Below, piece after piece: positions 1 through 64,000 of a stretch of DNA of 64,000 nucleotides. Each line of letters starts with the position of its first letter. Position 1 is the stretch's first letter. The notes beneath the pieces were generated by a model. It saw only the letters and a program-made list of their open reading frames with translations, searched no databases and was not told the origin of the DNA. Made by a program: the position numbers and the translations under genes. This DNA is from a virus: IMG/VR virus record IMGVR_UViG_3300046534_001341, positions 1 to 64,000 of that record; one strand, 5' to 3'.

Positions 1-2
1 TC

Positions 3-380
3 AAGCTTTATATATTCAAAGATGGTAAAGGCTCTGAACAACTTGTTGAGCGTGATGTGTTCATGGCTCTTCAAGACCACGAATGTGTTGCTGGTATCCT
101 GTTGGTTAGCGAAGAAAAAGCTACCAAGGAATCAAACTACAAAGATGGTACTGGTGAGTACCGCGAGTTCAATGAATTCGGTAAGTGGTTTGATTCAGAA
201 GGCTTCACTGCCACTGAACGTGCTGGTGAGCTAAAAGACCCTATCTTCATTCATGATTGGAAGAAGAAAAACATGGATCAAACACAGATCCGTAAGGCTA
301 AAAACCCTGGCGCCGCTGCTGGTGGAACTGCCGGTGCACCTGCTGCTGGTAACACAACTACCAAAAGCTTGTTTGCCTAA
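3..380 (+). CDS. N4-like single-stranded DNA-binding protein (gp45-like), 5'-truncated by the window edge
   Basis: Frame is open from the window start (KLYIFKDGKG...). Ala/Gly/Pro-rich tail ending KSLFA, directly upstream of the RuvC-like gene and near vRNAP, as in N4-like synteny. Confidence 0.75.
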   Translation, partial: KLYIFKDGKGSEQLVERDVFMALQDHECVAGILLVSEEKATKESNYKDGTGEYREFNEFGKWFDSEGFTATERAGELKDPIFIHDWKKKNMDQTQIRKAKNPGAAAGGTAGAPAAGNTTTKSLFA

Positions 381-943
381 TGGCCTGCATCCGTGTGGTG
401 GGGTTAGATCCATCCATGGCTGCTTTCGGGATATCGCTTGGTATCCTGAATCTCGACACTGGGGAGTTTGATCTCCAGTGTATTGAGGTCGTAGATACTG
501 CATCTAGTAAAACAAAGCAGGTGCGGAAAAACTCGGACGACCTAGAGAGAGCCAGGAAAATTCAAAAACAACTTATAGAAATGCTCCCCGGAGCTGATCT
601 TGTTTGTGTCGAGATACCCGTAGGAAGTCAGTCAGCTAGGGCGATGGCCAGTTATGGAATGTGTATAGGGATCTTAGCATCCATAAATATACCCATGATC
701 CAATTAACGGCTACAGAACTCAAGTTGGCTGCCACCGGCAATAAAAATGCCACAAAAAAAGACATGATTGATTGGGCAACTTCAACCTATCCGGATACCA
801 TGTGGTACTCGAAGAAAGTTAAAGGACAACGATCATTCACAAATAAAAACGAGCACGTAGCGGATGCGACCGCTGCCATTCATGCCGGAGTTAAAACCGA
901 TGAATTTAAGCTCATGCGACTGGCGTTCAACGCCAAGGAATAA
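380..943 (+). CDS. RuvC-like Holliday junction resolvase (N4 gp46-like)
   Basis: VVGLDPS (catalytic D), VCVEIP (E), ATKKDMI and EHVADA motifs of the RuvC RNase H fold. Confidence 0.85.
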   Translation: MACIRVVGLDPSMAAFGISLGILNLDTGEFDLQCIEVVDTASSKTKQVRKNSDDLERARKIQKQLIEMLPGADLVCVEIPVGSQSARAMASYGMCIGILASINIPMIQLTATELKLAATGNKNATKKDMIDWATSTYPDTMWYSKKVKGQRSFTNKNEHVADATAAIHAGVKTDEFKLMRLAFNAKE

Positions 944-944
944 T

Positions 945-1379
945 ATGCAAACCCTCATTACTCTTACACAGGAAGAGATAATTGAAGCCATCCGACGTTT
1001 TGTAGAAGCGGAAGGTGTAACTTTGGATGGGATGGAGGCTGAGATTTCAATCAACGCTGTACGTTCCCCAACAGGTTTCAATGCCACTGTGCAGCTAGAG
1101 AAAGCTGGTACCAAGAAAAAAGCTGCCCGCCGTCCTGCCCGTGTGGTACCTGCAAAGGTTGCCTCAGAAGAAGAAACCACTACTGAAGTAGTTCCTGAGA
1201 TTCAGGAAACTGAAGACACTGCCGTTGCTGTACCTGAAGTAAGGGAAGAATTGGTGGAAAACGATCTACGCGATCCGAAAGATGAAGTGGTAGAGAAATC
1301 ACCATCAATCTTTGATGTTCCTGCTGTAGAAGAAGCGCCTAAGGCTGCTCCTAAATCATCTTCAAGCTTGTTCGATTAA
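945..1379 (+). CDS. Hypothetical protein with acidic low-complexity tail
   Basis: ATG at 945 after AAGGA RBS; C-terminus SSSSLFD. Confidence 0.7.
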   Translation: MQTLITLTQEEIIEAIRRFVEAEGVTLDGMEAEISINAVRSPTGFNATVQLEKAGTKKKAARRPARVVPAKVASEEETTTEVVPEIQETEDTAVAVPEVREELVENDLRDPKDEVVEKSPSIFDVPAVEEAPKAAPKSSSSLFD

Positions 1380-1382
1380 GCC

Positions 1383-1589
1383 GTGAAAAAATTCCTACTG
1401 GGATTTCTTATAGCACTACTCGGCACAGGTGTAGTAATAGCCCTGCCGTTTATTGCCGCAATCGGAACAGCCATCTTTATCTTCGTATTAATCCTGTTTG
1501 CTTCAGTTTCATACTTGAAGCATGCGGAAGATGAGAAGAAAATAAAGGCGGAGGGGGACTCTAAAAAGTCCCCCGACTCCCCCGATTAA
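1383..1589 (+). CDS. Small membrane protein (two predicted TM segments)
   Basis: Hydrophobic N-terminal ~45 aa, charged tail; converges on the vRNAP stop. Confidence 0.65.
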   Translation: MKKFLLGFLIALLGTGVVIALPFIAAIGTAIFIFVLILFASVSYLKHAEDEKKIKAEGDSKKSPDSPD

Positions 1590-4500
1590 AGCAAGCCTTC
1601 CACTGCATTTATTGTACCTATCTGGGATAGACCCATCTGAGGCGCGTGGATAGTATCCGCGATGTTGATGCTGGAGTCCCAGATATCTGGTAGGTCACCT
1701 ACAAAACCCTGTAAGGCGAATAGCATGAACACCCTTGCAGGGTTCTCGTGCATGGTTTCGGCCATCACCTTAAGAATTCTGATTCTATATTTCGAGAACC
1801 AAACCACACCCATATCATTCCCGTACTGGGTATACTTATGAGTTGGTAGGTCGTAGTTAATGAATATATTAACTATCTTCTCGATAGAATCCTTTTTAGA
1901 TAGTGGATCAACAGCCCTAGTGGTGTAGTGCTTATGTAAAGCGTAACGCGATACAAAATCACTCAACTGCGCTGCTTGATTAAGTGTCTTGTATACCTCT
2001 GAATCCTGAAGGATCAGGGCATTACTAATTATTTTTTTAACTGTGCTTGGTGTCTTACTACCGAAGTCAGTAAACTTATCGATGGCTTGAGCAGCTTTTG
2101 ATTTGTACGAATACTCATCCTTGCTTGCCGCTATATCCTCTACCACTGTTTGGTAGACACCTGCCTCAACTAATTCCCTTACTGGGTTATTAGCTAAATC
2201 ATTTTTAAGCTCTACCACTCGTGCCTTCTCTTTGTTGAGGTTGATACCAGGGTTGCCAGCTTCCTTTGCTTTAACCAATCTCTGTAGTTCCAGCAACTCA
2301 GCATAATCTTTTTGATACGCCCTAGCTCCACTGAACGCCTCTGCCTGATGCTTAAGAATATTCTTCATCGGTACACCTAATACTTTCAACATCACTCCGT
2401 TACTCACAGTGTTAGCTGCCGTAACAATGAATGATTTGATTACGATGATGTCCTTCAAAGACTTCACTACTTCTTGCCAAATATTCTCTGCAAATTTAAG
2501 TTTGCCTGCTGCTTGCTTACCTAAGAATAACTCAGCCGCCCCTAACAACATTTTTTGGTGGAACTCTCGCTCCTCTTTAGGCATCTGGAAAGCATCAGCT
2601 ACACTCAACTTACGTTGGCCGAATACCATATCAACTAGATCATTACGAACAAGCATCGTGTCACCACCCCAGACCTGTTTAACTTTCTGTCGGGCTTCAT
2701 TAGGTAATGCAAAGTAAATCTCACGTAGGCGCTTATCAGGACTCCTAGGGCCAATCTCTACGTATGAACGGAAACGAGTTGAGTACTCTTTATCGTATTG
2801 TTCTTTCAAGGCATCGATAGATTTATTGTTGATGGATTCACTTGAAACCTTATCAACAATATTACCGGCCATGGCCCCCATCACATCCTCAAAGCGGTTA
2901 TTTTTTTGAAGTAAGGAGTCTTTAGTTTGTTCCTCCATCATGTAACGATAACTAACCACTTCACGTAACTGGTTCAAAACAGGGACCATGAAATTTGATT
3001 TGATCTTGGTTGGGTCCACATCCCTGTCCATAAACATTTCATTAATGGCTTGCTGCTTATTAGCTTTGATAGTCGCCACATCCAACCGACCATTCAAGCT
3101 TGGTGAGTCATCGCCTGCCTGAGTACGTAAATTAATTGTGTCGGTACCTTTAGCTACCTTACTGGTTCGAGAGGTCACACCAGCATCATAAGTAGACAGG
3201 CCACCGTGACGTGATACGTATCGATAAACCGGAACCGTATTCAGGTCATTAGCATCACGAACTACCGGGCCACCCTCACGCTTGTACATACGCTTAGCTA
3301 AATCATCTCCCTCATTCTCAGTGGCATAAGTCACATCGATATGGGGATTCACGATCTCTTTGGTGTAGCCTTTTACCATGGCGTTAGAGCCGACAAATAA
3401 GCGCTTCTTAGACTCAGCTTTAAGGGACTTGTGCTGCCATAGAGTGAACGTAATACCATTTTCAGTAGCAGTACCCCCATCATCGTTACGAGCTGTTTCA
3501 GACAGAATTAATTCGCTTAGAGCGTTCCTGTGATCAATGGCTGTATATTTAACGGCAACCAGAGAAGCTAGGCGGTCCACTAATATCTCAGCAGTATCGA
3601 TCACATCTTGGTTAGGTTTATCTTTACCAGTACCAGAAAGGTCAGCTATCTGCTTGGCATTCAGTAACAAATGCTGTTCAGACTTACGGCCTGTAGCCAT
3701 GTAATAACCCAGTGCTACAGCAGATCTCTTGTAGAACCCACGGTGATTACCGAACTTATTCAACTGATTCTTCAGGCTAGTTATCTCAGTAGTCAGGTCG
3801 TTATTACCTTCCTTCAACATCTGGGCTAACTCAGGTAGTGAGTAAGCATCAGTAAGAGAAACCAAATCTGTCTTAATCATCGCCTTGGATATTGCAATTT
3901 TTTGGTCATCAGTAAGCTCACCCTTGAATTGTTTCAGGAGTGTTTCAGATACAGACTCTGCAATCATTTTACGCTGACGGTCAATTACCATATTACCTAC
4001 ACGCCCTAGGTCATGGAATGTTCCGTTATCATCTTGGCGCCCTAAGGCCTCAGTGATGGTAGCGTTCATGAAACCCTGCTGCCCCTGTCGAACAGTGTCA
4101 CGCATATTTTGGTAAGCGTTCGCAACATACTTAGCACGATCAGACGCAACCAGAGCAGTTATGGCACCAGTGGCACGAACTACAGCGAACTGTGAACTTT
4201 TGATTGGAGGCAACTCAGCAGCCTTAATTATCTGGGACTTGGTGAAAGCTATAATCTCATTCATGCCTTCAATAGTTTTAGTACCCGCAGCTTCCATGCT
4301 ACGAACTAAGTCGGATTTATGACGCTGTTCGATGTTGGATAGTTGAGTGAATAAAGCATCAAGCTGAGCATCAGCAGTGGCCTCCGTAACCTTGTGCATA
4401 CGGTCAGTGATAAATGTCACAACCATATCAAATATATTACCCATAATATCAAGCAACGAACCCTTGAATATACCATCTGGCTTGAGCCTAGATTGTAGGG

Positions 4501-7500
4501 AGCCTAGCTTTGTCTTGAATTTAGCGTTGGTCATACCGAATGCCATGAACTCGTGTAGGTAATCGGCGGTTTCTAACGTCCTATTTAACCCTGTGGTCTC
4601 ATCTATACTCCGCACTGGGGCATTGGATACCAAATTGAATATATGATCGTGACGAGCTTTAGCGGCGGCATATTCATCAGAATAGCTCGGATCCGAAGGA
4701 AGTAGGTTCTCGTTGGCCATAAAGTCTTTGATTGTGAAATTCTCTTTTGCCAAAGCATGTAGTCTTTTTAGCTGACGTTGGGCAACTGATCGTCCATTGA
4801 TACCTGCACGGGATACGTTATGGACCAACTCATGTAGGTAAACTTCCTGTGCTGACATACGAATACCATTAACCAGCATCCCGCTTGTAGCAGGAGTTGT
4901 GCCATTGGCTTGGTGAACTATGTACATATCCAGACCGGTAGTGGCACCCATGGTCTCGCTGTCAGGACTATCCTTACGATGTAGGTTGAAAGGTACCAAT
5001 ACTTTATTGATTGAACCCTTCAACAATTTACGTAGGTAATTACCGTGCTCAAGTGACTCAGGCACAAACTGCTCTTGGCTGCCTAAATTATCAAACACAT
5101 CCTCTGAGTTCATAGCGTTGACTGCTTCAATAGTCTTGGCTTGGAAAGTATCAGGGTTGATGCCACCGTTAGTGGAGCCTAACGAATCAATGAAGTTATC
5201 CAATATGTCATTTAACTTAGTGGTGGTCTGCTCAGACTTACGAAGCTCTGTACCATCAGCAAGGTACTGGCCCTGTATGGTGTGGTCTTCTAAATTGGCC
5301 AACTTACCTAAGTCAACTTCACGCACAGTGTTTGCCATCTTCACTTGGAACACTTGAAGTTCATTACGGCCCTTAGGTACAGTAGTATCTTCATGTAAAT
5401 TTTCTCTGGCTGCTGTAAGGGCCACCTCTAAGTACCTAGAGTTACCATTCTCATCATCTAACTCAGTGGCTAGTGCCATGGTACGAGTCAACGCATCTTG
5501 AGCAGCACCCATAACTGAGTATTCACTATGAACCTTGTTATAGCCTTTATTCATGGTTTGGCCTTGAGCTTTAGTTTCAGCCTGACCAACAATGATTGCA
5601 TCGTGTACGTTCAGTGCATTGTTGTTTTCTAAGTAGGTGAACATAGTTGCAGCATCGACACCTTGGATACCCATAACTGTTGGGGCAACACCTGGAGCAA
5701 TCATCTCCATCTCAGTGGCATTAGCTTTACTGCTTTTGTTCTGGCTACCATTAGGGGGGGTCTTATAAACCTGCTCCGTTAACAGAGCCTTCTTACCAGA
5801 AAATCTTGCAGCCTTAAACTTAGCAACATTGATTCCTGTATCAACCTTACCTTCCTGCTGTGAGAAGAATGAGTGCATAACTGGTGAACCCTCCATCAAA
5901 CGCTCACGGATAATGGTCATCTCAGTTTCAGGTAGTGTGGTCACATCACGGATAAGCTCGCCAGATAGGTACATTTCTTCTTGACGTTGGGTAACAAGAT
6001 CACGATACATTTTGTCGTAGGTCTGGAACACGATGTCCATGGCAGAGTTAATTAACTTACCTTTCTCTTTGAAGTCACTGAACTCAGTATCGATGGCTTC
6101 AATAAGCTCAGTACCGTAGGTGGTCTCAGCGAACTCACGGATGTGCATCTCAGCTTTGTAAGGCATCTTGTATTGTAGGGCTGCTGTTATATCCACAGAG
6201 CCGTTGTTGTTTTTAGGAAAAGAGAATCCACCGTTAGGTGCAAGAGTGTTTACAGTGTTTTCTAAGTCCCATAACAACTGACCCCCCTTCTCAGCATCAG
6301 TCTCAGCAATGGCACCCTCAATTTGGGAGTAAAAATTTGATATGAAACCGTCACTTACTAACTGCTTGATGCTGACATTACCCGCACCATAAACAGTTTG
6401 TACCAGAGGTGCTTTGGCAGAATTACGGTTGATGTCTCCATATAGCGAAGATGCTGCCTCAAGTACCCGAGGACTGGCATTAATAGATTTAAGCCTTTCA
6501 GCCCAAATACCAGCCAGAGCCACATAGCTATCAACCGAGCTGTCTTTGGTGATGTGCTCAAGGACAGAATCTTGGTTACCAAATAGCATACCTGTACGTT
6601 CCAATTTGTTGCGTACGTCAGCTTGGTCAGCACCCGCATTAAGCTGAAGGATACCAATGGCAGGGCCGTTGGTTAAACCGTCTATCTCACGGAAAATATC
6701 TGACTGGAATGTATCCTTGCCAGCATTCTGAGCCGCTACCATCGCAGCCAGACTAACGAGACCGTCGAGGGCGTAAGCACCTTCCTCAATCGAACCGTAA
6801 TCACCCGGTCGTACCTTACGAACAGCTATCATAATATCTTGCTGCATCTGCTCTTCATTGATGTCGTCAGTACCGATTTTATTTATGGCCACAACTGCGG
6901 CCTTTATTTCATCATCCTGAATCAACTCACGTATCTGCTGTAACGACACCTCAGGCATTTGCTTATCAGTGCTTATGTCGAATGCCTCAGCAATGGCCAT
7001 CATGAAGTCATTAACTTGACTTGGAACAGTAAGATTCACTTCACTGTTGAAGCTTTCCTGTTTAGCGAAGTGACGGTGTATCTTACTGGTCTGCATGTTG
7101 AAAGTATTACTCTGCTGCCCAGCACGACCTTGCTTCCAAATATTGTAAGAGTTGTAGAACGGGGTATCTTCACCTTGGTTCATTACGTCATCAATGTGGT
7201 CATTCAAATATTCTATTTCACGAGTGACCTCAGCATTGGCCGCCTCTTTACCAAGTAAGTTCTCTGCATGGACTTTACCCTCGATACCACCAATGTAGCC
7301 GTACAACTCCATTTGACTTTCTAATGGTAAGAACTGGTGTACAGCAACCGAACCGATCTTTAATGTCCAAGGACGAGCCTGATCTTTACCTATTATCTCA
7401 CGTAGGTTTTCAGGAACCTTCTGCCCAGTATTCTCCATGGTTTGAACTACGTTCTCTGGCGATACAAACGATGGCTTGACCTTGGCAGACTGAACTGAGA

Positions 7501-10500
7501 ACAATTTGTCCATGATACCGTCAGCAGCCTTCAGACCTTCTTTGATGTCAGTAACTATATCTATAGGTACATCTACCATTTCACCGAACGCATTCTCTTC
7601 TTGTTTGGTAGCAACCTTGTAGAAGGTCGTTACCGTGTTATCGGTGTTGGCTTGCTTGTCAGCATCGATGGCACCTACAGAAGCTTGTGCAGTTATCTCA
7701 GTTTCATTAGTCAATGCGGCTATCTGGTTAAAGGGGATTTCAGTAGTAGTTAGGTACCCAGAATCTTGGAGCATGTGGAGTGCCATTAGACCAACTGAGT
7801 GTTCAAGCTGGGATTTCATATTACCTGGGGCATCCTTACCAGCCTTAATACCTAGGGTCTTCATGACATCTTTACCAATTGAACTGGCCAACACACTACG
7901 ACTAACACCAACCTTGCCTAATAACTCACGAGCAGCAGAGGCCACATACTCTTTACTACCACGACCTATAATTGCGTTGATATCACGATCTTGATTATAA
8001 AGAGTATCCCCTGCACTTGTGGCCACCCAGTTATAAGCACCCATGGCAATTGAGGATATTACGTTTGGATCAAAAGTACCGTCCACACCGGCCAGGTACT
8101 GCATGTAATCCTGGTGTAAGAAACTTGCACGAGCTTTGAATAGCTTCTTGAATGACTTACCCATCTCAGCATTGAAGTTGAACATGGAGTTTAAGGTACT
8201 GACCTGCTCGATGCTTGTAGGCTCATCTAAGTGGATTTCCACTGAATCCTGAACATCCACTAAGCTAGAGAAGAAATCCTCCACAGAGGTTAGTATATTA
8301 CCACTAACGTCGGTATCTTTCTCACGACGAGTAGTGAAGTATTGTTGGACCATATTCAGGTTGTAAAAGCGACCTACACGATCTTTAGGTGACATCCCCT
8401 CAAGGTCTACAGAGTGCCCTGTAAGACGACTGGCCATGTTATAGGTGTTTGGTTCTTTGAAGAATCCCATGTCCGTCAGTGCATCCACAGCGGCTCGTGT
8501 GTCATTGGCTAAACCCTTACGGCTCAGACCTTGCTTAGCTTTGATTGCGTCAGGGCGATTGTCATTACGACGCGCCATGAATTCTTCTTGTTTAACTGGG
8601 GTATCCAAAAATTTGGCCATCTGCTTCTGGGTAATACCCTGTTGGCTCAATGATTGGATTACTCGAGTATCCTGCTCGGATTCATTAAAATTTTCCAAGG
8701 TCAGCCCTTTACCACTTTCAGCTATCGGATACGGCTGCGCCTCCTCCTCTGCTTTCGTGGCTTGGTCTTCCGTAGGCGTCGGGCTGACAAAAGAAAACTC
8801 GTTTTCTTTTTCAGAGCGAACATCAGCCGTAGGTATAACTGTGTCGGAAGTCGTGGAAGCCTCACCGCCTTGTTGAGGTTCCTTAAACAAGCCTACGGTA
8901 GGCTTCGCCTCCTCCGGTTTGTTTAACTCTCTCAACTTCGTCGTTTCAGCTACACTTTGTTCCTCCTGAAGAGGCGTAGCTGAGGAGGACTTGTCCGACG
9001 ATAAGCTGGCAGCCGATGAAGGGGCATCGGTAGCTAATGTCCGTTCGGTCGAATTACCTGAGGAAACCTCAGATACTTCATCCCTGACGGCGCTACCTTT
9101 AACTCTATTCCTGCCCTGAACCACAGCAGCACGTAAAGCATTAGCCTCTTGAACCACAGTATCTACTAACGGGTTATTTGGTAGGTTCGAGTTACGGTGA
9201 ATCTGAATAGGCTTTCCACGGGCAGTCGTGTACGTTGAACCAACAAGATCAATAGCAGCTTGGTGTTCGTCCGTAGGCTTGTAGTTAGCAGGCTTACCTT
9301 GGAAAGGTTTATACGCTGCAACAAAGTCACGAGCTTTTTGGCTGTGGCCGCGAGTAAATACCTCAAGTGTTTTTAGTGCCTTAGCAGCTCCGTCAGTGTT
9401 ACCTAACTCTAAGGCAGAACTGATTCGTTGCTGGTGGGTAGAGATGCCTGCATTGTCATTACCACCAGATATGATTTCACTGTTGGTGCCATCCAAAGTC
9501 TGTATAGCCTTCTGTACTTTGATGTGGTCTTTGATTTCAGTCTTTTCTTCTGGGCTGATTGTATTGTTGTCTAGTAATGTTTCGGCTTCTTCAATAGAAA
9601 CAGTTTCTGGGCTCATACGCATTGAACCAAGAACTCTAGCAGCCGACTCAGGTGTGTTTTCCTTGGCCAATTTTTCTATAGAGGAATTTTCAAAAAATTT
9701 TCTGGAGGCTCCCTGCTGAATTGCCCCCAGTCGTTCGATGCCCTGATCCATCTCTTCCTGAAGTGTTTCCACCTCTTTGGCCAGAGATCTTTGTAACTTA
9801 GGATCCCTAGAAGTAGCCATCTTCTTAGTAAGTGCATCAACCTTTTCGTCTGCCTTAGTAATTAACTCGACAGCTTCAGCAGCATTCTTAGTACGTTCTT
9901 CTTGAGTTGTGCCCTCAGCATCGTTGCGCTCATGTATGGCAGCAAGGGAGGTCGTAAGCTCGTAATCTGAGGCTTCTGTATCAGTAACAGTACTAACGTC
10001 ACCACTCTCAACTACCGCATCCACAGTCGCTTTAGCGGCAGCCTTAGAAGCCATGTCATTCTTCTGAGTTTGAATGGTATCTTTAGCACCCTGAATTGTA
10101 TTGGCAACACCACCTACGGCAACACCGGAAGCAGTACCTACAACTAGCCCAGCACCTGCTGCCGTACCTACACCTTCAGATAACTCTTGGTCTTCATCGA
10201 CGTATAGTTTGGTTGCCACGTTACCTGCAGCAGCTCCTGACCCACCCTGAATCGTTTCCTCGGCACCTTCTGATGCAGCGTTACGACCAGTCTTAGTAAT
10301 GATTGAACCAACAGCACTACCTGGAGTAAACAAACTACCTTCAAACTTGGCAGCCCCGGTAAGCTTAGATGCGACGGCACCCACAGAACCTGATATAGCC
10401 GCGGTAACATCGAACACCCGGTTAGAAACTTTCATACGGGCATCTTCAAAGCTATCACCCTGAGCCATCAAATCTAGGAAGTAAGGGGAACCTTCTTCTA

Positions 10501-11374
10501 GCGTGGCCTGATCCAAGTTAAGAACTTCTGCCTTGGCATCCAATCCATTACTCATACCTTCAGTCACAGCAACTGTGGCCAGACCAGCAGTAGTAGCGAT
10601 CTTAGCTACAGCTTTTTTGCCGACTTCGGATGCAAGGAACTTCTTCTGTGCCACTGGAGTTGCTTTACTTAATAGGGATGTAGTTAGTGCTTTACCCGCG
10701 GCACCACCAAGGAACATCTGAGGCAACGACTCCACCAGACTATCCACAGTAGCAAGAGGGTTAGAGGCTTGGGCCACAACCGAGTCAACAAGGGCTTCAC
10801 CTTGCTCACCAAAAAATTGTTTAACTACGTTCTCACCTTCAACACGCATACCTTCGATACGATCTTTAGTGGTGGTAGCAGCCTCAGCTACTTCTTCCAT
10901 CTGGAACTGAGTCTTATCGGACTGCATGCTTGACAGGAAGTCACGAGTAACACTGAAGTTTTTGGAGTGACCGCCTGTCACCTCATCTAATGATGGGATC
11001 TCTGAGCCAGTGAACTCACCTTTAGCAAGCGAACGTCCTGCAGCATCCACAAGGGTGGCTGGGTTGTATCGGGAAACTAAATCAGCAGCACCATAAGCAA
11101 TACCACCAAGAGCCACAGCACCTTTGGCCACAGACAATGCAGTATCACCTACAGCTTCACCGGCAGAGCGGTTCTGGTTACGTCGATTGAATTTATTACG
11201 AAGAAGGTCGTTCTCTTTATTGTGGGTACCAAGCAAGGCTTGCTTAGCAGTAGAGGCGTTGATCACGCCATCCCTTTTAGCTTCTTCCTGTGCCACCTGA
11301 CTATCAAAAGCTGCTGCTTCTTCAGTGGTATTGAAGTCGAATGTAAAGTCCGAAGGGGTGCCGTAATCAGCCAT
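1586..11374 (-). CDS. Virion-encapsidated RNA polymerase (N4 gp50-like vRNAP)
   Basis: 3262 aa. T7-like motifs KQGR, EIDGLTNG (A), RNSAKAPLVQTVYG (B), VHDAII (C). HELVH zincin-like motif. No Cys seen on reading, as in N4 vRNAP. Confidence 0.97.
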   Translation of the reverse strand: MADYGTPSDFTFDFNTTEEAAAFDSQVAQEEAKRDGVINASTAKQALLGTHNKENDLLRNKFNRRNQNRSAGEAVGDTALSVAKGAVALGGIAYGAADLVSRYNPATLVDAAGRSLAKGEFTGSEIPSLDEVTGGHSKNFSVTRDFLSSMQSDKTQFQMEEVAEAATTTKDRIEGMRVEGENVVKQFFGEQGEALVDSVVAQASNPLATVDSLVESLPQMFLGGAAGKALTTSLLSKATPVAQKKFLASEVGKKAVAKIATTAGLATVAVTEGMSNGLDAKAEVLNLDQATLEEGSPYFLDLMAQGDSFEDARMKVSNRVFDVTAAISGSVGAVASKLTGAAKFEGSLFTPGSAVGSIITKTGRNAASEGAEETIQGGSGAAAGNVATKLYVDEDQELSEGVGTAAGAGLVVGTASGVAVGGVANTIQGAKDTIQTQKNDMASKAAAKATVDAVVESGDVSTVTDTEASDYELTTSLAAIHERNDAEGTTQEERTKNAAEAVELITKADEKVDALTKKMATSRDPKLQRSLAKEVETLQEEMDQGIERLGAIQQGASRKFFENSSIEKLAKENTPESAARVLGSMRMSPETVSIEEAETLLDNNTISPEEKTEIKDHIKVQKAIQTLDGTNSEIISGGNDNAGISTHQQRISSALELGNTDGAAKALKTLEVFTRGHSQKARDFVAAYKPFQGKPANYKPTDEHQAAIDLVGSTYTTARGKPIQIHRNSNLPNNPLVDTVVQEANALRAAVVQGRNRVKGSAVRDEVSEVSSGNSTERTLATDAPSSAASLSSDKSSSATPLQEEQSVAETTKLRELNKPEEAKPTVGLFKEPQQGGEASTTSDTVIPTADVRSEKENEFSFVSPTPTEDQATKAEEEAQPYPIAESGKGLTLENFNESEQDTRVIQSLSQQGITQKQMAKFLDTPVKQEEFMARRNDNRPDAIKAKQGLSRKGLANDTRAAVDALTDMGFFKEPNTYNMASRLTGHSVDLEGMSPKDRVGRFYNLNMVQQYFTTRREKDTDVSGNILTSVEDFFSSLVDVQDSVEIHLDEPTSIEQVSTLNSMFNFNAEMGKSFKKLFKARASFLHQDYMQYLAGVDGTFDPNVISSIAMGAYNWVATSAGDTLYNQDRDINAIIGRGSKEYVASAARELLGKVGVSRSVLASSIGKDVMKTLGIKAGKDAPGNMKSQLEHSVGLMALHMLQDSGYLTTTEIPFNQIAALTNETEITAQASVGAIDADKQANTDNTVTTFYKVATKQEENAFGEMVDVPIDIVTDIKEGLKAADGIMDKLFSVQSAKVKPSFVSPENVVQTMENTGQKVPENLREIIGKDQARPWTLKIGSVAVHQFLPLESQMELYGYIGGIEGKVHAENLLGKEAANAEVTREIEYLNDHIDDVMNQGEDTPFYNSYNIWKQGRAGQQSNTFNMQTSKIHRHFAKQESFNSEVNLTVPSQVNDFMMAIAEAFDISTDKQMPEVSLQQIRELIQDDEIKAAVVAINKIGTDDINEEQMQQDIMIAVRKVRPGDYGSIEEGAYALDGLVSLAAMVAAQNAGKDTFQSDIFREIDGLTNGPAIGILQLNAGADQADVRNKLERTGMLFGNQDSVLEHITKDSSVDSYVALAGIWAERLKSINASPRVLEAASSLYGDINRNSAKAPLVQTVYGAGNVSIKQLVSDGFISNFYSQIEGAIAETDAEKGGQLLWDLENTVNTLAPNGGFSFPKNNNGSVDITAALQYKMPYKAEMHIREFAETTYGTELIEAIDTEFSDFKEKGKLINSAMDIVFQTYDKMYRDLVTQRQEEMYLSGELIRDVTTLPETEMTIIRERLMEGSPVMHSFFSQQEGKVDTGINVAKFKAARFSGKKALLTEQVYKTPPNGSQNKSSKANATEMEMIAPGVAPTVMGIQGVDAATMFTYLENNNALNVHDAIIVGQAETKAQGQTMNKGYNKVHSEYSVMGAAQDALTRTMALATELDDENGNSRYLEVALTAARENLHEDTTVPKGRNELQVFQVKMANTVREVDLGKLANLEDHTIQGQYLADGTELRKSEQTTTKLNDILDNFIDSLGSTNGGINPDTFQAKTIEAVNAMNSEDVFDNLGSQEQFVPESLEHGNYLRKLLKGSINKVLVPFNLHRKDSPDSETMGATTGLDMYIVHQANGTTPATSGMLVNGIRMSAQEVYLHELVHNVSRAGINGRSVAQRQLKRLHALAKENFTIKDFMANENLLPSDPSYSDEYAAAKARHDHIFNLVSNAPVRSIDETTGLNRTLETADYLHEFMAFGMTNAKFKTKLGSLQSRLKPDGIFKGSLLDIMGNIFDMVVTFITDRMHKVTEATADAQLDALFTQLSNIEQRHKSDLVRSMEAAGTKTIEGMNEIIAFTKSQIIKAAELPPIKSSQFAVVRATGAITALVASDRAKYVANAYQNMRDTVRQGQQGFMNATITEALGRQDDNGTFHDLGRVGNMVIDRQRKMIAESVSETLLKQFKGELTDDQKIAISKAMIKTDLVSLTDAYSLPELAQMLKEGNNDLTTEITSLKNQLNKFGNHRGFYKRSAVALGYYMATGRKSEQHLLLNAKQIADLSGTGKDKPNQDVIDTAEILVDRLASLVAVKYTAIDHRNALSELILSETARNDDGGTATENGITFTLWQHKSLKAESKKRLFVGSNAMVKGYTKEIVNPHIDVTYATENEGDDLAKRMYKREGGPVVRDANDLNTVPVYRYVSRHGGLSTYDAGVTSRTSKVAKGTDTINLRTQAGDDSPSLNGRLDVATIKANKQQAINEMFMDRDVDPTKIKSNFMVPVLNQLREVVSYRYMMEEQTKDSLLQKNNRFEDVMGAMAGNIVDKVSSESINNKSIDALKEQYDKEYSTRFRSYVEIGPRSPDKRLREIYFALPNEARQKVKQVWGGDTMLVRNDLVDMVFGQRKLSVADAFQMPKEEREFHQKMLLGAAELFLGKQAAGKLKFAENIWQEVVKSLKDIIVIKSFIVTAANTVSNGVMLKVLGVPMKNILKHQAEAFSGARAYQKDYAELLELQRLVKAKEAGNPGINLNKEKARVVELKNDLANNPVRELVEAGVYQTVVEDIAASKDEYSYKSKAAQAIDKFTDFGSKTPSTVKKIISNALILQDSEVYKTLNQAAQLSDFVSRYALHKHYTTRAVDPLSKKDSIEKIVNIFINYDLPTHKYTQYGNDMGVVWFSKYRIRILKVMAETMHENPARVFMLFALQGFVGDLPDIWDSSINIADTIHAPQMGLSQIGTINAVEGLL

Positions 11375-11385
11375 CTGTTTACCTA

Positions 11386-12945
11386 TTAGTTATTTTGTCG
11401 TTGTAATCTCCGCTGGATAATAGCATCTGCTGACGCAGTTCCGGTAACTATCTTCGCATCCTTTTTGTACTGCTTAAGTTTATTGGAAGCATTTGCCCTT
11501 TTTTTGGCATCAACACCTAGACGAGCTCGGTCCACTTTAGCTTGAGATGTTTTGATCTTTTCCTTGCGGGTCTTGCCCTCAGGATCGGTAGCAATAATCC
11601 TAACCAAATCCTCAAACTTCTTGATATCAGTGGTTGGGTTACCCCACGCCTCCTCCTTATTCTGGGTAGAACCCATCAAAGCAGATTCGATCATCCAAGG
11701 CTTAACCTCGTAATCAACCCCATCTTTGCTGTAGCTCTGACCTGAAAGAGTAGTAATGATATTTTGTAGTTTCTCACCACCATGGGCATTAGAGAAGCCA
11801 TCCATCCAACTACCTTGAGGTGCTCGCTCCATAGCCAACTGACGTACTGAGTTCAGGGTAGTAGATTCTAAACGTGCAGTTTCTTCAGGGGATGTAGGAT
11901 TCAATGCAACCAATCGTTGGTGCTCTGATTCCATCTGTGTGAACTGAGCATCAGCCTGAGCATTATCCTGATTGATTTCAGTGGTGTAACGGGCCTGAGC
12001 TTGGTCACCTAAACCAGAATTACTAGCTAACCCAGCAGTCACAGCATCCATACGGGTTACTTGATCAGTACCTGTAATACCGGCTGCAGATAATTGACGA
12101 CGTGTACGGTCACCTAACTGCTCGTCGGTAAGTGCTTGGCCAAACCCTTTAGTTTCAGCGGCTACATCATCAGTACGTGCTTCAAGCCGCATACGGAACT
12201 GTTCCTCTGCACCTACACCCTCGAACTCAGTACCGGATACGTCGTAATTACCATCCTTATCCAGAGATACACCTGAGGTACTGGCAGCAATTTCCTTACG
12301 AGCATCAGCAATTATCTTGCTGTTGGTGTTACGCTGGTTCTCGTTATTGGCAATATTACTATCAACTATCTGACCACCTTTGATCTCTCGCTGGCGGTTC
12401 TGCTCAACAAGAGCACGTTCGTTGAATGAACGGTTGCCTGATTCAAGGGCACCCATTAATCCAGTCTTGTCACGTATATTGGATTTAGCCAACATCTCAC
12501 GAGCATCTGTGTATCGTTCAGAAGCAATGAGATTACCGATCTCCTGAGCCTCTGGAGCCTCCTCACGGGAGAATGCAGCATTCCGGTTAGCGAATGTATT
12601 GGCCTGCTCTTTAGCTATGGCCTGGTCGCGCCCCTGGAGCTGAGAGAATACACGTCCCTGATCGGCACGACTTAAACCAGCAACATTGTTACCAGCAAAA
12701 GTACCGTTCTGACGGGCCTGCTCTAACTGCTCAGTATTCAAGCCATCAATCTGTTGCATGAACCCTTGTGCTCCGGCGGCAGATTCCTCTACCTCACCAG
12801 CACGAGTACGATCAACAAATCCTTGCCCAGCCTGATTGATTGTGTCCAACCCACGAGACATCTGATCTGAGCTATTGGTCAGTAAGCTATTGGCAGCCGA
12901 GTTACTCGGTGCGTTCACGTTACGCCATGTGATAGGTGCTGCCAT
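11386..12945 (-). CDS. Virion ejection protein (N4 gp51-like)
   Basis: N-terminal PITWRNV motif, no Cys, immediately upstream of vRNAP. Confidence 0.75.
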   Translation of the reverse strand: MAAPITWRNVNAPSNSAANSLLTNSSDQMSRGLDTINQAGQGFVDRTRAGEVEESAAGAQGFMQQIDGLNTEQLEQARQNGTFAGNNVAGLSRADQGRVFSQLQGRDQAIAKEQANTFANRNAAFSREEAPEAQEIGNLIASERYTDAREMLAKSNIRDKTGLMGALESGNRSFNERALVEQNRQREIKGGQIVDSNIANNENQRNTNSKIIADARKEIAASTSGVSLDKDGNYDVSGTEFEGVGAEEQFRMRLEARTDDVAAETKGFGQALTDEQLGDRTRRQLSAAGITGTDQVTRMDAVTAGLASNSGLGDQAQARYTTEINQDNAQADAQFTQMESEHQRLVALNPTSPEETARLESTTLNSVRQLAMERAPQGSWMDGFSNAHGGEKLQNIITTLSGQSYSKDGVDYEVKPWMIESALMGSTQNKEEAWGNPTTDIKKFEDLVRIIATDPEGKTRKEKIKTSQAKVDRARLGVDAKKRANASNKLKQYKKDAKIVTGTASADAIIQRRLQRQNN

Positions 12946-12946
12946 A

Positions 12947-13408
12947 TTATGCCCCCACTACTCGTCCATTAGCACCACGAACACCCCGATCTTCTAGGTA
13001 TTCCTCTTCGGTACCAAAATTCATATTACCGTTGCTCTTGGCAGAATCCGCAAGAACAGCGTATTTATCTGATAACTGGTTATTCACGAGACCTGCTTGA
13101 GTGTTGAAGTTTAGGCTAAACTGCTTCTTGTTCTCAGCAAGCTGATCCTTAGCCAAACCGTAATTCTTGTAACCCATATAAGCATTAGCCAAACCATTGA
13201 ATGCTTGGACACCCCCCATGAAATTCTGGCCCATAGTGGAGCCCTGACCAAAAGCTGGAGGCTGGTTGTTGTTGCCAAAATTCATTTCAGTGCCGGGGGC
13301 ACCAAATGAGTTAGGGTCGATGTCCATAGGGTTCTGTGGTGTATCCAGCCCCTGCACACCAAACATAGACTGTTGTGGTTGGTAGGTACTTCCGAAATTA
13401 AATTCCAT
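12947..13408 (-). CDS. Virion ejection protein (N4 gp52-like)
   Basis: 153 aa, AYMGYKNYGLAKDQL motif, Gly/Asn-rich, synteny. Confidence 0.75.
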   Translation of the reverse strand: MEFNFGSTYQPQQSMFGVQGLDTPQNPMDIDPNSFGAPGTEMNFGNNNQPPAFGQGSTMGQNFMGGVQAFNGLANAYMGYKNYGLAKDQLAENKKQFSLNFNTQAGLVNNQLSDKYAVLADSAKSNGNMNFGTEEEYLEDRGVRGANGRVVGA

Positions 13409-13419
13409 ATTTCATGTCC

Positions 13420-15444
13420 TCAAACATATTTATTAGATAAGTCAGTGCCTTTTGGCAACTGAAGCGCACTGTCATGCCACCCACGAAGAGCATCAAAGCC
13501 GATCAATCCAGGGTTATTATGTAACGTCCTGAAGTAAAAAGCTTCTGGTCCTTCCTCAGGCAACCACTTGTATTGGTGCTCCAACACATACAGCGGGTCA
13601 ATATTACCGTTTGAGTCCAGTAGGTCTTGTGAGGCTACCAGTTGTTCAGTCAGGCGTTCCTGCTCTTCTATTACCGTTTCTGATTCTGAGATGAGATCTT
13701 CCATCTTATCTTCATAGTAACCAGAAACACTTACTGTAACTGCCAACACAACCTGAAGTAATGTGATCGCTGTAGGCATGGTCGTAAGTACCATATCTAA
13801 GTTACCTGTAGATATGGCTACAATGGTAGCTATAGCGGCAAGTATCAAAGCTAAATCACCACCGATCGTATTAACCAAAAAGTCTACAGCAATCTTGATT
13901 GCTATCTGGGTACCTACGTATACAAGTAACTCCCCTAAGGTAGCTATCTCCGGTTGGAAAAAAACAATAGCTACAATGATCAGCACTATTTGTATTAGTT
14001 TAAAGAAAAGGGGGTCCTCATACCACTCCCAACTGGTTTTTACTACAGCATGCACAACCATAACCATACAGTCATAATATAAATCAGCCCGCTCAAGGGT
14101 CTCTTCAGTAAAGCTATCAACCAATGACATAGCTAAAGGGATTATAAACATAGCATCGTCTTTAAGACTACCATCAAGACCAGTAACTACAACCTTGTTG
14201 CTGTGAGGCCTACCCGTATGAACTAAACCATGTACTAATACTTGTTGATATTGGGTCGTATTTATCTGCTGCCTAAGTATGTACTCGCTAGTAGGGGAAC
14301 TATTTTTAGGGAGTGTTGCAACATTTGTTCTTGTAGTGGTGCCAATTGGTCCTAGGTTACCCTCCACAATCTGCACATCAATGTAGTTGTACTCAAATTG
14401 CATACGGGCATCACGATCTGCGATGGATATTTTGGTAGTGGGGCGATGCACCAGAACCGTCCTCCTAGTGGTTTTAGCACCAACCTGCTTGGTAGAAAGC
14501 GATTCATCCCACAATTGCTTCGTGGATTTTGTTCTTACGGATAAAGTCAGGAAGTAATCGAATAAATACCTGAGAGTCGTTGGGGAATCTGATTGTATGT
14601 CAGCAGCAAACATAACCATTACATCATAAATATCATTTATGTCTGGGTTTTCCATTACGCTGTCTGTGATGCCCTGTAAATCCATACCCAAAGTACCCAT
14701 CATTTTCTTAGAGGTGTTTAATAAGTCACCATCAAGGGTATCTACCAAGTTTTCCTTATCGGATCTTAGAATAACAATAGGTAGGTACGTGCTGTCGCTG
14801 TACACACCAGTCGATACCCCCAACTCTGCATGAATCGCAAGCTTAGGGTTATACGACCAGTACAGAGGTGTCTGGCTAGCGTCGTTTGGCATGTAGTAGT
14901 GTACGTTGTAATGCTCATCATACAGCTCAGCACCGGGCACCGTGTAATTTCTACTTACGGGGGCTACCCCATCCAAGAAATTGATCGATATAGTACCAGC
15001 ACCTCCTCTGAATTCAGCATCCACGTATTTAAGCACACCTGTAGGAACAAAATCAGGAGCCGCTACGATGAGTGTAGCTGGGTCCATACCTAAGTTATCC
15101 CTAAGATACTGGTGAGCTATGTGGTCCACCTCAGGGGTGTCTAAAGCAGCCTCAACTATATGGACAGGACTGCCTTCCTTGAGGTTTAGGATATCGAATA
15201 TAGGTATCAATGGTACGAAGCCAACGGTCATATCTCCCTGAGGTAAACCAGGGGAATATTTATCTTTACCGTATTTGACGTATCGATCTACTGCATGGCT
15301 GAAGTTGGTACGTAAGGCTTGAATAACTGAGGTACCGGCGTCCTGTCCTTTCAGGATACCTTCGATGATATTTTCCTTCATTACATCAGGACTATCCTCG
15401 ACCATACGTAAAGTCATTACTGCTACATCTGTTCGACTAGGCAT
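13420..15444 (-). CDS. Structural protein (N4 gp53-like) with C-terminal hydrophobic segments
   Basis: 674 aa, synteny, several hydrophobic helices after WEWYE. Confidence 0.7.
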   Translation of the reverse strand: MPSRTDVAVMTLRMVEDSPDVMKENIIEGILKGQDAGTSVIQALRTNFSHAVDRYVKYGKDKYSPGLPQGDMTVGFVPLIPIFDILNLKEGSPVHIVEAALDTPEVDHIAHQYLRDNLGMDPATLIVAAPDFVPTGVLKYVDAEFRGGAGTISINFLDGVAPVSRNYTVPGAELYDEHYNVHYYMPNDASQTPLYWSYNPKLAIHAELGVSTGVYSDSTYLPIVILRSDKENLVDTLDGDLLNTSKKMMGTLGMDLQGITDSVMENPDINDIYDVMVMFAADIQSDSPTTLRYLFDYFLTLSVRTKSTKQLWDESLSTKQVGAKTTRRTVLVHRPTTKISIADRDARMQFEYNYIDVQIVEGNLGPIGTTTRTNVATLPKNSSPTSEYILRQQINTTQYQQVLVHGLVHTGRPHSNKVVVTGLDGSLKDDAMFIIPLAMSLVDSFTEETLERADLYYDCMVMVVHAVVKTSWEWYEDPLFFKLIQIVLIIVAIVFFQPEIATLGELLVYVGTQIAIKIAVDFLVNTIGGDLALILAAIATIVAISTGNLDMVLTTMPTAITLLQVVLAVTVSVSGYYEDKMEDLISESETVIEEQERLTEQLVASQDLLDSNGNIDPLYVLEHQYKWLPEEGPEAFYFRTLHNNPGLIGFDALRGWHDSALQLPKGTDLSNKYV

Positions 15445-15458
15445 GGACGAGATTCCTG

Positions 15459-16373
15459 TTATTCAGTGAAGGTATTATTTGTGGCGTTATTAATTGCAGT
15501 ATCTATTATAGCCTTAATGCTAGGACCGTCCACACCATTGTCCCCTGGTAGGGATGCCGCAGAAGAATCTGAGAATCGAACTATCCAAGCATCGACCATC
15601 ATCTTCATGACCTTCTGTTCAGAGTCACGTTGAAATCCTTTTGTTTGTTGTTCACGTAAACGATTCTCTTGGAAGATTACCCCACCACTAACATTAGATC
15701 GTGTACCACCATTCTCAACAGCACCTGTAGAGTCATACGTGTGTACTGTGCTTGAAGTCTGAGCTTGTTCAGTAGCTCGCTTCTGTTGAAGCAATAACTT
15801 CTCAGAGGTAACCTTATTAAGTTGCTCATCGATAACCAGTTTAGTGGATGCAGAATTAATAGTCTTCTGTAATGTATCTGCTTTGCTGGCACCGATAACA
15901 CCATCAACGATGTTATCCACGGATAAGAACTCACCCGTATCTAAATCATAAGTAGGTACTGAGTCACTGGTCTGAGCTAATTCAGTAACAAATTTTTGCT
16001 TAATCAATCGCCCTTCAAGTTCGGCGTTGATGTTCTGCTGTGCAAACAGCTCTTGCTGCAACGAAGCATTAATTATTTCCTGCTCGACCTTAATACGCTG
16101 CACATCAAGTAAGGCAGCTTGGTTAGCGGAGGATTGTTTGTTCAATGCAAATTGAGTTGCCTGAGACATAACGGCTGTAGTCAACTCAATAAACACCTTG
16201 GCGTAATCAGGCCCACTTATCCGCTTACTCTGGTATGCCTTATCCATACGGACTTGGACGGCATCCATCAGACCCTCAAACATACCGGCGTTAACGTCGG
16301 TCACATCAGTGATCTCAATAGGTTTGATCGAGACAGGTAGCTGGTCTACTGGTAAGGGGATAGGTAGTGGCAT
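15459..16373 (-). CDS. Structural/tail protein (N4 gp54-like)
   Basis: GMFEGLM...RISGPDYAKVF and GFQRDSEQK...DAW motifs; synteny. Confidence 0.75.
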   Translation of the reverse strand: MPLPIPLPVDQLPVSIKPIEITDVTDVNAGMFEGLMDAVQVRMDKAYQSKRISGPDYAKVFIELTTAVMSQATQFALNKQSSANQAALLDVQRIKVEQEIINASLQQELFAQQNINAELEGRLIKQKFVTELAQTSDSVPTYDLDTGEFLSVDNIVDGVIGASKADTLQKTINSASTKLVIDEQLNKVTSEKLLLQQKRATEQAQTSSTVHTYDSTGAVENGGTRSNVSGGVIFQENRLREQQTKGFQRDSEQKVMKMMVDAWIVRFSDSSAASLPGDNGVDGPSIKAIIDTAINNATNNTFTE

Positions 16374-16385
16374 AGGTTACTCCAA

Positions 16386-16988
16386 TTAGTCTTCTAGGTT
16401 GTTACGTTGCTTTTGGTCACGAGCCAAGGTGTCTAACTCTTTAGTGGTTAGTGGTTTAAGGACTCGAACTGAGAATTCCTTAACTAATTTACCTTTACGA
16501 ACCTTGTTACCACGAGGGCCTTTAACTGTATGGAAAACCTGGCACTGTGCCTCTTCGATATTGTCCAAGATGATCTTAGGTATGTGGAAACCTTCTTCTA
16601 CATCAAAAGGAACAACCTTGGTGATGGTACCGATAACAGAGTTACTTACAGAGAACATCTGAAATTCTTGTTCCTGCTTGCGGGGGTTCATACAGCTCAC
16701 CACACAACGAACCAAACGAGTAGCTTCTTTGTGTAGGCGTGCACGACGCTGTGGGGTGGTTTCTGCTTTAGGTGCTGGCTTTGTTGTTTGTACCGGAATT
16801 TCAACTATAGGAGCTTCTTCAGAGGGTTTAGGCTCCATAGCTTCTTTCACTAATAACTTCAACTTATCCAGCCCCATGGATGGGTGGTGGGATAGGCCTA
16901 GTGTTTTAGCACGGGCACGCAGCATTTCAATTTCAGTGGGTGCTTGTGCATCCAACTTATCTTGTTGTTCTTCAGTAACATCTACCAT
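16386..16988 (-). CDS. N4 gp55-like conserved protein
   Basis: LRARAKTLGLSHHPSMG and RLVRCVVSCMNP motifs; downstream of the capsid gene. Confidence 0.8.
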   Translation of the reverse strand: MVDVTEEQQDKLDAQAPTEIEMLRARAKTLGLSHHPSMGLDKLKLLVKEAMEPKPSEEAPIVEIPVQTTKPAPKAETTPQRRARLHKEATRLVRCVVSCMNPRKQEQEFQMFSVSNSVIGTITKVVPFDVEEGFHIPKIILDNIEEAQCQVFHTVKGPRGNKVRKGKLVKEFSVRVLKPLTTKELDTLARDQKQRNNLED

Positions 16989-17048
16989 GTTCTTTCCTCA
17001 ATCCGATTTTTTAGTTAATTGATGTAGGAGGGGGAAACCTCCTATACC

Positions 17049-17071
17049 AAAAAAGCCACCCGAAGGTGGCT
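17049..17071 (-). terminator. Intrinsic terminator after the major capsid gene
   Basis: Minus strand AGCCACC-TTCG-GGTGGCT followed by a T-run. Confidence 0.85.
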
Positions 17072-17090
17072 GATTTAAACTACTTGATTA

Positions 17091-18527
17091 TTACCAAGTT
17101 GCAACGGTTTTAACCAGTGCGATACGTTCAGGACGTAAGGCCATGAAGCCGTAGTACCACTTGATTGACATAAAGCCTAGCTCGCCGTACGGATCATCAC
17201 GAGAGTAAGCTTGTTCAGTTTCAGGCTTAACGTGCTTGATCTTGAACTTAACAGTCTTACCATCAGTCTGGAAACCGATAGTAGTGAAAGATGCATCACC
17301 AACAACCAACATTGGGAATACATCGTATTTACCACCAGTTTCACGGTAACCGTCGTTACTAGAAACAGTTGCGCCAGCAGCAGACCAATGCATCATTTCA
17401 GGAACAACCACGATACGGAACTGATCGATTGAACCAATCTCACCTTCAAGAAGGGTAGTCGCGTTACCGTACTGACGAACTGGAATGAACGCCTGGTTAC
17501 CGAAAGTATCAAGCATGGCTTTAACCATAGGCTCTAACTCGTTACCGATGTACATGATACGAGCAGAGTCGATAGTCTTAGTATCAACCATTCGAGTACC
17601 AGTGATGATCTTGGTGTTCTTAGGGCAGCGGTTGTTATCCAAGTCGATTGATAGACGCATCAGATCGCCGTAAGTAGGAAGGGAAGCAACGCTACCATTC
17701 TCACCAGTAAGAGTAGAGGTAGTAGTGGCTTCACCACCGAAACGAATAACACCAGCAGCATTCAATAAATCGATCTGCAAAGCATCTTCAGTCATTTCAC
17801 TAGCGCCAAGAACCATCTCACGAGTTACGTGCATGTCCAATTCAGCGTCAGTATCAAAGTCCAAAGACTCTTTGGTGTATTCATCGAAGAAACCGAACTT
17901 CTCAAGGTTGCCCTCGATTTGCTTACGTGTGAAACCAACGCGGTTAACACGACCACCAGTTTCAGACAGGGCAGGCATCTTGGCAGCGATTGTGCCAACA
18001 TCCTTACTTGAGCCGTATAAGTTACCTGATTCAGGGACTACGGTTGCAGTCTGCGCTTCAGTCGTATCGATAACCCAAGCTGGGTCACGAGCTTCAAGGA
18101 TCGCTTTGACTTTAGTGATGCTGTCATTAGCAGATACGGTGATGTCCAAACCAGACATCTGACCAACCACAATCAAGGCAGCGGCATTCGTAGCTGCGAT
18201 AGCTGCGGCAGCGTTGGCACCTTCACGCATAACGTATTCAGTGGTGTACTGATTGTCTTCGGCTTCATCAGGACGACTGATGCCAATGGTTGCTGACATC
18301 ACAGTAGAGGCGCCGTTGGCATCAATACCCTGATCGTTAATGTTGGCATCATCCAGCAAAGGTAGGTAGATATATTGAACGATCTTCTTACCCATGTTTT
18401 TAGGCATGGAGATTGTGTCGGCTAACTGACCGAAGAACTGCTTCTTCTTCGCTTCAATGAGAGCCTTTTTGTTATAAAAGTCAACGCGAAACTGCGCGCC
18501 GATCGGGTCGCTATACTGCATAGTCAT
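17091..18527 (-). CDS. Major capsid protein (N4 gp56-like)
   Basis: PLLDDANINDQGID, GNLYGSSKD, GGRVNRVGF, DPYGELGFMSIKWYYG motifs. Confidence 0.95.
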   Translation of the reverse strand: MTMQYSDPIGAQFRVDFYNKKALIEAKKKQFFGQLADTISMPKNMGKKIVQYIYLPLLDDANINDQGIDANGASTVMSATIGISRPDEAEDNQYTTEYVMREGANAAAAIAATNAAALIVVGQMSGLDITVSANDSITKVKAILEARDPAWVIDTTEAQTATVVPESGNLYGSSKDVGTIAAKMPALSETGGRVNRVGFTRKQIEGNLEKFGFFDEYTKESLDFDTDAELDMHVTREMVLGASEMTEDALQIDLLNAAGVIRFGGEATTTSTLTGENGSVASLPTYGDLMRLSIDLDNNRCPKNTKIITGTRMVDTKTIDSARIMYIGNELEPMVKAMLDTFGNQAFIPVRQYGNATTLLEGEIGSIDQFRIVVVPEMMHWSAAGATVSSNDGYRETGGKYDVFPMLVVGDASFTTIGFQTDGKTVKFKIKHVKPETEQAYSRDDPYGELGFMSIKWYYGFMALRPERIALVKTVATW

Positions 18528-18560
18528 GATTTTGTGCTCCTAATGGATTACAGGGTTGGG

Positions 18561-19697
18561 TTAAAACTTGTTGCCCATAGCCAGAATCTCCTCATCTGTC
18601 GCATTAAGCGGATCAAACGGAGCAGACTTCTTGCTACCAGGCGAACTCTTTGTCGAGCCAGCGGCTCGCTTCTTGTCTTTAAGTACTTTTGGGTCTACAG
18701 CTTTCTTAGCGGCTGGCTTCTTAGCAGGGGCTGTTTGTTGCCCTGTGAACATATTGTTCTTCTGCATGTGATTACCAACCTGCTGATAAGCTTCAATATC
18801 AGAAACACCTTTCAACCGCCCCAACATCCTTTCTTTATCAATCACTGTTTGAACCTGTGCATACGTACCGTTCTCGATATGTGCATTGATGGTTCCAATG
18901 ATTGAAGGATCTGCAACGATGGCTTCTTTACTGGACTTGTCCCACTTAGTGCTTACGACTTTGAGAGTTTCTTGGTAGCTGCTTGTTCCTTCGATTGCGT
19001 CAAAGGCAGCGTCAAGTTCTACTTCTTGGTCACCAACATTGTAAGTTTTAGGCTTATAAGAATCCCCCGCACCTTCGTTACTAGATTCAAGTGGGTCGTA
19101 ACCGCTTTCCTTGATCAGTGCTGCGATGGCTGCAGGGTCTTTCTTATCCAGATCAATCAACCGGTTTATTTTGTCTTCACTCAACAAACCGTTGTTGTCT
19201 AACATCTTCATCATACGAAGGTGCGGGGCCAGGCCCGTCATCTTCTTACCGTAGTTTGCTCCCATTTGCATAAGTTGTAGGGCTTCATCCACATTCTCTA
19301 TGCTGATGTCCTTCCCATTTGCTTTGAAAGTACGGAGTCTTTCAGGCAATAGTTCTACTTCTTTTTCAGGAGTATCTACTACTTCTCCCTCTGCGTCTAC
19401 CTCAGCGTCTTTATCTTCATCTGAAGTATCTACACCACCTTCATCCGTAACGTCGTCAGAGGCATCCTTATCAACCTCTGTGCCGTCATCTGAAGAGGCA
19501 TCATCATTATTATCAGGGCTGGTTGAAAGGTCGTCATCAAGATCACCGGCAGGAGTATCATCTTCCCCTTCCCCTTCCGGGGCCGGGGCCGGGGCCGGGT
19601 CTTCTATACCCGGTAGTTCCATTTCCATGAAGTCTTCATCCGACATGTCTAGGGATTCAAGGCTAGCACCTTCAGCGGCTACAGTATTTACAGACAT
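18561..19697 (-). CDS. N4 gp57-like protein (acidic N-terminus, possible scaffold)
   Basis: FKANGK and LMQMGANY motifs; between gp58-like and capsid genes. Confidence 0.8.
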   Translation of the reverse strand: MSVNTVAAEGASLESLDMSDEDFMEMELPGIEDPAPAPAPEGEGEDDTPAGDLDDDLSTSPDNNDDASSDDGTEVDKDASDDVTDEGGVDTSDEDKDAEVDAEGEVVDTPEKEVELLPERLRTFKANGKDISIENVDEALQLMQMGANYGKKMTGLAPHLRMMKMLDNNGLLSEDKINRLIDLDKKDPAAIAALIKESGYDPLESSNEGAGDSYKPKTYNVGDQEVELDAAFDAIEGTSSYQETLKVVSTKWDKSSKEAIVADPSIIGTINAHIENGTYAQVQTVIDKERMLGRLKGVSDIEAYQQVGNHMQKNNMFTGQQTAPAKKPAAKKAVDPKVLKDKKRAAGSTKSSPGSKKSAPFDPLNATDEEILAMGNKF

Positions 19698-19698
19698 A

Positions 19699-20037
19699 TT
19701 ACTGACCCTCTTCTTCAGCTATTTCATCACGGGTAATTTCATCCGCTTTCAATGAACGCTCTAACTGCTGGCCCTGTATGGAGATTGTAGAGAAGTACTG
19801 GCGTAGGTATGCAATAGCATCAATCTCACGCATAAGGCCTGACTGGTGCTCAGGGGTCTGCATCTGGGGTGCGCCACGTAGTAATACTAATCGGGATGCC
19901 TCATCAGAAAAGTAACCAGTATCGATTACCGTCTGGAAGTCTTTGTTCTTACTTAAACGAGAAAGGGCAGCGTTTTTAGCGATGCCCTTTTTTGCGGATT
20001 CAATTGAGATTTCGATTGCTTGTGATTCTTGTGACAT
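19699..20037 (-). CDS. N4 gp58-like protein
   Basis: LSKNKDFQTVIDTGYF motif; synteny. Confidence 0.75.
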   Translation of the reverse strand: MSQESQAIEISIESAKKGIAKNAALSRLSKNKDFQTVIDTGYFSDEASRLVLLRGAPQMQTPEHQSGLMREIDAIAYLRQYFSTISIQGQQLERSLKADEITRDEIAEEEGQ

Positions 20038-20107
20038 GGTATAGCCTCGTGTCCTGACCTTTCGGTTCAGATAGTGGTGGGGGCAAAATGCCCCCTAGTT
20101 TTGCTGA

Positions 20108-22267
20108 TTACTCAGCGGATTTCTTTACAGCTTTCTTGTCTTCAAGGCGTTCTTTCATTGCCCCTTGTACAAGATCACGTTCAATATTTGATGCAGCTTG
20201 TTCTCCTGCCAGCTCTAAGCTTCTAGCCTGCTTCACACCCGATTCAGTTTCAACATAATCCAAATCTTTCAGATCTGCTGTACTTCCAATCTCACGGGCC
20301 TTAGCTTGGTCTAACATAGCGTTGGCTTGATTCTCTGGACCCTTAGACATCTCTGTCTGGATCTGAGCTTTCAATAACTGGATCTCTAACATGGCTTTCT
20401 CTTGAGCCACTGGATCTGGTTTAGGCTCAAACTTAGCGAGTTTACGTGCTAGGTGCGGCATCTTACGCAATGTAGCTATCTCTGCCAAGATTAATTTTCG
20501 TAGGCCTGGATCTTCAGATGGCCCAAGTGTCTGCAACATGAAGGCCAACTCTTGTGCTTTCTGCTCATCAGCTTCTGGAGTAGAGATCGTCAAACGAAGG
20601 TCAAAGTTCTCAGTCAACTGGTCGCGACGTATGACCACAAACTCTTCAGCCGTAATACGAACAGTCTCTTCCTCTGACAAGAATTCCCCATTCATTGAGG
20701 CGATCATCAAACCTGTTTGGCGGATACCTTCACCTAGTCTAAGTAGGATGTCGAACTCTCGCTTGGCAGCAGCATCAAGGGCAGACTTACCTAAACCAGT
20801 ACTCTCACCTAACGAAGCGCCTGTGATACCAGAGCTGAATGCCTTGATACCTGTAAGGCTGTCAGCGTCTGCAAACTGCATATTAAGCATGAGGCTGGCT
20901 GATTGTGGGAACTCAGGATAAGTGTGCTGGAAGAAGGCCATACGAGGGTCTATGGCACCATTGTACTCATAATCCTCACCAGCGTCGAACTTACGTTTGT
21001 TGGTGATATCTAATGCATCCTTACGAGTACCCATCTGGCCATTGGCACTTTTACCAAGTAGATCCACCATACCACGAGTAACAGCACCTACGATCGCCTG
21101 ATTTTCAACAAGCAGGGCGCCGTCAGGCTCACCGTATATTGAGCGTCGAATAGGTAAGTAAGGTACCGATACGAATGGTAGCTTCTTATTCGGGAAAGGA
21201 TTCTCCTCCATTCGGATAAGGGTGTCACCTACCCATGTAGCAACAATCGGTTTAGTAATACCTGAACCATCGATATCGTAGTAACCCCAATACTCGTAAG
21301 CCACAAACTTCTTACGGGCGTCATCATCGAAACCAAAGGTCTCATCGTCGTCACTCTCATGGTCTGGAGTCGATAGAACTGAGTTAGCCTCGATACTTAT
21401 CTTATCCAGGTTCTTGTAGATACCTGCCTTCTTGAGGTTAGATTTGGATGTCTCAAAGCTGTAGATAATAAACTCAGCCTTATCCAAATCACCCTTACAA
21501 GTAGGGTCTATAATTACGTTACGGTTGTCACACACCTCAACGGTAGGTTTGTTTACTGTAGTACGGAACTCAGATTGCTCCTCCTCACCAACCTCCACAG
21601 CAGTGTGTAATTGTCCGGTACGCATAGTGAACTCAAAAGCCTCACGTATCTCCTCAGGTAATTGCTCATAAGCTAGTGGGTCATTTTGTGATAAAGCACC
21701 CGTGATTTGATGTTGGCGTGCATGCTTAGGCTCATTAGATTGATGTATCTCAAAGATCGGGACCATGAATTTATCTTCTATTTCTTGGAAGTCCCAGCCG
21801 GTACGCACAATAACCGTACCTTCATCAACTAGAGTGCGTACATAGTCATTGATAAACTTGATTTTCTGCAACTGGTTATTGAACTGGTGGTTTAGCAACA
21901 AACCATTTTGAACAGATGAGTCTTTATCCTCCGAGGTCATAGGCTCAGCATTGTACAAATCATCAGTGCTTAGGAATGGTTGACTTAAGGCAGAGTAACG
22001 CCACTCAGCATGTTTACGTATTAGTTTGGGCTGCACAGAGGATTGTTTTTTGCTGGTCTTTATCTTAGCTGATCCAGTGACATTCAGGTTATCAAGCCAT
22101 GTACGTATCTTAGACATCTGGGTGTCGTGACCTGATTTGGCCTCTGACAGGTCAGCCTTCAAATCTTTTAAGGTAGGTTCTTTTTCCCAGTCGGTAAGTT
22201 CATTGGGGTTATCAATATCATCCACCTCAATACGATCATCGGTCTCTGTAGTCTCATTCTCTGACAT
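20108..22267 (-). CDS. Portal protein (N4 gp59-like)
   Basis: LTDWEKEPTL, QPKLIRKHAEWRY, GAVTRGMVDLLGKSANGQ motifs; 719 aa. Confidence 0.93.
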   Translation of the reverse strand: MSENETTETDDRIEVDDIDNPNELTDWEKEPTLKDLKADLSEAKSGHDTQMSKIRTWLDNLNVTGSAKIKTSKKQSSVQPKLIRKHAEWRYSALSQPFLSTDDLYNAEPMTSEDKDSSVQNGLLLNHQFNNQLQKIKFINDYVRTLVDEGTVIVRTGWDFQEIEDKFMVPIFEIHQSNEPKHARQHQITGALSQNDPLAYEQLPEEIREAFEFTMRTGQLHTAVEVGEEEQSEFRTTVNKPTVEVCDNRNVIIDPTCKGDLDKAEFIIYSFETSKSNLKKAGIYKNLDKISIEANSVLSTPDHESDDDETFGFDDDARKKFVAYEYWGYYDIDGSGITKPIVATWVGDTLIRMEENPFPNKKLPFVSVPYLPIRRSIYGEPDGALLVENQAIVGAVTRGMVDLLGKSANGQMGTRKDALDITNKRKFDAGEDYEYNGAIDPRMAFFQHTYPEFPQSASLMLNMQFADADSLTGIKAFSSGITGASLGESTGLGKSALDAAAKREFDILLRLGEGIRQTGLMIASMNGEFLSEEETVRITAEEFVVIRRDQLTENFDLRLTISTPEADEQKAQELAFMLQTLGPSEDPGLRKLILAEIATLRKMPHLARKLAKFEPKPDPVAQEKAMLEIQLLKAQIQTEMSKGPENQANAMLDQAKAREIGSTADLKDLDYVETESGVKQARSLELAGEQAASNIERDLVQGAMKERLEDKKAVKKSAE

Positions 22268-22385
22268 GGGGGGTATCCGTATTATGTTAATAAGTAAAGG
22301 TAGGTGGGGATGGTATTATAAATTGTGAACTGTGGCAAAGGTATATACTATATGCGCTTTTCCACACTTCGATACAGGAACCTAT

Positions 22386-22946
22386 ATGGCAATCCCTATT
22401 CTGTTAGGCATCACTGGTAAAAAGAGATCAGGCAAAGGCACCATAACCGCCTACTTACAAAAAACCTATGGCTTCAAAGAATACCACTTCTCCAAACCAA
22501 TCAAAGAAGGCCTCATGGCCATGTTCGGCCTAACTCGCGACCAAGTATACAAAGGTGATCGTAACGAAATCATACCTGGTTTAGGTATGTCCATACGTGA
22601 CCTGATGACATCCTTGGCTAATGACTGGGGGCACGACATGGTTACCCCTGACATCTGGTTGTTGCCTGCTAAAGTTCAGATAATGACCCATAAAGAATTA
22701 GGTACCTTATTGCTTATATCTGATGTGCGTCGTGACAATGAAGCCGAGTTAATCCATGATGCTGATGGCCTTATCTTAGAAGTAACCTCCCGACACACTA
22801 ATAAGATTAGGCCTGATCATAAAATTGAAAGTGGTATAAGCTCTCATCTTATTGACGAGACTGTTCATTGGTCTGGTACGTATGCTTACCGTGAGGAGTT
22901 GTATATTAAACTAGATAAGTTCATGGCCACCATCAGGAGAGACTAA
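22386..22946 (+). CDS. Deoxynucleoside monophosphate kinase
   Basis: P-loop GKKRSGKGT, FSKPIKE, ISDVR..NE, H..E.GI; ATG at 22386 after AGGA. Confidence 0.85.
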   Translation: MAIPILLGITGKKRSGKGTITAYLQKTYGFKEYHFSKPIKEGLMAMFGLTRDQVYKGDRNEIIPGLGMSIRDLMTSLANDWGHDMVTPDIWLLPAKVQIMTHKELGTLLLISDVRRDNEAELIHDADGLILEVTSRHTNKIRPDHKIESGISSHLIDETVHWSGTYAYREELYIKLDKFMATIRRD

Positions 22947-23389
22947 TGAGTCGTAACTATAAATTCAGTAACAGAAGTCAAAGCATCATAAATAGCACCC
23001 ATACAGTTATGCAGCGTTTGTGCCAAGAGGCTTTGTTCATAGCCAACGCACGCAAACTACATTGTCCAGATTTCGGCATTAGTCGTGGGCGATCTACCAC
23101 TGAAGAGCAGGCAGCTTTATATACTAAAGGTCGTACCAACCCTGGAGCCATAGTCACTAACTGTGATGGTATCAAGAATCGGTCAGTTCATCAGGACGCA
23201 CTGGCTATCGATTTTTATGGTTACGTGGATGGTAAGACTGATTATTCGGATGGAGTGATTGCGCTCATTGCCACCTGCTTCATGGAGGCAGCTAGCAACT
23301 TACGCATTAACATTGACTGGGGTGGTAGTTTTAAATCAATCAGTGACGGGGCACATATTGAAGTGATCTTATGGGATGAACCTAACTAG
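22946..23389 (+). CDS. Endolysin, M15-family L-alanyl-D-glutamate peptidase
   Basis: EEQAALYTKGRT, S-x-H, AIDF, WGG, DGAHIE Zn-peptidase motifs. Confidence 0.88.
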   Translation: MSRNYKFSNRSQSIINSTHTVMQRLCQEALFIANARKLHCPDFGISRGRSTTEEQAALYTKGRTNPGAIVTNCDGIKNRSVHQDALAIDFYGYVDGKTDYSDGVIALIATCFMEAASNLRINIDWGGSFKSISDGAHIEVILWDEPN

Positions 23390-23633
23390 GTCCTAGACCA
23401 CTCAAATATTTCTTATCAATGTTGCATATCTCGATCTCTTGTACCGAGGACTTGTAAGCGTTGATAAGAGATTCATTTACGTACACCCCCCCTATTTTTT
23501 CTAAAATTGGCACCTTGTGTTGAACCAATCTATTTATGGGTAGCGACATCGTACGATACTCAGTCTTCATCACTGGCTTGCAAGATGAGAATAAGCCCGT
23601 CGGGAATCTCGGCCCGAAGATAACTAGCAACAA
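23382..23633 (-). CDS. Outer-membrane spanin (Rz1-like lipoprotein); start uncertain
   Basis: Hydrophobic stretch plus LFSSC lipobox overlapping the i-spanin 3' end in another frame; C-terminal ICNIDK. No clear ATG, TTG start assumed. Confidence 0.65.
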   Translation of the reverse strand: MLLVIFGPRFPTGLFSSCKPVMKTEYRTMSLPINRLVQHKVPILEKIGGVYVNESLINAYKSSVQEIEICNIDKKYLSGLGPS

Positions 23634-23886
23634 CAGTATCGCTATTGCGTAATTTTTCCATTTCGATTGCTTTAGCTTGGTTATCTGAGTAGAGGTGTTT
23701 AATCTCTTTTTCAGTGACGAGAGCTGCAGCCGCATAGTCTCCAATTTTTCCATAGTACTTATCCACCAATTCAGATTGCTCAACCACCGTTTGGCTAAGC
23801 TGTTTGTTGTTTTGTGACAGTTCCCCATTTCCATGGGCCTGCCACCCGTTGATCCCGAGGGATATGAGTAAAATTATTTCAAGCAT
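23560..23886 (-). CDS. Inner-membrane spanin (Rz-like)
   Basis: N-terminal hydrophobic segment, coiled-coil body, overlaps the lipoprotein gene. Confidence 0.7.
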   Translation of the reverse strand: MLEIILLISLGINGWQAHGNGELSQNNKQLSQTVVEQSELVDKYYGKIGDYAAAALVTEKEIKHLYSDNQAKAIEMEKLRNSDTVVASYLRAEIPDGLILILQASDED

Positions 23887-24091
23887 TCGGATGTACCCTC
23901 TTGTCTTTATCATCCACCATGGCAGTCCATTTATACAAACCTACCGTGGTACCTACGAACAAATATATAGGGGAAGATAGGGCTAATAACCCTGGGTCGT
24001 ACAAACACATGCCAGGGTAACCAATCAACCCCATAAGCAACGACAGCCAAGCCATGTACCTACGATTCTTCCAGTAGTCTAGTGTGTTCAT
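23879..24091 (-). CDS. Holin (two TM segments)
   Basis: WKNRRYMAWLSL, two hydrophobic helices, basic C-tail, upstream of spanins. Confidence 0.75.
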   Translation of the reverse strand: MNTLDYWKNRRYMAWLSLLMGLIGYPGMCLYDPGLLALSSPIYLFVGTTVGLYKWTAMVDDKDKRVHPNA

Positions 24092-24130
24092 ATTTAAATC
24101 CTTATGTTGCGGGGCCGAAGCCCCTATTAG

Positions 24131-27100
24131 TTAAACCTTCAGAAGGCGTATGCCGTTTAGGTTAGAGTTATTTTTAGGATCTATTGTGACTGAAAGTAAC
24201 CCATCACCGCCAATTACCGTAATCTCATCGAAGATAACAAGATCCACGTAAGGCTGAGATCTACCACCAGTATCATGAAGTGTGCCATTCAAGGTTACAT
24301 CAATTGCCCCATCATCATTGGTATTCTCACGGTAGTGTATGGTTACCACCTGTACTCTCCATGTCTCACCAACAACAAAATCTGTACCTGAGTACACAAA
24401 CCTAGCTGTGTCATTAGCAGCCATGTAAACGTACCTACCCCATAGGTTTACATGTATGTCTAAACCCTTTTCAGCCAACCTAGCCAATACATTGGTATCA
24501 GAAGCAGCCGTGCTATCTAAATTACTCCAACTATCAATACTACCACCACCCGCAGGGTTGTCATACGTGATTGACATATCAGTCACTACATCCGCATCAT
24601 TCCTCCACATACCACCTAAAGTTATAGGTGTAGTATTTAAGCTACGTATCCAGTTTATAGCCTCACCACCTGCACCATTACCAGCACCATTACCAGATGA
24701 GTCACTATAGCCCGCATCTAGGTTCTGTGTTGCACCACCTGAGTTACCGAAAGAAAACCAGTACTGCACATTTTTAACTGTAACGGTAATAGTATAACCA
24801 GTCGTGGTAGTTGAACCGTAAGCGTTAGTGAAGATACAGGTATAAACTGAACCTGAATCCGACAGCAAAGCATTTGATGAGTAAGATGTGTTAGTTGCCC
24901 CAGCAATGTCGACACCATCTTTCTGCCATTTCTGGGTAGTCGCACCTACAGCCGCAGCCGAAACAGTGAATGGCTCGCCTTCAATACGGGTATCACCAGA
25001 AGTAGGTTCCTGAGAGATCGTGGGTGGGGTAGATAAAATAGACATAGTAGCTAACCTAGATGTGGTCATACCGCCTGCATTGGTGGCAGTGCGTTTGTAC
25101 ACCCTGTTGTTATGTCCTGCGGTGGTAGTAACTGAAAGATCAAAGGCAGTCTCACCATTCATCAGTACATCATCTTCGTACCACTGACCTGATGATTCAC
25201 TACTCACCAAAGTTCTGAATATTACAGTCTCACCGGCGATGGTGTCTATATCCAAAGGTTCAAGGGTATAGGTAACAGCTTGGGGTGTAGCCGCAGGAGT
25301 ACCATCAGTAATCTTATTGAAGGTTACATAAGATAAAGCGAATGCCTGTCCTGAACGGGCAGCAAAGGAAACCGTAATGGCACCAGCAGAACTAGCCTTA
25401 ACCACTTTATCGTAAACGACGTGGGCATCCTTGTTGGCGTTCATCTCCCCTAGAACATCATTTACATTAGCATCAATTAAGTTATCTCCTGCACCCCAAT
25501 GTACTCCGATCACTACACGGTAGTTCACACCAGAATCAAAACCAGCAGCGGTAAAAGCAATAGTCTCCCCGTTAAGGACAGCAGAACCATTTTCGTCTAA
25601 CTCTACATAGGGTGCAAATACATCCGTAACAGGGTTAGAGTTACCTCCGTAACCACCACCACTCAATCCACCAGATGATAATGAGGTGATTGTACCTATA
25701 CCTGTACCGTCAGTGTCCTGTAACGAACCTTGTGTACTTAGTGTATTGAACTGGCGTATGCCATTGATGACCTTACCCCCGGCAGTGATGGTGTGGTTGT
25801 ATAGATTACCTGGGGTACTAAATGAGGTCGCATTACCAGAACCAAAATCTATAATCACTTCTTGTGGGGGTATTACAGCAACAGCCTCCACATTCAAAGT
25901 AAGGGTTATATCCACTTCTTGCGCTGTAGTATCCTCGTAAGTAAATACAACAACCGTATCCCCTAATAGATCCCCACGAGGTGTGAATGTGAACACCCCA
26001 TCAGTTAAATCAGTAGAGGTGAAATCAGCACCTGTAATAGTTTTAACTGTCATACGGGAAGCAACGATTGGAGTGTCATCCCTCAAGTTTGAGGCTGAAG
26101 GTATATTGATTTTACCCTCAACAGCCTGGGTACCTGTACGTGAAAAAGAATTTCCGATGGGAACAGCCCCATCAGCTAAACCATTAACAATAGACTCGTT
26201 TTGAATCACATCAACAGCCGTGATTATGTCGGCAATGAACTGAGAAGACATACCATATTTGGTTCCTACGTTACCGCCGCTCGGTATTTCAAATAGGTTA
26301 TCTGCGGCTGAGATACCAGTCAGACATTTGAAAGTAGCTAAGGCATTCACATACGCCTGCCCATAACTTGGGTGGAATGTGTCGTTACCGCCTGAGTATA
26401 GGTGAGTAACAGGAGGGAGGAAATTCACACTACCTACACTTTGGGTGTTGGTGATGTAGGCTGCATCCATATTACCCAGTTCTTCCATGATCTCAGCAGT
26501 ACGTATAATCAACATACCGTGCTTAGCTTGTAATTGATCTGAGTTAATCAAAGCATTTGGTAAGGTACCAACATCAGTGGACCCAGCCCAAGACTGGTAC
26601 ATGATAGGGATCGCTCCCTTGGCTTCCGCATCTGAAGCCATATCGACCATACGATCAATCCAACCAATAGAGCCCGCCCCTGGGGCAGAGTTTGCCACAA
26701 CCGGATCAGCCGTAATACCAGAATCACTACCATAGGCAGAGTAGATGATAACCGACGAGCTGGTGGCTTGTGTGTGGGTTTTGGCGGCAGAGCTGTTTAT
26801 ATTGTCCGAGCCTTGATCTATGAAGTTGAAATCATCAACGTAACCGGCAATATTATTTGCTAGGTACATTTGGCCAACCATTTTATAAACTGATGGGTTG
26901 TGTACATCAGGAGGTGTCGTAGAACCTGCAGTGTTATAACCAGTCATAACATAATTCATAGTCGACCAACCTGAATAGGCGATCAATGTAGGTATTTCGA
27001 CAGAGGCTGCGGCCACAGTAATAGTGATGGTAGCTACAACATCCACACCTATCCCATCACTAGCTGTGACAGTCAATGATTCCGTCTGCTCAAGTGGACC

Positions 27101-28270
27101 ATTATATATGATCTCGTTGGTGGCAGTACCCGGTAGGAAGTTAGATGAGCCTGTTACCGCAAATGTAACATTATCCCCGTCAGCATCTGTAGCAGGCCCT
27201 AGGATTATAGTTAAGTCATTACCCACAGAAGTATTTAGGTTTTGGTCTATCACCGCCGGAAGGCTGTTAGCGTCAGCAGCAGTAACATCTATTCTTACGG
27301 TGCCGTCATCGGTACCACCACGACTATCATTACCGGTAACAACCATAGTCACTGAACCAACAGTGGCTGAGTTGAATGTCATGATACGCCCGTTGATAGT
27401 AAAATCAGAGCTACCAACAGCGGTGTAGATAATTGCATCCCCATCCGCATCATTTAACGGCCCTAAGGTAATTGATAGGTCTTCATTCTCAATTACAGTC
27501 AGAAGTAACTGATCAGGCACTACTGGATTATTAGGGTTCAAAAACACAACCCCAATTGTCAACGTACCTGTATCAGAGACCGTACCATCAGAACCACTAA
27601 TGACTATGGTTCTAGTCCCTTCTGTGGCAACATTGAGGGTTAATTTGTTTGTGGTGATTGAGTACTCAGCACTATTGGTGGCAGAGTAAGTAATCGTATC
27701 CCCATCGACATCAGTTAATGGGCCAAGGGTTACCTCATAATTTATACCTGTAGTGGTACTTAGATTTTGATCGTTAACCACAGGAGCGTTGTTACCGTCA
27801 GCGGCTTCAGTCACTGTGATGGTGGATTGGGCTGTGCCTGTATTTCCGGCGGCATCAATAGCACTGTAGGTAACCGTGTACACATTCTCGGTAAGGGGGT
27901 CAGGATGCGAAGCCAAGTTATTGGTTACGACAAGTGACCCATCGATATCATCCAAGGCACTACTTGAAGAAATATAAAGAGCTAATGAGGCGTGGGTAAT
28001 GCCAGCAGCACCGTAGGCATAGATTCTTGTGGTGGGACCGGGGGTAGTAACCACAGGATTATTGGTATCTGGGGTAGGTGTTTCACCACCACCACCTCCA
28101 CCTAACCATCCTGCGCCACCCTGTTCGGTCGTTATAATTTCACTGATTGAACCATAAGTAGCTTCAAGCTCTCGGTACACAGCAGCCCCGTTACCAACAC
28201 CAGCTAAACCTCGGGCACCCATCAGCACCTGTACGGTCTTCACCTCACGGATTTTTACTTTATCAACCAT
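24131..28270 (-). CDS. Large multidomain tail/adhesin protein (HYR/cadherin-like and Ig repeats, SGNH-like domain)
   Basis: Repeated NxxPVVxDQ...DxDGDxxxY units, GWS...DTFHPS, WQKDG...DSGSVYTC Ig motif. Confidence 0.7.
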   Translation of the reverse strand: MVDKVKIREVKTVQVLMGARGLAGVGNGAAVYRELEATYGSISEIITTEQGGAGWLGGGGGGETPTPDTNNPVVTTPGPTTRIYAYGAAGITHASLALYISSSSALDDIDGSLVVTNNLASHPDPLTENVYTVTYSAIDAAGNTGTAQSTITVTEAADGNNAPVVNDQNLSTTTGINYEVTLGPLTDVDGDTITYSATNSAEYSITTNKLTLNVATEGTRTIVISGSDGTVSDTGTLTIGVVFLNPNNPVVPDQLLLTVIENEDLSITLGPLNDADGDAIIYTAVGSSDFTINGRIMTFNSATVGSVTMVVTGNDSRGGTDDGTVRIDVTAADANSLPAVIDQNLNTSVGNDLTIILGPATDADGDNVTFAVTGSSNFLPGTATNEIIYNGPLEQTESLTVTASDGIGVDVVATITITVAAASVEIPTLIAYSGWSTMNYVMTGYNTAGSTTPPDVHNPSVYKMVGQMYLANNIAGYVDDFNFIDQGSDNINSSAAKTHTQATSSSVIIYSAYGSDSGITADPVVANSAPGAGSIGWIDRMVDMASDAEAKGAIPIMYQSWAGSTDVGTLPNALINSDQLQAKHGMLIIRTAEIMEELGNMDAAYITNTQSVGSVNFLPPVTHLYSGGNDTFHPSYGQAYVNALATFKCLTGISAADNLFEIPSGGNVGTKYGMSSQFIADIITAVDVIQNESIVNGLADGAVPIGNSFSRTGTQAVEGKINIPSASNLRDDTPIVASRMTVKTITGADFTSTDLTDGVFTFTPRGDLLGDTVVVFTYEDTTAQEVDITLTLNVEAVAVIPPQEVIIDFGSGNATSFSTPGNLYNHTITAGGKVINGIRQFNTLSTQGSLQDTDGTGIGTITSLSSGGLSGGGYGGNSNPVTDVFAPYVELDENGSAVLNGETIAFTAAGFDSGVNYRVVIGVHWGAGDNLIDANVNDVLGEMNANKDAHVVYDKVVKASSAGAITVSFAARSGQAFALSYVTFNKITDGTPAATPQAVTYTLEPLDIDTIAGETVIFRTLVSSESSGQWYEDDVLMNGETAFDLSVTTTAGHNNRVYKRTATNAGGMTTSRLATMSILSTPPTISQEPTSGDTRIEGEPFTVSAAAVGATTQKWQKDGVDIAGATNTSYSSNALLSDSGSVYTCIFTNAYGSTTTTGYTITVTVKNVQYWFSFGNSGGATQNLDAGYSDSSGNGAGNGAGGEAINWIRSLNTTPITLGGMWRNDADVVTDMSITYDNPAGGGSIDSWSNLDSTAASDTNVLARLAEKGLDIHVNLWGRYVYMAANDTARFVYSGTDFVVGETWRVQVVTIHYRENTNDDGAIDVTLNGTLHDTGGRSQPYVDLVIFDEITVIGGDGLLSVTIDPKNNSNLNGIRLLKV

Positions 28271-28656
28271 TACCGCACCACTCCTTTAATAAATTGAATT
28301 CTACCAGTTAATACTGTTGTTACGAAACCATCTGAGTATGTAAGACGACAACCGTACACAAAAGTTTTCTTGGTTTCGTTGCCTGTTAGAAACAAGGCCG
28401 TCTTGGATTGATCAATAGAGAACTGAAGTAAACTAGGGGTAGGGTCAAGCACATCCCCATCAGTTGGTATCACCACACCCTCAGAAGCATCAGAGGTAAA
28501 TAACGTATCCACAGACAATACAGAATTACGTATTTGTAGCTCCACGGTGGCGCCTACGAGATCTGTGACTGGCTCACCCTTATCATCCAACAAGGATAAA
28601 TCAATAGAAAGCGTGTTCCCGACTATATGGTCGAAGTGATATTGTTGTATAACCAT
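28270..28656 (-). CDS. BppU-like tail adaptor protein
   Basis: GNTLSIDL...PVTDLVG...LQIR...T.VLTGRI pattern; likely start MVIQQ after the ThiE-like stop; coupled to the 1379-aa gene. Confidence 0.6.
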   Translation of the reverse strand: MVIQQYHFDHIVGNTLSIDLSLLDDKGEPVTDLVGATVELQIRNSVLSVDTLFTSDASEGVVIPTDGDVLDPTPSLLQFSIDQSKTALFLTGNETKKTFVYGCRLTYSDGFVTTVLTGRIQFIKGVVR

Positions 28657-28660
28657 GAGT

Positions 28661-29260
28661 TTACCTTTTAGTTGTTTTGGTTTCTTGGAAGCCGCGCACC
28701 TTACGGTATATATCACCAGAGCGATACACATCCCCTATTATTGCTGCATCTTCACACCCGAACATAAGCATATTAATGTAGTTATCAGAGGTTATCCCAC
28801 CAATGGCAACAACCGGTTTATCTGTAGCAGCAGTAATACGTTTGAGGGATTCTACCCCTATGGGGCGGTTGGCGACAGTCTTTGTGGTTGTAGAAAAAAT
28901 TGGACCCACACCGTAATAGTCAGCCAAGTCATTCATTTGATCTGGTTTAGTTATGGTGAGTCCAATTTTTATGCAGGGTGAGAGGTATCGCCGTGCTACA
29001 TCAATAGGTAAATCCAGTTGCCCAATATGCAGGTAATCTGCCTCAACAGCGTTGGCAATATCCATACGATTATTGATACATAACTTATTACCATACTTAG
29101 AGGTGATCTCTTTGACCCTTAATGCTGTGTCAAGTATGTGGCCATCGAACCCCAGGGGGTATGAGAATTGGATCACATCAGCACCAGCTCTGGCCACCTC
29201 CTCGACTACCTGGAGAAGATTATCTACATGGCCATCAACGTAACTAGTAATGAAGTGCAT
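28661..29260 (-). CDS. thiE: Thiamine-phosphate synthase (ThiE/TenI family) homolog, active-site residues altered
   Basis: HIGQLDLP, ADYYGVGPIFSTTTK, PVVAIGGIT motifs; QFREK is replaced by QFSYP and NDR by NNR. Confidence 0.85.
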   Translation of the reverse strand: MHFITSYVDGHVDNLLQVVEEVARAGADVIQFSYPLGFDGHILDTALRVKEITSKYGNKLCINNRMDIANAVEADYLHIGQLDLPIDVARRYLSPCIKIGLTITKPDQMNDLADYYGVGPIFSTTTKTVANRPIGVESLKRITAATDKPVVAIGGITSDNYINMLMFGCEDAAIIGDVYRSGDIYRKVRGFQETKTTKR

Positions 29261-30528
29261 TAAAACAACCTATGTGAGAATTCCACAACACGCCCATAAG
29301 GCTTATCTGCCCAATAGAATACGTTTCCTACATACGGGAACCGACTGGCTGAGAGACTCTCACGGAGGGCTAACGGCATATCGGTAGTAGATTTCACCTT
29401 ATGGTTCGCTTGCACCACCACGCCTTCAGGAGAGGTCTTGTCACTACCAGTATCCTCATAGATAAATAGAACCTCTAGGGTGGTCATATCTATTTCAGCA
29501 GATCGGGCATCAGGGTAGATTTCGTATAAATCTGAGATGGTGCCTTCTTGATACTTGGCAGAGTATTTTTTGCTACCGAAAGTCCACGTCACACCGTAGG
29601 CCAGAATATCGACATCCCCTTCACGGTAAATACAGTAGTCATTCAGAAACACTGAACCATCATCGATAAGGTTATGGAACTGCCCACGGATGATCTTATT
29701 AACCCCAACAAATTTTTCCTGTATTACATTAAGGGAGAAACCAACCGGCACCTCGACATCACCATTAATATCCGCAATAGCATTTACAATCTCTTTGATT
29801 GGTCCACCTTGTGAATACGTGGCCACAAATTTGCTATACATGTGTAGGGTACGTGGGGTAGTCCAAGTACGGGATTTGTAATCAGCGTAAGTAGGGCACT
29901 CAAGTTCCCACGTATAGAAGTTTTTAATACCTGCAGTCAGGATGAAATAATCACAAATATCATCGATAACCACATCGCCATGGTTGTAGTGATCAAACAA
30001 GGCCACATCGTATGTACCCTCGTGTGTGTAAATATCACCCTGTATAATAGTGATATTGGTTAAGTCGAAGCCCTGGGCCATGAATACATCTATGACTCTC
30101 GGATCCGATTCAATAACCGTCACAGAATTCACGGAGGCTTTGTTGGCCACAAGCAGAGAAGTAATCCCCATACCCAAACCACCTATGACCACATCCCCAA
30201 CAGCATCGTAATACTGAGAGTAGAGTTGGTTCATGGACGAGTGGGAGTTCGTCATCCAAACCACATTCCCAAGCATCAACAAACTGGAGTCGCCTAAATT
30301 AATTATGGATACCCCGTCAGAGTCAACCGTCTTGAAAGTAATCTGGTTGGTCTCCCCCTCATTGCTCTTCAGCTCACCACCGGAAATATAGTAATCCGAC
30401 GTGTTCATGGAGGTACGTACAATAGGGTCGATGATGGCAGCCTGCTCAGAAGTGAGAGGGATACCATCAACAATATCTATTGAAATGAACTGCCCAGAGT
30501 TTGGGATGTACTCGGTTAAGTGGTTCAT
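29260..30528 (-). CDS. Class I SAM-dependent methyltransferase (spermidine-synthase-like) with unknown C-terminal domain
   Basis: DVVIGGLGMG motif I, VTVIE motif II, IIQGDI, YDVALFD. Confidence 0.7.
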   Translation of the reverse strand: MNHLTEYIPNSGQFISIDIVDGIPLTSEQAAIIDPIVRTSMNTSDYYISGGELKSNEGETNQITFKTVDSDGVSIINLGDSSLLMLGNVVWMTNSHSSMNQLYSQYYDAVGDVVIGGLGMGITSLLVANKASVNSVTVIESDPRVIDVFMAQGFDLTNITIIQGDIYTHEGTYDVALFDHYNHGDVVIDDICDYFILTAGIKNFYTWELECPTYADYKSRTWTTPRTLHMYSKFVATYSQGGPIKEIVNAIADINGDVEVPVGFSLNVIQEKFVGVNKIIRGQFHNLIDDGSVFLNDYCIYREGDVDILAYGVTWTFGSKKYSAKYQEGTISDLYEIYPDARSAEIDMTTLEVLFIYEDTGSDKTSPEGVVVQANHKVKSTTDMPLALRESLSASRFPYVGNVFYWADKPYGRVVEFSHRLF

Positions 30529-31679
30529 ACTAGGGGGTACATCCTTAGGGTAGCGGTGTAATTCATTGCGGGGCCGTTATTTATGCTGTGGTTAGATAGG
30601 AATAACATACCCTGCACCATTCGTAGAATAAAGGCGTTCATCTGTTGTGGGTAGTAAACACCGTTATATACTGTACCAGATGAGGATTGACGCAGAGCAC
30701 CAACAATACCGTTATACTGGACTTTGAATGTGATGAGGACATTCTCATCTATTATTACAGCTATCATCTTACCGAAGTGTTGGATGAGGGGACCTAGATT
30801 CACTAGGTTGTGTATACCAGAAGCTGTTACGGCATTAGCATTAAGAACTGCCACATATGGAGAATCTAGGCTCAACTCAGGTGGTGGAGCGTTTGTGTCG
30901 AATATTGTGTTATTACCTTGACGGACTAGTGTACGACCGTTGGTGACATTTAAACGCATACCAGAACCATTTACGGTAGGGTTCACCATATATAGGGGAG
31001 TCTCGACACCCCCCGCCTCTACGGCTGAGTTCAGGTACAAAGGTATTGCACTAGGTAAAGCAGCAGACTGCAAGAATTTAATACCCCCCATATTAACCCC
31101 CTCCACTGAAAACTCAGAAGAGTTGATCACAGTCCCTGAAGACCCGTCGAAAGGGAAGGGGTCGATGGTACCATTGAGTCTAAAGTTATATATTATTATA
31201 TAAGCCGGTAGCTCATCAGAGTGCCCCCCCAACATTAAAGCAACCCCATTTGTGTGGTCCCCATAAGTGAAGACTGTCGTGCCTTGTGGGCCAGGTCCTT
31301 GAGATACGATGTAACCATAACTAGGTATCGAGTATACTGCACCTGGTTGTGCCGCCGTACCTGTGGTCAACCTAGCAGTGATGATTTTGTAGGTAGCACT
31401 CACAAGGGAGAAGGCGTAGCCCGCACGTATTTTCGCAAGTTGTGCAGGTGTCATATTCGACAACGAGGTGCGAGTGTAGTTAACCCCTACATTAGTCCTC
31501 CCAGATAAAGTGCTATACGAAGTGTGTATTCCTGGGGCAGTAGCAATATCATATTGTAAGTAAGTCAAGTCAGTGTGGAATATTGAATCCGCAACAGGAG
31601 CCCCCCGCATTGCTGCGAGAGTATGTACATTACGGGTGATATGACATTTGGTAGAGCCCTTACCAATAAATAAACTCAT
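30525..31679 (-). CDS. Tail fibre-associated / receptor-binding protein
   Basis: Coupled to the tail fibre gene; Gly/Thr/aromatic-rich, beta-strand-like composition. Confidence 0.55.
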   Translation of the reverse strand: MSLFIGKGSTKCHITRNVHTLAAMRGAPVADSIFHTDLTYLQYDIATAPGIHTSYSTLSGRTNVGVNYTRTSLSNMTPAQLAKIRAGYAFSLVSATYKIITARLTTGTAAQPGAVYSIPSYGYIVSQGPGPQGTTVFTYGDHTNGVALMLGGHSDELPAYIIIYNFRLNGTIDPFPFDGSSGTVINSSEFSVEGVNMGGIKFLQSAALPSAIPLYLNSAVEAGGVETPLYMVNPTVNGSGMRLNVTNGRTLVRQGNNTIFDTNAPPPELSLDSPYVAVLNANAVTASGIHNLVNLGPLIQHFGKMIAVIIDENVLITFKVQYNGIVGALRQSSSGTVYNGVYYPQQMNAFILRMVQGMLFLSNHSINNGPAMNYTATLRMYPLV

Positions 31680-33853
31680 TTAATATGAATCTCCGAAGTG
31701 TCTAAATTAATCATCATGGTGTAGTTGGCTGCTGAACCGCCGGAGTTATATATCACACCTGTGTCGATCTTGTTAGCACTTAAGGTACCAGTAATCGCAG
31801 AACCTTCTACAGTCAATCCTTGGGTGTTTATGTGTTGGGCTAGTACAGAACCATCCACAAGCAAATTACCATCGATAACCTCTTGAAGAAGTACCCAGCC
31901 AGAGACGTAATCCCAATACCTAGATTCTGTGTACTTAGGTATGGCGGCTGGGTTATGTAAAGTAACTACATCGAAAGGGATTTTACCTATCCCAGCAGAA
32001 GTAATAGCTGCCTCGGCTTCAGTGTTAGACCAAGCACTTCCAGAGATGGTTCGGTAGAACCTAGACGAACCCCTCTCACCATCTTCACCTGCAGTCCCTT
32101 CACCACTAACTGTAATGGTTAAATTATCTACACTATCTCCGTCACCAGAAAGGAATGCCCCAAGGGATTGGGCAACAGTAACTTCAACAATAGAGGTGTA
32201 GAATATAGTGCCATTCTTGCGGTAGTACACGACACCTCCTACATTAGATATAGACAACACATCTGTGTTATTAACAGCACCGAAACTACCCCTGTCAGAG
32301 CCTCCCTCAATAACCGATATTACGTTAGTTGAGCCATTACGTATGATTCCATAGGATAGGTCGCCAATCGCTCCTAAGGCGGCCCCAACACCAGTATCTG
32401 GACGAATACCCACCAGCATATTAGCTGAAGCGTTAGTGGTGAATGAGAATAACCAACTACCTGTGAAATATTCGACGCTGATGGCTTTAGCCGCGTACAG
32501 GCCATCCACCGTGGACAGGATGGAATTAGGGGTAACACCTGAATTGACTATAGCTAGTAGGGTGAAATTACCGGCACCGGCTATACCATCCTTACCACTG
32601 AATTCCGCAGGTATAGACCACCCGTTTTGGCTCCATGAATTATCAGAGGGATTGTGTTGATATATGGATTTAGATACCCACGTAATCTCATCAGGTGCAG
32701 AGGCACTTGGATCATCATCCCAACCGGTCGGAGTAGTCTCTTGTTGGAGGGTACCATTGAATGCGCCCCCAGTTGGTGTAGGAGGGATACTCACTTGGTT
32801 AATAAAGATGTAAGAAGTGAATCGACCATTAGCAGCATCCAGGTAGTCGACACCTTTTTGTGGTGTGTACCCGTCTTCCCCGGAGAATTTTACCGGGAAA
32901 TCCCAATCAGTACCTACCCAGTTCTCCCCAATTTTTTCGTACTTGCGGGTGGAGAACCAAATAAATACACCAGTCGTCGGCGATGCTGGGTCATCTGACC
33001 AACCTGTCGGGAGTAGTTCACTTTGCGGCGTACCATCGAATGAGCCTCCTACAGGTAGAATTGGTTGTAGTGCGGATAATTTATAGATGAATGAGATGAA
33101 TACACCATTATCACCATCGAAAAAGTCGACGCCTTTAAGTGGGGTAATACCATCTTCACCTGAGAACTTGGCTGGAGAACTCCAACCGTTCAACTTATTC
33201 CAAGATGAGGTACCATTATCTACATAACGAGTACTGCACACCCAAGTGTATTCACCCTGAGCAGGGGAGCTGGGGTTATCGGTCCAACTAGTGGGAACGG
33301 TTTCTGACTCCCCATCGAATGAGCCATTGATTGGGTCACTAGGTTGGAGGGTGGAGTTTTGGAATATGTACGATGTGAATGCGCCACCATCACCATCAAA
33401 AAAATCAACACCCTTAGTTGGTGTGACGCCATCAGTACCGGTCAGCCTAGAAGGTATAGACCAACCGTTGTTGTTCCAAGTACCTTGGTCATCCTCAGCA
33501 ATGTATGTGGTCGCACTTATCCAAGTGTATTCATCTACATTAGGTGAACTAGGGTCATTGGTCCAGTTAGTAGGTGGGACGCTAGTTACCCCATCAAAGC
33601 TACCCCCACCGGCCACATCTGGTGCCACGAGGGCATTACGGAAAGCAAAGATAATCGTGTTACCTTTACGCCCATCGAAGTAATGCAGCCCCTTCTGTGG
33701 AGTATCCCCATCGTCTCCTTTGACACCTTGGTTTAATTGTAGGTGCTCGGCCACCAATAGAATCTTATCTAGGTTCTCCGCGACCTGACGAACCTTGTCG
33801 TATTTAGAATTGAGGTACTGGTCCACAACCCCATTCAAATTATTGTTGGACAT
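31676..33853 (-). CDS. Tail fibre protein with four ~90-aa tandem repeats
   Basis: N-terminal VDQYLNSKYDKVRQVAENL tail-attachment-like motif; GxDGxTPxKG repeats; C-terminal IDGNLLVDGS. Confidence 0.8.
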   Translation of the reverse strand: MSNNNLNGVVDQYLNSKYDKVRQVAENLDKILLVAEHLQLNQGVKGDDGDTPQKGLHYFDGRKGNTIIFAFRNALVAPDVAGGGSFDGVTSVPPTNWTNDPSSPNVDEYTWISATTYIAEDDQGTWNNNGWSIPSRLTGTDGVTPTKGVDFFDGDGGAFTSYIFQNSTLQPSDPINGSFDGESETVPTSWTDNPSSPAQGEYTWVCSTRYVDNGTSSWNKLNGWSSPAKFSGEDGITPLKGVDFFDGDNGVFISFIYKLSALQPILPVGGSFDGTPQSELLPTGWSDDPASPTTGVFIWFSTRKYEKIGENWVGTDWDFPVKFSGEDGYTPQKGVDYLDAANGRFTSYIFINQVSIPPTPTGGAFNGTLQQETTPTGWDDDPSASAPDEITWVSKSIYQHNPSDNSWSQNGWSIPAEFSGKDGIAGAGNFTLLAIVNSGVTPNSILSTVDGLYAAKAISVEYFTGSWLFSFTTNASANMLVGIRPDTGVGAALGAIGDLSYGIIRNGSTNVISVIEGGSDRGSFGAVNNTDVLSISNVGGVVYYRKNGTIFYTSIVEVTVAQSLGAFLSGDGDSVDNLTITVSGEGTAGEDGERGSSRFYRTISGSAWSNTEAEAAITSAGIGKIPFDVVTLHNPAAIPKYTESRYWDYVSGWVLLQEVIDGNLLVDGSVLAQHINTQGLTVEGSAITGTLSANKIDTGVIYNSGGSAANYTMMINLDTSEIHIK
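32590..33730 (-). repeat. Four tandem protein-level repeats in the tail fibre
   Basis: GDDGDTPQKGLHYFDG, GTDGVTPTKGVDFFDG, GEDGITPLKGVDFFDG, GEDGYTPQKGVDYLDA, each followed by GSFDG-like...PT.W..DP...W. Boundaries approximate. Confidence 0.85.
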
Positions 33854-34578
33854 TAAACAAACCCTCTACTTGAGAACTTAGTTTCAGGGGCCTCCTCCTT
33901 CTGGACGATGCCTTTATTCTCAATCTCCATACATGCGCGCTCGTACTTAGCTTCATACATAGCACCATTATTTGTACCCTCAAGGCTTGGGACAGAGGCA
34001 TGTACTCGGGCAGCCACAAACAATAACAAGCATTGCATGTACGTGTACGGTAGAACCACTTCATTGGTGGAAGCATCAAGATTATCATTGACAATTTTTG
34101 GGTGGTTCTTTCTGTAATGTACAACCATAGCTTTATCATCGCTTGGGAAAGGTACAGTCAGAGTATTGAACTGAGGGAGCCATAATGAGTAAGGGTCGCC
34201 GGATTTATTTAGAGTAAGTGGTTCACCCAACTCATCAACAACACGTTCTATTTTTAGGATGCCACCGACAAAGGGGTCAGCCAATGAGTCAACTATGTAA
34301 TGGTTGGCGTCTACTTGGTATGCACCCTCATAATTAGCCGCAGTACCATTGGCGGGTATGAGTGTGTAATCAGATACCGACTCAAACTGCTGGACAAATA
34401 ATTTACCAGACATAAGTGGGAATCGTGAGTGCAACGCAGTGAGGGCCATATTGATGTGAGGTATTACAGTATCATAGCTACCGTAATCCATAGCACCGCT
34501 TTCGTGCTCATCATATTCATTGGCTAGGGTAGATAACTCCCCTCGTGCAAGCTGGTCTAAGATCTCAGAAAGAAGCAT
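33853..34578 (-). CDS. Head-tail adaptor (N4 gp67-like)
   Basis: L..GELS, LTALHSRF, C-terminal KFSSRGFV; downstream of terminase. Confidence 0.8.
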   Translation of the reverse strand: MLLSEILDQLARGELSTLANEYDEHESGAMDYGSYDTVIPHINMALTALHSRFPLMSGKLFVQQFESVSDYTLIPANGTAANYEGAYQVDANHYIVDSLADPFVGGILKIERVVDELGEPLTLNKSGDPYSLWLPQFNTLTVPFPSDDKAMVVHYRKNHPKIVNDNLDASTNEVVLPYTYMQCLLLFVAARVHASVPSLEGTNNGAMYEAKYERACMEIENKGIVQKEEAPETKFSSRGFV

Positions 34579-34609
34579 ATCATTTACCTAGTTAGAAAAT
34601 TTTAACCAA

Positions 34610-36205
34610 TCATATTATATATGATGATAAATTGCTGGGTGTATAGTCATCTTCAACCTCATAAATGTCAGTATCACCACCAATTAATCGAGCCAAGGCT
34701 ACTTCTTGGGATGGTTTCCAGGGTGTAAGGGAGGACAGCATCGCAATAGTATCAAGGAAGTCATCATTCTTAGATTTGAACCCACCAACAGATATGAGCG
34801 ATAGTTCATTTATACACTCCATCATTTCAGGGGAGGTTTTGCGTTCCTCAGGGAAGTACATCTTGTTGGCCTTAAACATCGGTAAGATGATATTGAAACG
34901 AGTCATCTTATCCGTGTTAGGGCGAATCCCCGGCTTACCTTTGTTGTCCTCAGAGGCAAGGGTGAACATAATATTACGATCCAGCATCTCACGTTGAATC
35001 CACGGTATAAAACCACCCTGTTGACCAGAGACTTCTATACCTACTTGTTGTGGTGTGTACATCTGAGCTAACCGGAACAGGTCATCCACATTCTTATCCA
35101 TGAGTTGCTTCTTGCATATACCATCAACCCAGTACCAATTACCATGGTAATCATAAGCCCATACTGATATGACACTGAAATCGGCGGCACTACTTTCACT
35201 GGTCGCGAAATCGGTAGTAATATAGAAGTTAAAACGATTCCGGTTATCGAGGATACTGGCCCGTCGATACCATGAGATGTCGGAGTCCTGAACCATTCTA
35301 TCTTCTTCGGACATGATACGTAGCATCAATTCTTGGTTGAATGTATCGACCCGACCTGACTTCACGGCCTTGGTATACTGGTTCAATACGTAGTCGTAAT
35401 CGAATCGATCTTCCCATGAGCCTTTGAACTCCTCACGAGAGCAGGGAAAAGTTTCACATACAGGATACACACTAACTGCCCACACACCAGATTCGACTGC
35501 TTTGTATAAGGGGTCACGAGCGTTAAAGGGGGTACCTGACCAAATGATCTTACGCTTCTTAGGGTGAAGTGCGTAATCTATGGCCTTGTATATAGTGTCC
35601 TCTACGTCGGCTATAACCGTAGCTGATCTTGCATCCGAGTCACTAATCAAATCATCGAGTAATGCCAGTACAGGACGGCTACCATTCTCCCTGGTTCCAC
35701 GCACACCTGTCTTGGCGCCATAGCCTGAGACCACAAACGAGTTACCCTGGCTGTTGATAAACTCCCAACGTATGTCGGTGAACTTAATCTCAGGTATGTA
35801 GGTCTGTAGAAATTCAGAGTTGTTCCAACGATACTCAAGGGACTTACGCATCTTCTTGATGCCGTTGTCTATACTATCCGAGACATAAAGGGCATAAGGC
35901 ACCTTACCGAAAGTAGGTATCATACCGAATACACCGATATACAGGATCAAATATTCTTTGAGGGTAGACTTAGCAATACCACGATGGCACATGTTCAAGG
36001 TGTCTTTATCACCTCGGGCAATAAAGTTATCAATCATTTTGTAGTGGACCACAGGTGTCTTGTTCTCAGACTCACCACCATCAACTAGCTTAATGAAGTT
36101 GACGAATTCTAAGGCAAATTCACTAGGCACATAGTGGGCATCTGTAACGTAGGATACTTCGTTCAGCCAATCTTCGACTGATTTTTCAGGAATGTCATTA
36201 GCCAT
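34610..36205 (-). CDS. terL: Terminase large subunit (N4 gp68-like)
   Basis: CHRGIAKST Walker A, LLDD Walker B, GTPF, TTDFA and DDFLDT nuclease residues. Confidence 0.95.
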   Translation of the reverse strand: MANDIPEKSVEDWLNEVSYVTDAHYVPSEFALEFVNFIKLVDGGESENKTPVVHYKMIDNFIARGDKDTLNMCHRGIAKSTLKEYLILYIGVFGMIPTFGKVPYALYVSDSIDNGIKKMRKSLEYRWNNSEFLQTYIPEIKFTDIRWEFINSQGNSFVVSGYGAKTGVRGTRENGSRPVLALLDDLISDSDARSATVIADVEDTIYKAIDYALHPKKRKIIWSGTPFNARDPLYKAVESGVWAVSVYPVCETFPCSREEFKGSWEDRFDYDYVLNQYTKAVKSGRVDTFNQELMLRIMSEEDRMVQDSDISWYRRASILDNRNRFNFYITTDFATSESSAADFSVISVWAYDYHGNWYWVDGICKKQLMDKNVDDLFRLAQMYTPQQVGIEVSGQQGGFIPWIQREMLDRNIMFTLASEDNKGKPGIRPNTDKMTRFNIILPMFKANKMYFPEERKTSPEMMECINELSLISVGGFKSKNDDFLDTIAMLSSLTPWKPSQEVALARLIGGDTDIYEVEDDYTPSNLSSYII

Positions 36206-36276
36206 GGGAGGCCCTTAAATAAAAAGTAATCCTACGACAGTAACACATTACCGGTCGTGATTCATTTTACTATGGT

Positions 36277-36708
36277 CTAGTTTGGGTGGGGTGTATCTTT
36301 CTGGGTAGACGTAACTGATACCATGTTATTCCTAATCTGCATTATTGTCCTCAATTCTATGACTGAGTTATTGAGGCTAGCCACAGATTTTACGAGGCTG
36401 GTTTGAATAGTGGCGATTGATTTCAGACCCACGTAACCAACTATTGATTCTTCACGTAATTTGTTGTGGGCAATTGCGGCTAGACGGGTGTCTTTGGTAT
36501 TCTGGAGTACGTTTTTATTGGTGTGGGCAATTTCTATTACCAAGGTACTTACTGCGGCGTACAAGTCTTTGGTTTCACGACTTTGATTTTCTACATTTTT
36601 CAGACGGTTATCCATCACTTGGGTGGATACGTACCATGATGCTACCCCAATGATTGTTGTAACTATTAGTGCGGTCACTATCTTTGGTGTGTCGATTAAA
36701 TTAGTCAT
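36277..36708 (-). CDS. Hypothetical membrane-anchored coiled-coil protein
   Basis: N-terminal TM helix, helical body. Confidence 0.6.
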   Translation of the reverse strand: MTNLIDTPKIVTALIVTTIIGVASWYVSTQVMDNRLKNVENQSRETKDLYAAVSTLVIEIAHTNKNVLQNTKDTRLAAIAHNKLREESIVGYVGLKSIATIQTSLVKSVASLNNSVIELRTIMQIRNNMVSVTSTQKDTPHPN

Positions 36709-36823
36709 GGTACTGCCTTAATGAGTAGACTGCCTTAACAAGCCCTATGGGCGAGACAAACCAACCTTGTTAAATGGATGGTTGCAGTATACTTATTATA
36801 GGTCGGCAAGGTCAATTAATAAC

Positions 36824-37522
36824 CTAGGGTATTTGGTTGATTTCCTTCGGTTGATCTATGATCACGGAATGAGCCACATCTTTGGCATTGGATCGGCCAG
36901 CAATTATGTCCTGCTTCTGTTGAGCCACTAACAAATTAACAGCACCACGAAGATCCTGAATCGTCTTATCTTCTTTGATGCCAATATCGAGCTCAATCTT
37001 CTTGGTCTCAGGCATCTTCAGGTGGGTAAGTATGCTGTTGGCTGCATCACTACGGACTTTCTCGCTGGTGGCTGTTTTGGCCAAAGACAGTTGTATGTTG
37101 AGAGCACTCTGGTACATATCTGCATTCAGGATGTGGCTGGGTACTATGGTCTGCTCCAAAACCAAGTTCACAAGCTTATTTTTGTTATACGAAGACACGT
37201 ATGAGGCAATATCCTTCTCACTAGTGTTGTTGTTCACATAATTTTGGAAGCGGACGGGGAATGCCCTAGTGAAAGCCACTATATTACTATCACCCATTAC
37301 TTTGAAGCCAACATACCTCACCGCATCAAGATATTGACCTACCTTGAACTTGCCGTCAGCTAAAACAGAGGTGTAACTCAAAAGATTGTCTCGGTATATC
37401 TCACGCAAGTCAGGGTCTTTGAAGGTGGTGTTAATATGATCAACCATAGCTATAGTTACATTTTTTTGAAACTGTTTAGGCATGACTCGGTGTAACTGGT
37501 CTATGGAAATATCTGAACTCAC
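36824..37522 (-). CDS. N4 gp69-like protein (putative small terminase)
   Basis: YRDNLLSYTSVL, YNKNKLVN, SEKVRSDAANSILTHLK motifs. Confidence 0.85.
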   Translation of the reverse strand: MSSDISIDQLHRVMPKQFQKNVTIAMVDHINTTFKDPDLREIYRDNLLSYTSVLADGKFKVGQYLDAVRYVGFKVMGDSNIVAFTRAFPVRFQNYVNNNTSEKDIASYVSSYNKNKLVNLVLEQTIVPSHILNADMYQSALNIQLSLAKTATSEKVRSDAANSILTHLKMPETKKIELDIGIKEDKTIQDLRGAVNLLVAQQKQDIIAGRSNAKDVAHSVIIDQPKEINQIP

Positions 37523-37666
37523 AGGGAGATCCTTATAATGGGTTTATAGGGGAGTATATCGGGTGGGTATAGTAGAGGTCAAATAGTTGGTGCGCTATGC
37601 ACCTATCGTCACTACGTTCCTCTGGTACCCGCACCCTGCACTTAGCAGGGATTAGGGGATTAAGGG

Positions 37667-37849
37667 TTAATTTTCCCTTTGTACCAGTGGAACAGGTTCG
37701 TTGGTAAATTTATGAAGATTCTCTTGCTCAAGTTTATCAACCAAAGCAAGAAAACACACAAAAAGTACAAGAAAACACAGAGCAATACCGGAAGAAGTTG
37801 CTTTAGGCTCATCTTGATCTTCATACGGGTCCTTCTTATTTTTGTTCAT
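37667..37849 (-). CDS. Small single-TM protein
   Basis: GAGGT RBS, one hydrophobic helix. Confidence 0.55.
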   Translation of the reverse strand: MNKNKKDPYEDQDEPKATSSGIALCFLVLFVCFLALVDKLEQENLHKFTNEPVPLVQREN

Positions 37850-37919
37850 GCGATTACTACCTCATTTCTAGGGTGTGCTTAGTTATAAAGTACCGTTAAG
37901 TATATAGCAATAAGTTTGG

Positions 37920-37948
37920 TTGACGAAGTTATGGGGTTACTGGATACT
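37920..37948 (+). promoter_or_regulatory. Sigma70-type promoter
   Basis: TTGACG-N17-GATACT. Confidence 0.6.
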
Positions 37949-37954
37949 ATGCCT

Positions 37955-38063
37955 GTTAGCTCTTGGCGGGACCGACATACCAGACCACTTAAATGTTAGC
38001 TTCCTCGTATTGCCCGCCAAGGTATTACGAATATGGGGGAGTTAACATTTAAGTGGTTTTTTT
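37955..38063 (+). ncRNA. Candidate structured leader RNA / attenuator
   Basis: 28-bp stem 37984-38011/38030-38057 with four G:U pairs and no mismatches, then a T-run; 5' CTTGGCGGG (37962-37970) is complementary to loop CCCGCCAAG (38013-38021). Confidence 0.6.
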
Positions 38064-38089
38064 ATATCTTAAACAAAGAGGAACGACCC

Positions 38090-38596
38090 ATGACCCCATA
38101 CATTGGAACCAAACTACTAAACGCCGAACCTATGGCCTTAGGTGAGTACAATACCCTACAAGGTTGGTCACTCCCTGAAGGACAAGACCCCGACACTGAG
38201 GGGTACTTAGTTGAGTACGTGGGAGGTGGTAAACCGAACCATAAAGACTTCAATGGTTTCATCTCGTGGAGCCCTAAGGATGTATTTGAGGCCTCTTATC
38301 AAAAATCCGGCTCTATGTCTTTTGGTCACGCAATCGAAATGATGAAGCTAGGTTGTAAGGTGTCTCGGAAGGGTTGGAACGGTAAAGGTATGTGGGTTAT
38401 CTACAACCCTGGCAGCCAAGGCCAGACCCATGCAATGTTTGACGGCTCTGTTTACAAAAGGCATGGCCTAGATAATTGTGAAATCTTACCTCACTTCGAC
38501 ATGTACACAGTTAACGCTGAAGGCCGTCGTGCGATGTTACCTGGTTGGTTAGCTTCCCAATCAGACATGGATGCCAGTGACTGGGGGATAGTTTAG
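38090..38596 (+). CDS. DUF2829 / Tad2-like anti-defence sponge domain fused to an N-terminal conserved phage domain
   Basis: C-half MSFGHAIEMMKLGCKVSRKGWNGKGMW...GWLASQSDMDASDW; N-half YIGTK...EGYLVEY...SWSPKDVFEASY; AGAGGA RBS. Confidence 0.8.
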   Translation: MTPYIGTKLLNAEPMALGEYNTLQGWSLPEGQDPDTEGYLVEYVGGGKPNHKDFNGFISWSPKDVFEASYQKSGSMSFGHAIEMMKLGCKVSRKGWNGKGMWVIYNPGSQGQTHAMFDGSVYKRHGLDNCEILPHFDMYTVNAEGRRAMLPGWLASQSDMDASDWGIV

Positions 38597-38775
38597 TGTC
38601 TTACGACGCACTACCTATACCTGATCGGTACCAACCAGAGCCTAAGGCCCCAACACCTACTCTTCAAACAATTGGGGGGCAGACGCCCCTATACTGGGCA
38701 ATCAAGTCGGCCAACCTAGATATGGAGGCAGAAGTGTTAGATTTCGATGAATCATTGCTGCAGTTTGAAGAATGA
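38596..38775 (+). CDS. Hypothetical 59-aa protein (not in ORF track)
   Basis: GTG start overlapping the previous stop; its stop overlaps the next ATG. Confidence 0.5.
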   Translation: MSYDALPIPDRYQPEPKAPTPTLQTIGGQTPLYWAIKSANLDMEAEVLDFDESLLQFEE

Positions 38776-39020
38776 CACACGAAGGGTTAAAGCGGGCTCA
38801 GTGGCTCGTCAAACAAATCAAGAACACTGAACAGAACCTCAACCAAGATCAGCACGTAGAAGTTAATGGTTACGGTGGGTGGTCTATGTGCAACATACCT
38901 GAGGTACATGACGCACTGGATGAGTTAAAGAGAATGGGGGATCAAATTATGAAAGCACAAGGCCGTGCCACCCTATCATCAATGAAAGCAGAACTTCTAT
39001 CCTTAGGAGTGGAGGACTAG
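38772..39020 (+). CDS. Hypothetical protein
   Basis: 82-aa ORF, ATGA-coupled, ends before a terminator. Confidence 0.65.
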   Translation: MTHEGLKRAQWLVKQIKNTEQNLNQDQHVEVNGYGGWSMCNIPEVHDALDELKRMGDQIMKAQGRATLSSMKAELLSLGVED

Positions 39021-39024
39021 ACAT

Positions 39025-39048
39025 AAAAAAGCCCCTGTGAAGGGGCTT
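39025..39048 (-). terminator. Intrinsic terminator between convergent genes
   Basis: AAAAAA-GCCCCT-GTGA-AGGGGC-TT; T-run on the minus strand. Confidence 0.75.
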
Positions 39049-39086
39049 AGTAGATATGTATCACCTGTCTTGTCGGGTAAGTGAGG

Positions 39087-39356
39087 TTACACAGTACACC
39101 TCATCAACAATGCTTTCAACCTCAAATCTTTGCCATCCACGAACTTAACCTTCTGCGGGTTATCCCCCAAAAATTTGTATATTAGATCACTCACGAAAGT
39201 ACACCCCACCTTTTCATGACCCAACTCAGCACGAATAAGGTAGTGGGGTAACTCAACTTGTTCCTGACTACGCATCATCTGCTTCATAAGCTCAACCGTG
39301 TAATACCTGTCAGGCTTACTCCCCTCATAAACGAATCTTACATAATCATCACTCAT
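39087..39356 (-). CDS. Hypothetical protein with C-terminal KDLRLKALL motif
   Basis: Start MSDDYV at an ATGA overlap. Confidence 0.65.
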   Translation of the reverse strand: MSDDYVRFVYEGSKPDRYYTVELMKQMMRSQEQVELPHYLIRAELGHEKVGCTFVSDLIYKFLGDNPQKVKFVDGKDLRLKALLMRCTV

Positions 39357-39685
39357 GCCACCACCGCCTTCATAACCGCGGTACCGTAATCCGCTGCCCA
39401 ATCAATATTCGTAATAGGCTCAGGCTTCGGCCCAACAAGCAAAGCTCTCAACTTAATAACCTTATCTTCCTCATACCTAACCGCAGTCACAACGTCACTA
39501 TCAACAAGGTTATTGGCCCAAGTCCTACCACGTTGACTCTCAGGCAAAACAACAATCATAGGTACCGACTCACCATGTGCCGCCCAAATAGCATTAGCAA
39601 CACCTGAACCATTAAGCTTAACAACGACATATCTCTCCACACCATCTGGGTGTAAGAACATAATAGTGCCACGAGGTTGAATCAT
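39353..39685 (-). CDS. Hypothetical protein with KVIKLRALL motif; start uncertain
   Basis: ORF 39353-39763, internal ATG chosen; coupled to the downstream gene. Confidence 0.55.
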   Translation of the reverse strand: MIQPRGTIMFLHPDGVERYVVVKLNGSGVANAIWAAHGESVPMIVVLPESQRGRTWANNLVDSDVVTAVRYEEDKVIKLRALLVGPKPEPITNIDWAADYGTAVMKAVVA

Positions 39686-39897
39686 AATAATCATCCGCCA
39701 AGGAGAAGGGACGACCATCATACACCTACAACTAAGATTCGCCATAGACAGTATTCGCTCCACATAATTTTTTAGAAAAACTATTTTGAGATTTGTGATA
39801 ATTGGGTATGAGTTCAGTACTGATGGAACGGGAACCGTAAATCGGAAGTACCCCCCCTACTTCAATCCTAATACCTATCGCCTACCCACCCTCGTCA

Positions 39898-39913
39898 TCC
39901 ACCTAACGGTGGA
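39898..39913 (+). promoter_or_regulatory. Candidate vRNAP hairpin promoter 1
   Basis: TCCACC-TAAC-GGTGGA upstream of the gp1-like gene. Confidence 0.7.
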
Positions 39914-39999
39914 GTAAGGATGATACGTAGCACTAGCTCATCCAGCGTAGCTGGCACGTGGAGACCAGCAACTTAATTCAATCATTGGAGCATCACATC

Positions 40000-40212
40000 A
40001 TGTGGGCAGCAATAGCACAAGTATGGGCATTCATCGGATCACTAGCATCAGCAGCTAACAACGCAGCTACAGCTATCGAGAAATGCACCTTGGTCGCAGA
40101 CCAAGCAGCAGACAACTTCCTAGCCGAAGAGTCAGCTAAACAAGCAGAACGCAAGATCATCCTTGCATCACGCTTAGCAGCCATTCAAGCAGAGCACGAA
40201 GCAGTAGCCTAG
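40000..40212 (+). CDS. N4-like first early gene product (gp1-like)
   Basis: Ala-rich amphipathic helical protein, GGAG RBS, first gene after hairpin 1. Confidence 0.65.
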   Translation: MWAAIAQVWAFIGSLASAANNAATAIEKCTLVADQAADNFLAEESAKQAERKIILASRLAAIQAEHEAVA

Positions 40213-40217
40213 TAGCA

Positions 40218-40233
40218 GCCTCCTCAGGGAGGC
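40218..40233 (+). terminator. Hairpin after the gp1-like gene (possible terminator)
   Basis: GCCTCC-TCAG-GGAGGC; weak U tract. Confidence 0.4.
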
Positions 40234-40382
40234 CTTACTACTTATACACACCAACACACTACACACCCTCAAAGATAGCTCCTATGAAAGGAGAGAGGCT
40301 CAGGATTGGTTATATCACGGTATATCTACCGAATAGGCCTTCCTGACAAGTCAGGCTAAACCGATACATACCCGATATGCTC

Positions 40383-40394
40383 CCACTAACGTGG
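40383..40394 (+). promoter_or_regulatory. Candidate vRNAP hairpin promoter 2
   Basis: CCAC-TAAC-GTGG then TAG. Confidence 0.7.
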
Positions 40395-40435
40395 TAGAAG
40401 GGTAATCTCATACATCTAACTCAAGGTAAATACTT

Positions 40436-40750
40436 ATGCTAAGTAGCACACATGTAATCCCTTACATAGACACACTTTTAGGTATGTACTGTGAGTACAA
40501 ACAGAACAAGTACATAGTAGTAAACGATTCTATTAGTGGTCTTGTTAAGATCACGAGTGGAACAGTACAACTACATGTAAAAGTATCTAACGTGGTCTTC
40601 CTCAAACTTCCTCAAGCACCAATTGTCAGCCATAAAGGACTGTCATACATAAGGACTGTCAAAGGACACATCTTCAGTTTAGCAACAGGCAGACTTATGA
40701 AGTGGGGGGTTAACAACGGAGACCGCAAAAACATACTGTCTGCGGAGTAA
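40436..40750 (+). CDS. Hypothetical early protein
   Basis: AAGGT RBS, follows hairpin 2. Confidence 0.65.
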   Translation: MLSSTHVIPYIDTLLGMYCEYKQNKYIVVNDSISGLVKITSGTVQLHVKVSNVVFLKLPQAPIVSHKGLSYIRTVKGHIFSLATGRLMKWGVNNGDRKNILSAE

Positions 40751-40764
40751 ACACATACCTCATA

Positions 40765-40778
40765 ACCACTAACGTGGT
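40765..40778 (+). promoter_or_regulatory. Candidate vRNAP hairpin promoter 3
   Basis: ACCAC-TAAC-GTGGT inside a longer TACCTCA...TGAGGTA inverted repeat. Confidence 0.7.
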
Positions 40779-40812
40779 AGTGAGGTAATCACACAAGTCT
40801 AGGAGAAGTCTC

Positions 40813-41250
40813 ATGAAGTATTGGGCAGGCACTACAATCACATCAATGACAGGCAGCAACATCTTCGTCTTCGGGTCTAATCCTGAAGGCAGACATGGAA
40901 TGGGTGCAGCTAAAGCAGCAATGGCCTTTGGTGCTAAGTATGGTAAGGGTCGTGGTCGTCAAGGCAACACCTACGCACTACCAACAAAGAACCTGAAGGC
41001 TGGGTTCTATGAACGGGCATCAGGCATCACCTATGAGAATGCTGGTAAGCGCAGCATTACTCTTGAGCAGATCAAAGACAACATCATTGAGTTGTACAAA
41101 GATGCTCATATGAACCCCACACTTACTTACTTCGTTGTCTACCAAACCAACAGTAATAACCTCAATGGGTATTCACCTAATGAGATCATCGAGCAGTTCA
41201 CCTCATTGGATATGCCGGACAATATACGCATACACAACAGCTTTCGATAG
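40813..41250 (+). CDS. A1S_2505-family phage protein (possibly macrodomain-like)
   Basis: IFVFGSNPEGRHGMGAA...FGAKYG.G.G.QG.TYALPTK signature. Confidence 0.7.
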   Translation: MKYWAGTTITSMTGSNIFVFGSNPEGRHGMGAAKAAMAFGAKYGKGRGRQGNTYALPTKNLKAGFYERASGITYENAGKRSITLEQIKDNIIELYKDAHMNPTLTYFVVYQTNSNNLNGYSPNEIIEQFTSLDMPDNIRIHNSFR

Positions 41251-41260
41251 GCTAACGCCT
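41249..41260 (+). promoter_or_regulatory. Candidate vRNAP hairpin promoter 4
   Basis: AGGC-TAAC-GCCT then TAG. Confidence 0.7.
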
Positions 41261-41294
41261 TAGTTAGGTATCAATAGAACTATTGGAGAAGTCT

Positions 41295-41510
41295 ATGCCA
41301 GCTCAAGAACTACTAGCACAAGCCTCATTAGGTGAGTCGTACCCAAGCCATGAATACTCATGTGCTATGTACATTGCACCAATCAACCTCGATGGGCTCA
41401 ACAACATCGAGATACATGCACCAACCCAAGAAGAAGCAGAAGCTATTCGCTCTCTTGTGTTTGAGGCAATCCAACACATTCACTCTTTAGGAGAGTCGCA
41501 TGGTAACTAA
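41295..41510 (+). CDS. Hypothetical early protein
   Basis: GGAG RBS then ATG CCA. Confidence 0.6.
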   Translation: MPAQELLAQASLGESYPSHEYSCAMYIAPINLDGLNNIEIHAPTQEEAEAIRSLVFEAIQHIHSLGESHGN

Positions 41511-41610
41511 ACCTATGATCCAAGGCTTTCTCATAGCCCTCACAGTCGTTGTACTTAGCACAGTAGCCATTAGGCTACTTTGTATGTACGCAGTCTCAAT
41601 CGCCGCTTAA
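41500..41610 (+). CDS. 36-aa membrane peptide (not in ORF track)
   Basis: AGGAG RBS; MVTKPMIQGFLIALTVVVLSTVAIRLLCMYAVSIAA. Confidence 0.55.
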   Translation: MVTKPMIQGFLIALTVVVLSTVAIRLLCMYAVSIAA

Positions 41611-41626
41611 ATCCAAGGAGAACGCT

Positions 41627-41800
41627 ATGGATGTCATGCCTAAACCCGCAGGACACGGTGAGTGTAATAACTCGACCAAATATTGCACTACATGTGGTGC
41701 CTGTAACCCACCTAGAACACCTTGTCGTAGTTGTGGTGGACGCACACAAGTAAGTAACCCAACTCAAGTAGGTTATCCAGATAACTACAAGACCTTTTAA
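41627..41800 (+). CDS. 57-aa zinc-ribbon protein (not in ORF track)
   Basis: AAGGAG RBS; CTTCG...CRSCGG. Confidence 0.6.
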   Translation: MDVMPKPAGHGECNNSTKYCTTCGACNPPRTPCRSCGGRTQVSNPTQVGYPDNYKTF

Positions 41801-41815
41801 TCCAAGGAGAACACC

Positions 41816-42061
41816 GTGACTAAAATTAGAACTTATGGGTATCAATGCCCATTCGATGGTAAGAACTTACAAGCTGATCTCGTTATTGGTCTTAAAACAT
41901 TGATTGGTCGTCGTGTCACTCGTAGCGCCAATGCGTCTATGGGCACGATCATCGACACTGAAATGTCTGATCATGGTTGTGTGATTATTCATGTCACTTG
42001 GGATACGGGCCACAAAGGTAATACCTATGGGCCAGCCTCACTAATCATAATACCTGACTAG
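41816..42061 (+). CDS. Hypothetical protein (possibly SH3-like)
   Basis: AAGGAG RBS; GTIID...HVTWDTG. Confidence 0.6.
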   Translation: MTKIRTYGYQCPFDGKNLQADLVIGLKTLIGRRVTRSANASMGTIIDTEMSDHGCVIIHVTWDTGHKGNTYGPASLIIIPD

Positions 42062-42070
42062 GAGAATACC

Positions 42071-42319
42071 GTGCCTACATTGGTTGAGTTCAAAGAACAG
42101 ATACTGGGTACGCTACATGACGAGGAAGCCATTCAAAAAGTTGAAAGGTATTTCGAGTTATTAGCGGACCATGAAAACCATACCGCAGAAGAGATCACCT
42201 CACATACCCGTGAGATGCTAGACCTGCATACATTGAAGCCAAAGCATGTAAGTATGTTGTACAGCTACTACATGAACTCTAAATACTATCAATCAATCAA
42301 AGATCTAGGCTTTAGATAA
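42071..42319 (+). CDS. Hypothetical protein
   Basis: AGGAG RBS, ends before a terminator. Confidence 0.65.
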   Translation: MPTLVEFKEQILGTLHDEEAIQKVERYFELLADHENHTAEEITSHTREMLDLHTLKPKHVSMLYSYYMNSKYYQSIKDLGFR

Positions 42320-42328
42320 ACACCTCAT

Positions 42329-42352
42329 AACCCCACGGTTGTGGGGTTTTTT
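42329..42352 (+). terminator. Intrinsic terminator
   Basis: CCCCAC-GGTT-GTGGGG-TTTTTT. Confidence 0.85.
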
Positions 42353-42415
42353 CGTTTACACACCTTTACACACCTCGCGTGTTTACTGCACATGCGTAGC
42401 CAGTCCGAAAAAAAG

Positions 42416-42427
42416 GGGCTAACGCCC
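42416..42427 (+). promoter_or_regulatory. Candidate vRNAP hairpin promoter 5
   Basis: GGGC-TAAC-GCCC then TAG, upstream of the gp2-like gene. Confidence 0.7.
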
Positions 42428-42477
42428 TAGTAAGGGGAATCACCCCAACCTTTTAATCACTCCGGAATACAAAAATC

Positions 42478-42750
42478 ATGGCATATCCTAGCACTGCTCC
42501 ATCTCAAGCAAACCGCAACAGCATTAAAGTGGCGGCTGCATTCTTGAACATCACCATCAAAGACTCTGCCGGTAACCCTCGACGCATCGGTGGACTGCCT
42601 TTGTACGCAGAAAACAAAACTCACGTTGGTATCCTAGCTAAGTTACAAGCTACGGAAGAAGCTAAGGCTGGTAGTAAAGAGTCTAAGTTCAAGTTTGTTG
42701 TTGACTACGAATTACGTTTAAACGACGCAGATGAAGTCGTTACATTCTAA
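42478..42750 (+). CDS. N4 gp2/Drc-like ssDNA-binding RNAP II activator
   Basis: AFLNI...GLPL core and C-terminal TF, resembling N4 gp2 (FWLNI...GIPL...LTF, recalled). Confidence 0.6.
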   Translation: MAYPSTAPSQANRNSIKVAAAFLNITIKDSAGNPRRIGGLPLYAENKTHVGILAKLQATEEAKAGSKESKFKFVVDYELRLNDADEVVTF

Positions 42751-42807
42751 GTAGTTCCCAAAGGGCATCCATATTGGGTGCCCTTTACTTTGTTTGGGGA
42801 TAGAACC

Positions 42808-43038
42808 ATGGAACCATCAATAATATTAGCCTCTATAGGCGGTGCAGTCATTTGGGGTCTTATCAAGGTGGTGCTCCAAGCCATCTTTGGTAACCGTAAG
42901 AGGCTCAAACCTGTACCTTATGTAGGTCACATGCAGTATTGCCGTGATCACATGCAAGAACCAAATCAATCACATTATGCAGACCACAACTGTGATCACT
43001 GTAAAGCCTTAGCCAAATTTGAATCGGAGCGCGGATAG
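42808..43038 (+). CDS. Membrane-anchored Cys/His protein
   Basis: N-terminal TM; C..H...H.....CDHC. Confidence 0.6.
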   Translation: MEPSIILASIGGAVIWGLIKVVLQAIFGNRKRLKPVPYVGHMQYCRDHMQEPNQSHYADHNCDHCKALAKFESERG

Positions 43039-43039
43039 T

Positions 43040-43360
43040 ATGAAAAAAGTATTAGATACAACTACACCACATGTGTTTGTTAACCCACTATCCGTTCAAC
43101 GTAGTTTTGTGCCTCTTGGACGCTTCGTTGATACACCGATGGATGGTGGTGTGTTACCTCGTGAATACGACCTGTATGCCATTATACATCCAACAGCCAA
43201 CGAGCTGAGTGATGTGAAGATAGGTGTACGCTTTGGTGCCAGTCTCAACGACAAGATGAGTGATGACCTGTCTCGCATCAACAACAGTGGTGTCCATACT
43301 CCAATGGATGAAGTAGCAAAACGTGCAATCAAGCACCTATTTTTTACAAGGAAGAAGTAG
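43040..43360 (+). CDS. Hypothetical protein
   Basis: Tightly packed ORF. Confidence 0.6.
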   Translation: MKKVLDTTTPHVFVNPLSVQRSFVPLGRFVDTPMDGGVLPREYDLYAIIHPTANELSDVKIGVRFGASLNDKMSDDLSRINNSGVHTPMDEVAKRAIKHLFFTRKK

Positions 43361-43361
43361 T

Positions 43362-43667
43362 ATGAACCGATCACCTATGTATAAAAACATGTGTGGGCGT
43401 CAAGTTGACCCTGACTTCACTGAGAAGCAGCTAGTGCCTGAGATACAGAAAGCTGCTTTATCACTGATCAAGTGTGAGGCTGCTGTACATGCTGGTAACC
43501 CTGAGGCTGAAGCTGCTTTCGATGATCTTAGTGCAAACCTTAAGTTTGAAATCAGCAACAACATGTTCCTTGTTAAAGGGACGATCATACTGCGTGAGTG
43601 TGCTAAACAGTTCGACTTAGCCATCCTTGCAGCACATGAGTCCACCCAACAGCGTTACTGCTACTGA
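43362..43667 (+). CDS. Hypothetical protein
   Basis: AAGGA RBS, coupled to the next gene. Confidence 0.6.
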   Translation: MNRSPMYKNMCGRQVDPDFTEKQLVPEIQKAALSLIKCEAAVHAGNPEAEAAFDDLSANLKFEISNNMFLVKGTIILRECAKQFDLAILAAHESTQQRYCY

Positions 43668-44017
43668 TGGATACTCAAATCGATCTAGTCTTTAACCCAA
43701 CTCGTAAACGGAGAGTCACCGTGACTTCAAACATCAAGAAGATTCCGCATACACCTACAGAATTTGTAGCTAAAAACCGTGATAACAAGGCTGTTGTAGC
43801 CCAGTTGTCTATCTTTCCTGCTGGTCGCTTACAAGAACTAGCCCAAGCATTGGGTTTAGTTGCTGTCCGTGAGGGTATGTCTCGTCCTACACATCTAGCT
43901 GTTCGTGAAGGATATATGGCGTACACCAGCTCTGAAGATGGTAAGTCCAGTAAAATGTCTTACACCAATAAGGGTATTCGTTACATAAAAGAATACTTAC
44001 ACCACATCCCTAAGTAA
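43667..44017 (+). CDS. Putative DNA-binding protein (antirepressor KilA-C/ANT-like)
   Basis: ELAQALGL...PT..AVREGYM...YTNKGIRYI pattern. Confidence 0.4.
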   Translation: MDTQIDLVFNPTRKRRVTVTSNIKKIPHTPTEFVAKNRDNKAVVAQLSIFPAGRLQELAQALGLVAVREGMSRPTHLAVREGYMAYTSSEDGKSSKMSYTNKGIRYIKEYLHHIPK

Positions 44018-44062
44018 CTTCAACGCCCTCACAAGAGGGCAACAACCACTACAGAAGAGAGA

Positions 44063-44857
44063 ATGAAAATGTCCCAAGCAAAGAATGTACAAGTATCTGG
44101 TACCGTCCCACATAACGTAGTTGAGCGTGATCAACAGCTAAGCACTCAGATTGATGAAACCGTCAAGATGAGTAAGTACAAGATCAAGCGCACGTTGGAA
44201 GCTGCACGAGTTATTGCACAGGATAACTACGAAGCCAAACAGGAAGCGTGGGTTCTTGCTTGTAAACCAAGAAAGGTAATAACCGATCGTGTTATGGCAG
44301 CAGCCAAAGAATATGCGCTTACTGCCTTGATGCCTATGCTTAACCTATTGGTTGACTACTGCGAATCCGGTGAATCAGGTACATTCTTTGATGATAACCG
44401 TGACGAAGAAGTACCTCTGGAAACCATTGCCAACAAGATGGTATACATAGAGCACTCATACGGCATGCCTTCAGCAAATGAATCACAAAGCATCTGGGTG
44501 TGGTACTACGTGAACGTATTCGCACATGTCTCAAGCAATGCAGGCAACCTTGGTGATTACGAGGATATCCTCATGACACCTAAACATAAATACGTGACCA
44601 TACCTCTGACTCCCGAAGAAACTGCGATCATCGCGCTAGGTGACAACTTGTCTAGTGAGAAGCACCTATTCAACCTTGAGATCAACGAGATCGACACCAA
44701 GCTGAAGAACCTTGACAACATCACTGAAGACATTGAATTCGCATTGCTACAAAGCAAGGCTAAGTCTGAAGGTAATACTCAGGTGACCGACGTGTCAGAT
44801 CAAATCACTAAAGCCATACTGGCCGGTGAAAACCCTAGTGTAATGCTACTTAAATAA
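44063..44857 (+). CDS. Hypothetical protein (264 aa)
   Basis: Long ORF with coiled-coil ends. Confidence 0.7.
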   Translation: MKMSQAKNVQVSGTVPHNVVERDQQLSTQIDETVKMSKYKIKRTLEAARVIAQDNYEAKQEAWVLACKPRKVITDRVMAAAKEYALTALMPMLNLLVDYCESGESGTFFDDNRDEEVPLETIANKMVYIEHSYGMPSANESQSIWVWYYVNVFAHVSSNAGNLGDYEDILMTPKHKYVTIPLTPEETAIIALGDNLSSEKHLFNLEINEIDTKLKNLDNITEDIEFALLQSKAKSEGNTQVTDVSDQITKAILAGENPSVMLLK

Positions 44858-44932
44858 ACCACCAGCCCAGCTAACACAGTGGGCATCATTGTCACCTCCG
44901 GTGACCTACCTGACCAATATTTGGAGAAAAAC

Positions 44933-45223
44933 ATGAAGTCGTTACTAATTATTAACATAGTGATAGTTGCATCAGTGGCCTTAACAATCCAAGTTTTAAA
45001 CATGCATAAACCAAAGCCTTCATTTGGAGGGTTAGTCTTTGAAGTGATCACTACGCCTGTAGATACTATATCTAAAGGGGATGAGTGCAAGATGCTTGGT
45101 ATGAACGTGACTGTATTTCAGGTACGTAAGGCCACTGTAGGCTTTGCAGATGTGGTGACTAACGATTTAACACTACTTAATGTACCTCGACGAATCCTCA
45201 AGAACTGCACACCTCAGCCCTAA
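44933..45223 (+). CDS. Membrane-anchored hypothetical protein
   Basis: GGAG RBS, N-terminal TM. Confidence 0.6.
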   Translation: MKSLLIINIVIVASVALTIQVLNMHKPKPSFGGLVFEVITTPVDTISKGDECKMLGMNVTVFQVRKATVGFADVVTNDLTLLNVPRRILKNCTPQP

Positions 45224-45253
45224 TGGCTGAGGCCATTTCAGGGAGAAGATAGA

Positions 45254-45445
45254 ATGCCTGATTCAAAGATAGCTCATAACTTCGTTCGTGGTATTACATA
45301 CAATTGTGTTAAGTACGATGCCACGTATGCCCAGTACCTAAACCGCATTGGTGAGTTGTACTCAGGTCTAGCCATAAATGAAACCACCTACAAAGAACTA
45401 AAACTAAAGAGATTTCTTGGAGTTATGCCATGTCGAGGTCAGTAG
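45254..45445 (+). CDS. Array A member 1 (KELKLKRFL)
   Basis: GGGAG RBS; YxxYL and tail motif. Confidence 0.65.
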   Translation: MPDSKIAHNFVRGITYNCVKYDATYAQYLNRIGELYSGLAINETTYKELKLKRFLGVMPCRGQ

Positions 45446-45624
45446 CTGAAAGCGCCCATAGGCGTTGTGTCTCCTATCAAGGGTACGAACAAGCAGTCGA
45501 TCGTAAGAACTCCCGATGGGATAGAGACACCATCGACGACACCCTATCAATGGAAGAGTTCATTCAGGTGGGTAAAGAAATCCGCTTAAAACAACTACTT
45601 ACGAGGCACCAAAATGGTATCTAA
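45430..45624 (+). CDS. Array A member 2 (KEIRLKQLL)
   Basis: GGAG RBS; YxxY and tail motif. Confidence 0.65.
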   Translation: MSRSVAESAHRRCVSYQGYEQAVDRKNSRWDRDTIDDTLSMEEFIQVGKEIRLKQLLTRHQNGI

Positions 45625-45626
45625 GC

Positions 45627-45857
45627 TTGTATTCCATGGGTAATGGTTGTCACACAGCTAAGAAGATAGAGCTGCAAGGTAGGACTGATTACATCCGTGC
45701 TGGGTATAAATACTCCACTTACCTACGCATGATCACCTTACGTAATATCGGGCGCCATCCTCCTCAAATAATCACACCTATAACTGAAGAGGACTACAAC
45801 CAGCAGCTCAAAGAGCACGCACTCAAGGAACTGATCTCATGCAACGTGACCCAGTAA
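45627..45857 (+). CDS. Array A member 3 (KEHALKELI); start uncertain
   Basis: YSTYL...TPITEEDYNQQLKEHALKELI. Confidence 0.65.
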   Translation: MYSMGNGCHTAKKIELQGRTDYIRAGYKYSTYLRMITLRNIGRHPPQIITPITEEDYNQQLKEHALKELISCNVTQ

Positions 45858-46009
45858 ATGTAAGCCTGTGGCGGTCGTACGCTGATTTCAGGCACTCGTA
45901 CTACACGTACACCAAAGCCCTCAGTTCTCATTGCACACCAGTTTCTGAAGAAGTGTACAATCAACGACTCAAAGAAAACAAACTCAAATCACTTTTAATA
46001 GGTAAATAA
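45839..46009 (+). CDS. Array A member 4 (56 aa, not in ORF track; KENKLKSLL)
   Basis: AAGGA RBS; YYTY...TPVSEEVYNQRLKENKLKSLLIGK, clear paralog of member 3. Confidence 0.75.
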   Translation: MQRDPVNVSLWRSYADFRHSYYTYTKALSSHCTPVSEEVYNQRLKENKLKSLLIGK

Positions 46010-46010
46010 C

Positions 46011-46202
46011 TTGAAACAAATATGGATATCACAAGATATTGTTAATAGTACTATCACAGCAGGTATCGAAAGCCGTAAGGGTAAGATCGTCAGGGAGAAG
46101 GTGTTCCCTGACACCACCCCAAAACAGATAGTCGATGAATGGGCCAACAAGGAAATCGACATGATGGAGTTACTAATGCTGGAAAACCAAAGTGACACCT
46201 GA
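46011..46202 (+). CDS. Array B member 1
   Basis: KVFPDTTPKQIVDEWANKE. Confidence 0.6.
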   Translation: MKQIWISQDIVNSTITAGIESRKGKIVREKVFPDTTPKQIVDEWANKEIDMMELLMLENQSDT

Positions 46203-46437
46203 CCCAACTGAGTTCTGGAGGGATATTACATTGAAATCAGCAGAAGGATACACCTGGGGATGGGAGAAGCAGCGTAGAAACTACGAGGCCACCATCCACT
46301 TCGATGGCTTTCAAGTCATAACCAAGAACTTCCCTATAGGTACTGAGCCAGATGTAATGGCTGCATGGGCCAAAGGGGAGATCCAAGTACGTAAACTCAA
46401 AGACCTTATCGCGCCTCCGGCACGTTCCAACCCGTAA
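46192..46437 (+). CDS. Array B member 2 (KLKDLI)
   Basis: GYTWG...KNFPIGT...AAWAKGE. Confidence 0.65.
   Translation: MTPDPTEFWRDITLKSAEGYTWGWEKQRRNYEATIHFDGFQVITKNFPIGTEPDVMAAWAKGEIQVRKLKDLIAPPARSNP
46410..46424 (+). promoter_or_regulatory. GC-rich hairpin with TCC loop (GGA on template)
   Basis: CGCGCC-TCC-GGCACG, one mismatch. Confidence 0.4.
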
Positions 46438-46462
46438 TTTAACCTAAATAACTGAGTAACAA

Positions 46463-46741
46463 ATGATCCAAATTAATGAAGTATTCTCATGTGAACGCGA
46501 CAAATACCAATGGTTGCTTCACCAAAAGAAACCTAAGGGTAAACACCCAATCACAGGTGAGTTATCCACAAAAGAAAGCACCTCTGTCACATACCACTCA
46601 AACCCTGAGCAGATCATGAATGTGGTGATAAATCGCAGCTTAGGTAAATGTGAGTCACTTGTAGAGATGCGTGACATGCTCGTAGAGAGCCGTGAGATGG
46701 TCTCTAAGGCATGTGCGGCTATAAGTAAAGCCAATACATAG
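46463..46741 (+). CDS. Hypothetical protein
   Basis: DKYQWLL...TYH pattern common in small phage proteins. Confidence 0.65.
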   Translation: MIQINEVFSCERDKYQWLLHQKKPKGKHPITGELSTKESTSVTYHSNPEQIMNVVINRSLGKCESLVEMRDMLVESREMVSKACAAISKANT

Positions 46742-46754
46742 GTGAGGTATAAAT

Positions 46755-46964
46755 ATGGCCAGATACTGGGTTAAATTCAAACGTATCAAGAAGACTAATC
46801 GAGTGATGGCAAGCTTGGTTATGCCCACTAATGCAGGGCCAAAAGTCATGGCCCAGAAAAGCTTCCATGCTTACCAAACCTCTTATGGGACTATTGACCC
46901 TAACGTCCAGAAATGGGCAAGTCCCTTAGTGAACATGTATCGGCTGCTATCTCCACATGGGTGA
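46755..46964 (+). CDS. Array B member 3 (divergent)
   Basis: GAGGT RBS; KSF...QKWAS...YRLL. Confidence 0.55.
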   Translation: MARYWVKFKRIKKTNRVMASLVMPTNAGPKVMAQKSFHAYQTSYGTIDPNVQKWASPLVNMYRLLSPHG

Positions 46965-47220
46965 GCTAAGTGAGATCTACCCTAGGGTACACAGAGCAAT
47001 TGCAGCACCTTGGGAACCGAAGTACACGAGAGGGTTCGCTTGGGTAATACCTCCTCACACCAATCTTAGTGAGGTGAAAGTAATCATCCGAGTCAACTCA
47101 AAACAACAACGAGAAGAGACATTCAACGCTACAGACATAAAAGCTATAGCGAAGTGGATTAACTCACAGACCAAAATCTTAAGGTTAGTCATGCCGGGGG
47201 TGTCTAGTGACAGGAGATAA
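46957..47220 (+). CDS. Array B member 4
   Basis: GFAW...ETFNAT...IAKWINSQ. Confidence 0.6.
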   Translation: MGELSEIYPRVHRAIAAPWEPKYTRGFAWVIPPHTNLSEVKVIIRVNSKQQREETFNATDIKAIAKWINSQTKILRLVMPGVSSDRR

Positions 47221-47488
47221 CACACAACCTGATAAGATAGTTGGGCGGATAAGATTACATACCCAACCAATTAATGGATTCTACTGGTCTATGTTCCACG
47301 AGCACCCAGATGGTGTGTACGTAATGGCTTCTTACTCAGACCCAATTGTAGTTGTAATACAGCTTTACGACAATACTAAGACATTCCCTGCCTCTACACC
47401 ATGTAGTGACATTGAGGGTTGGGTACTAAAAGAAACCAAGAAGATAAACCTGAAGAATTTACTTTTTACTTGTACCAAAACCAATTAA
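47207..47488 (+). CDS. Array B member 5 (KKINLKNLL)
   Basis: GFYW...KTFPASTP..DIEGWVLKE. Confidence 0.65.
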   Translation: MTGDNTQPDKIVGRIRLHTQPINGFYWSMFHEHPDGVYVMASYSDPIVVVIQLYDNTKTFPASTPCSDIEGWVLKETKKINLKNLLFTCTKTN

Positions 47489-47537
47489 TTATAAACCCAA
47501 AGGTGGCTACGGCAACCGAAACATAAAGGTATAAACC

Positions 47538-47846
47538 ATGAATAAATTAGCATTAGTAATAACCATTGCGGCTATGGTTGGATGCGCATCTGCACCACGT
47601 CAATTGCCTGTATTGGTAGATGGTAACAACTATCTAGCTATGGGCACCGACTGCTCGTATGGCATGATGAGCCAAAATGTACCTAATCAGCTTGACTGCT
47701 ACAACGAAGACAAAAAGTACACAGGCAATCGTAAGCCTATGACAGCCAAAGAGCTTAAGGACTTCTGGGCAATACGAGACCAGAACATCACAGACCGTCA
47801 GGTTGATCGATTGAAAACACAGCTACGTAATGGCCGAGGACGTTAA
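47538..47846 (+). CDS. Lipoprotein
   Basis: Signal peptide with MVGC lipobox. Confidence 0.7.
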   Translation: MNKLALVITIAAMVGCASAPRQLPVLVDGNNYLAMGTDCSYGMMSQNVPNQLDCYNEDKKYTGNRKPMTAKELKDFWAIRDQNITDRQVDRLKTQLRNGRGR

Positions 47847-48319
47847 TGCTAGAGATTACGCAGGAAATTAATTACTACTGTAAAGATGTTAATGGGTACT
47901 CATGGGGGGTGACTCAGGAACACAACCGAGCCAGCCCCATCAAGGTTGAGATTCATACCAAGCCCAGTATAAAAAAGACATTCATCTCCAGCACCCCTAG
48001 AAATAGGATCGTAGATTGGATCACCCAAGAGACCGCTAAGCTCAAGCTAAAAGCCTTGATAGGCCCTAAGGCCAAAGTAGAGTTGGGAAACCCTTGGGAG
48101 GGTTTAGTGAAACTTTCAGGGCAGATGAATCAGGTTAAGACTTGCGGGAGAAGAGTAGGAGTCATCATCTTTGATAGTATAGATAACTACTACGAATCCA
48201 ACGCCACCCAGTACGTATCCAGCACCAACATACCTGAGTCCAACCAAGCCGCCGCCTTTGATAAACAAACCGGTAAAAACAAATCCAAAACTAAATACAA
48301 CAGCCCATACGGGCCATAG
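47846..48319 (+). CDS. Array B member 6 (KLKALI) with C-terminal extension
   Basis: GYSWG...KTFISSTP..RIVDWITQE. Confidence 0.65.
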   Translation: MLEITQEINYYCKDVNGYSWGVTQEHNRASPIKVEIHTKPSIKKTFISSTPRNRIVDWITQETAKLKLKALIGPKAKVELGNPWEGLVKLSGQMNQVKTCGRRVGVIIFDSIDNYYESNATQYVSSTNIPESNQAAAFDKQTGKNKSKTKYNSPYGP

Positions 48320-48327
48320 GAACCACC

Positions 48328-48597
48328 ATGGAACAGTTTATTGTAGTCATAGTTATAGGGATCTTCTTCTACTACCTAGGATCTAGGGATGGTAAGAAGG
48401 ATCAGTACAAAAAGGACAAGGCCATGATGGGGGTTATGGAATATGCCACCATCAAAGCATTTAGGCAAACTAGAGAAAAATGTTTATTGAACGAAATTTT
48501 GATTGCAAAGATAGCCTTACTAGAGAAAAACAAAAAAGAAATAGATGAAGTCAGTGGTAAATCATCAATTAATACAGGCAAGACCAATGCTGAATAA
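48328..48597 (+). CDS. Membrane-anchored hypothetical protein
   Basis: N-terminal TM then G..DG. Confidence 0.6.
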   Translation: MEQFIVVIVIGIFFYYLGSRDGKKDQYKKDKAMMGVMEYATIKAFRQTREKCLLNEILIAKIALLEKNKKEIDEVSGKSSINTGKTNAE

Positions 48598-48931
48598 AAA
48601 CATACACATAAAAACTGGGATGCTACTCGTAGTAAAGAAAACCTTCTGGACTACTGCTGCCCACAAGGTTGATACTTTCCACGTGAAGTATCAAATACCT
48701 AAAGGTACCATCCTTGAAATACGTTACCCGTATGAGTGGCACTTCCGCTTTGGAGACAATTGCTGGGCACAAGTACCAGCAGAAACACTGGTTAAGTGTT
48801 GTGAGTTCTTTGGTGTGATCCATGAAGATGTAAGGTTCAATAACAATAATAGCCTACCTGAAATCATGGAAGAAAATCTGTACTACCCTGCATCTGAATA
48901 TAAATTGGTTCGTTCCGAATCTGCAAAATAG
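48587..48931 (+). CDS. Hypothetical protein
   Basis: Overlaps the previous stop; ends before hairpin 6. Confidence 0.6.
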   Translation: MLNKNIHIKTGMLLVVKKTFWTTAAHKVDTFHVKYQIPKGTILEIRYPYEWHFRFGDNCWAQVPAETLVKCCEFFGVIHEDVRFNNNNSLPEIMEENLYYPASEYKLVRSESAK

Positions 48932-48942
48932 TTGTTCTCTTC

Positions 48943-48954
48943 CGGCTAACGCCG
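48943..48954 (+). promoter_or_regulatory. Candidate vRNAP hairpin promoter 6 (upstream of RNAP II subunit 1)
   Basis: CGGC-TAAC-GCCG then TAG; position analogous to the N4 early promoter driving RNAP II genes. Confidence 0.75.
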
Positions 48955-48991
48955 TAGGGGGCAACGTCCCCCACACTTTAAGGAAATATCC

Positions 48992-49972
48992 ATGGAAATC
49001 AAGAACCTAGAACAAATGTGCATTGAAGACCGCTATTCTCGTAGCAACATCCGTGCTCGTGTCCTTCTGGACATCATGGATAGTGTTGAAACCGATCTTG
49101 CTATAGCCTTCGACAAGGCAGCACAGGCCATTCACAACTATGCCTACGGAAAAGTATCACAGACTTATTGGTCATCCAAACTGGTGCGTGTACAGCACCT
49201 ACGTAACCTATTAGATAAAAAAATGACCATCAATGATCTTGTACTTGAGATCTTAATTATCGTTATGCCTATGAAGACCGCTCAGCCTATACAGGGGCCG
49301 TGTGGTCGCTTAGGTGGTATGTTAGGTTACGGGGATATATTCGATGGCGTAAAGACGGCTGCGGAGCTACTAGCAGTAGTGTGCTTCTCAGACCTTTACG
49401 ACATCATTCCAGCTAGGGAAAGCGAGGGCGACAGTATGTCTATAATGCCACGTTACTCCCTAGAAAATGAAACCAATCAGTTCATTTCAGACACCAAGTA
49501 CCTACCTCCTATGATCTGTAAGCCTGAAGTATTGACTCGCAACTTTCAGAGTGGGTACCTAACCATAGAAGACTCAGTGATCCTGAAGGGTGTGAACCAC
49601 CATGAAGAGTATGTATCTCTGGATGTGCTCAACATGGCTAATGGTACCGCGCTAGCCTTGGACACTAACATCTTACGTATGAAGGAAAAGCCTAATAAGC
49701 CGTTCGATTCACTACATAAAGATGGGTCTGTACCAACAGTTAAAGTGATCTTGGAACGTGAGAAGAACTTTTTGGAACTGAAGGCAGCATCAAAAATTGT
49801 GTACAAAGAGTTACTAGATAACGGCAATGAGTTCTTCAACTGCCATAAATTCGACTCTCGTTCACGCAAGTACTCTCAGGGGTACCACGTCCACATTCAG
49901 GGAAGTGAGTATAAGAAAGCCATTATTAACCTGGCTACGGAGGAAGTGATCACAGATGGTATTATCTTATGA
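48992..49972 (+). CDS. RNA polymerase II subunit 1 (N4 gp15-like)
   Basis: YLPPMICKP, SGYLT, HKFDSRSRKYSQGYH..QG..YKKA. Confidence 0.92.
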   Translation: MEIKNLEQMCIEDRYSRSNIRARVLLDIMDSVETDLAIAFDKAAQAIHNYAYGKVSQTYWSSKLVRVQHLRNLLDKKMTINDLVLEILIIVMPMKTAQPIQGPCGRLGGMLGYGDIFDGVKTAAELLAVVCFSDLYDIIPARESEGDSMSIMPRYSLENETNQFISDTKYLPPMICKPEVLTRNFQSGYLTIEDSVILKGVNHHEEYVSLDVLNMANGTALALDTNILRMKEKPNKPFDSLHKDGSVPTVKVILEREKNFLELKAASKIVYKELLDNGNEFFNCHKFDSRSRKYSQGYHVHIQGSEYKKAIINLATEEVITDGIIL

Positions 49973-50187
49973 AAATGCCTGACAGACCTTTCGGTACATT
50001 CCCCTACGACATCTTCAATGTGATTACAGATCATGAAGGGGAGTTCGTACAGCACGCCGTGGCCAGACACTTCACCATGTCCCTGAGTAATGCCCAGCAA
50101 TGGGTTGATTACCATGAATATTCAATTAAGCGACTAAAGCTTAGAAAACTCTTGGAAAGTAAAAATGGAAGAACCAAGGCTACCTAA
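49969..50187 (+). CDS. Array C member 1 (KRLKLRKLL)
   Basis: FPYDIF..I...AV..H...S..NAQQW. Confidence 0.65.
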   Translation: MKMPDRPFGTFPYDIFNVITDHEGEFVQHAVARHFTMSLSNAQQWVDYHEYSIKRLKLRKLLESKNGRTKAT

Positions 50188-50404
50188 AGGCATGATCCCA
50201 CCTGATATCTACAGGATTATTATAGGCCGTATTGACGGTGTTCATGCAGTAACGGCTTTGTGTCATTACACAGATCTAAACGAAGAAGAGGCATCAGATT
50301 GGTTTGCCTTCTATAAGTGGGCAGCAGCAAATCGTGAAGCCCGACTAGAACAAGCACACAAAGAAAACCAACTCAAAATATTACTAAGACTCAAAAGGAA
50401 ATAG
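50165..50404 (+). CDS. Array C member 2 (KENQLKILL)
   Basis: IPPDIY..I...AV...CHY..L...EASDW. Confidence 0.65.
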   Translation: MEEPRLPKGMIPPDIYRIIIGRIDGVHAVTALCHYTDLNEEEASDWFAFYKWAAANREARLEQAHKENQLKILLRLKRK

Positions 50405-50406
50405 CA

Positions 50407-51402
50407 ATGCAAACATTCTCAGGTTTAGATTATACAAAGATCGCCGTAGCAAATGCCTTCGGCAATGATAAAGATGTCTGGGATGATCGCATTGATTGGG
50501 CTGAAAAGTTCCTTGAGAAGCAGTCGGCTCATACGATGCGTAAAGCAGATGAGCCATTCTTAATGAGGAAGGCTGTGAACGCTTACAACGATGCAGTGGC
50601 TGGTAAGGCTACTGGTTACATAATGGGCCTAGATGCCACGTCCTCAGGGCTTCAGATAATGGCTGCCTTGAGTGGTTGCCTGACTACTGCCCGTAACGTG
50701 AATCTTATCAATACCGGTTCAAGAGAAGATATATACCTGAAAGTAACCAAGCGCATGCAGGAACTGTGCCCTCACCTAAACATCACACGTAACCTTCTAA
50801 AGCACCCAATCATGACGTTCTTCTACAACTCTAAGGCGCAGCCTGAAGGTGTATTTGGAAAGGACACCCCTGAGCTAGATGCTTTCTACGAAGTACTGCA
50901 TGAACTCCTACCGGGAGCCATGGAAGTAATGCGCATGATTCAGGCATGTTGGAATCCTGAAGCCACTGAACATAAGTGGACCGCACCTGATGGACACGTA
51001 TCTATACCTTTGGTTATGGACTACGTAGACACCAAGATCGAAGTAGAAGAGTTAGGTAAGGCTACATTCACCCACCGCGCCAAGATCGTTATGTCTGATG
51101 AGCGTGGCTTATCATTACCGGCAAATGTGAACCAATCGATTGATGCTTACATCGTTCGTATGATGTATCGCATGGCTCATAGTCAGGGTTGGGAAATCCT
51201 AACAGTACATGACGCATTCTTCTGCACACCGAATAATGTGAATCGTATGCGTATGAACTACAACAAGATCTTATCTAAGATCGCCTCATCCAACATGCTT
51301 TGTGACATCTTGAAAGAGATCACAGGCAATAAGGGAACTATCAAGAAGATGTCTACTACACTTCCTGGCTTGATCCTTAAAGCAAACTATTCACTTAGCT
51401 AG
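50407..51402 (+). CDS. RNA polymerase II subunit 2 (N4 gp16-like)
   Basis: LDATSSGLQ (A), RNLLKHPIMTFFYNS (B), VHDAF (C). Confidence 0.95.
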   Translation: MQTFSGLDYTKIAVANAFGNDKDVWDDRIDWAEKFLEKQSAHTMRKADEPFLMRKAVNAYNDAVAGKATGYIMGLDATSSGLQIMAALSGCLTTARNVNLINTGSREDIYLKVTKRMQELCPHLNITRNLLKHPIMTFFYNSKAQPEGVFGKDTPELDAFYEVLHELLPGAMEVMRMIQACWNPEATEHKWTAPDGHVSIPLVMDYVDTKIEVEELGKATFTHRAKIVMSDERGLSLPANVNQSIDAYIVRMMYRMAHSQGWEILTVHDAFFCTPNNVNRMRMNYNKILSKIASSNMLCDILKEITGNKGTIKKMSTTLPGLILKANYSLS

Positions 51403-51451
51403 GAGCTAACCACGGAAAAAGAACGACATATTAGAATCTGTTAAGTACGTT

Positions 51452-51689
51452 AACAATAAACTTTATGGGGAATGAAAATGGATGATTACACAGTAAAACG
51501 GATGGGTCTTATATTAGCTGTTCAAGCAGAAGTCGAGGGCATGAAAGCTGCTAACCTAGTGAGTGATTTACAAGAGTATGGCGGAGGGCATTTCGATGAA
51601 AAAGCCGAAGAAATACGTAATATAGTTAACGCTAATGACCACCAGTTAGATTTAATGGGCTAAGAACGTAAACAATAAACTTTATGGGG
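51452..51689 (+). repeat. 19-bp direct repeat AACAATAAACTTTATGGGG
   Basis: Copies at 51452-51470 and 51671-51689, each just before a gene start. Confidence 0.85.
51472..51663 (+). CDS. Hypothetical protein
   Basis: QAEVEGMKAAN motif; lies between the direct repeats. Confidence 0.65.
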   Translation: MKMDDYTVKRMGLILAVQAEVEGMKAANLVSDLQEYGGGHFDEKAEEIRNIVNANDHQLDLMG

Positions 51690-51695
51690 TACAAA

Positions 51696-51980
51696 ATGAG
51701 TGATACAACACAATTAAACAAACCTCTTTGGCATCAGAACCTGACATATGGGCAGGTGGAGGCCGAAGCAGAAAAGGACTATCCTAAGGTTATATACAAT
51801 CTGCATGAGGATTGTTTATGCCTACGCGAAGAGCTGGCGGCTTTGAAAGCTGATCGCGGGCTGCTCGTCACTGCGCTTTTATCAATTGTAGATTCTAATA
51901 GCTTCGATCCAGATGATGGGCGCTATATGTCAAATATTGCAGAACTAGCATTAAAAAAGGCGGCGACAAATGGAGTCTAG
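51696..51980 (+). CDS. Hypothetical protein
   Basis: Start after the second repeat copy. Confidence 0.6.
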   Translation: MSDTTQLNKPLWHQNLTYGQVEAEAEKDYPKVIYNLHEDCLCLREELAALKADRGLLVTALLSIVDSNSFDPDDGRYMSNIAELALKKAATNGV

Positions 51981-52043
51981 ACAGGTGATTACAGCGGTAG
52001 TGCTGAATGCTCAAAAGCTCACAAACCAGATAGAGGAAAAATC

Positions 52044-52241
52044 ATGAAAGCAAAAGAACTACGTGATGAATTCTGGGATGATCATGCTTGCCCCTCTTGG
52101 GGACGGTTAGGTACAACAGCCACGCAGAACGATTACCCTGAAGAAGTCCGAATGGCTTGGACAGACTTCTTATACTTCTCACACGATGCAGGAAACATCT
52201 CTGCAGAAGTCATGGACAACACCTTACTGGCTCCTGAATAG
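52044..52241 (+). CDS. Hypothetical protein
   Basis: GAGG RBS; QNDYP..VRMAW.DF. Confidence 0.65.
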   Translation: MKAKELRDEFWDDHACPSWGRLGTTATQNDYPEEVRMAWTDFLYFSHDAGNISAEVMDNTLLAPE

Positions 52242-52242
52242 G

Positions 52243-52257
52243 GCCGCCTCCGTCGGC
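52243..52257 (+). promoter_or_regulatory. GC-rich hairpin with TCC loop (GGA on template)
   Basis: GCCGCC-TCC-GTCGGC, one mismatch. Confidence 0.4.
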
Positions 52258-52358
52258 TGTTTGCCCTGTTCGTAATAGAAGTCTCGCTAGCGAGGAAAAA
52301 GTTATGAAACCGATAGGCTAAAAACCTAAAACACCCAAAAGCCTACCATAGGCAAACG

Positions 52359-52394
52359 AGCCCCTAACCTTAACCGGTTGGGGGCTTATTTTTT
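52359..52394 (+). terminator. Intrinsic terminator
   Basis: AGCCCCTAACC...GGTTGGGGGCT then TATTTTTT. Confidence 0.8.
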
Positions 52395-52409
52395 GCCAAA
52401 GGAGGCAAT

Positions 52410-52649
52410 ATGAACGAATTAGATCTTATGAATTTACTGTGGGTAGTGTGGTTTATTTTATGCACCATCCTATCCTTGGGCTTAGCTATTTATACTAAGT
52501 GCGGGGGTGACGCACTGTTATTGATTTTAATGGCTGGTTTCTTTGGGCCGTTTATATGGGTGCTAATAGGTTTGGCCACTCTCATATTATTGATGGCGTT
52601 TTTAGGGGAGCAACTCCTTAAATTCCTAAGGAGGGGGCATGACCAATAA
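52410..52649 (+). CDS. Small multi-TM membrane protein
   Basis: AGGAGG RBS, highly hydrophobic. Confidence 0.7.
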   Translation: MNELDLMNLLWVVWFILCTILSLGLAIYTKCGGDALLLILMAGFFGPFIWVLIGLATLILLMAFLGEQLLKFLRRGHDQ

Positions 52650-52854
52650 GGCAGTATTAGACGAAGATGAGTGCATCGTGTGCACGCACAATAAACATGC
52701 AAAAGGCATAATATGGAGGTTGAGGGTGAACAACATTATGACAGATAAGCCTGTTGAAGGTGTAAGAAGAGAATTCGTATATTGCAGTTATTGTGATGCG
52801 GGCAAAGAACTAGCCAAACAGGAGCTACTACGTGAGCTACTTATCAAAAAATAA
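52639..52854 (+). CDS. Array D zinc-finger protein 1 (KQELLRELL)
   Basis: CIVC...CSYC..G. Confidence 0.7.
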   Translation: MTNKAVLDEDECIVCTHNKHAKGIIWRLRVNNIMTDKPVEGVRREFVYCSYCDAGKELAKQELLRELLIKK

Positions 52855-53026
52855 CCCTAGAAAGATCTGCCCAGTATGCAAGGATACAGGTAAGACCTGG
52901 AAAAACCTACCTAGCGGTGTGCTAGATAAAAGTCCTAGAGGGGTTACATACTGCTGGTGCCCTGTAGGTGAGAAAATGGAAAAAAAGAAAGAACTCCGTG
53001 ACCTGCTTATGGGAGTTAAATCATGA
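52832..53026 (+). CDS. Array D zinc-finger protein 2 (KKKELRDLL)
   Basis: CPVCKDTG...CWC..G. Confidence 0.7.
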   Translation: MSYLSKNNPRKICPVCKDTGKTWKNLPSGVLDKSPRGVTYCWCPVGEKMEKKKELRDLLMGVKS

Positions 53027-53283
53027 CAGAAGGGTGTAAGGCGTGTGGTTTTGGGTTGCTACCGAAAGAGTATAAAAAATTTGAAGAGCTTCAGCACGAG
53101 CAGGGGTCGACCATCCCAATGCAGTATTGTTTTTGTGCTAATGGACAGAGACTAGCCAAAGAGGGTCGGCTACGTAATCTACTAACAGGAGAAAAATCGA
53201 ATCAATATACGGTACCTGACGACGTAGATTACAAAGATGCCGAGGATAAGGTAAGGGATTGGTTGGACTTAGGGGTTATATAG
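53023..53283 (+). CDS. Array D zinc-finger protein 3 (KEGRLRNLL)
   Basis: CKAC...CFC..G. Confidence 0.7.
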   Translation: MTEGCKACGFGLLPKEYKKFEELQHEQGSTIPMQYCFCANGQRLAKEGRLRNLLTGEKSNQYTVPDDVDYKDAEDKVRDWLDLGVI

Positions 53284-53480
53284 TGGGTTACTTAGGTAGG
53301 AAATATAACTATAAAGAGCAGTGCAGGACATGCGGGGGCAAGGGTAGATACCGTGAACGTAGAGCCCCTGATCCTAATGACCCCCATAGGGGTCGTAACC
53401 CAACTCAACTATGCCATTGCCCTGCAGGTGAACAAAAGGCTCGTGATGAGGCTTGGGATCGGATACAGAATGATAGTTAG
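53283..53480 (+). CDS. Array D zinc-finger protein 4 (tail motif degenerate)
   Basis: CRTCGGKG...CHC..G; GTG start. Confidence 0.65.
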   Translation: MGYLGRKYNYKEQCRTCGGKGRYRERRAPDPNDPHRGRNPTQLCHCPAGEQKARDEAWDRIQNDS

Positions 53481-53658
53481 ACATGTTGAATGCAGGGCCT
53501 GTACTAAAGATGCTTGGGACTTACCCAGATGTGTCATAAACCGTACAGCACCTGACGGGTCGTTTAGACGAGCCAGTTCTTTTTGCCTGTGTGCGGTAGG
53601 TAGGCACCTACTTCAGGTTTACTCACTCAAACAATTATTGAAAGGAAAGAGGATATGA
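53470..53658 (+). CDS. Array D zinc-finger protein 5 (SLKQLL)
   Basis: CRAC...CLC..G. Confidence 0.7.
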   Translation: MIVRHVECRACTKDAWDLPRCVINRTAPDGSFRRASSFCLCAVGRHLLQVYSLKQLLKGKRI

Positions 53659-54104
53659 ATGACCTAATACTGTGGGCAGTAGTGACGGCAGTGATGTCAG
53701 CGCCTGTAATACTACTCATGAAAATATATGAGTGGAAAGCTTGCGTGCTCTTTGGGCACCACCCCAGTGAGTGGACGTGGGCGCAGGATGGGTATAACTC
53801 CCCTGTGCCTAATGAAGAACGGATCTTGTTCAGCCAGATGCACGGGCATTGTCGCCACTGCAAAGTGGAGGTACGTACGTTTAGTGAGCAGCATAGACTT
53901 ACAGCCTATTACACCAAAGAGCAGTGTGCCCAGTACGGGTATGAATTCGTTGATAAGAAAGAATACGAACTCAAGAAACTGCTTCTAGGTAAACGTAACG
54001 ACGATGACCTATTCACTAGAAGTAACCAGATAAATTCAGGCATGCCTATGTTGGGCACAACAGGAAGGGTGATCAAAGTCGGCTTCCCTAGGAAGCTTAT
54101 ATGA
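53655..54104 (+). CDS. Membrane-anchored Cys/His protein with KEYELKKLL
   Basis: N-terminal TM; CVLFGH...CRHC. Confidence 0.65.
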   Translation: MNDLILWAVVTAVMSAPVILLMKIYEWKACVLFGHHPSEWTWAQDGYNSPVPNEERILFSQMHGHCRHCKVEVRTFSEQHRLTAYYTKEQCAQYGYEFVDKKEYELKKLLLGKRNDDDLFTRSNQINSGMPMLGTTGRVIKVGFPRKLI

Positions 54105-54250
54105 AACAAACAACCAAAAAGTGTCCCAAGTGCGGCAACACTCATCTGATCTTACTACAATCCCAGAACCTCAAGGTCTGTATGAACCATAAACCTAAAG
54201 CAGTCCTAATTCCTTGGTTCTTGGATAAAGGACAAAGGCCTTTACTATGA
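54101..54250 (+). CDS. 49-aa zinc-ribbon protein (not in ORF track)
   Basis: KKCPKCGNTHLILLQSQNLKVC...IPWFLDKGQRPLL; ATGA-coupled at both ends. Confidence 0.7.
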   Translation: MKQTTKKCPKCGNTHLILLQSQNLKVCMNHKPKAVLIPWFLDKGQRPLL

Positions 54251-54450
54251 GAAAAGCTGTCACGTTTAACCCACACTGGGTGGGTGAGGAGCCTGCTTGG
54301 GACATCCGTTTATTAAATGGGGATCACCACCGCAGCGTTACTAAAACTACTATTTTAGCTGTAAGCACTAGAAGACATGGCACCAGTGTATTGGAGTGCG
54401 ATGTTCAAGATTACGGCACACACCACTTAAAAATAGCAGCGCAGAAATGA
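54247..54450 (+). CDS. Hypothetical protein
   Basis: ATGA-coupled at both ends. Confidence 0.6.
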   Translation: MRKAVTFNPHWVGEEPAWDIRLLNGDHHRSVTKTTILAVSTRRHGTSVLECDVQDYGTHHLKIAAQK

Positions 54451-54632
54451 GCAAGTGCGGTATGTGCTCTCATGATGCTGTACATACCGCGACAGGTATA
54501 TTACCTCCCCTGCATGATTGGGGTACATTTACCTTTTGTCGTTGGTGTGTGAAGGGCGCCCAACTCAAAAAAGAACAGGCACTTAGGCAACTACTTAGAG
54601 GAGACCCTCCATGTGCAAAACCAGAGATATAA
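54447..54632 (+). CDS. Array D zinc-finger protein 6 (KEQALRQLL)
   Basis: CGMC...CRWC..G. Confidence 0.7.
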   Translation: MSKCGMCSHDAVHTATGILPPLHDWGTFTFCRWCVKGAQLKKEQALRQLLRGDPPCAKPEI

Positions 54633-54877
54633 GTAAACCTGAAGAATGCGTAATGTGCTCAGAGGGTTGTGACCCAGCCGCCACAGGCAGAAGACCCCAC
54701 AAAAAGTTCAGTACTGAATTCTGCGTTTGGTGTGATCTAGGTATACAGTTGGAAAAGGAACATAACCTCAAGAAATTACTTCTCAATGATAAGAAACCCC
54801 GAACAATTGCCGATCTTATACGCAAACAAATGAATGCAAAAGGGGCGGCCTCCGGCCGCTTTGTTCCCAAAAATTAA
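54611..54877 (+). CDS. Array D zinc-finger protein 7 (KEHNLKKLL)
   Basis: CVMC...CVWC..G. Confidence 0.7.
   Translation: MCKTRDISKPEECVMCSEGCDPAATGRRPHKKFSTEFCVWCDLGIQLEKEHNLKKLLLNDKKPRTIADLIRKQMNAKGAASGRFVPKN
54845..54859 (+). promoter_or_regulatory. Perfect GC hairpin with TCC loop upstream of the AAA ATPase
   Basis: GCGGCC-TCC-GGCCGC. Confidence 0.5.
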
Positions 54878-54898
54878 TACACCCAAAAAGGAAATACC

Positions 54899-55948
54899 AT
54901 GCAGCAGATTACAGCAGTACAAGCACCAGAGTTATTGATGGATGTAATGAAGGCCGGATTGGTTCCGATGATAGTATCATCCCCCGGCATTGGTAAGTCG
55001 TCAATCGCCAAGCAAATTGCAGAAGACCGTAACCTGAAGGTTATTGATTTACGTTTATCTCAGTGTGATCCAAGTGATCTACTTGGTTTTCCCTCAATCA
55101 ATAAAGACAAAACCAAAGCTGGTTATGTACCAATGGATACTTTCCCTATTAAGGGTGATCCAATACCATCACGTACGGTTAATGGTGTAGTCAAACCTTA
55201 CGCAGGCTGGTTACTTTTCTTAGATGAAATGAACTCAGCAGCAAAGTCAGTACAAGCAGCGGCTTACAAAATAGTCTTGGATCGACAAGTTGGCCTACAT
55301 GATCTGCATAAAAGCGTAGCTGTAATGGCAGCCGGTAACCTATCTACGGATAAGGCGATCGTGACTAAACTTGGTACGGCCATGCAATCACGTATGGTTC
55401 ACTTTCACCTACGTGAAGACTTCAAGTCTTGGATGGCATGGGCGGCGACTTCAGGTATTGATTACCGCATCACTTCTTTCTTGAACTTCAAGCCAGAAGC
55501 GTTATTCAATTTCTCACCTGACCACAATGACTGCACTTTCGCATGTCCTCGTACATGGGAATTTGTGTCTAAGATCGTGATTAATTGGAAAGAGATTGGT
55601 TCTGATAAATCACCTTTAATCGGGGGCACAATCGGTGAAGGTATGGGTCGTGAATTCCTAGCCTTCTGTCAGGTGTTTGGGGAACTCCCAACAATCAGTG
55701 AGATAGTTAACAACCCTATGGGTACTAAGCTGTCTGACGAGCCTACAGTACGTTATGCCTTAACAGGTATGATTGGGTCACACATCACCCCAAATAACTC
55801 AGATGCGTTAATGAAATTTGTTGATCGTATGCCTGTGGAATTTCAAATCATCACGCTTCAATCAGCACTATTACGTGACCCTAGCCTATTGTCTCAAGGC
55901 TCTGCATTCGATGCTTGGGTTACCAAACACGCTTCACGTTTAATGTAA
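54899..55948 (+). CDS. MoxR-like AAA+ ATPase (N4 gp24-like)
   Basis: SPGIGKS Walker A, LFLDE Walker B, AAGN sensor I, PRTWE. Confidence 0.92.
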   Translation: MQQITAVQAPELLMDVMKAGLVPMIVSSPGIGKSSIAKQIAEDRNLKVIDLRLSQCDPSDLLGFPSINKDKTKAGYVPMDTFPIKGDPIPSRTVNGVVKPYAGWLLFLDEMNSAAKSVQAAAYKIVLDRQVGLHDLHKSVAVMAAGNLSTDKAIVTKLGTAMQSRMVHFHLREDFKSWMAWAATSGIDYRITSFLNFKPEALFNFSPDHNDCTFACPRTWEFVSKIVINWKEIGSDKSPLIGGTIGEGMGREFLAFCQVFGELPTISEIVNNPMGTKLSDEPTVRYALTGMIGSHITPNNSDALMKFVDRMPVEFQIITLQSALLRDPSLLSQGSAFDAWVTKHASRLM

Positions 55949-55952
55949 GGTA

Positions 55953-56609
55953 ATGAATATGACGACTCTCGCTGGATTCTTAAAAGAAGTAGAGAACCAT
56001 AAATTAACAGTGGTTCGGGATGACGGTTTGAATCGTCATATTCGTTTAGCAGAACCAGGCACAGGTAACTGTCAATTTGATTTAATTACTTGGCCTGGTC
56101 ATCTGTGTGTCACTGGGGATTGTGGAACTTATGTATTCCAAAGGACCAATGACATGTTTGAGTTCTTCCGCCAGAACCAGAAAGGCGAGAAGGAACTGCG
56201 CATCAATAGTGGATACTGGTCTGAGAAACTACTCAGCACATGTAATCACGGTGGTGTTAAAAAATTCTGTACAGATTTATTCAAGAAACAGTTGGATGAC
56301 TACATAGAAAACCACTGGGAATTTGAAGATGACGACGACGAAGAGCTTAAGGCTGTCGAAGTTAAAGCAAAAGTTTTAGCAGAAGTAAATGAAGAAATTG
56401 TCACCATACTTGATATGGGTAAAGACATGGCCTTGAACGCAGCCATGACTTTCAAGTCCGAATATGGGCACACTTTTGAAGATTTCTGGGATTACGAATT
56501 CGACAAGTATACCCACCACTTTTTGTGGAACCTATACTCCATTGCATGGGGTATTCAACAATATGACCTCAGCAAGGAATCAGAATGTCCTACTCCAAGC
56601 AAGACTTAG
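55953..56609 (+). CDS. Conserved hypothetical phage protein
   Basis: DDGLNRH...FDLITWPG.L..TGDCG pattern; lies between the AAA and vWA genes. Confidence 0.7.
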   Translation: MNMTTLAGFLKEVENHKLTVVRDDGLNRHIRLAEPGTGNCQFDLITWPGHLCVTGDCGTYVFQRTNDMFEFFRQNQKGEKELRINSGYWSEKLLSTCNHGGVKKFCTDLFKKQLDDYIENHWEFEDDDDEELKAVEVKAKVLAEVNEEIVTILDMGKDMALNAAMTFKSEYGHTFEDFWDYEFDKYTHHFLWNLYSIAWGIQQYDLSKESECPTPSKT

Positions 56610-57754
56610 AAACAGCTTTTGATAAAGCAAAAATTGGTTTGATGACTAAGCACAACAGCATATTCATCACGACCATCCTATTCTCCCTGAAGCATACGTG
56701 GGACGAATCCTGCAAGACTGCTGGGACGAATGGGGTCGATTTGGTAATAGCGCCCACATGGTTCATGAGTATGACTGCAGGAGCCCGTATGGGCCTACTA
56801 GCGCATGAAGCATGGCACGTTGCTTTCAACCACATGACCCGTGGTGACAGCTACGAGCATAAGGAATACAACATTGCTGCTGATCATGTAATTAATGTGA
56901 TGCTGAAGGATGCTAGTTACGAGCTCCCTGAGGGGGGTTACGGAGACTTTAAATACCGTGGTTGGAGTACCGATGAAGTGTATAAAGATCTGCAATCTAA
57001 CCCAAAGCCGCCGCCACCTAAAGGTGGTGAAGGTTCAGGGGGCTGCGGTCAGGACATTAAGTACCCAAGTGATGAAAAAGACAAAGATGGTAAGGGTAAT
57101 ACCCAAAAACAAAAAGACAACCTTCAGCGCAAGATAGAAGACACCCTGATCAAAGCCACCACCCAGTCGAAAATCATGGGTGACGCTGCTGGTACGATCC
57201 CAGGAGACATCTCCCGAATGCTGGATGAACTTCTTAATCCAAAATTGGATTGGAAGACTTTGTTGAGCAATTATATGAATGCCTTCGCTAAAGAAGACTA
57301 TTCGTATCAGCGCCCCAACAAACGATTTATGCCTGATTTCTTTTTACCTGGTATGCACAGTGAAAGTCTCGGTGAGATTTGTTTTGCATGTGACGCCAGT
57401 GGTTCTGTATCGCAGGCAGATTTTACTGCGTACTTGAATGAAATTAATTACGTGAAGGAAGAGTTGAATCCCGTCCTCACTACCATTATCGATTTCGATA
57501 CTCGCATTAATAATGTTCACTCTCTCGGACAAGATGATTCGATTGAAGGTATTAAATTTACAGGTGGTGGCGGTACAAACCTCACTCCAGTATTTGATTA
57601 CTACAGTGACCGCAAGCCTGTTGTGCTAGTGGTCTTTTCGGATTTGTACTGTTCAATGATTAAGAATGATCCAGGCTACCCAGTTTTATGGGTGTGCGTG
57701 AACAACCCACGGGGCCAAGTAAATTTCGGCACCATAATTCATATTGACCTTTAG
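56585..57754 (+). CDS. Metallopeptidase-vWA protein (DUF2201, N4 gp25-like)
   Basis: HEAWH, DASGS MIDAS, GGGGT, FSD. Confidence 0.9.
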   Translation: MSYSKQDLETAFDKAKIGLMTKHNSIFITTILFSLKHTWDESCKTAGTNGVDLVIAPTWFMSMTAGARMGLLAHEAWHVAFNHMTRGDSYEHKEYNIAADHVINVMLKDASYELPEGGYGDFKYRGWSTDEVYKDLQSNPKPPPPKGGEGSGGCGQDIKYPSDEKDKDGKGNTQKQKDNLQRKIEDTLIKATTQSKIMGDAAGTIPGDISRMLDELLNPKLDWKTLLSNYMNAFAKEDYSYQRPNKRFMPDFFLPGMHSESLGEICFACDASGSVSQADFTAYLNEINYVKEELNPVLTTIIDFDTRINNVHSLGQDDSIEGIKFTGGGGTNLTPVFDYYSDRKPVVLVVFSDLYCSMIKNDPGYPVLWVCVNNPRGQVNFGTIIHIDL

Positions 57755-57765
57755 AAAGGAAAACC

Positions 57766-58749
57766 ATGTCTACAGTATTCGTAGAATCCGTACAGGCAAG
57801 TATCTGTGCAGTGACAGGTAAGCGTATCGACACATTAGTTTGTGAGTATCCGCGTGCCATTCACGCCCAGTTACTTACTCACGGTGTGTTTAGTAAAAAC
57901 AGTTCATCATCTCGTGCTGTACCAATTGCTTCGGCAATTGCTCAGATACGAAAAAGCCCAGCTAAGCCGATATTTACGGCTAAGCAAACAGGTATGCAAG
58001 GCGAGCGCATTACAGATACTGGGCGTTTAACTAGTATCAATATAGCGCACAATTTATGTATGGAATTCGCAATAACCACAGCAAATTGGATGGATGCCAA
58101 TGGCGTCCATAAACAAAATGCTGCCCGTTACCTTGAAACATTCCAAAATATTCGCATCGTGTTGACTTCAACAGAATGGGAAAACTGGGATTGGTTACGT
58201 ATCGATGCCGCTGCTCAACCTGAAATTCAGGAATTGGCTATTGCCATGAAAGCTGCACGCGATGCTGCTGAACCAATGAAGTTGGATGCTGGTGAATACC
58301 ACGTTCCTTTCGTTGAGCGTAATCGTAATGTTGCTGGCAAGCTGGAGTACTTCACCAAAGAAGAAGTAAAAGTAGGGGGTGCTGTATTAGCGGATATCTT
58401 CAACCAAGTCGATCTGAAGACTGCCATTGATATTTCGATGTCATGCTGTGCACAGGTTTCTTACCGTAAGCTTGATAACTCAGCAGAAAAAGCTGAGGAC
58501 ATTATCCCCAAATTATTTGGTGGTAAGAAAATTCATGCAAGCCCTGCGGAACACCAAGCAACCCCAATCGATGCCAAGTTCCACGGTAAAGCACCAAAAT
58601 TACCCTTACAGGTAATCATGGCCAGCCTTCCGGCTGGTGTAAATGCAATAGGTATTGATCTGCAATTCCGTTCGGGTAACTTCACGAACTGGATACAGCA
58701 GCGTCAAATTATCGAAGGTCATGACGCGGCGTTAATGCCGAAGGTTTAA
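57766..58749 (+). CDS. thyX: FAD-dependent thymidylate synthase
   Basis: YPRAIHAQLLTHGVFSKNSSSSRAVP, VHKQ..ARYLE, CAQVSY, HASPAEH. Confidence 0.85.
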   Translation: MSTVFVESVQASICAVTGKRIDTLVCEYPRAIHAQLLTHGVFSKNSSSSRAVPIASAIAQIRKSPAKPIFTAKQTGMQGERITDTGRLTSINIAHNLCMEFAITTANWMDANGVHKQNAARYLETFQNIRIVLTSTEWENWDWLRIDAAAQPEIQELAIAMKAARDAAEPMKLDAGEYHVPFVERNRNVAGKLEYFTKEEVKVGGAVLADIFNQVDLKTAIDISMSCCAQVSYRKLDNSAEKAEDIIPKLFGGKKIHASPAEHQATPIDAKFHGKAPKLPLQVIMASLPAGVNAIGIDLQFRSGNFTNWIQQRQIIEGHDAALMPKV

Positions 58750-58752
58750 ACC

Positions 58753-58983
58753 ATGTTGAATGGCATCGTTGTAATGCACGGCGGCGTCATTGAACGCTGT
58801 GGTGTAAGTAGAGGTTACGGACCGGTGGAAGTATGGAAGGATTCAATACATCAACTCACTGTAGAGGATGTACCTGACGACCCAACGGAACGTACCATTT
58901 GGTTAACAGAGTTTGCTCAAAAAATGTTTGAACTTGGGCAGGCACACAAAGGTCGTGAGACCAAAGTGAGTGAATATGATTGA
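58753..58983 (+). CDS. Hypothetical protein
   Basis: AAGGT RBS, tight packing. Confidence 0.6.
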   Translation: MLNGIVVMHGGVIERCGVSRGYGPVEVWKDSIHQLTVEDVPDDPTERTIWLTEFAQKMFELGQAHKGRETKVSEYD

Positions 58984-59560
58984 AGGTTACAAACAAATGG
59001 TAACTGATTTGGCTAAACCAGGTCAGGCCATTGTTGATTCAATGTCAGCAGAACGAGCACATTGCTTACACATGGCCGTAGGTCTTGTAGGTGAAGTAGC
59101 AGGTGAGCTACCAGTAAGTACTTCTATGGAAAACCTGATTGAAGAATTAGGTGATGTGGAGTTTTACTTTGAAGGTTTGATGCAGGCATATACTATCCCT
59201 GCTTTGTTAGATGTGCCTGAAGGCATTAACCCAGATCTTAGTAAATTACCCTCTATACTAGCCTTAGTTGTTATTGCTGGTGATATCATGGATGTGGTTA
59301 AAAAGCACGTCATCTATGGTAAGGAAGTGGACATGTTGAAGTTGGTAAATAACATGTCAGCTTTCCGTCAAATCCTCAACGCTATTGAGGGCGGTATGGG
59401 TGAGGACATCTCTCAGGGGATTATACTTGAAGCCAACATGCAGAAGTTACTGAAAGGTGAAACTGCACGCTACAAATCTGGTTCGTACTCCGATGATCAG
59501 GCAACTGATCGCGCGGACAAAGCCAGTAATGTAGTAAACATAAACAAAAACAAAGACTAA
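58976..59560 (+). CDS. MazG-like NTP pyrophosphohydrolase
   Basis: GLVGE..GE, EELGDVEFY, D.VKK...YGK, N..KL....RY. Confidence 0.75.
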   Translation: MIEGYKQMVTDLAKPGQAIVDSMSAERAHCLHMAVGLVGEVAGELPVSTSMENLIEELGDVEFYFEGLMQAYTIPALLDVPEGINPDLSKLPSILALVVIAGDIMDVVKKHVIYGKEVDMLKLVNNMSAFRQILNAIEGGMGEDISQGIILEANMQKLLKGETARYKSGSYSDDQATDRADKASNVVNINKNKD

Positions 59561-59721
59561 ATGTTTTTGTTTTTACTGACGCTGGTGTTCATGAGATTAG
59601 TCCCCTCAGAACACCAGCAAGAGCTAGAACCTAAAGGTTCCAATTGGCAGTTAACTCTGCACAGACAAAAGTCACCGCACGTTTTTAGAACGTGTATTGG
59701 GACTATAGCCTGAAATATACT

Positions 59722-59763
59722 AAAAAAGCCGTACTCCTTCTCTCGTTGGATGCGGCTTTTTTT
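59722..59763 (+). terminator. Intrinsic terminator (possibly bidirectional)
   Basis: AAAAAAGCCGTA...TGCGGCTTTTTTT. Confidence 0.75.
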
Positions 59764-59788
59764 ATTTGATTAATTCTGAGGTCAATTT

Positions 59789-60004
59789 ATGCAAAACAAA
59801 TTTACATCACAATTGATTAAGTTCACAGAAGAAGCAATACCTAAATTGGAAATACGTGCGCTAATACTTACAGGCGATGCTGGTAAGGTGGAGCAGAAAA
59901 AATTAACCCGAGCAAGAGTACAGTTGCATAACCTACAGTGGTATGGCACCTGCCACGCCCCGCAAACACCCTCACAAAAATTAAGGAAGAATTTCAGTGG
60001 CTGA
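59789..60004 (+). CDS. Hypothetical protein
   Basis: GAGGT RBS. Confidence 0.55.
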   Translation: MQNKFTSQLIKFTEEAIPKLEIRALILTGDAGKVEQKKLTRARVQLHNLQWYGTCHAPQTPSQKLRKNFSG

Positions 60005-60659
60005 ACCATTATTTTATTTACGTAGTCGTCACGGCGACACAGGCAACAACGTCATGTTCCATGCAAAGATGGGGAGTGGTTACACCACTAATTTGGATGA
60101 CCTACACCTGTTCACAATTGCTGAGGCACAAAAACAATTAGGTTATAGCATCCGTTCTCTACCCTTACTAGCAGACGAAGTAGATAAGTTATCTATTAAA
60201 GCTGTGGACATGCAGAACCTAGACCATGAAAAGAATAACGAACACAAAAAGAATTCACCTGATGTATTTAATATACAGTTAGGTGGGCATTACAATGGTA
60301 ACGACATCGCATTCATAACCGGCAGTGGTGTGACTTATGACTACAGTAAGGCAGAGACCTTTACAGTAGATGCAGCTCAGAAATATTTACTGGCTCACCA
60401 AGGGGATAGCCTTTTCATCTGGAACCAAGCCTATTTAGATAGCATCGCCCGTCGTACTTTTCAATCCCACAACATAAACACCCGCAGCATGACCACCAAA
60501 CCAGGTATCGTGTATAAAAAACCACGCAAAAAACGCCCCACCACTGGCAAGACAAGAATTAACTGTCCTGACTGTGGACGCATTCATTGGCAGTACAACC
60601 CTTACGATTTTGAGGGCTGTGCCCATATAAGTTGTAAGGGTTGGCGTTCAAGCTATTAA
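59997..60659 (+). CDS. Hypothetical protein with internally duplicated GN...F...G.T...A/L motif and C-terminal zinc ribbon
   Basis: GNNVMF...GYTTNLD and GNDIAF...GVTYDYSKA; CPDC...C...C. Confidence 0.7.
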   Translation: MAEPLFYLRSRHGDTGNNVMFHAKMGSGYTTNLDDLHLFTIAEAQKQLGYSIRSLPLLADEVDKLSIKAVDMQNLDHEKNNEHKKNSPDVFNIQLGGHYNGNDIAFITGSGVTYDYSKAETFTVDAAQKYLLAHQGDSLFIWNQAYLDSIARRTFQSHNINTRSMTTKPGIVYKKPRKKRPTTGKTRINCPDCGRIHWQYNPYDFEGCAHISCKGWRSSY

Positions 60660-60671
60660 TAAGGAAAAAAC

Positions 60672-61931
60672 GTGACACAAATAACACTATCATCAGAGCA
60701 ACAAGTAGCCTTGAACATGGCTATGGAGTTCCTCCTAGACTCAGAATCTACTGAGATGGTTATTGATGGCTTCCCCGGAGTTGGTAAAACAACTTTGGTC
60801 GAGCACATCCTAATGGCAGCGAGAGCACGAGCAAAAATGCTCAAGCTTTTAACTAACCGTGGTCACCAATTAAACGTGTACCTTACTGCCACTACCAATA
60901 AGGCAGCTAACGTACTTGGTGCTATGACTAAAGAAGATGGTATGAGTATTCATTCTCTTCTTGGTTTACGTCCGGTACCTGATCACCGCACAGGCAAAAT
61001 GAACCTAAAGCAATCACCCAACCCAAGAGCTATTGACGATGCTCTCATCATTATTGATGAGGCCTCCATGGAAAACATGGAGCTATTAGAAGTTGTTCGT
61101 GGTCGTACGCAACGCTGTAAAGTAATTCATGTAATGGATTCGTACCAGTTGGCTCCGATCGGGGAAAGTCATTGCCCAGTTTCAACCGAAGTAAAAAAAC
61201 AAGCCAAGCTTAAAATCCCTCAGCGTTACGGCGGTGAGATTGCTAAGTTAGGCACTCAGTTCCGCCATGCAATTGATACGGGTGAATTTACTCCGATCAT
61301 CCCAAATGGTGCTGAAATTATCAAAGCTGATGGACCTACATTTCAGAGTATGGTGGATACTGCATTTAATGGTAAGCAGGGTGTGGACCATGCTCGTATC
61401 ATTTGCTGGACTAACGACAAGGTTAGGCAGTACAACGATTACACTCGTAATCTAGTAACGCAGTCAGAATTCTTTGAACCAGGTGAGATGGTTATCACCA
61501 ACAAACCTATAATGTCCAAGAAGCAAACAGCTTACTCTACTGACTCAATTGTTCAGGTTTCAGATGTGGATTCATACGTAGGTGAAGAGTATGGTGTGAA
61601 GGGTATCTGGTACACGTTGTCTGGAAATACTGAAGTATTCCAAGCTCTGAACCAATACGATGTTAAGCAGCGTTTAGATGCCACAGTCAAGTCGAAAGAT
61701 TGGGCTACTCACTACATGCTCAAAGATTTCTTCGGTGACCTCCGGCCAGTAAATTCGTGTACATCCCACAAGAGCCAAGGCAGTACTTACGACATCGCGT
61801 TCGTAGATCTTGACGATATAGGGGGGTGCCGTAAACCAATTGATGTTGCTCGTATGCTAAATGTGGCATCGACTCGTGCATCTCAGCAAGTCGTCTATTA
61901 TGGGAACTTACCAGCCAAATATGGAGGCTAG
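60672..61931 (+). CDS. Dda-like SF1B DNA helicase (N4 gp37-like)
   Basis: GFPGVGKTT, IIDEAS, QLAPI, HKSQGST, TRA. Confidence 0.92.
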   Translation: MTQITLSSEQQVALNMAMEFLLDSESTEMVIDGFPGVGKTTLVEHILMAARARAKMLKLLTNRGHQLNVYLTATTNKAANVLGAMTKEDGMSIHSLLGLRPVPDHRTGKMNLKQSPNPRAIDDALIIIDEASMENMELLEVVRGRTQRCKVIHVMDSYQLAPIGESHCPVSTEVKKQAKLKIPQRYGGEIAKLGTQFRHAIDTGEFTPIIPNGAEIIKADGPTFQSMVDTAFNGKQGVDHARIICWTNDKVRQYNDYTRNLVTQSEFFEPGEMVITNKPIMSKKQTAYSTDSIVQVSDVDSYVGEEYGVKGIWYTLSGNTEVFQALNQYDVKQRLDATVKSKDWATHYMLKDFFGDLRPVNSCTSHKSQGSTYDIAFVDLDDIGGCRKPIDVARMLNVASTRASQQVVYYGNLPAKYGG

Positions 61932-61932
61932 T

Positions 61933-62448
61933 GTGACTGAATTTAAACCCCAGTTTAGGGCACAACTTCTTAGTATTCTCATGCAGGCTTTATTCGTAAA
62001 GCAGCATGAAGAAATTAAGAAGGAAATCAACGCAATTATTTTGGATAATAGTTACAACTCTTCTCCAAGAGCCTTTGCTTTTCGTTATAAAAACAAAGCT
62101 TATATCGATGAGGGGCTGCCTAATTACACCCCAAAGATTGAACTGCACGTAGACCATCGAGCCACCATGGATAATATCCTAGTGCGGCAACAGCACATCG
62201 AGATGGAGTACATTCGTATAGATGCGTACATCACTCGTTGCATGAATTTATGTAAAACAGTTTCAGATCTGTACGTAACGATACCTGAGCAGTTACATAA
62301 GTTTTTCCCATCTACTATCACCACCCACAAAAGTAGAGGTAACAGCCCACTGATTTTAAGTGAAGCTGAGGCCACTCGTTTTGCGCGGGAAAATGAAGTA
62401 GCTCATGCAAGTTTGATGCGACGCCTATTAACATTAATTATTATTTAG
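61933..62448 (+). CDS. N4 gp38-like hypothetical protein
   Basis: GGAGG RBS, GTG start; between helicase and DNA polymerase. Confidence 0.65.
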   Translation: MTEFKPQFRAQLLSILMQALFVKQHEEIKKEINAIILDNSYNSSPRAFAFRYKNKAYIDEGLPNYTPKIELHVDHRATMDNILVRQQHIEMEYIRIDAYITRCMNLCKTVSDLYVTIPEQLHKFFPSTITTHKSRGNSPLILSEAEATRFARENEVAHASLMRRLLTLIII

Positions 62449-62458
62449 TGGGGTAAGT

Positions 62459-62704
62459 ATGTCAGAAGTAGAACTGTTAAAAGAAGTAGAAGATGCCCAC
62501 TTACGCATCGAAGGCTTGAAAGAAAGAATTATGAACCTAGAGCATTACATAGGTTTACGTTCTCATTCATTTGATGGCTACCGCCGTCAGTACGATTTCC
62601 ATCAGATAAAGAAGGATATGGTATATCGTAACCGTCCCCAGTCTTTATTTGAAAAAAGAAAGGCTAAACAAGATGAAGCACGTCCTTTTCAAAGAGGCGG
62701 ATAG
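62459..62704 (+). CDS. Hypothetical coiled-coil protein
   Basis: GGGG RBS; overlaps the DNA polymerase start. Confidence 0.55.
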   Translation: MSEVELLKEVEDAHLRIEGLKERIMNLEHYIGLRSHSFDGYRRQYDFHQIKKDMVYRNRPQSLFEKRKAKQDEARPFQRGG

Positions 62705-64000
62705 TTACCCAATAGCAATATTGGTTAAGGATTCCGCTCTACAAAAACCCAAGCTTGAGAATCATTACGTCAAGCCTTTGATGGCAATGGGTATTCCTGA
62801 ACAGGACATGATTGCTTTCAGTCTGGATTATGCAGGCAAGAAAAAACCTACCGTAGCTATCTGCAGAAAGTACTTACAGACGCTTATGCCTGCGCTAGAA
62901 AGCTTACAAACGAAGTTGCTATACGTTGCTGACGCTAATTACTTTAAATTGCTCACAGGGCTTAAGAAAGCGGATGCGTATTATGGCTACAAGAAGCCGT
63001 GTGTCATTGAAGGTTATGAACACATGGAAATAGTACTAGGTACCAATTTTGGTATGTTGTTTTTCAAACCTGAAATGCAGCAGAAGCTGGATATGTCCCT
63101 GAATGTGGTGAGTACTGTCTATGACGGTACCTACCAAGAACTGGGGGTGGATATAATCCACTCTGAGTACTACCCAGACAATGTTTGGGACATCAAGGGG
63201 TCATTGGCCTTACTTCACCAGTTCCCTGAGCTGACGGTGGATATAGAGGCCTTCAGCCTTGAGTTCCACAAGGCAGGTATCGGCAGTATTTCATTCGCCC
63301 ACGATGAACATAACGGGATTGCATTCTGCTGTGATTATGAAGGCGAGGGTTACGATGCCCAAGGTGAACCATACGTAAAAGGTGATGGTTCATACGGTAA
63401 GCAGATAGATAACATTGAGGTGAAGAAACTCCTGCGTGAATTCTTTGAAGAATACGAAGGCAAGTTGACTTACCAAAATGGTAACTACGACATCAAAGTT
63501 TTGATCTATGAATTGTTCATGGATAATTTATTGGATCAGGAAGGCCTACTTGAAGGCCTGGAAGTAATGACCAAGAGTATCGACGACACAAAGTTGATTA
63601 CATACTTGGCCACAAACTCAACCTCTGGAAATAGTCTCGGCCTCAAGGGCAATGCTCACGAGTACGCAGGTAACTACGCCGAGGAAGAGATCAAGGATAT
63701 TCGCCGAATACCTGAGAAGAACCTACTCCGGTATAACCTAGTGGATTGCTTATCTACTTGGTTTGTGAAAAAGAAAAATTGGCCGATCATGGTAGCTGAT
63801 AACCAGTTGGAAATTTACAACACTATCAAAATACCGAGCGTGAAAGTAATACTACAGGTTGAGTTGACTGGTATGTGCTTAAACATGGACAACGTGATTA
63901 CAGCCAGTGCTGAATTAAACAAGATCAAAGACACACACTTGGATGCTATTACTAATTCTACTGTGGCTCAAAAATTCCTGAAGCTAATTCGACAGGAGGA
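62673..64000 (+). CDS. DNA polymerase, family A (N4 gp39-like), 3'-truncated (not in ORF track)
   Basis: MKHVLFKEADSYPIAILVK...; 3'-5' exonuclease motifs TVDIEAFSL, NGNYDIK, YNLVDC; frame appears open to the window end. Confidence 0.92.
   Translation, partial: MKHVLFKEADSYPIAILVKDSALQKPKLENHYVKPLMAMGIPEQDMIAFSLDYAGKKKPTVAICRKYLQTLMPALESLQTKLLYVADANYFKLLTGLKKADAYYGYKKPCVIEGYEHMEIVLGTNFGMLFFKPEMQQKLDMSLNVVSTVYDGTYQELGVDIIHSEYYPDNVWDIKGSLALLHQFPELTVDIEAFSLEFHKAGIGSISFAHDEHNGIAFCCDYEGEGYDAQGEPYVKGDGSYGKQIDNIEVKKLLREFFEEYEGKLTYQNGNYDIKVLIYELFMDNLLDQEGLLEGLEVMTKSIDDTKLITYLATNSTSGNSLGLKGNAHEYAGNYAEEEIKDIRRIPEKNLLRYNLVDCLSTWFVKKKNWPIMVADNQLEIYNTIKIPSVKVILQVELTGMCLNMDNVITASAELNKIKDTHLDAITNSTVAQKFLKLIRQE

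Follow-up and report, generated by a model that had tools for sequence, protein, structure and literature searches.

Little has been learned about the timing and dosage of phage counter-defence genes, above all where control at the RNA level is concerned. The locus described here raises this question, as a 28-bp hairpin stem followed by a run of T stands between a candidate promoter and the RBS of a Tad2-like phage gene. We ask whether this structure ends the transcript, directs its processing, constitutes a small RNA in its own right, or has no role as RNA at all.

Genomic setting of the Tad2-like gene

The window, i.e. the whole stretch of DNA that was analysed, comprises positions 1 to 64,000 of an IMG/VR virus record of 76.8 kb, and by its layout the genome is that of an N4-like (Schitoviridae) phage. 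Over 1,210 to 2,400 residues, a 3262-aa ORF on the minus strand (1586-11374) can be aligned to giant ORFs of G001 and G002, as we call the two closest N4-like genomes; from this alignment and its N4-like position we read it as the virion RNA polymerase. The minus-strand late block, which reaches up to the start of the first late-strand ORF at 37849, encodes TerL (phrog_38) as well as an N4 gp69-like protein (phrog_2109), and the plus-strand block begins at 38090. Among named phages, the closest are Vibrio and Alteromonas schitoviruses, with a TerL identity of about 63-66%. The public runs listed as containing this cold-marine phage, all in the form of contigs, are four DNA metagenomes, two from ice and two from seawater, the latter with the phage in fragments, and no RNA run was among them. 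A tRNA/tmRNA scan returned no hits.

Opposite the start of the late operon, and divergent from it, three rightward genes form a mini-operon (38090-39020), and the first of them is, by sequence comparison, a homologue of Tad2/DUF2829 and of N4 gp49. The protein matches Pfam PF11195 with an E-value of 7.2e-21 over residues 76-168, shares 42.6% identity with N4 gp49 (E 5e-30), and recovers the PDB entries of SptTad2 (8wjd, E 1.1e-14), Tad2 (8v3e) and AcrIIA7 (9kzr), the E-values ranging from 1e-14 to 1e-7. The public gene call, which starts within the hairpin at ATG 38033 and gives 187 aa, is probably overlong: homologues begin at the same MTPYIGTK position as the product of the ATG at 38090, and the RBS and start codon of this shorter form are found 15-26 nt past the U-run. 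The closest Tad2 proteins, encoded on small ENA contigs, are 80% and 76% identical, and their N-terminal extensions were considered as possible counterparts of the leader and rejected, being a fused zinc-ribbon ORF. No family match was obtained for the 59-aa and 82-aa ORFs that complete the mini-operon. The features of the locus are collected in Table 1.

Table 1. Positions of the features in and around the divergent gap, in coordinates of the window.
Feature	Position	Strand	Remark
Candidate divergent sigma70-type promoter, TCGTCA-16 nt-TATACT	37899-37926	-	9/12 match; for the late operon
Candidate sigma70-type promoter, TTGACG-17 nt-GATACT	37920-37948	+	9/12 match
5′ segment of the predicted RNA, GUUAGCU followed by CUUGGCGGG	37955-37971	+	CUUGGCGGG complementary to the loop
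S1 helix, with CCCGCCAAG(G) as the loop strand	37962-37971 with 38013-38022	+	Interleaved with the stem; H-type pseudoknot topology
Stem, left arm	37984-38011	+	28-bp stem
Loop, 18 nt	38012-38029	+	
Stem, right arm	38030-38057	+	28-bp stem
T-run, seven T	38057-38063	+	
Shine-Dalgarno, GAGGA	38079-38083	+	6 nt before ATG 38090
N4 gp49 / DUF2829 / Tad2-like gene, 168 aa	38090-38596	+	PF11195, N4 gp49 and PDB matches
Two small ORFs, 59 and 82 aa	38596-39020	+	Same mini-operon; from the ORF list
GC-rich hairpin GCCCCTGTGAAGGGGC	39025-39045	.	At the convergence with two minus-strand ORFs; T-run on the minus strand only

The gene, a nucleotide-sponge homologue conserved across N4-like phages, here appears to have moved to a unit driven by the host polymerase at the last-entering end of the genome. 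In N4 itself, gp49 overlaps gp48, lacks a leader and closes the series of rightward genes that precedes the vRNAP gene, whereas here its homologue heads the mini-operon. The layout at the right end of N4 is the same, with gp69 on the minus strand followed by gp70-72 on the plus strand as a mini-operon that diverges from the late-operon start. As to the position within the genome, the contig 39446-40379 of run X2, one of the two ice metagenomes, shows twice the depth of its neighbours, which hints at a terminal repeat, and hence at the physical ends, in this interval; the hairpin would then be located some 1.4-2.3 kb inside the right, last-entering end.

The longest hairpin of the genome and its strand

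The 28-bp stem with four G:U pairs, the T-run, the promoter-like hexamers and an RBS about 15 nt after the T-run, all of which a first-pass annotation of the DNA had listed, were recovered at the positions given in Table 1. The stem is formed by 28 contiguous pairs, 24 Watson-Crick and four G:U (37999:38042, 38002:38039, 38005:38036 and 38007:38034), and is AU-rich, with only eight G-C pairs. Its last base is also the first T of the T-run, so that the RNA directly 3′ of the stem reads U6-A-U-A-U, as expected of an intrinsic terminator, whose U-tract counts about six or more. By RNAfold the hairpin reaches -49.7 kcal/mol (z = -7.07; none of 200 shuffles folds equally well), and the stem alone -38.4 kcal/mol.

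When both strands of the entire 76,845-bp genome were scanned, no hairpin longer than that at 37984-38057 was found, and the runners-up, of 17-20 bp, are mismatched and contain many G:U pairs. The expected count of such a 28-bp stem in a random genome of this size is ~1e-5 by our arithmetic, in which 0.375^28 is multiplied by the numbers of positions, loop sizes and strands. In one ice metagenome the hairpin is placed within a contig of 33.5 kb, and an identical copy is present on a contig of a second ice metagenome, from another study, which rules out an assembly artefact; no natural variants were detected between the contigs of the two runs (X1 and X2).

The first-pass annotation had further proposed that the G:U pairs indicate selection on the plus-strand RNA, and the folding energies point to the same strand. 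For the plus-strand RNA (37955-38064) the folding energy is -45.5 kcal/mol (z -6.15), compared to -29.6 kcal/mol (z -2.69) for the minus-strand RNA of the same region. Moreover, each of the four non-Watson-Crick pairs is a G:U in the plus-strand RNA and would be A:C on the minus strand, and the U-run borders the stem on the plus strand only. Together, these observations support an RNA-level structure of the plus strand, rather than a DNA cruciform.

Accordingly, we consider it very unlikely that the hairpin lacks an RNA-level regulatory role, being instead a relic terminator that moved together with the gp49-like gene, or a DNA-level element (a cruciform, or a signal for replication or packaging). 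The gene has clearly been relocated among related phages, long inverted repeats may extrude as cruciforms, and the region is close to the probable physical genome end suggested by the doubled depth. However, the four mismatches (G:T or A:C) would weaken a DNA cruciform yet are neutral in the plus-strand RNA, and the U-run and the complementarity between the 5′ segment and the loop are directional RNA features. In addition, the putative terminus does not coincide with the hairpin; a terminal fold-back hairpin was likewise rejected, as the likely terminal repeat is located elsewhere.

Nor does the element resemble the promoter hairpins of N4-like phages (4-7-bp stems, 3-4-nt loops, a start about 11-14 nt from the loop centre), even though these are also hairpins upstream of genes in an N4-like genome. 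For N4-type virion RNA polymerase promoters, 5-7-bp stems with 3-nt loops are described (PMC4496689), and the candidates of the present phage, six hairpins with an invariant C-TAAC-G loop of which the first is found at 39904, have 4-6-bp stems and a TAAC loop. A 28-bp stem with an 18-nt loop fits neither group, and identity with such a promoter was rejected on size, although the base of the stem (ACCAC...GTGGT) equals the stem of the candidate promoter hairpin at 40770. No C-TAAC-G or C-GRA-G mini-hairpin was detected in 37850-38090. Since the virion-polymerase promoter candidates begin at 39904, the mini-operon appears to be positioned outside the early region and not to be served by them, congruent with transcription by the host polymerase.

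For such transcription, TTGACG (37920-37925) and GATACT (37943-37948), separated by a 17-nt spacer of optimal length, offer a plausible if weak plus-strand candidate: sigma70 sites of this score are hardly enriched, a 1.3-kb scan giving four where shuffles give 2.3 +/- 1.3. Its -35 element overlaps that of the candidate minus-strand promoter, the two standing back to back. Initiation is predicted near G37955 and would yield an RNA of 110 nt, of which the first 17 nt make up the segment that pairs with the loop, the partner strand of S1 beginning 7 nt from the 5′ end. What precedes the hairpin is the start of the minus-strand late operon, with no plus-strand gene upstream, and a terminator at this position would therefore act only on transcripts born in the 240-bp divergent gap.

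Termination, processing or a separate small RNA

We tentatively favour a cis-acting structured leader with an intrinsic terminator, read-through of which would feed the operon. According to this model, the host RNA polymerase would start at the sigma70-type promoter, near G37955, and produce an RNA of roughly 110 nt in which the 28-bp stem and the U6 tail serve as an intrinsic terminator. The majority of the transcripts would end about 38063, leaving a stable small RNA, and the fraction that reads through would become the mRNA of the gp49/Tad2-like mini-operon. The arrangement shares with known leader terminators and attenuators a hairpin and U-tract placed after a promoter-like site and ahead of the first gene's RBS, as well as an upstream segment able to pair elsewhere in the leader. 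It departs from them in its 28-bp AU-rich stem and 18-nt loop, in that the upstream segment pairs with the loop rather than with an arm, and in having no leader peptide, known aptamer or Rfam family. Congruent with a terminator, a hairpin with a U-run also directly precedes the RBS of gp71 in N4, and a terminator abutting an RBS thus occurs in the equivalent region of that phage; the N4 stem is however a 7-bp GC-rich one, with no sequence similarity to the hairpin here. A looser likeness is offered by the PeSL (promoter-early stem-loop) cassettes that Arbiol et al. reportedly described in 2010 for T4-type phages, where a promoter and a stem-loop flank a mobile accessory ORF of variable position. 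In those cassettes the stem-loop precedes the promoter and many copies are present per genome, whereas here the promoter comes before the hairpin and the arrangement occurs once.

The first-pass annotation had offered an attenuator, a switch or a small RNA, and suggested a decoy RNA. Of these, the terminator-like anatomy before the Tad2-like RBS is upheld, while the switch finds no support. Nothing points to a decoy or to ligand sensing, and the Rfam search that had been proposed gave no match for the leader. Specifically, no family was found in a 2-kb region in E-value mode or in the whole window at the gathering threshold, miRNA noise with an E of about 1 being the only return. The predicted leader also contains no plausible leader ORF in the ORF list, and no conserved sensor domain (aptamer, leader peptide or T-box) was recognized.

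Termination alone does not explain the length of the stem, which is AU-rich and three times longer than the ordinary terminators of this phage (6-12-bp GC-rich stems with small loops). Usual intrinsic terminators have GC-rich stems of 5-14 bp. With eight G-C pairs among 28 and an 18-nt loop, the hairpin departs from the short GC-rich stem and small loop of a typical terminator, and a consensus terminator scanner omitted it owing to its loop and stem limits.

These properties lend weight to a strong rival, or to a second function beside termination, namely a processing or stability site. Here the stem in the 5′ UTR would be cut by host RNase III or bound by a dsRNA-binding protein, so that the leader is split from the gp49/Tad2-like message and its stability or translation is set, the U-run being secondary; we judge this account possible, though on the unlikely side. 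RNase III needs roughly 20 bp of dsRNA, which the 28 contiguous pairs, including the four G:U, exceed. The long stem is moreover unlike the compact terminators of the phage. In the R0.3 site of T7 (before the anti-restriction gene 0.3/ocr), the lambda N leader and sib, a long stem is likewise found just upstream of a counter-defence or early gene, as a hairpin on the mRNA strand near the RBS, and in lambda sib one hairpin region is both a terminator and an RNase III site. The T7 R-sites differ by an internal loop that leads to a single cut, whereas the stem here is uninterrupted and would be a putative substrate.

The two closest N4-like genomes, G001 (TerL 74%, Tad2 73% identity) and G002 (TerL 69%, Tad2 40%), bear on this alternative. 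In both, the Tad2-like gene is found in the middle block, at two positions other than that in the window. In G001 it is directly preceded by an AU-rich hairpin of 19-20 bp that ends ~20 nt before the ATG (z -6.67), and in G002 by a 27-bp AU-rich hairpin (z -3.54) with two G:U pairs and one mismatch, which encloses a 64-nt insert and comes to within 4 nt of the RBS. The two are among the very few long hairpins of their genomes, and their non-Watson-Crick pairs, read on the mRNA strand, are G:U. A further long hairpin of G001 abuts the RBS of a 128-aa gene. By our estimate, the association of gene and hairpin in all three phages would arise by chance with a probability of ~1e-5, even with the hairpins confined to intergenic DNA. 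The absence of a U-run from both nearest relatives favours a role in processing or stability, at least as a rival to termination. On the other hand, neither hairpin shows loop pairing, and the three share no alignable sequence, leaving their homology unproven. The perfect U6 tail, which only the window hairpin of the three possesses and for which we estimate a chance of roughly 2e-4, points to termination. Furthermore, N4 and other carriers of gp49/Tad2 have no such leader: none was found before the gene in N4 or Vibrio phage 41E34.2, nor in the divergent gap of PG11.

That three related phages each combine this gene with a long hairpin is what we consider most worth following. A hairpin that gates or processes the message would represent a simple, testable case of RNA-level control of an anti-immune gene, and also a compact synthetic-biology part; one that is just a strong terminator would make the finding ordinary.

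Wider searches for relatives of the leader were negative. No DNA homologue was recovered in IMG/VR, the JGI metagenomes or INPHARED, where the blastn matches were confined to the coding part of Tad2, in Vibrio podophages of 37 kb. A pattern scan for the S1 pair gave 24 matches in IMG/VR, all unrelated, and a pattern scan of the JGI metagenomes gave four, on unrelated GC-rich contigs; blastn and nhmmer against all fetched loci gave no match to the leader, and Rfam none at the loci of the relatives. A structured leader as a general trait of Tad2 genes was rejected, as the longest upstream helix averages 8.75 bp across 72 IMG/VR loci, the few long ones resembling terminators of the upstream gene. 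Among 51 related loci, no homologous hairpin was present at the equivalent position upstream of TerL. The hairpin is thus without known relatives, and its function is deduced from one sequence; our claims are limited by the leader being known from a single genome.

A third possibility, which we regard as quite unlikely, is a stand-alone gene for a trans-acting small RNA, with the RNA of roughly 110 nt as the product and the Tad2-like neighbour incidental. The anatomy from promoter to terminator and the compact fold would suit such a gene, and G001 offers a hairpin of the N4 promoter type and, after it, one of 20 bp, with no ORF. A precedent exists in the N4-like phage LUZ7, for which small non-coding RNAs from an intergenic region have been reported (PMC9163698). 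However, genome-wide duplex scans with the loop and the 5′ segment yielded nothing above background, the single-stranded parts would be mostly consumed by S1, and homologues of the element are lacking. An RBS 15 nt past the U-run fits a leader instead. Pairing in the manner of type I toxin-antitoxin systems, with the mRNA of the adjacent 60-aa membrane protein, was rejected on a duplex energy that is only average.

Predicted pairing of the 5′ segment with the loop

Returning to the leader with a terminator, the perfect 9-nt complementarity between the 5′ segment and the loop that the first-pass annotation had noted is real. The reverse complement of CTTGGCGGG (37963-37971) is present without mismatch in the loop as CCCGCCAAG (38013-38021), and a G:U pair (37962:38022) lengthens the helix, S1, to 10 bp with a duplex energy of -19.6 kcal/mol. 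A 9-nt perfect complement to the loop in the 64 nt upstream occurred in 0.18-0.21% of shuffles (p about 0.002). The duplicated GTTAGCT, from which the same annotation had derived an alternative fold, is present at 37955-37961 and again in the left arm at 37996-38002; the duplication by itself is however not significant (~0.06 by our estimate), and as GUUAGCU it can compete for only 7 nt of the right arm.

S1 uses the loop rather than an arm and has no nucleotides in common with the terminator stem, and thus is not a classical antiterminator. Within the leader, the only competitor for the right arm is GUUAGCU, and a switch would have to act through the steric relation between the two helices. 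By our geometric estimate, the 12-nt connector (37972-37983) must span 28 bp, or ~80 Å, and would be near full extension, so that S1 and a fully closed stem base are probably in tension. This tension is the only route we see by which S1 might modulate termination: the helix would probably tuck away the 5′ end of the RNA, strain the base of the stem, or both, and so tune read-through by the polymerase.

More speculatively, and with little probability in our judgement, S1 may control closure of the stem base next to the U-tract, forming a pseudoknot-gated terminator in which a signal acting on S1 sets the supply of the Tad2-like sponge, and the marine N4-like clade would use long double-stranded leaders for post-transcriptional control of gp49/Tad2-like genes wherever the gene sits. 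Sea-ice temperature, a protein or a small molecule, for instance an immune nucleotide, could provide this signal. An analogue of the pseudoknot in G002 was rejected (p 0.16).

Folding of the growing transcript indicates an order of events. The 10-bp helix of the 5′ end and the loop would form first during transcription, interleaved with the stem that follows. With S1 enforced, the best nested fold reaches -14.4 kcal/mol, against -45.5 kcal/mol otherwise, a comparison restricted to nested folds. While the 3′ end of the transcript is between 38022 and 38040, S1 is the minimum-energy fold, and the long stem overtakes it in stability only from ~38046.

Candidate early promoters

Six short hairpins on the plus strand of the window share the loop motif C-TAAC-G, and downstream of each of them (6/6) lies a small ORF. 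Most are followed by TAG, with a small 5' stem-loop coming next after several of the six. These hairpins are candidate early promoters for the virion RNA polymerase (vRNAP), with a 4-nt loop; the motif is absent from both of the closest N4-like relatives, G001 and G002. Three mini-hairpins carry instead, on the template strand, the C-GRA-G loop that is the classical promoter loop type in N4, and two of the three are followed downstream by TACCTGA-CAA-AT. A second promoter class may be represented by these elements.

Hairpins, ORFs and related elements in the phage, its relative G001 and coliphage N4
Feature	Location	Strand	Details
C-TAAC-G short hairpins (6)	window 39904, 40387, 40770, 41253, 42420, 48947	+	covarying 4-6-bp stems, invariant loop
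C-GRA-G mini-hairpins (3)	window 44893-44907, 54847-54861; genome 67629-67643	template minus	GTCACCGGAGGTGAC, GCGGCCGGAGGCCGC, ACCAACCGAAGGTTGGT
G001 N4-type promoter hairpin, then 20-bp hairpin	L165/L166 72495-72615	-	CATCC-TTC-GGATG on RNA-like strand
G001 hairpin series (3)	L166 63612-63949	-	24, 18 and 19 bp; occupy gap upstream of 128-aa gene
Two ORFs, unannotated family	window 39087-39763	-	104 and 136 aa; converge on Tad2 mini-operon
GC-rich hairpin	window 39025-39045		T-run on minus strand only
N4 GC-rich hairpin + U-run	L173 6530-6575 = EF056009 69529-69574		GGGAGCC...GGCTCCC TTTTTCTTTT
RuvC-like Holliday junction resolvase ORF	window 380-943	+	phrog_159, E 5e-46

Long hairpins in relatives and in N4

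At one G001 locus, the 20-bp hairpin stands about 37 nt after the promoter hairpin and has a 31-nt loop that includes GCGAAGC; no ORF of at least 50 aa is found downstream of it. This locus may encode an early non-coding RNA built on the same promoter-then-long-hairpin design. In the G001 hairpin series, 2 nt separate the end of the last hairpin from the RBS of the 128-aa gene. The 735 bp upstream of the gp49-like gene of G002 (L167 17929-18664) contain no ORF of at least 45 aa on the coding strand and gave no match in an Rfam search. In N4, the GC-rich hairpin with its U-run is located immediately upstream of the gp71 RBS, in the right-end mini-operon.

Start of the Tad2-like gene and a possible terminal repeat

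In the public annotation, the Tad2-like protein is 187 aa long and begins at the ATG at 38033, within the right arm of the 28-bp hairpin. Homologues and the RBS point instead to 38090 as the true start (168 aa). The GC-rich hairpin of the window sits where the two minus-strand ORFs converge with the Tad2 mini-operon. The resolvase ORF belongs to the rightward gene block immediately preceding the putative vRNAP gene, the site of gp49 in N4.

In X2, a run of a second ice metagenome containing contigs of the same phage, a 934-bp piece (window 39446-40379) forms a contig of its own at a depth of 9.35, versus 4.5 and 3.8 for its neighbours, approximately two-fold. This piece may be a direct terminal repeat, and would therefore mark the physical genome ends. 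The first C-TAAC-G hairpin falls inside it.

Follow-up and report, generated by a model that had tools for sequence, protein, structure and literature searches.

A short helix motif recurs on small early proteins with unrelated bodies in an uncultured N4-like phage and may serve as a portable docking element

About 20 small early proteins of an uncultured N4-like phage share one short helix, which is attached to at least five unrelated bodies. The motif is enriched, is maintained at the level of the peptide, lies at a helical position and is conserved in relatives. We propose, with slightly less than even confidence, that it is a portable docking helix contacted by one common, presumed partner. 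The phage is rare, has a 76.8-kb genome and was sampled in ice and seawater metagenomes; the window, that is the whole stretch of DNA analysed here (64,000 nucleotides of IMGVR_UViG_3300046534_001341), is part of this genome. The tagged genes belong to the early and early-middle block of one lineage of cold-marine N4-like phages and are located at 39.1-54.9 kb, in the part of the early block that precedes and surrounds the RNAP II genes. A 19th copy of the motif is found beyond the window, at genome positions 67308-67625.

The strict form L-[KR]-x-L-[LI] is present in 17 small ORFs at 39.1-54.9 kb, and a variant (KELKLKRFL) in the ORF starting at 45254; the places and frames given for all of them in the first-pass annotation were verified in the sequence. 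Usually K-E-x-x precedes the motif and x-G-K follows it, resulting in the consensus K-E-x-x-L-[KR]-x-L-[LI]-x-G-K. Approximately 30 small ORFs lie between 45254 and 54877, 16 of them with the motif. A comparison with shuffled small ORFs, which the first-pass annotation had named as a check, revealed a strong excess: L[KR]xL[LI] matched 18 times in the 48 small ORFs at 38-55 kb, while 5000 composition-matched residue shuffles averaged 0.53 matches and never exceeded 5. For the extended form K[EKDQ]xxL[KR]xL[LI] in the same ORFs, 12 matches were observed versus 0.008 in the shuffles. The internal LKTLI of 41816-42061 accounts for one of the 18 matches and probably arose by chance. No comparable excess was obtained for the remaining 62 proteins (18 kaa; 3 matches versus 1.8 expected), and the restriction of the excess to 39-55 kb within the window counts in favour of a docking function. 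An unbiased search with a reduced alphabet ranked the pattern h+.hh first, with 27 of 46 proteins versus 9.6. Given that the chance of a match per protein is 0.0004-0.026, five or six independent carrier families would be far beyond chance.

The first Leu is encoded by TTG, TTA, CTC, CTG, CTA or CTT, as the first-pass annotation had claimed in pointing to varied Leu codons, and the codons of K/R(+1) vary as well (AAA, AAG, AGA, AGG and CGT). Therefore, selection acts on the peptide rather than on a DNA or RNA element. K/R(+1) is present in 18/18 copies, K(-4) in 15/18 and E(-3) in 9/18. Projected onto a helical wheel, K(-4), L0, L3/L4 and K(+7) would share one face; together with the conserved polar residues, this arrangement is more in keeping with a specific groove than with generic packing. 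In 12 of the 18 copies the protein ends 3-11 residues after the motif, and the other six carry extensions of 20-85 residues. Degenerate copies are also present at 46011 (MMELL) and 46957 (LRLVM).

The carriers fall into five families: a pair on the minus strand, A, whose body is a Tyr-rich module, B, C and the zinc-ribbon family D, which includes a membrane-anchored member. The tandem arrays of paralogues that they form show that tagged genes arose mainly by local duplication.

39087-39356, minus strand: minus-strand family member 1, 89 aa; KDLRLKALL, 5 residues before the stop; paralogue of 39353
39353-39745, minus strand: minus-strand family member 2, 130 aa; KVIKLRALLVGPK, then a 27-residue extension
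45254-45445, plus strand: family A, 63 aa; variant KELKLKRFLG
45430-45624, plus strand: family A, 64 aa; KEIRLKQLL
45627-45857, plus strand: family A, 76 aa; KEHALKELI
45839-46009, plus strand: family A, 56 aa; KENKLKSLLIGK directly before the stop, the full consensus
46011-46202, plus strand: family B, 63 aa; degenerate tail KEIDMMELL, same form in the orthologue P0024
46192-46437, plus strand: family B, 81 aa; QVRKLKDLI, LNDLI in the orthologue P0019
46957-47220, plus strand: family B, 87 aa; degenerate tail TKILRLVMPG
47207-47488, plus strand: family B, 93 aa; KKINLKNLL; modelled as four strands and a helix (66-92), motif at 82-86
47846-48319, plus strand: family B, 157 aa; AKLKLKALIGPK, then an 85-residue extension whose end is itself conserved
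49969-50187, plus strand: family C, 72 aa; KRLKLRKLL; between two RNAP II subunit genes
50165-50404, plus strand: family C, 79 aa; KENQLKILL; between two RNAP II subunit genes
52639-52854, plus strand: family D zinc ribbon, 71 aa; KQELLRELLIKK directly before the stop
52832-53026, plus strand: family D, 64 aa; KKKELRDLLMG; modelled as Zn knuckle, hairpin and helix (44-60), motif at 55-59
53023-53283, plus strand: family D, 86 aa; KEGRLRNLLTGEK, then an extension
53259-53480, plus strand: family D without the motif (EAWDRIQ), 73 aa; Cys pairs and Gly retained
53470-53658, plus strand: family D, 62 aa from an internal ATG; QVYSLKQLLKGKRI directly before the stop
53655-54104, plus strand: D-like, 149 aa, hydrophobic N-terminal segment; Cys pair and helix; KEYELKKLLLGK, then an extension
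54447-54632, plus strand: family D, 61 aa, identical to P0010; KEQALRQLLRGD
54611-54877, plus strand: family D, 88 aa; KEHNLKKLLLND, then an extension; orthologues P0006, P0011 and P0014

Two of the starts, 53470 and 54447, are internal ATGs of longer ORFs; the database protein P0010 agrees with the product from 54447. In families B and C, a Trp recurs about 10 residues ahead of the motif and hints at a longer common C-terminal module. Two groupings of the first-pass annotation had to be revised: the membrane-anchored protein is not a separate kind, since 53655 is a D-family derivative with a D-like Cys pair and helix, and the two minus-strand genes do carry the motif as described, being paralogues of each other.

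In profile-profile comparisons of the five families, alignment was confined to the 9-13-residue motif, which was in register in 8 of 10 family pairs, with a probability below 8% for every pair. No Pfam match to the bodies was obtained for 25 members at E values up to 10, no PHROG family was found for any carrier body, and no head could be assigned to a recognizable target-binding family. The bodies differ between the models obtained with AlphaFold2 for B (pLDDT 71) and D (pLDDT 66); each model closes with a helix that has the motif at its C-terminal end, and this helix is the most confident part. According to these models, the motif represents the last two turns of a C-terminal helix, often closed by a Gly. 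Its helical nature, as initially proposed, is thus supported for B and D; the motif is not a free tail but the end of a longer helix.

Diverged relatives of B and D on other metagenome contigs retain the motif; in 11 orthologue pairs, identity was 79% over positions -4 to +4 versus 58% elsewhere, and in one strain variant a Leu codon of the motif is changed synonymously. The proposal of unrelated bodies with one conserved helix is therefore upheld, given that profiles align at the motif alone and diverged orthologues keep it. Two other Schitoviridae are devoid of the motif (0/40 in Alteromonas phage PT15-A5; no extended form in Pollock), and the unbiased pattern search detected no comparable shared pattern in their small proteins either. 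We found no family, fold or publication explaining the motif, and our literature search is consistent with the earlier statement that no such system has been described for N4-like phages.

If the motif is a docking helix, the tagged proteins would all contact one common partner via this helix; the contact would fix K(-4), L(0), K/R(+1), L(+3) and L/I(+4), and the bodies would be free to diverge. Two findings count against this proposal: the distance from the motif to the C-terminus is not fixed (3 to 85 residues), and one D member (53259) as well as two B members manage without the strict motif. Furthermore, part of the helix must pack on its own body in such small proteins, and some of the conservation could therefore be structural. 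It is conceivable, albeit unlikely, that the helix is solely an intramolecular element that closes each small fold, derived from an ancestral mini-protein or by convergence and lacking an external reader. Small beta-plus-helix proteins need such a helix, which in both models is the best-defined part and directly continues the body, and the tandem arrays with local duplication as the main gene source as well as the recurring Trp of B and C are in line with this possibility. However, a zinc ribbon, a four-stranded sheet and a Tyr-rich module are unlikely to need the same K(-4), E(-3) and K/R(+1), and the family profiles share only 9-13 residues. In the B model, moreover, the hydrophobic patch spans only two turns and is situated at the far tip of a helix of 27 residues, which the four strands of 5-7 residues may not reach. 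Such a pattern is also absent from the two other Schitoviridae, where the fold of most small early proteins is unknown.

Short Leu-rich C-terminal helices often pair, and many small phage regulators are dimers. The motif might hence drive homo- or hetero-oligomers among the tagged proteins, an option already listed in the first-pass annotation, and a single common helix would permit mixed assemblies and a mixed network. We regard this as rather improbable, since the hydrophobic run spans no more than about 1.5 heptads, the hydrophobic moment is low (mean 0.22 in a 12-residue window), and a heptad assignment would place a conserved Lys or Glu in the core, unlike in a coiled coil.

Even less probable is a common non-protein target, with the helix binding to the membrane, as in MinD or FtsA, or to nucleic acid, and thereby co-localizing early proteins. 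L-[KR]-x-L-L-x-G flanked by Lys bears a superficial likeness to the tail of MinD (F-L-K-R-L-F-G-G), and the motif windows are net positive with a mean charge of +1.7. On an identical scale, however, the tails of MinD and FtsA reach hydrophobic moments of 0.41 and 0.61, compared with 0.22 for the motif. The motif also offers just three large hydrophobic residues, one third of the copies is internal, the other two thirds lying near the C-terminus, and one carrier is presumably anchored in the membrane already by a hydrophobic segment at its N-terminus. For a nucleic-acid-binding helix, the basic residues are too few. Finally, the motif might be a nucleotide-level element that happens to be translated, for instance a promoter, a boundary of recombination or a signal for translational coupling. 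This possibility is very improbable and all but refuted: the genes are tightly packed or overlapping with the motif close to their ends, and some Gly-Lys codons coincide with part of the following gene's Shine-Dalgarno sequence, but each conserved residue is encoded by several codons with no base fixed beyond the amino-acid demand, the motif is retained where 30-85 more codons follow, and its copies on either strand are all in the sense frame.

With respect to the partner of the proposed docking helix, our first choice, which nevertheless has a low probability, is a MoxR AAA+/zincin-vWA pair encoded by the phage itself:

54899-55948, plus strand: MoxR-type AAA+ ATPase (N4 gp24 type); PHROG 1297, E 1e-124; weak Pfam AAA_3
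56585-57754, plus strand: zincin-like metallopeptidase-vWA fusion (N4 gp25 type); DUF2201_N 4e-39, DUF2201 7e-25; PHROG 1314

The ATPase gene begins 22 bases past the last tagged gene, and the zincin-vWA protein has intact HEAWH (HExxH) and DASGS (DxSxS, MIDAS) motifs. Tagged proteins might be captured by the pair, remodelled or trimmed. A hub of the host, for instance a protease, a chaperone or a polymerase, is no less likely, and the presence of a gp24/gp25-type pair in other Schitoviridae without the motif means that the pair does not predict the tag. The pair is conserved across Schitoviridae and many other phages. As a more specific and still more doubtful scenario, it could be the reader of a lineage-specific C-terminal helix on a library of early host-takeover proteins and would remodel, trim or remove them on schedule. 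If true, this phage would exemplify one clear dialect of a tag-and-reader system that is general among phages.

Peptide-processing modules coupled to bacterial vWA-MoxR ternary systems have been described by Kaur, Burroughs, Iyer and Aravind in 2020 (PMC7159879). Peptide capture was proposed for the vWA domains, and zincin peptidases as well as small fast-diverging proteins with a conserved C-terminal peptide occur beside these systems (PMC7159879, section 24). Common to those modules and the phage are MoxR and vWA encoded together, a zincin-like metallopeptidase in the neighbourhood, here fused to the vWA protein, and small diverging proteins with a conserved C-terminal peptide (79% versus 58%). 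In contrast, the phage motif fits none of the peptide types described there (FxSxx, RxD, acidic, FtsH-associated), is helical and often internal, and is distributed over about 20 tagged genes instead of one precursor, in a lytic phage rather than in a bacterial conflict system. Iyer et al. (2021) also described the MoxR AAA+/metallopeptidase-vWA pair from jumbo phages and proposed chaperone action and peptidolytic processing with virion proteins as clients (PMC7824862). No client tag was described there, whereas the tagged proteins of the present phage are early ones.

The first-pass annotation had proposed a library of target-recognition heads that would plug into one hub, by analogy to adaptors such as those of the F-box and BC-box type. 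Together with poxviral PRANC proteins, these adaptors likewise combine variable recognition bodies with one constant hub-binding element. In these families, however, the element is a folded domain, about 40 residues long and covered by Pfam models, and the hub is known (Skp1, Elongin). Membership in these groups was rejected, as no Pfam match was obtained (E up to 10, 25 members) and the shared part comprises 9-13 residues. With the LxxLL NR-box of eukaryotic coactivators, the motif has in common the L-x-x-L-L core, the short helix and charged flanks; the NR-box is read by the AF-2 groove of nuclear receptors, and we know of no such receptor in bacteria or phages. This resemblance is one of form only. 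Classical C-terminal tags lie at a fixed distance from the terminus, unlike the phage motif with 3-85 residues after it.

In phage T4, the proteins gp43, gp33 and gp55 possess clamp-binding C-terminal tails, and the internal proteins an N-terminal capsid-targeting sequence. As in the present case, unrelated phage proteins thus share one short peptide, with a known hub in T4 and an inferred one here. The capsid-targeting sequence was dismissed as a counterpart, since it is N-terminal, cleaved in the prohead and confined to head-packaged proteins, whereas the phage motif is C-terminal and located on early-block genes. The clamp-binding tails also differ in form, being aromatic or acidic and situated at the extreme terminus. 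The sequences are unrelated, and the T4 peptides occur on few proteins, whereas the phage motif is present on half of the early gene block.

The helix K-E-x-x-L-[KR]-x-L-[LI]-x-G-K recurs on the small early proteins of this N4-like phage. The first-pass annotation had listed 17 strict copies of its core, L-[KR]-x-L-[LI], together with one variant at 45254, and all of these were confirmed where they had been reported. The enrichment over shuffled sequences and over the rest of the proteome, on which that proposal depended, was borne out as well. Among the 48 small ORFs between 38 and 55 kb the core matched 18 times, far above residue shuffles (mean 0.53, maximum 5 in 5000), whereas matches elsewhere in the proteome (18,000 residues) stayed near expectation (3 against 1.8). 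The form with K-[EKDQ]-x-x in front was found 12 times against 0.008 expected. Counted from the first Leu as position 0, the 18 copies share L(0), K/R(+1) and L/I(+4) throughout, L(+3) in 17, K(-4) in 15, E(-3) in nine, and G(+6) and K(+7) in seven each. A pattern search blind to the motif ranked h+.hh first (in 27 of 46 proteins, with 9.6 expected) and returned nothing comparable among the small proteins of Alteromonas phage vB_AemP_PT15-A5 or Escherichia phage Pollock. The motif itself occurred in none of 40 small proteins of PT15-A5 and in 3 of 38 in Pollock, there in a weak, non-extended form. Two further small proteins were left uncounted: one at 52410-52649 (+) with hydrophobic stretches, whose end, EQLLKFLRRG, is a near-miss of the motif, and one at 47538-47846 (+), possibly a lipoprotein, in which Cys follows a signal-peptide-like N-terminus and the end is VDRLKTQLRNG.

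The helix is attached to bodies of the following kinds.

Bodies carrying the motif
Family A: four members, defined by alignment
Family B: five members, two of them with degenerate tails, defined by alignment
Family C: two members, lying between the genes of the RNA polymerase II (RNAP II) subunits
Family D: seven members, one without the motif; a zinc ribbon of the form CxxC...CxC-xx-G whose loop is hypervariable
Derivative of family D: an N-terminus with a hydrophobic segment that is presumably a membrane anchor
Minus-strand pair: a fifth family, defined by alignment

When the tails were removed, BLAST yielded only weak links, all within families, and hhalign comparison of the five family profiles gave probabilities below 8% throughout. 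In 8 of the 10 family pairs the best local alignment consisted of the 9-13 residues of the motif alone, in register. No Pfam or PHROG family matched any of the bodies; TCAD7 (Pfam, E 0.069) on the ORF starting at 50165 and an HNH-endonuclease PHROG (0.0067) on that at 53023 were set aside as single weak matches unrepeated in other members. PT15-A5 gp89, which ends in KEEALRQLRGN, was rejected as a relative because nothing in it resembles the minus-strand pair. Beyond 55 kb the motif recurs in a single small ORF, at genome positions 67308-67625 outside the window, which resembles family A over its first 45 residues. As far as we could find, a set of about 20 early proteins with five or more bodies and one common helix is not in print for Schitoviridae, and no description of a motif common to the early proteins of this family turned up in the literature searched.

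A full HMM search against 1.84 billion representatives, together with two word-based ones, covered families A, B and D and revealed a handful of relatives, every one on ENA/Logan metagenome contigs, among them the diverged P0011, P0013, P0014 and P0015 for family D and P0019-P0022 and P0024 for family B. P0014 and P0020 are encoded on one contig of 76,718 bp. All of these B and D relatives keep the motif or a one-residue variant of it, its nine positions are 79% identical in 11 orthologue pairs against 58% for the remainder, and a strain variant of 52832 (family D) shows a synonymous change in one of the motif Leu codons. The tag is therefore a trait of a small lineage, and it is under purifying selection. 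No relatives of family A were found outside this phage. Searches of IMG/VR by protein and by alignment, of JGI metagenome contigs and of the PDB by sequence returned none for the tagged proteins, and the ESM Atlas gave nothing above 0.81. A degenerate DNA pattern for K-E-x-x-L-K-x-L-L-x-G-K matched IMG/VR 62 times, each a single match in an unrelated large protein, with no second array-bearing contig. Some members carry additional conserved ends. The long B member at 47846-48319 (+) has a second, strongly conserved far-end module, N-I-P-E-x-N-Q-x-A-A ... G-K-x-K-S-K-x-K-Y-x-S-P-Y-G, kept by all three of its diverged orthologues (P0020-P0022). The extensions of 54611-54877 and 53655-54104 (both +) terminate in second tails that loosely resemble each other, G-[AT]-[ST]-G-R-[FV] ... 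P-[KR]-[KN], and P0006 and P0011 have such a tail too; the likeness is weak and may be due to chance.

The best account of these data, to which we subscribe tentatively, is that the helix is a docking handle for a common partner. That one hub reads short docking peptides is a known principle. It is conceivable that the motif is purely structural, but the retention of the same polar residues on unrelated bodies would then stay unexplained. AlphaFold2 models were built with the family alignments for a member of B and a member of D; both are most confident in the helix, whose final two turns are the motif. The B model (47207, pLDDT 71) comprises four strands followed by a helix at residues 66-92, with the motif at 82-86, and the D model (52832, pLDDT 66) a zinc knuckle, a hairpin and a helix at 44-60, with the motif at 55-59. 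Gly, common at +5/+6, would cap this helix. A predicted complex of two copies of 52832-53026 (14-row alignment) scored 0.00 against a mark of 0.42, which speaks neither for nor against self-association. Membrane targeting by the helix is unlikely: its hydrophobic moment is 0.22, whereas the tails of MinD and FtsA reach 0.41-0.61, and no more than three of its residues are large and hydrophobic. The spacing also departs from that of a canonical coiled coil, in which, judging from position counts, a conserved charged residue would occupy a core position. An element acting at the DNA level is nearly excluded by codon variety (six codons for the first Leu, five for the basic residue) and by the lack of any base fixed beyond the amino-acid demands; the motif is also retained where 30-85 codons come after it.

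Among partners that could read the docking handle, the products of the genes that follow the last tagged gene, which ends at 54877, were considered.

Genes of the candidate reader
From 54899: MoxR-type AAA+ ATPase (PHROG 1297, 1e-124)
55953-56609 (+): conserved protein of 218 aa, encoded between the other two (PHROG 4657, 4e-55)
56585-57754 (+): zincin-like metallopeptidase (DUF2201_N, 4e-39; HEAWH) fused to a vWA domain (7e-25; MIDAS motif DASGS)

According to the annotation of Pollock, MoxR and zincin-vWA form a pair of the N4 gp24/gp25 type. The 218-aa protein may be a third component of this machine. The vWA domains of MoxR systems have been proposed to capture a client peptide, and zincin peptidases have been described as partners of small proteins that diverge fast but keep their C-terminal peptide (Kaur et al. 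2020, PMC7159879). The phage MoxR/vWA pair has been noted too, and combined chaperone and processing roles were suggested for it (Iyer et al. 2021, PMC7824862). These proposals make the pair a reasonable candidate reader. The case for the pair is one of adjacency and analogy, and that it does read the tag seems doubtful to us. PT15-A5 and Pollock both possess a gp24/gp25-type pair and lack the tag; in PT15-A5 about 10 kb separate RNAP II from the pair, which sits behind rIIA-like and rIIB-like genes. PHROG 1314, matched by 56585-57754 at 4e-130, is labeled 'HNH endonuclease', which Pfam and the HExxH and DxSxS motifs indicate to be wrong. The idea that the tails mimic an internal HLRNLL of RNAP II subunit 1 was dropped, as PT15-A5 does not preserve this stretch.

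No part of a phage genome is understood less well than its small early proteins. If half of those in a gene block share one handle, a single pull-down with that 12-residue peptide could reveal the hub by which this phage organizes its takeover of the host, and would either yield an initial set of clients for the widespread phage MoxR/vWA-peptidase pair or lead to a hub in the host. The handle is furthermore a practical marker that flags orphan ORFs of one functional set, and the zinc-ribbon array, with its hypervariable loop and constant tail, represents a natural scaffold-plus-handle design. Foldseek found nothing for the B model in the PDB at E <= 0.001, and the D model reached at best Z 2.1 in a wide VIA-align search. 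The best structural neighbor of the B model (47207-47488) is the N-terminal domain of the anti-CRISPR AcrIF24 (Z 6.7 and 6.2), followed by T3SS chaperones and T7 Gp1.2 (Z 4-6), all of them small sheet-plus-helix binders. These scores are too low to claim kinship for either model and need mean no more than a common sheet-plus-helix arrangement.

The virus record comprises 76,845 bp in total, of which the window is the first 64 kb. Membership in the Schitoviridae follows from the order of the genes as a whole, from a T7-like RNAP II that is split (subunit genes at 48992-49972 and 50407-51402) and from a 3,262-aa minus-strand ORF that presumably encodes the virion RNA polymerase. The phage is far from every cultured phage: subunit 2 of RNAP II has its best match, at 44% identity, in PT15-A5, and megablast and tblastn against INPHARED were both empty. 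Two ice metagenomes, each from a separate study and one of them possibly the source sample, contain DNA near-identical to 45200-54900, and two seawater metagenomes contain short pieces with at least 99% identity; a cold-marine bacterium is thus the probable host. The sequencing runs listed for matching DNA included no RNA dataset. Between the genes of the two RNAP II subunits lie two small ORFs here (48992-51402), four in PT15-A5 (L002, 9885-12798) and two in Pollock (L065, 4577-7370), and the inserted ORFs show no kinship among the three phages. The early block is probably headed by an anti-defense gene at 38033-38596 (+), whose product of 187 aa matches Pfam Tad2-like (Thoeris anti-defense 2) with its C-terminal half (E 8e-21). 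The only two perfect TAAC-loop hairpins found with a stem of at least 5 bp lie where the plus-strand early block begins, at 39898-39913 (stem 6 bp) and 40765-40778 (stem 5 bp), which are compatible with hairpin promoters of the vRNAP type.

Follow-up and report, generated by a model that had tools for sequence, protein, structure and literature searches.

A lineage-specific array of putative zinc-finger mini-proteins with a broadly shared helix motif in an N4-like marine phage

Introduction

The small phage proteins reported here have their closest described counterparts in Anti-TRAP (RtpA, PF15777) and in the zinc module of DnaJ (PF00684), where the likeness lies in a length of about 55–65 aa, four cysteines forming two knuckles, and a glycine after the Cys pair followed by a C-terminal helix. 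In Anti-TRAP, this C-terminal helix drives oligomerisation, and the zinc part binds the protein target. Another possible counterpart, suggested by structure look-alikes of one low-confidence model, is the N-terminal zinc helicase-interaction domain of DnaI, DnaC and IstB. For the helix of these proteins, an analogy in principle only may be drawn to the short helical LxxLL docking motifs known as eukaryotic nuclear-receptor boxes and to hubs that work through short linear motifs (SLiMs), since here too a short L-x-x-L-L patch on a polar helix is found on many otherwise unrelated proteins.

The locus described here, array D, differs from each of these systems. Its ligand spacing (CxxC, 21–33 residues, Cx1–2C) is not that of Anti-TRAP or DnaJ, and searches of Pfam and PDB profiles gave no match to these modules; it shows no sequence similarity to DnaI, DnaC or IstB and has no attached ATPase domain; and its helix motif belongs to a bacterial virus and is extended (K-E-x-x-L-[KR]-x-L-L-x-G). 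With regard to genomic position, the gp17–gp23 slot of phage N4 has the same location and homologous flanks, but it carries unrelated genes (a decoration protein, superinfection exclusion, a lipoprotein and others).

Results

The window analysed is a stretch of 64,000 nucleotides, positions 1 to 64,000 of the IMG/VR virus record IMGVR_UViG_3300046534_001341. The phage is uncultured, of marine/sea-ice origin and N4-like, with an early/middle region of the Schitoviridae type that holds the giant virion RNAP, gp15/gp16, a gp24-like ATPase and a DUF2201 VWA protein in N4 order. More specifically, a 3262-aa ORF, taken as the giant virion RNAP, lies at 1586–11374; the genes flanking the array are homologous to N4 gp15 (33% identity, E 1e-27), gp16 (38%, E 7e-45) and gp24; and the ATPase is 45–49% identical to Schitoviridae ATPases. 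Array D occupies the variable N4 gp17–23 slot, between the RNAP II genes gp15/gp16 and the gp24-like ATPase gene.

The array consists of seven plus-strand ORFs within 52639–54877, exactly where the original prediction had placed them. They are part of a chain of eleven genes (52410–54877) joined by start/stop overlaps of 1–23 nt, most of which have a ribosome-binding site (RBS). The features of this region are as follows.

52358..52387, plus strand: strong hairpin resembling an intrinsic terminator (12-bp stem, T-run), at the close of the preceding unit
52410..52649, plus strand: 79-aa hydrophobic, membrane-type protein, gene 1 of the chain (GRAVY 1.25; AGGAGG RBS)
52639..52854, plus strand: paralog A, 71 aa; CxxC, 33 residues, YCxxCxxG; leave-one-out E 2.3e-7
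52832..53026, plus strand: paralog B, 64 aa, GTG start; CPxC, 24 residues, YCxCxxG, LRDLL; E 1e-7
53023..53283, plus strand: paralog C, 86 aa, acidic; CxxC, 27 residues, YCxCxxG, LRNLL; E 4.3e-6
53283..53480, plus strand: paralog D, 65 aa, GTG start; CxxCGGKG, 26 residues, LCxCxxG; E 0.0068
53470..53658, plus strand: paralog E, 62 aa; CxxC, 27 residues, FCxCxxG, LKQLL; E 6e-5
53655..54104, plus strand: ORF F, 149 aa, doubtful eighth member; CxxC and tail only; leave-one-out search fails (E = 19)
54101..54250, plus strand: ORF G, 49 aa, zinc-ribbon-like small CxxC protein (phrog_25658, E 6.6e-4)
54247..54450, plus strand: ORF H, 67 aa, unrelated filler gene in the array, with neither Cys motif nor tail
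54447..54632, plus strand: paralog I, 61 aa; CxxC, 23 residues, FCxxCxxG, LRQLL; E 9.3e-9
54611..54877, plus strand: paralog J, 88 aa; CxxC, 21 residues, FCxxCxxG, LKKLL; E 5.1e-8
54899..55948, plus strand: MoxR-like AAA+ ATPase, N4 gp24 homolog, the downstream neighbour of J

The RBS and ATG of the first chain gene lie within 23 nt 3' of the hairpin, and its hydrophobic product ends in a tail-like C-terminus, E-Q-L-L-K-F-L-R-R-G. The array itself is split by G and H, two small unrelated ORFs, of which G is a non-member of the zinc-finger family located inside it.

The seven ORFs of array D are one paralog family, as confirmed by leave-one-out HMMs run on the complete set of 1586 six-frame phage ORFs. 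Each left-out member ranked just under the seven ORFs used for its profile, with E-values of 9e-9 to 4e-6 (A, B, C, I and J), 6e-5 (E) and 7e-3 (D), while the best ORF outside the family reached E >= 0.14. The common pattern is CxxC, 21–33 residues, [YFL]-C-x(1-2)-C-x-x-G and a helix ending in K-E-x-x-L-[KR]-x-L-L, so that the predicted cysteine pattern with its helical tail proved to be real and well above what chance would give; only the loop length, given before as 18–30 residues, had to be adjusted to the 21–33 measured. The tail of paralog D is degenerate (W-D-R-I-Q), again in agreement with the prediction, and the start of this gene overlaps the stop of C (TAGTG). In paralog A, the tail (LRELL) stops 3 residues short of the C-terminus, whereas paralog C has a 32-aa C-terminal extension beyond it, and J continues beyond its tail with another predicted helix and a terminal motif, SGRF[VL]P, kept in two of three orthologs. 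ORF F combines an N-terminal hydrophobic helix, HGHCxxC, one more Cys, a perfect tail (KEYELKKLLLG) and a 39-aa extension, and scores 38 bits if it is put into the family profile.

This family is a lineage-specific orphan, previously undescribed, as judged from the following searches. An HMM search of 1.8 billion representative proteins returned as sole relatives the orthologs encoded on a small number of independent ENA/Logan contigs from close relatives of this phage: P0009 (79%) and P0016 for B, P0010 for C, P0004 for D, P0015 (87%) for I, and P0005 (82%), P0011 (55%) and P0013 (43%, on a 76,718-bp contig) for J. The orthologs of B and C (each on a 2224-bp contig) and of I and J (on a 3478-bp contig) have kept their neighbourhood; paralog E was missing from the match lists of all protein-library searches. 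The whole-library search also matched the 1438-aa P0008, but this is a false positive with EGF repeats. When every member was scanned against Pfam, PHROG, NCBIfam and PADLOC, only weak single-member matches were obtained, among them phrog_9645 (HNH; paralog C, E 0.0067), zf-PHD-like, DUF7577 and DnaJ_bact; we discounted all of them as chance, since none of these families recurred in a second member. The PDB profile search gave no match below E 0.29. At the nucleotide level, megablast of array D against 50,697 phage records found nothing; tblastn against the phage collection found nothing for P0013 and only chance matches for B (E >= 2, antisense to tape-measure genes). Locus searches in viral and metagenome contigs with J, the J-family alignment and the ATPase returned no family-bearing locus, and such an array or tail was nowhere described in the literature searched.

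On the basis of their Cys pattern, the paralogs are putative zinc binders. Two AlphaFold models were poor overall (pLDDT 57 and 61); in both, the best-scored part (pLDDT 73–76) was a 17-residue helix located right at the second Cys pair. Foldseek (PDB, BFVD) and VIA-align wide, run with these low-pLDDT models, gave no usable match.

The tail that ends this helix, foreseen as a constant feature of the family, is present as such but is not peculiar to it. We counted 22 instances of L[KR]xL[LI] across the proteome (21 in called genes and one in J, which the gene caller missed), as compared with 2.8 +/- 1.6 expected from residue shuffles. Seventeen of these matches are in small early ORFs, mostly close to the C-terminus; they represent at least five unrelated head types (the zinc family and at least four others), and about ten of the carriers are small early proteins outside the zinc family, with unrelated heads. 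A PSSM built from six zinc-family tails found ORF F, with the best score beyond the training tails, and then the ORFs at 45430, 45839, 45627 and 50165. Consistently, hhalign of the zinc family with family A8 aligned only 13 tail columns (Q-l-x-K-E-x-x-L-+-x-L-L, E 0.0016), whereas the heads did not align. The motif was not enriched in six other N4-like phages. The modular head-plus-tail architecture that had been proposed for the array is therefore plausible and extends further than claimed, with the tail on at least four more head families.

The sole DNA repeat in array D is the tail-coding stretch, at 66–76% identity, and the motif codons vary among the copies, indicating that the tail is selected at the peptide level and excluding a DNA-level origin as a linker, promoter or RBS. 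The tail was also retained in the orthologs of two families, including those on contig sequence of 76,718 bp, and it is usually followed by Gly. In 15-residue windows, its hydrophobic moment was 0.08–0.37 and its mean hydrophobicity −0.45 to 0.10; these low values do not fit a membrane-targeting amphipathic helix of the MinD/FtsA type, and they favour a small docking patch over an anchor in the membrane. Taken together, we read array D as a lineage-specific tandem zinc-finger expansion in which specific heads would be joined to a shared docking helix for early host takeover, and we assign this reading a probability of roughly 45%.

Several other readings were weighed against this one. The paralogs could be independent small regulators (Mu Com-like or treble-clef-like), each with its own DNA or RNA site, with the helix serving as a fold or dimerisation element. 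Six of the seven paralogs are basic (pI 8.4–10.0), and their size and C4 pattern resemble those of small phage zinc-finger regulators such as Mu Com; moreover, treble-clef fingers likewise have a helix starting at their second Cys pair, and the E(−3)/[KR](+1) spacing would fit an intrahelical salt bridge. However, the remaining paralog, C, is acidic (pI 5.1), none of the paralogs matched a nucleic-acid-binding zinc finger in the Pfam and PDB profile searches, neither the array nor its surroundings showed repeats resembling operators, and the presence of the same nine-residue tail on unrelated, Cys-free heads would be left unexplained. We thus regard this as an unlikely reading, albeit one that deserves serious consideration.

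Less probable still, at long odds, is that the paralogs act as decoys or inhibitors by imitating a zinc module of the host (for instance the N-terminus of DnaI/DnaC/IstB, or a DnaJ/Anti-TRAP knuckle), which would block replication, chaperones or defence. The ESM-Atlas structure look-alikes of paralog B, listed for a model with a pLDDT of 0.58, included viral IstB_IS21-type ATPase N-termini (query-normalised TM 0.61, 0.44 and 0.40) and, at 0.38, a DnaJ family; the Atlas feature list holds a cluster with Anti-TRAP in 25% of its members (score 0.83), where all Atlas scores below 0.9 are leads only. In addition, one member matched DnaJ_bact at E 0.072, and paralog D has an exact CxxCxGxG, which at the first knuckle occurs in D only, while Cx(1-2)CxxG at the second knuckle is found in all members. 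Against this, the low pLDDT of the B model has to be considered, the feature look-alikes of paralog I include neither IstB nor DnaJ, no Pfam, NCBIfam or PADLOC family was matched by more than one member, and Foldseek and VIA-align were empty. Anti-TRAP (PF15777) had no sequence match in Pfam or PDB, none of the 15 family members matched PF00684 by hmmscan at E <= 1, no zinc module fused to an ATPase was found among the 1.8 billion representatives, and the phage itself encodes no IstB-type loader (no PF01695 in the genome). The resemblance to DnaC/IstB and DnaJ pointed out in the original prediction accordingly survives as a weak lead in the structure list of B and finds no backing in the profile searches or in the features of paralog I.

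The position of the array next to the AAA+ ATPase gene raised the idea that the mini-proteins serve this MoxR-type ATPase and its DUF2201 metallopeptidase/VWA partner as substrate adaptors, or are their clients. The ATPase gene starts 21 nt past the end of J on the same strand; the VWA partner matches DUF2201_N, a putative metallopeptidase domain, and its translation contains HExxH; and two exact copies of the 13-mer AAWACACCCAAAA, at 52328 and 54876 and nowhere else, flank the array chain. Nevertheless, the ATPase/VWA pair is kept across N4-like phages, and the family and tail occur in none of those examined: both are absent in N4, TR2, VBP47, G19, two IMG/VR contigs and five JGI/other metagenome contigs, and N4-like phages without them share the ATPase at 42–53% identity. 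The first 22 kb of N4, whose slot holds the unrelated gp17–23, contain no member of the zinc-finger family and no tail enrichment, and most tail-bearing genes of our phage lie 4–15 kb from the ATPase. The predicted adjacency is thus correct, but a functional tie is not borne out by a variable slot and by relatives that have the ATPase without the family; the link looks positional, and an adaptor role seems improbable.

The tail could alternatively be a targeting or turnover signal, such as a degron read by a protease of host or phage, or a packaging signal, that times or localises about 20 early proteins. Export and degradation signals are common to unrelated proteins, as this tail would be, and in 12 of the 17 small early ORFs the motif ends 3–11 residues from the C-terminus, often followed by basic residues. 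In the remaining five (C, F, J and two non-zinc proteins), however, it lies 27–85 residues from the end; the tail fits no bacterial degron class that, to our knowledge, can be named with confidence; and the tail genes are early/middle rather than late, which argues against capsid packaging. Such a signal is, if anything, slightly harder to credit than an adaptor or decoy role.

Finally, we compared the loops. Between paralogs, they are unalignable in both sequence and length, and between J and its two most distant orthologs loop identity is 29–38%, as against 65–75% for the scaffold. Between close orthologs, 58–90% of loop residues are identical (74–89% in the C..C and helix part), and array contigs are near-identical across four metagenome studies of ice and seawater. 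The single variant contig shows 5 synonymous versus 3 non-synonymous changes, which fits a coding sequence under selection, with none in the loop codons covered. Because each loop is conserved in orthologs, each paralog would have a distinct, maintained specificity, and the loops are paralog-specific without diversification. Of the fixed scaffold with a variable loop that had been predicted, the four-Cys scaffold, the paralog-specific inserts and the constant helix stand. Although the unalignable paralog loops and the distant J orthologs might speak for an antibody-like hypervariable display that is actively diversified within populations, we dismiss it as highly improbable in view of the conserved loops, the near-identical contigs, the lack of reverse transcriptase PF00078 in the complete 76.8-kb genome (control genomes gave matches) and the lack of a template/variable repeat pair in array D.

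Discussion

In the reading that we prefer, array D would have arisen by tandem expansion of one orphan family of 60–90-aa zinc-finger mini-proteins, each with four putative Cys ligands from two knuckles, and would be made together with a small membrane protein from one translationally coupled chain that starts just past a terminator. The heads would bind different targets, either protein or nucleic acid, and the common LxxLL-like helix would plug every head into one partner, which may be a host hub or a phage protein; such head-plus-helix docking would serve early host takeover.

Some observations do not sit easily with docking. Paralog D is retained although it has lost the exact motif, and the copies of C, F, J and the two non-zinc proteins are far from the C-terminus. 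Because both structure models are poor, the helix may merely pack on its own head as a structural element. The sharing of the tail could also stem from common descent, by duplication and subsequent head replacement, rather than from a common partner.

A more far-reaching version of the docking idea, which we put forward tentatively and consider doubtful, is a motif-based network in which about 20 early mini-proteins with at least five unrelated head families, including the seven zinc fingers, would use one LxxLL-like helix to reach a single hub, be it a host machine or a phage protein. If true, this viral short-linear-motif system would be of a kind not described for bacteriophages, and the zinc-finger array would be its largest set of specificity modules.

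The implications depend on what the motif does. If it is a docking tag, about 20 hypothetical proteins would become one system acting through one hub; if it is merely structural, array D would be an ordinary lineage-specific paralog family. The reading of antibody-like diversification can be given up under either outcome. In both cases, the nine-residue helix motif offers a testable handle on the orphan zinc fingers as well as on the unrelated small early proteins of this phage.

Genomic setting and gene chain

The IMG/VR virus record is complete at 76,845 bp, the window covering its first 64 kb, and its gene content indicates that the phage is N4-like. No close DNA-level match was found among deposited phages; almost identical DNA was present in Logan contigs from ice and seawater metagenomes of four studies. 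Marine Gammaproteobacteria are the candidate hosts.

Features of the array and its surroundings
1586-11374, virion-RNAP-sized ORF (3262 aa)
48992-49972, homolog of the N4 RNAP II subunit gp15 (33% identity, E 1e-27)
49969-50404, two paralogous tail-bearing small ORFs, 72 and 79 aa long, in the gap that separates the gp15-like gene from the gp16-like one
50407-51402, homolog of the N4 RNAP II subunit gp16 (38% identity, E 7e-45; PF00940)
52358-52387, strong terminator-like hairpin (12-bp stem and T-run); the chain starts 23 nt downstream
52410-52649, + strand, first gene of the chain, 79 aa, very hydrophobic (membrane-type), tail-like end E-Q-L-L-K-F-L-R-R-G
52639-54877, + strand, zinc-finger genes A (52639-52854), B (52832-53026), C (53023-53283), D (53283-53480), E (53470-53658), I (54447-54632) and J (54611-54877)
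53655-54104, + strand, ORF F
54101-54250, + strand, G, small CxxC protein of 49 aa with a CPKCG-type zinc ribbon (phrog_25658, E 6.6e-4), unrelated to the family and interrupting the array
54247-54450, + strand, H, 67 aa, also unrelated and interrupting the array, similar to nothing searched
54899-55948, MoxR-like ATPase (45-49% identity to Schitoviridae ATPases)
56585-57754, DUF2201 metallopeptidase/VWA protein downstream of the ATPase, with HExxH inside a DUF2201_N 'putative metallopeptidase' domain

In N4, gp15 and gp16 lie about 47 bp apart with no gene in the gap, whereas two small ORFs occupy it here; the slot of the array is filled in N4 by gp17-gp23, which are unrelated to the array genes. 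The chain (52410-54877) consists of eleven + strand genes, each joined to the next by a 1-23-nt start/stop overlap and most with a recognisable RBS. AGGAGG and the ATG of its first gene fall within 23 nt 3' of the terminator-like hairpin, and no sigma-70-like promoter was detected between hairpin and gene (52358-52409).

Several observations concern the flanking DNA. The 13-mer AAWACACCCAAAA has its sole two mismatch-free copies in the 64 kb at 52328-52340, just 5' of the terminator and the first gene, and at 54876-54888, just 5' of the ATPase RBS; it may serve as a promoter or regulatory element. Strain-level variation was seen in aligned contigs at 51597-52074, just upstream of the chain, including a minor variant with nine listed differences (51734-51809), a joint from 51701 to 52039 that skips 337 nt, and several loose ends. 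Hairpins with a short GC stem and a TAAC loop lie at gene boundaries on the + strand (40383, 40766, 42416 and 48943) and are candidate N4-type early promoters; a loose form of this pattern gave 7 matches against 3.9 expected, which alone is not significant.

One zinc-finger family in the chain

Seven of the eleven chain genes (A, B, C, D, E, I and J) fit a single pattern: CxxC; 21-33 unalignable residues; [Y/F/L]-C-x(1-2)-C-x-x-G; and a helix L-x-K-E-x-x-L-[KR]-x-L-L-x-G. The predicted seven-ORF array with a common Cys scaffold and tail was confirmed by leave-one-out HMM searches that covered every six-frame ORF in the genome: each omitted member was placed just below the seven profile-building ORFs. 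Six members scored E values of 9e-9 to 6e-5, and D scored 7e-3 (best unrelated ORF, E >= 0.14). ORF F begins with a hydrophobic helix, has CxxC plus one extra Cys, and carries a perfect tail, yet it fails this search (E 19), which makes it a degenerate eighth member at most. No further members were found elsewhere in the genome. At the extreme C-terminus of J (within 54790-54877), the element G-A-[AS]-S-G-R-F-[VL]-P is kept in two J orthologs, P0005 and P0011, and may be a second short linear motif.

Among 1.84 billion representative proteins, a profile search matched only the phage's own proteins, an EGF-repeat protein dismissed as a false positive, and four new small relatives of 63-94 aa (P0009, P0010, P0011 and P0013); P0005 was known from a separate search. 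Profile search, word-indexed searches and cluster look-up together sorted the orthologs of B (P0009, P0016), C (P0010), I (P0015) and J (P0005, P0011, P0013). All were located on ENA/Logan contigs: those of B and C each on 2224 bp, those of I and J on 3478 bp, and P0013 on 76,718 bp; other orthologous contigs measure 1991 and 761 bp. The family was not found in N4, TR2, VBP47, G19, two IMG/VR N4-like contigs or five metagenome contigs, the last of which carry an ATPase 42-53% identical to that of the phage. In Pfam, PHROG, NCBIfam, PADLOC and PDB, no family was matched by more than one member. The family is thus an orphan of a narrow clade, and its Cys4 mini-proteins form a real and conserved group specific to the lineage.

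Inserts between the Cys knuckles

The original prediction described these inserts, or loops, as hypervariable and antibody-like, with loop variability across relatives set beforehand as the test. In five closer ortholog comparisons (the B, C and I orthologs, and P0005 for J), loop identity was 58-90%, and that of the second knuckle plus helix 74-89%; for two distant J relatives (P0011, P0013), the values were 29-38% and 65-75%. Loops evolve faster than the scaffold, yet are clearly maintained. Contigs from four metagenome studies, aligned to the locus, are almost identical. The sole variant contig described (52912-53337) has eight listed differences, 5 synonymous versus 3 non-synonymous (V45L, E47D and K52E in B). 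All eight fall within or close to the helix, and the loop codons that the contig spans are unchanged. Neither a reverse transcriptase in the genome nor template-like repeats within the array were found. The inserts are thus paralog-specific but stable, and hypervariability is largely refuted by their conservation.

A helix shared by unrelated small proteins

The motif L[KR]xL[LI] occurs 21 times in the 117 called genes, and also in J, which lies outside the gene calls; residue shuffles give 2.8 +/- 1.6, an enrichment of about 8-fold in the proteome. Small ORFs between 39 and 55 kb account for seventeen matches, with the motif ending 3-11 residues before the C-terminus in 12 of them. At least four other small-protein families end in a K-E-x-x-L-[KR]-x-L-[LI] helix, with heads that are unrelated and mostly Cys-free.

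Tail-bearing ORFs outside the zinc family (39087-50404)
39087- and 39353-
45430, 45627, 45839 and 46192
47207 and 47846
49969 and 50165

When all genome ORFs were scored with a PSSM from six zinc-family tails alone, F ranked top, followed by 45430, 45839, 45627 and 50165 close to the head of the list. When the profile of the zinc family was aligned with that of the 45254-46009 family, the alignment covered 13 tail columns only (E 0.0016), leaving the heads unaligned. Tail codons differ between copies, and the array's sole DNA repeat, 66-76% identical, is the stretch that encodes the tail, so selection acts on the peptide rather than on a DNA linker. The tail is kept in orthologs of two families, including those on 76,718-bp contig sequence; no motif enrichment was found in early regions of N4, TR2, VBP47 or G19, or in metagenomic relatives. 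The helix motif is conserved at the peptide level and common to unrelated early proteins, which rules out the tail as a trait of the zinc family alone; the proposed modularity of scaffold and tail survives and becomes broader. Except for an L, L, L patch the helix is polar, its hydrophobic moment being 0.08-0.37 and its mean hydrophobicity <= 0.1, which makes a membrane anchor unlikely.

B and J were modelled with AlphaFold, each from a 14-15-sequence family alignment, and both models were poor overall (pLDDT 57 and 61); in both, the best-scored segment was a 17-residue helix starting at the second Cys pair. A helix with ligands 3 and 4 at its N-terminus would fit a treble-clef-like finger. 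Searches with these models by Foldseek (PDB, BFVD) and VIA-align returned no match.

Possible roles of the family

In the reading that we favour, at a probability of roughly 0.45, the heads would supply specificity and the LxxLL-like helix would dock all of them on one common partner. It is rather unlikely that the members are independent nucleic-acid-binding regulators whose helix is structural or dimerising. A role as adaptors or clients of the ATPase/VWA pair that lies downstream is improbable: N4-like phages with neither family nor tail also conserve this pair, and the link is not supported. Mimicry of DnaI/DnaJ-type zinc modules likewise has a low probability. A low-confidence ESM Atlas model of B resembled viral IstB_IS21 ATPases at their N-termini (query-normalised TM 0.61) and a DnaJ family (0.38), its features an Anti-TRAP-containing cluster (score 0.83), and a feature search with paralog I returned mostly unnamed small viral proteins; the predicted DnaC/IstB and DnaJ likeness is a weak lead. 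A targeting or degradation signal is a still poorer candidate for the tail. True hypervariable display is very improbable. The tail common to unrelated proteins is the unusual part of this locus, more than the array as such.
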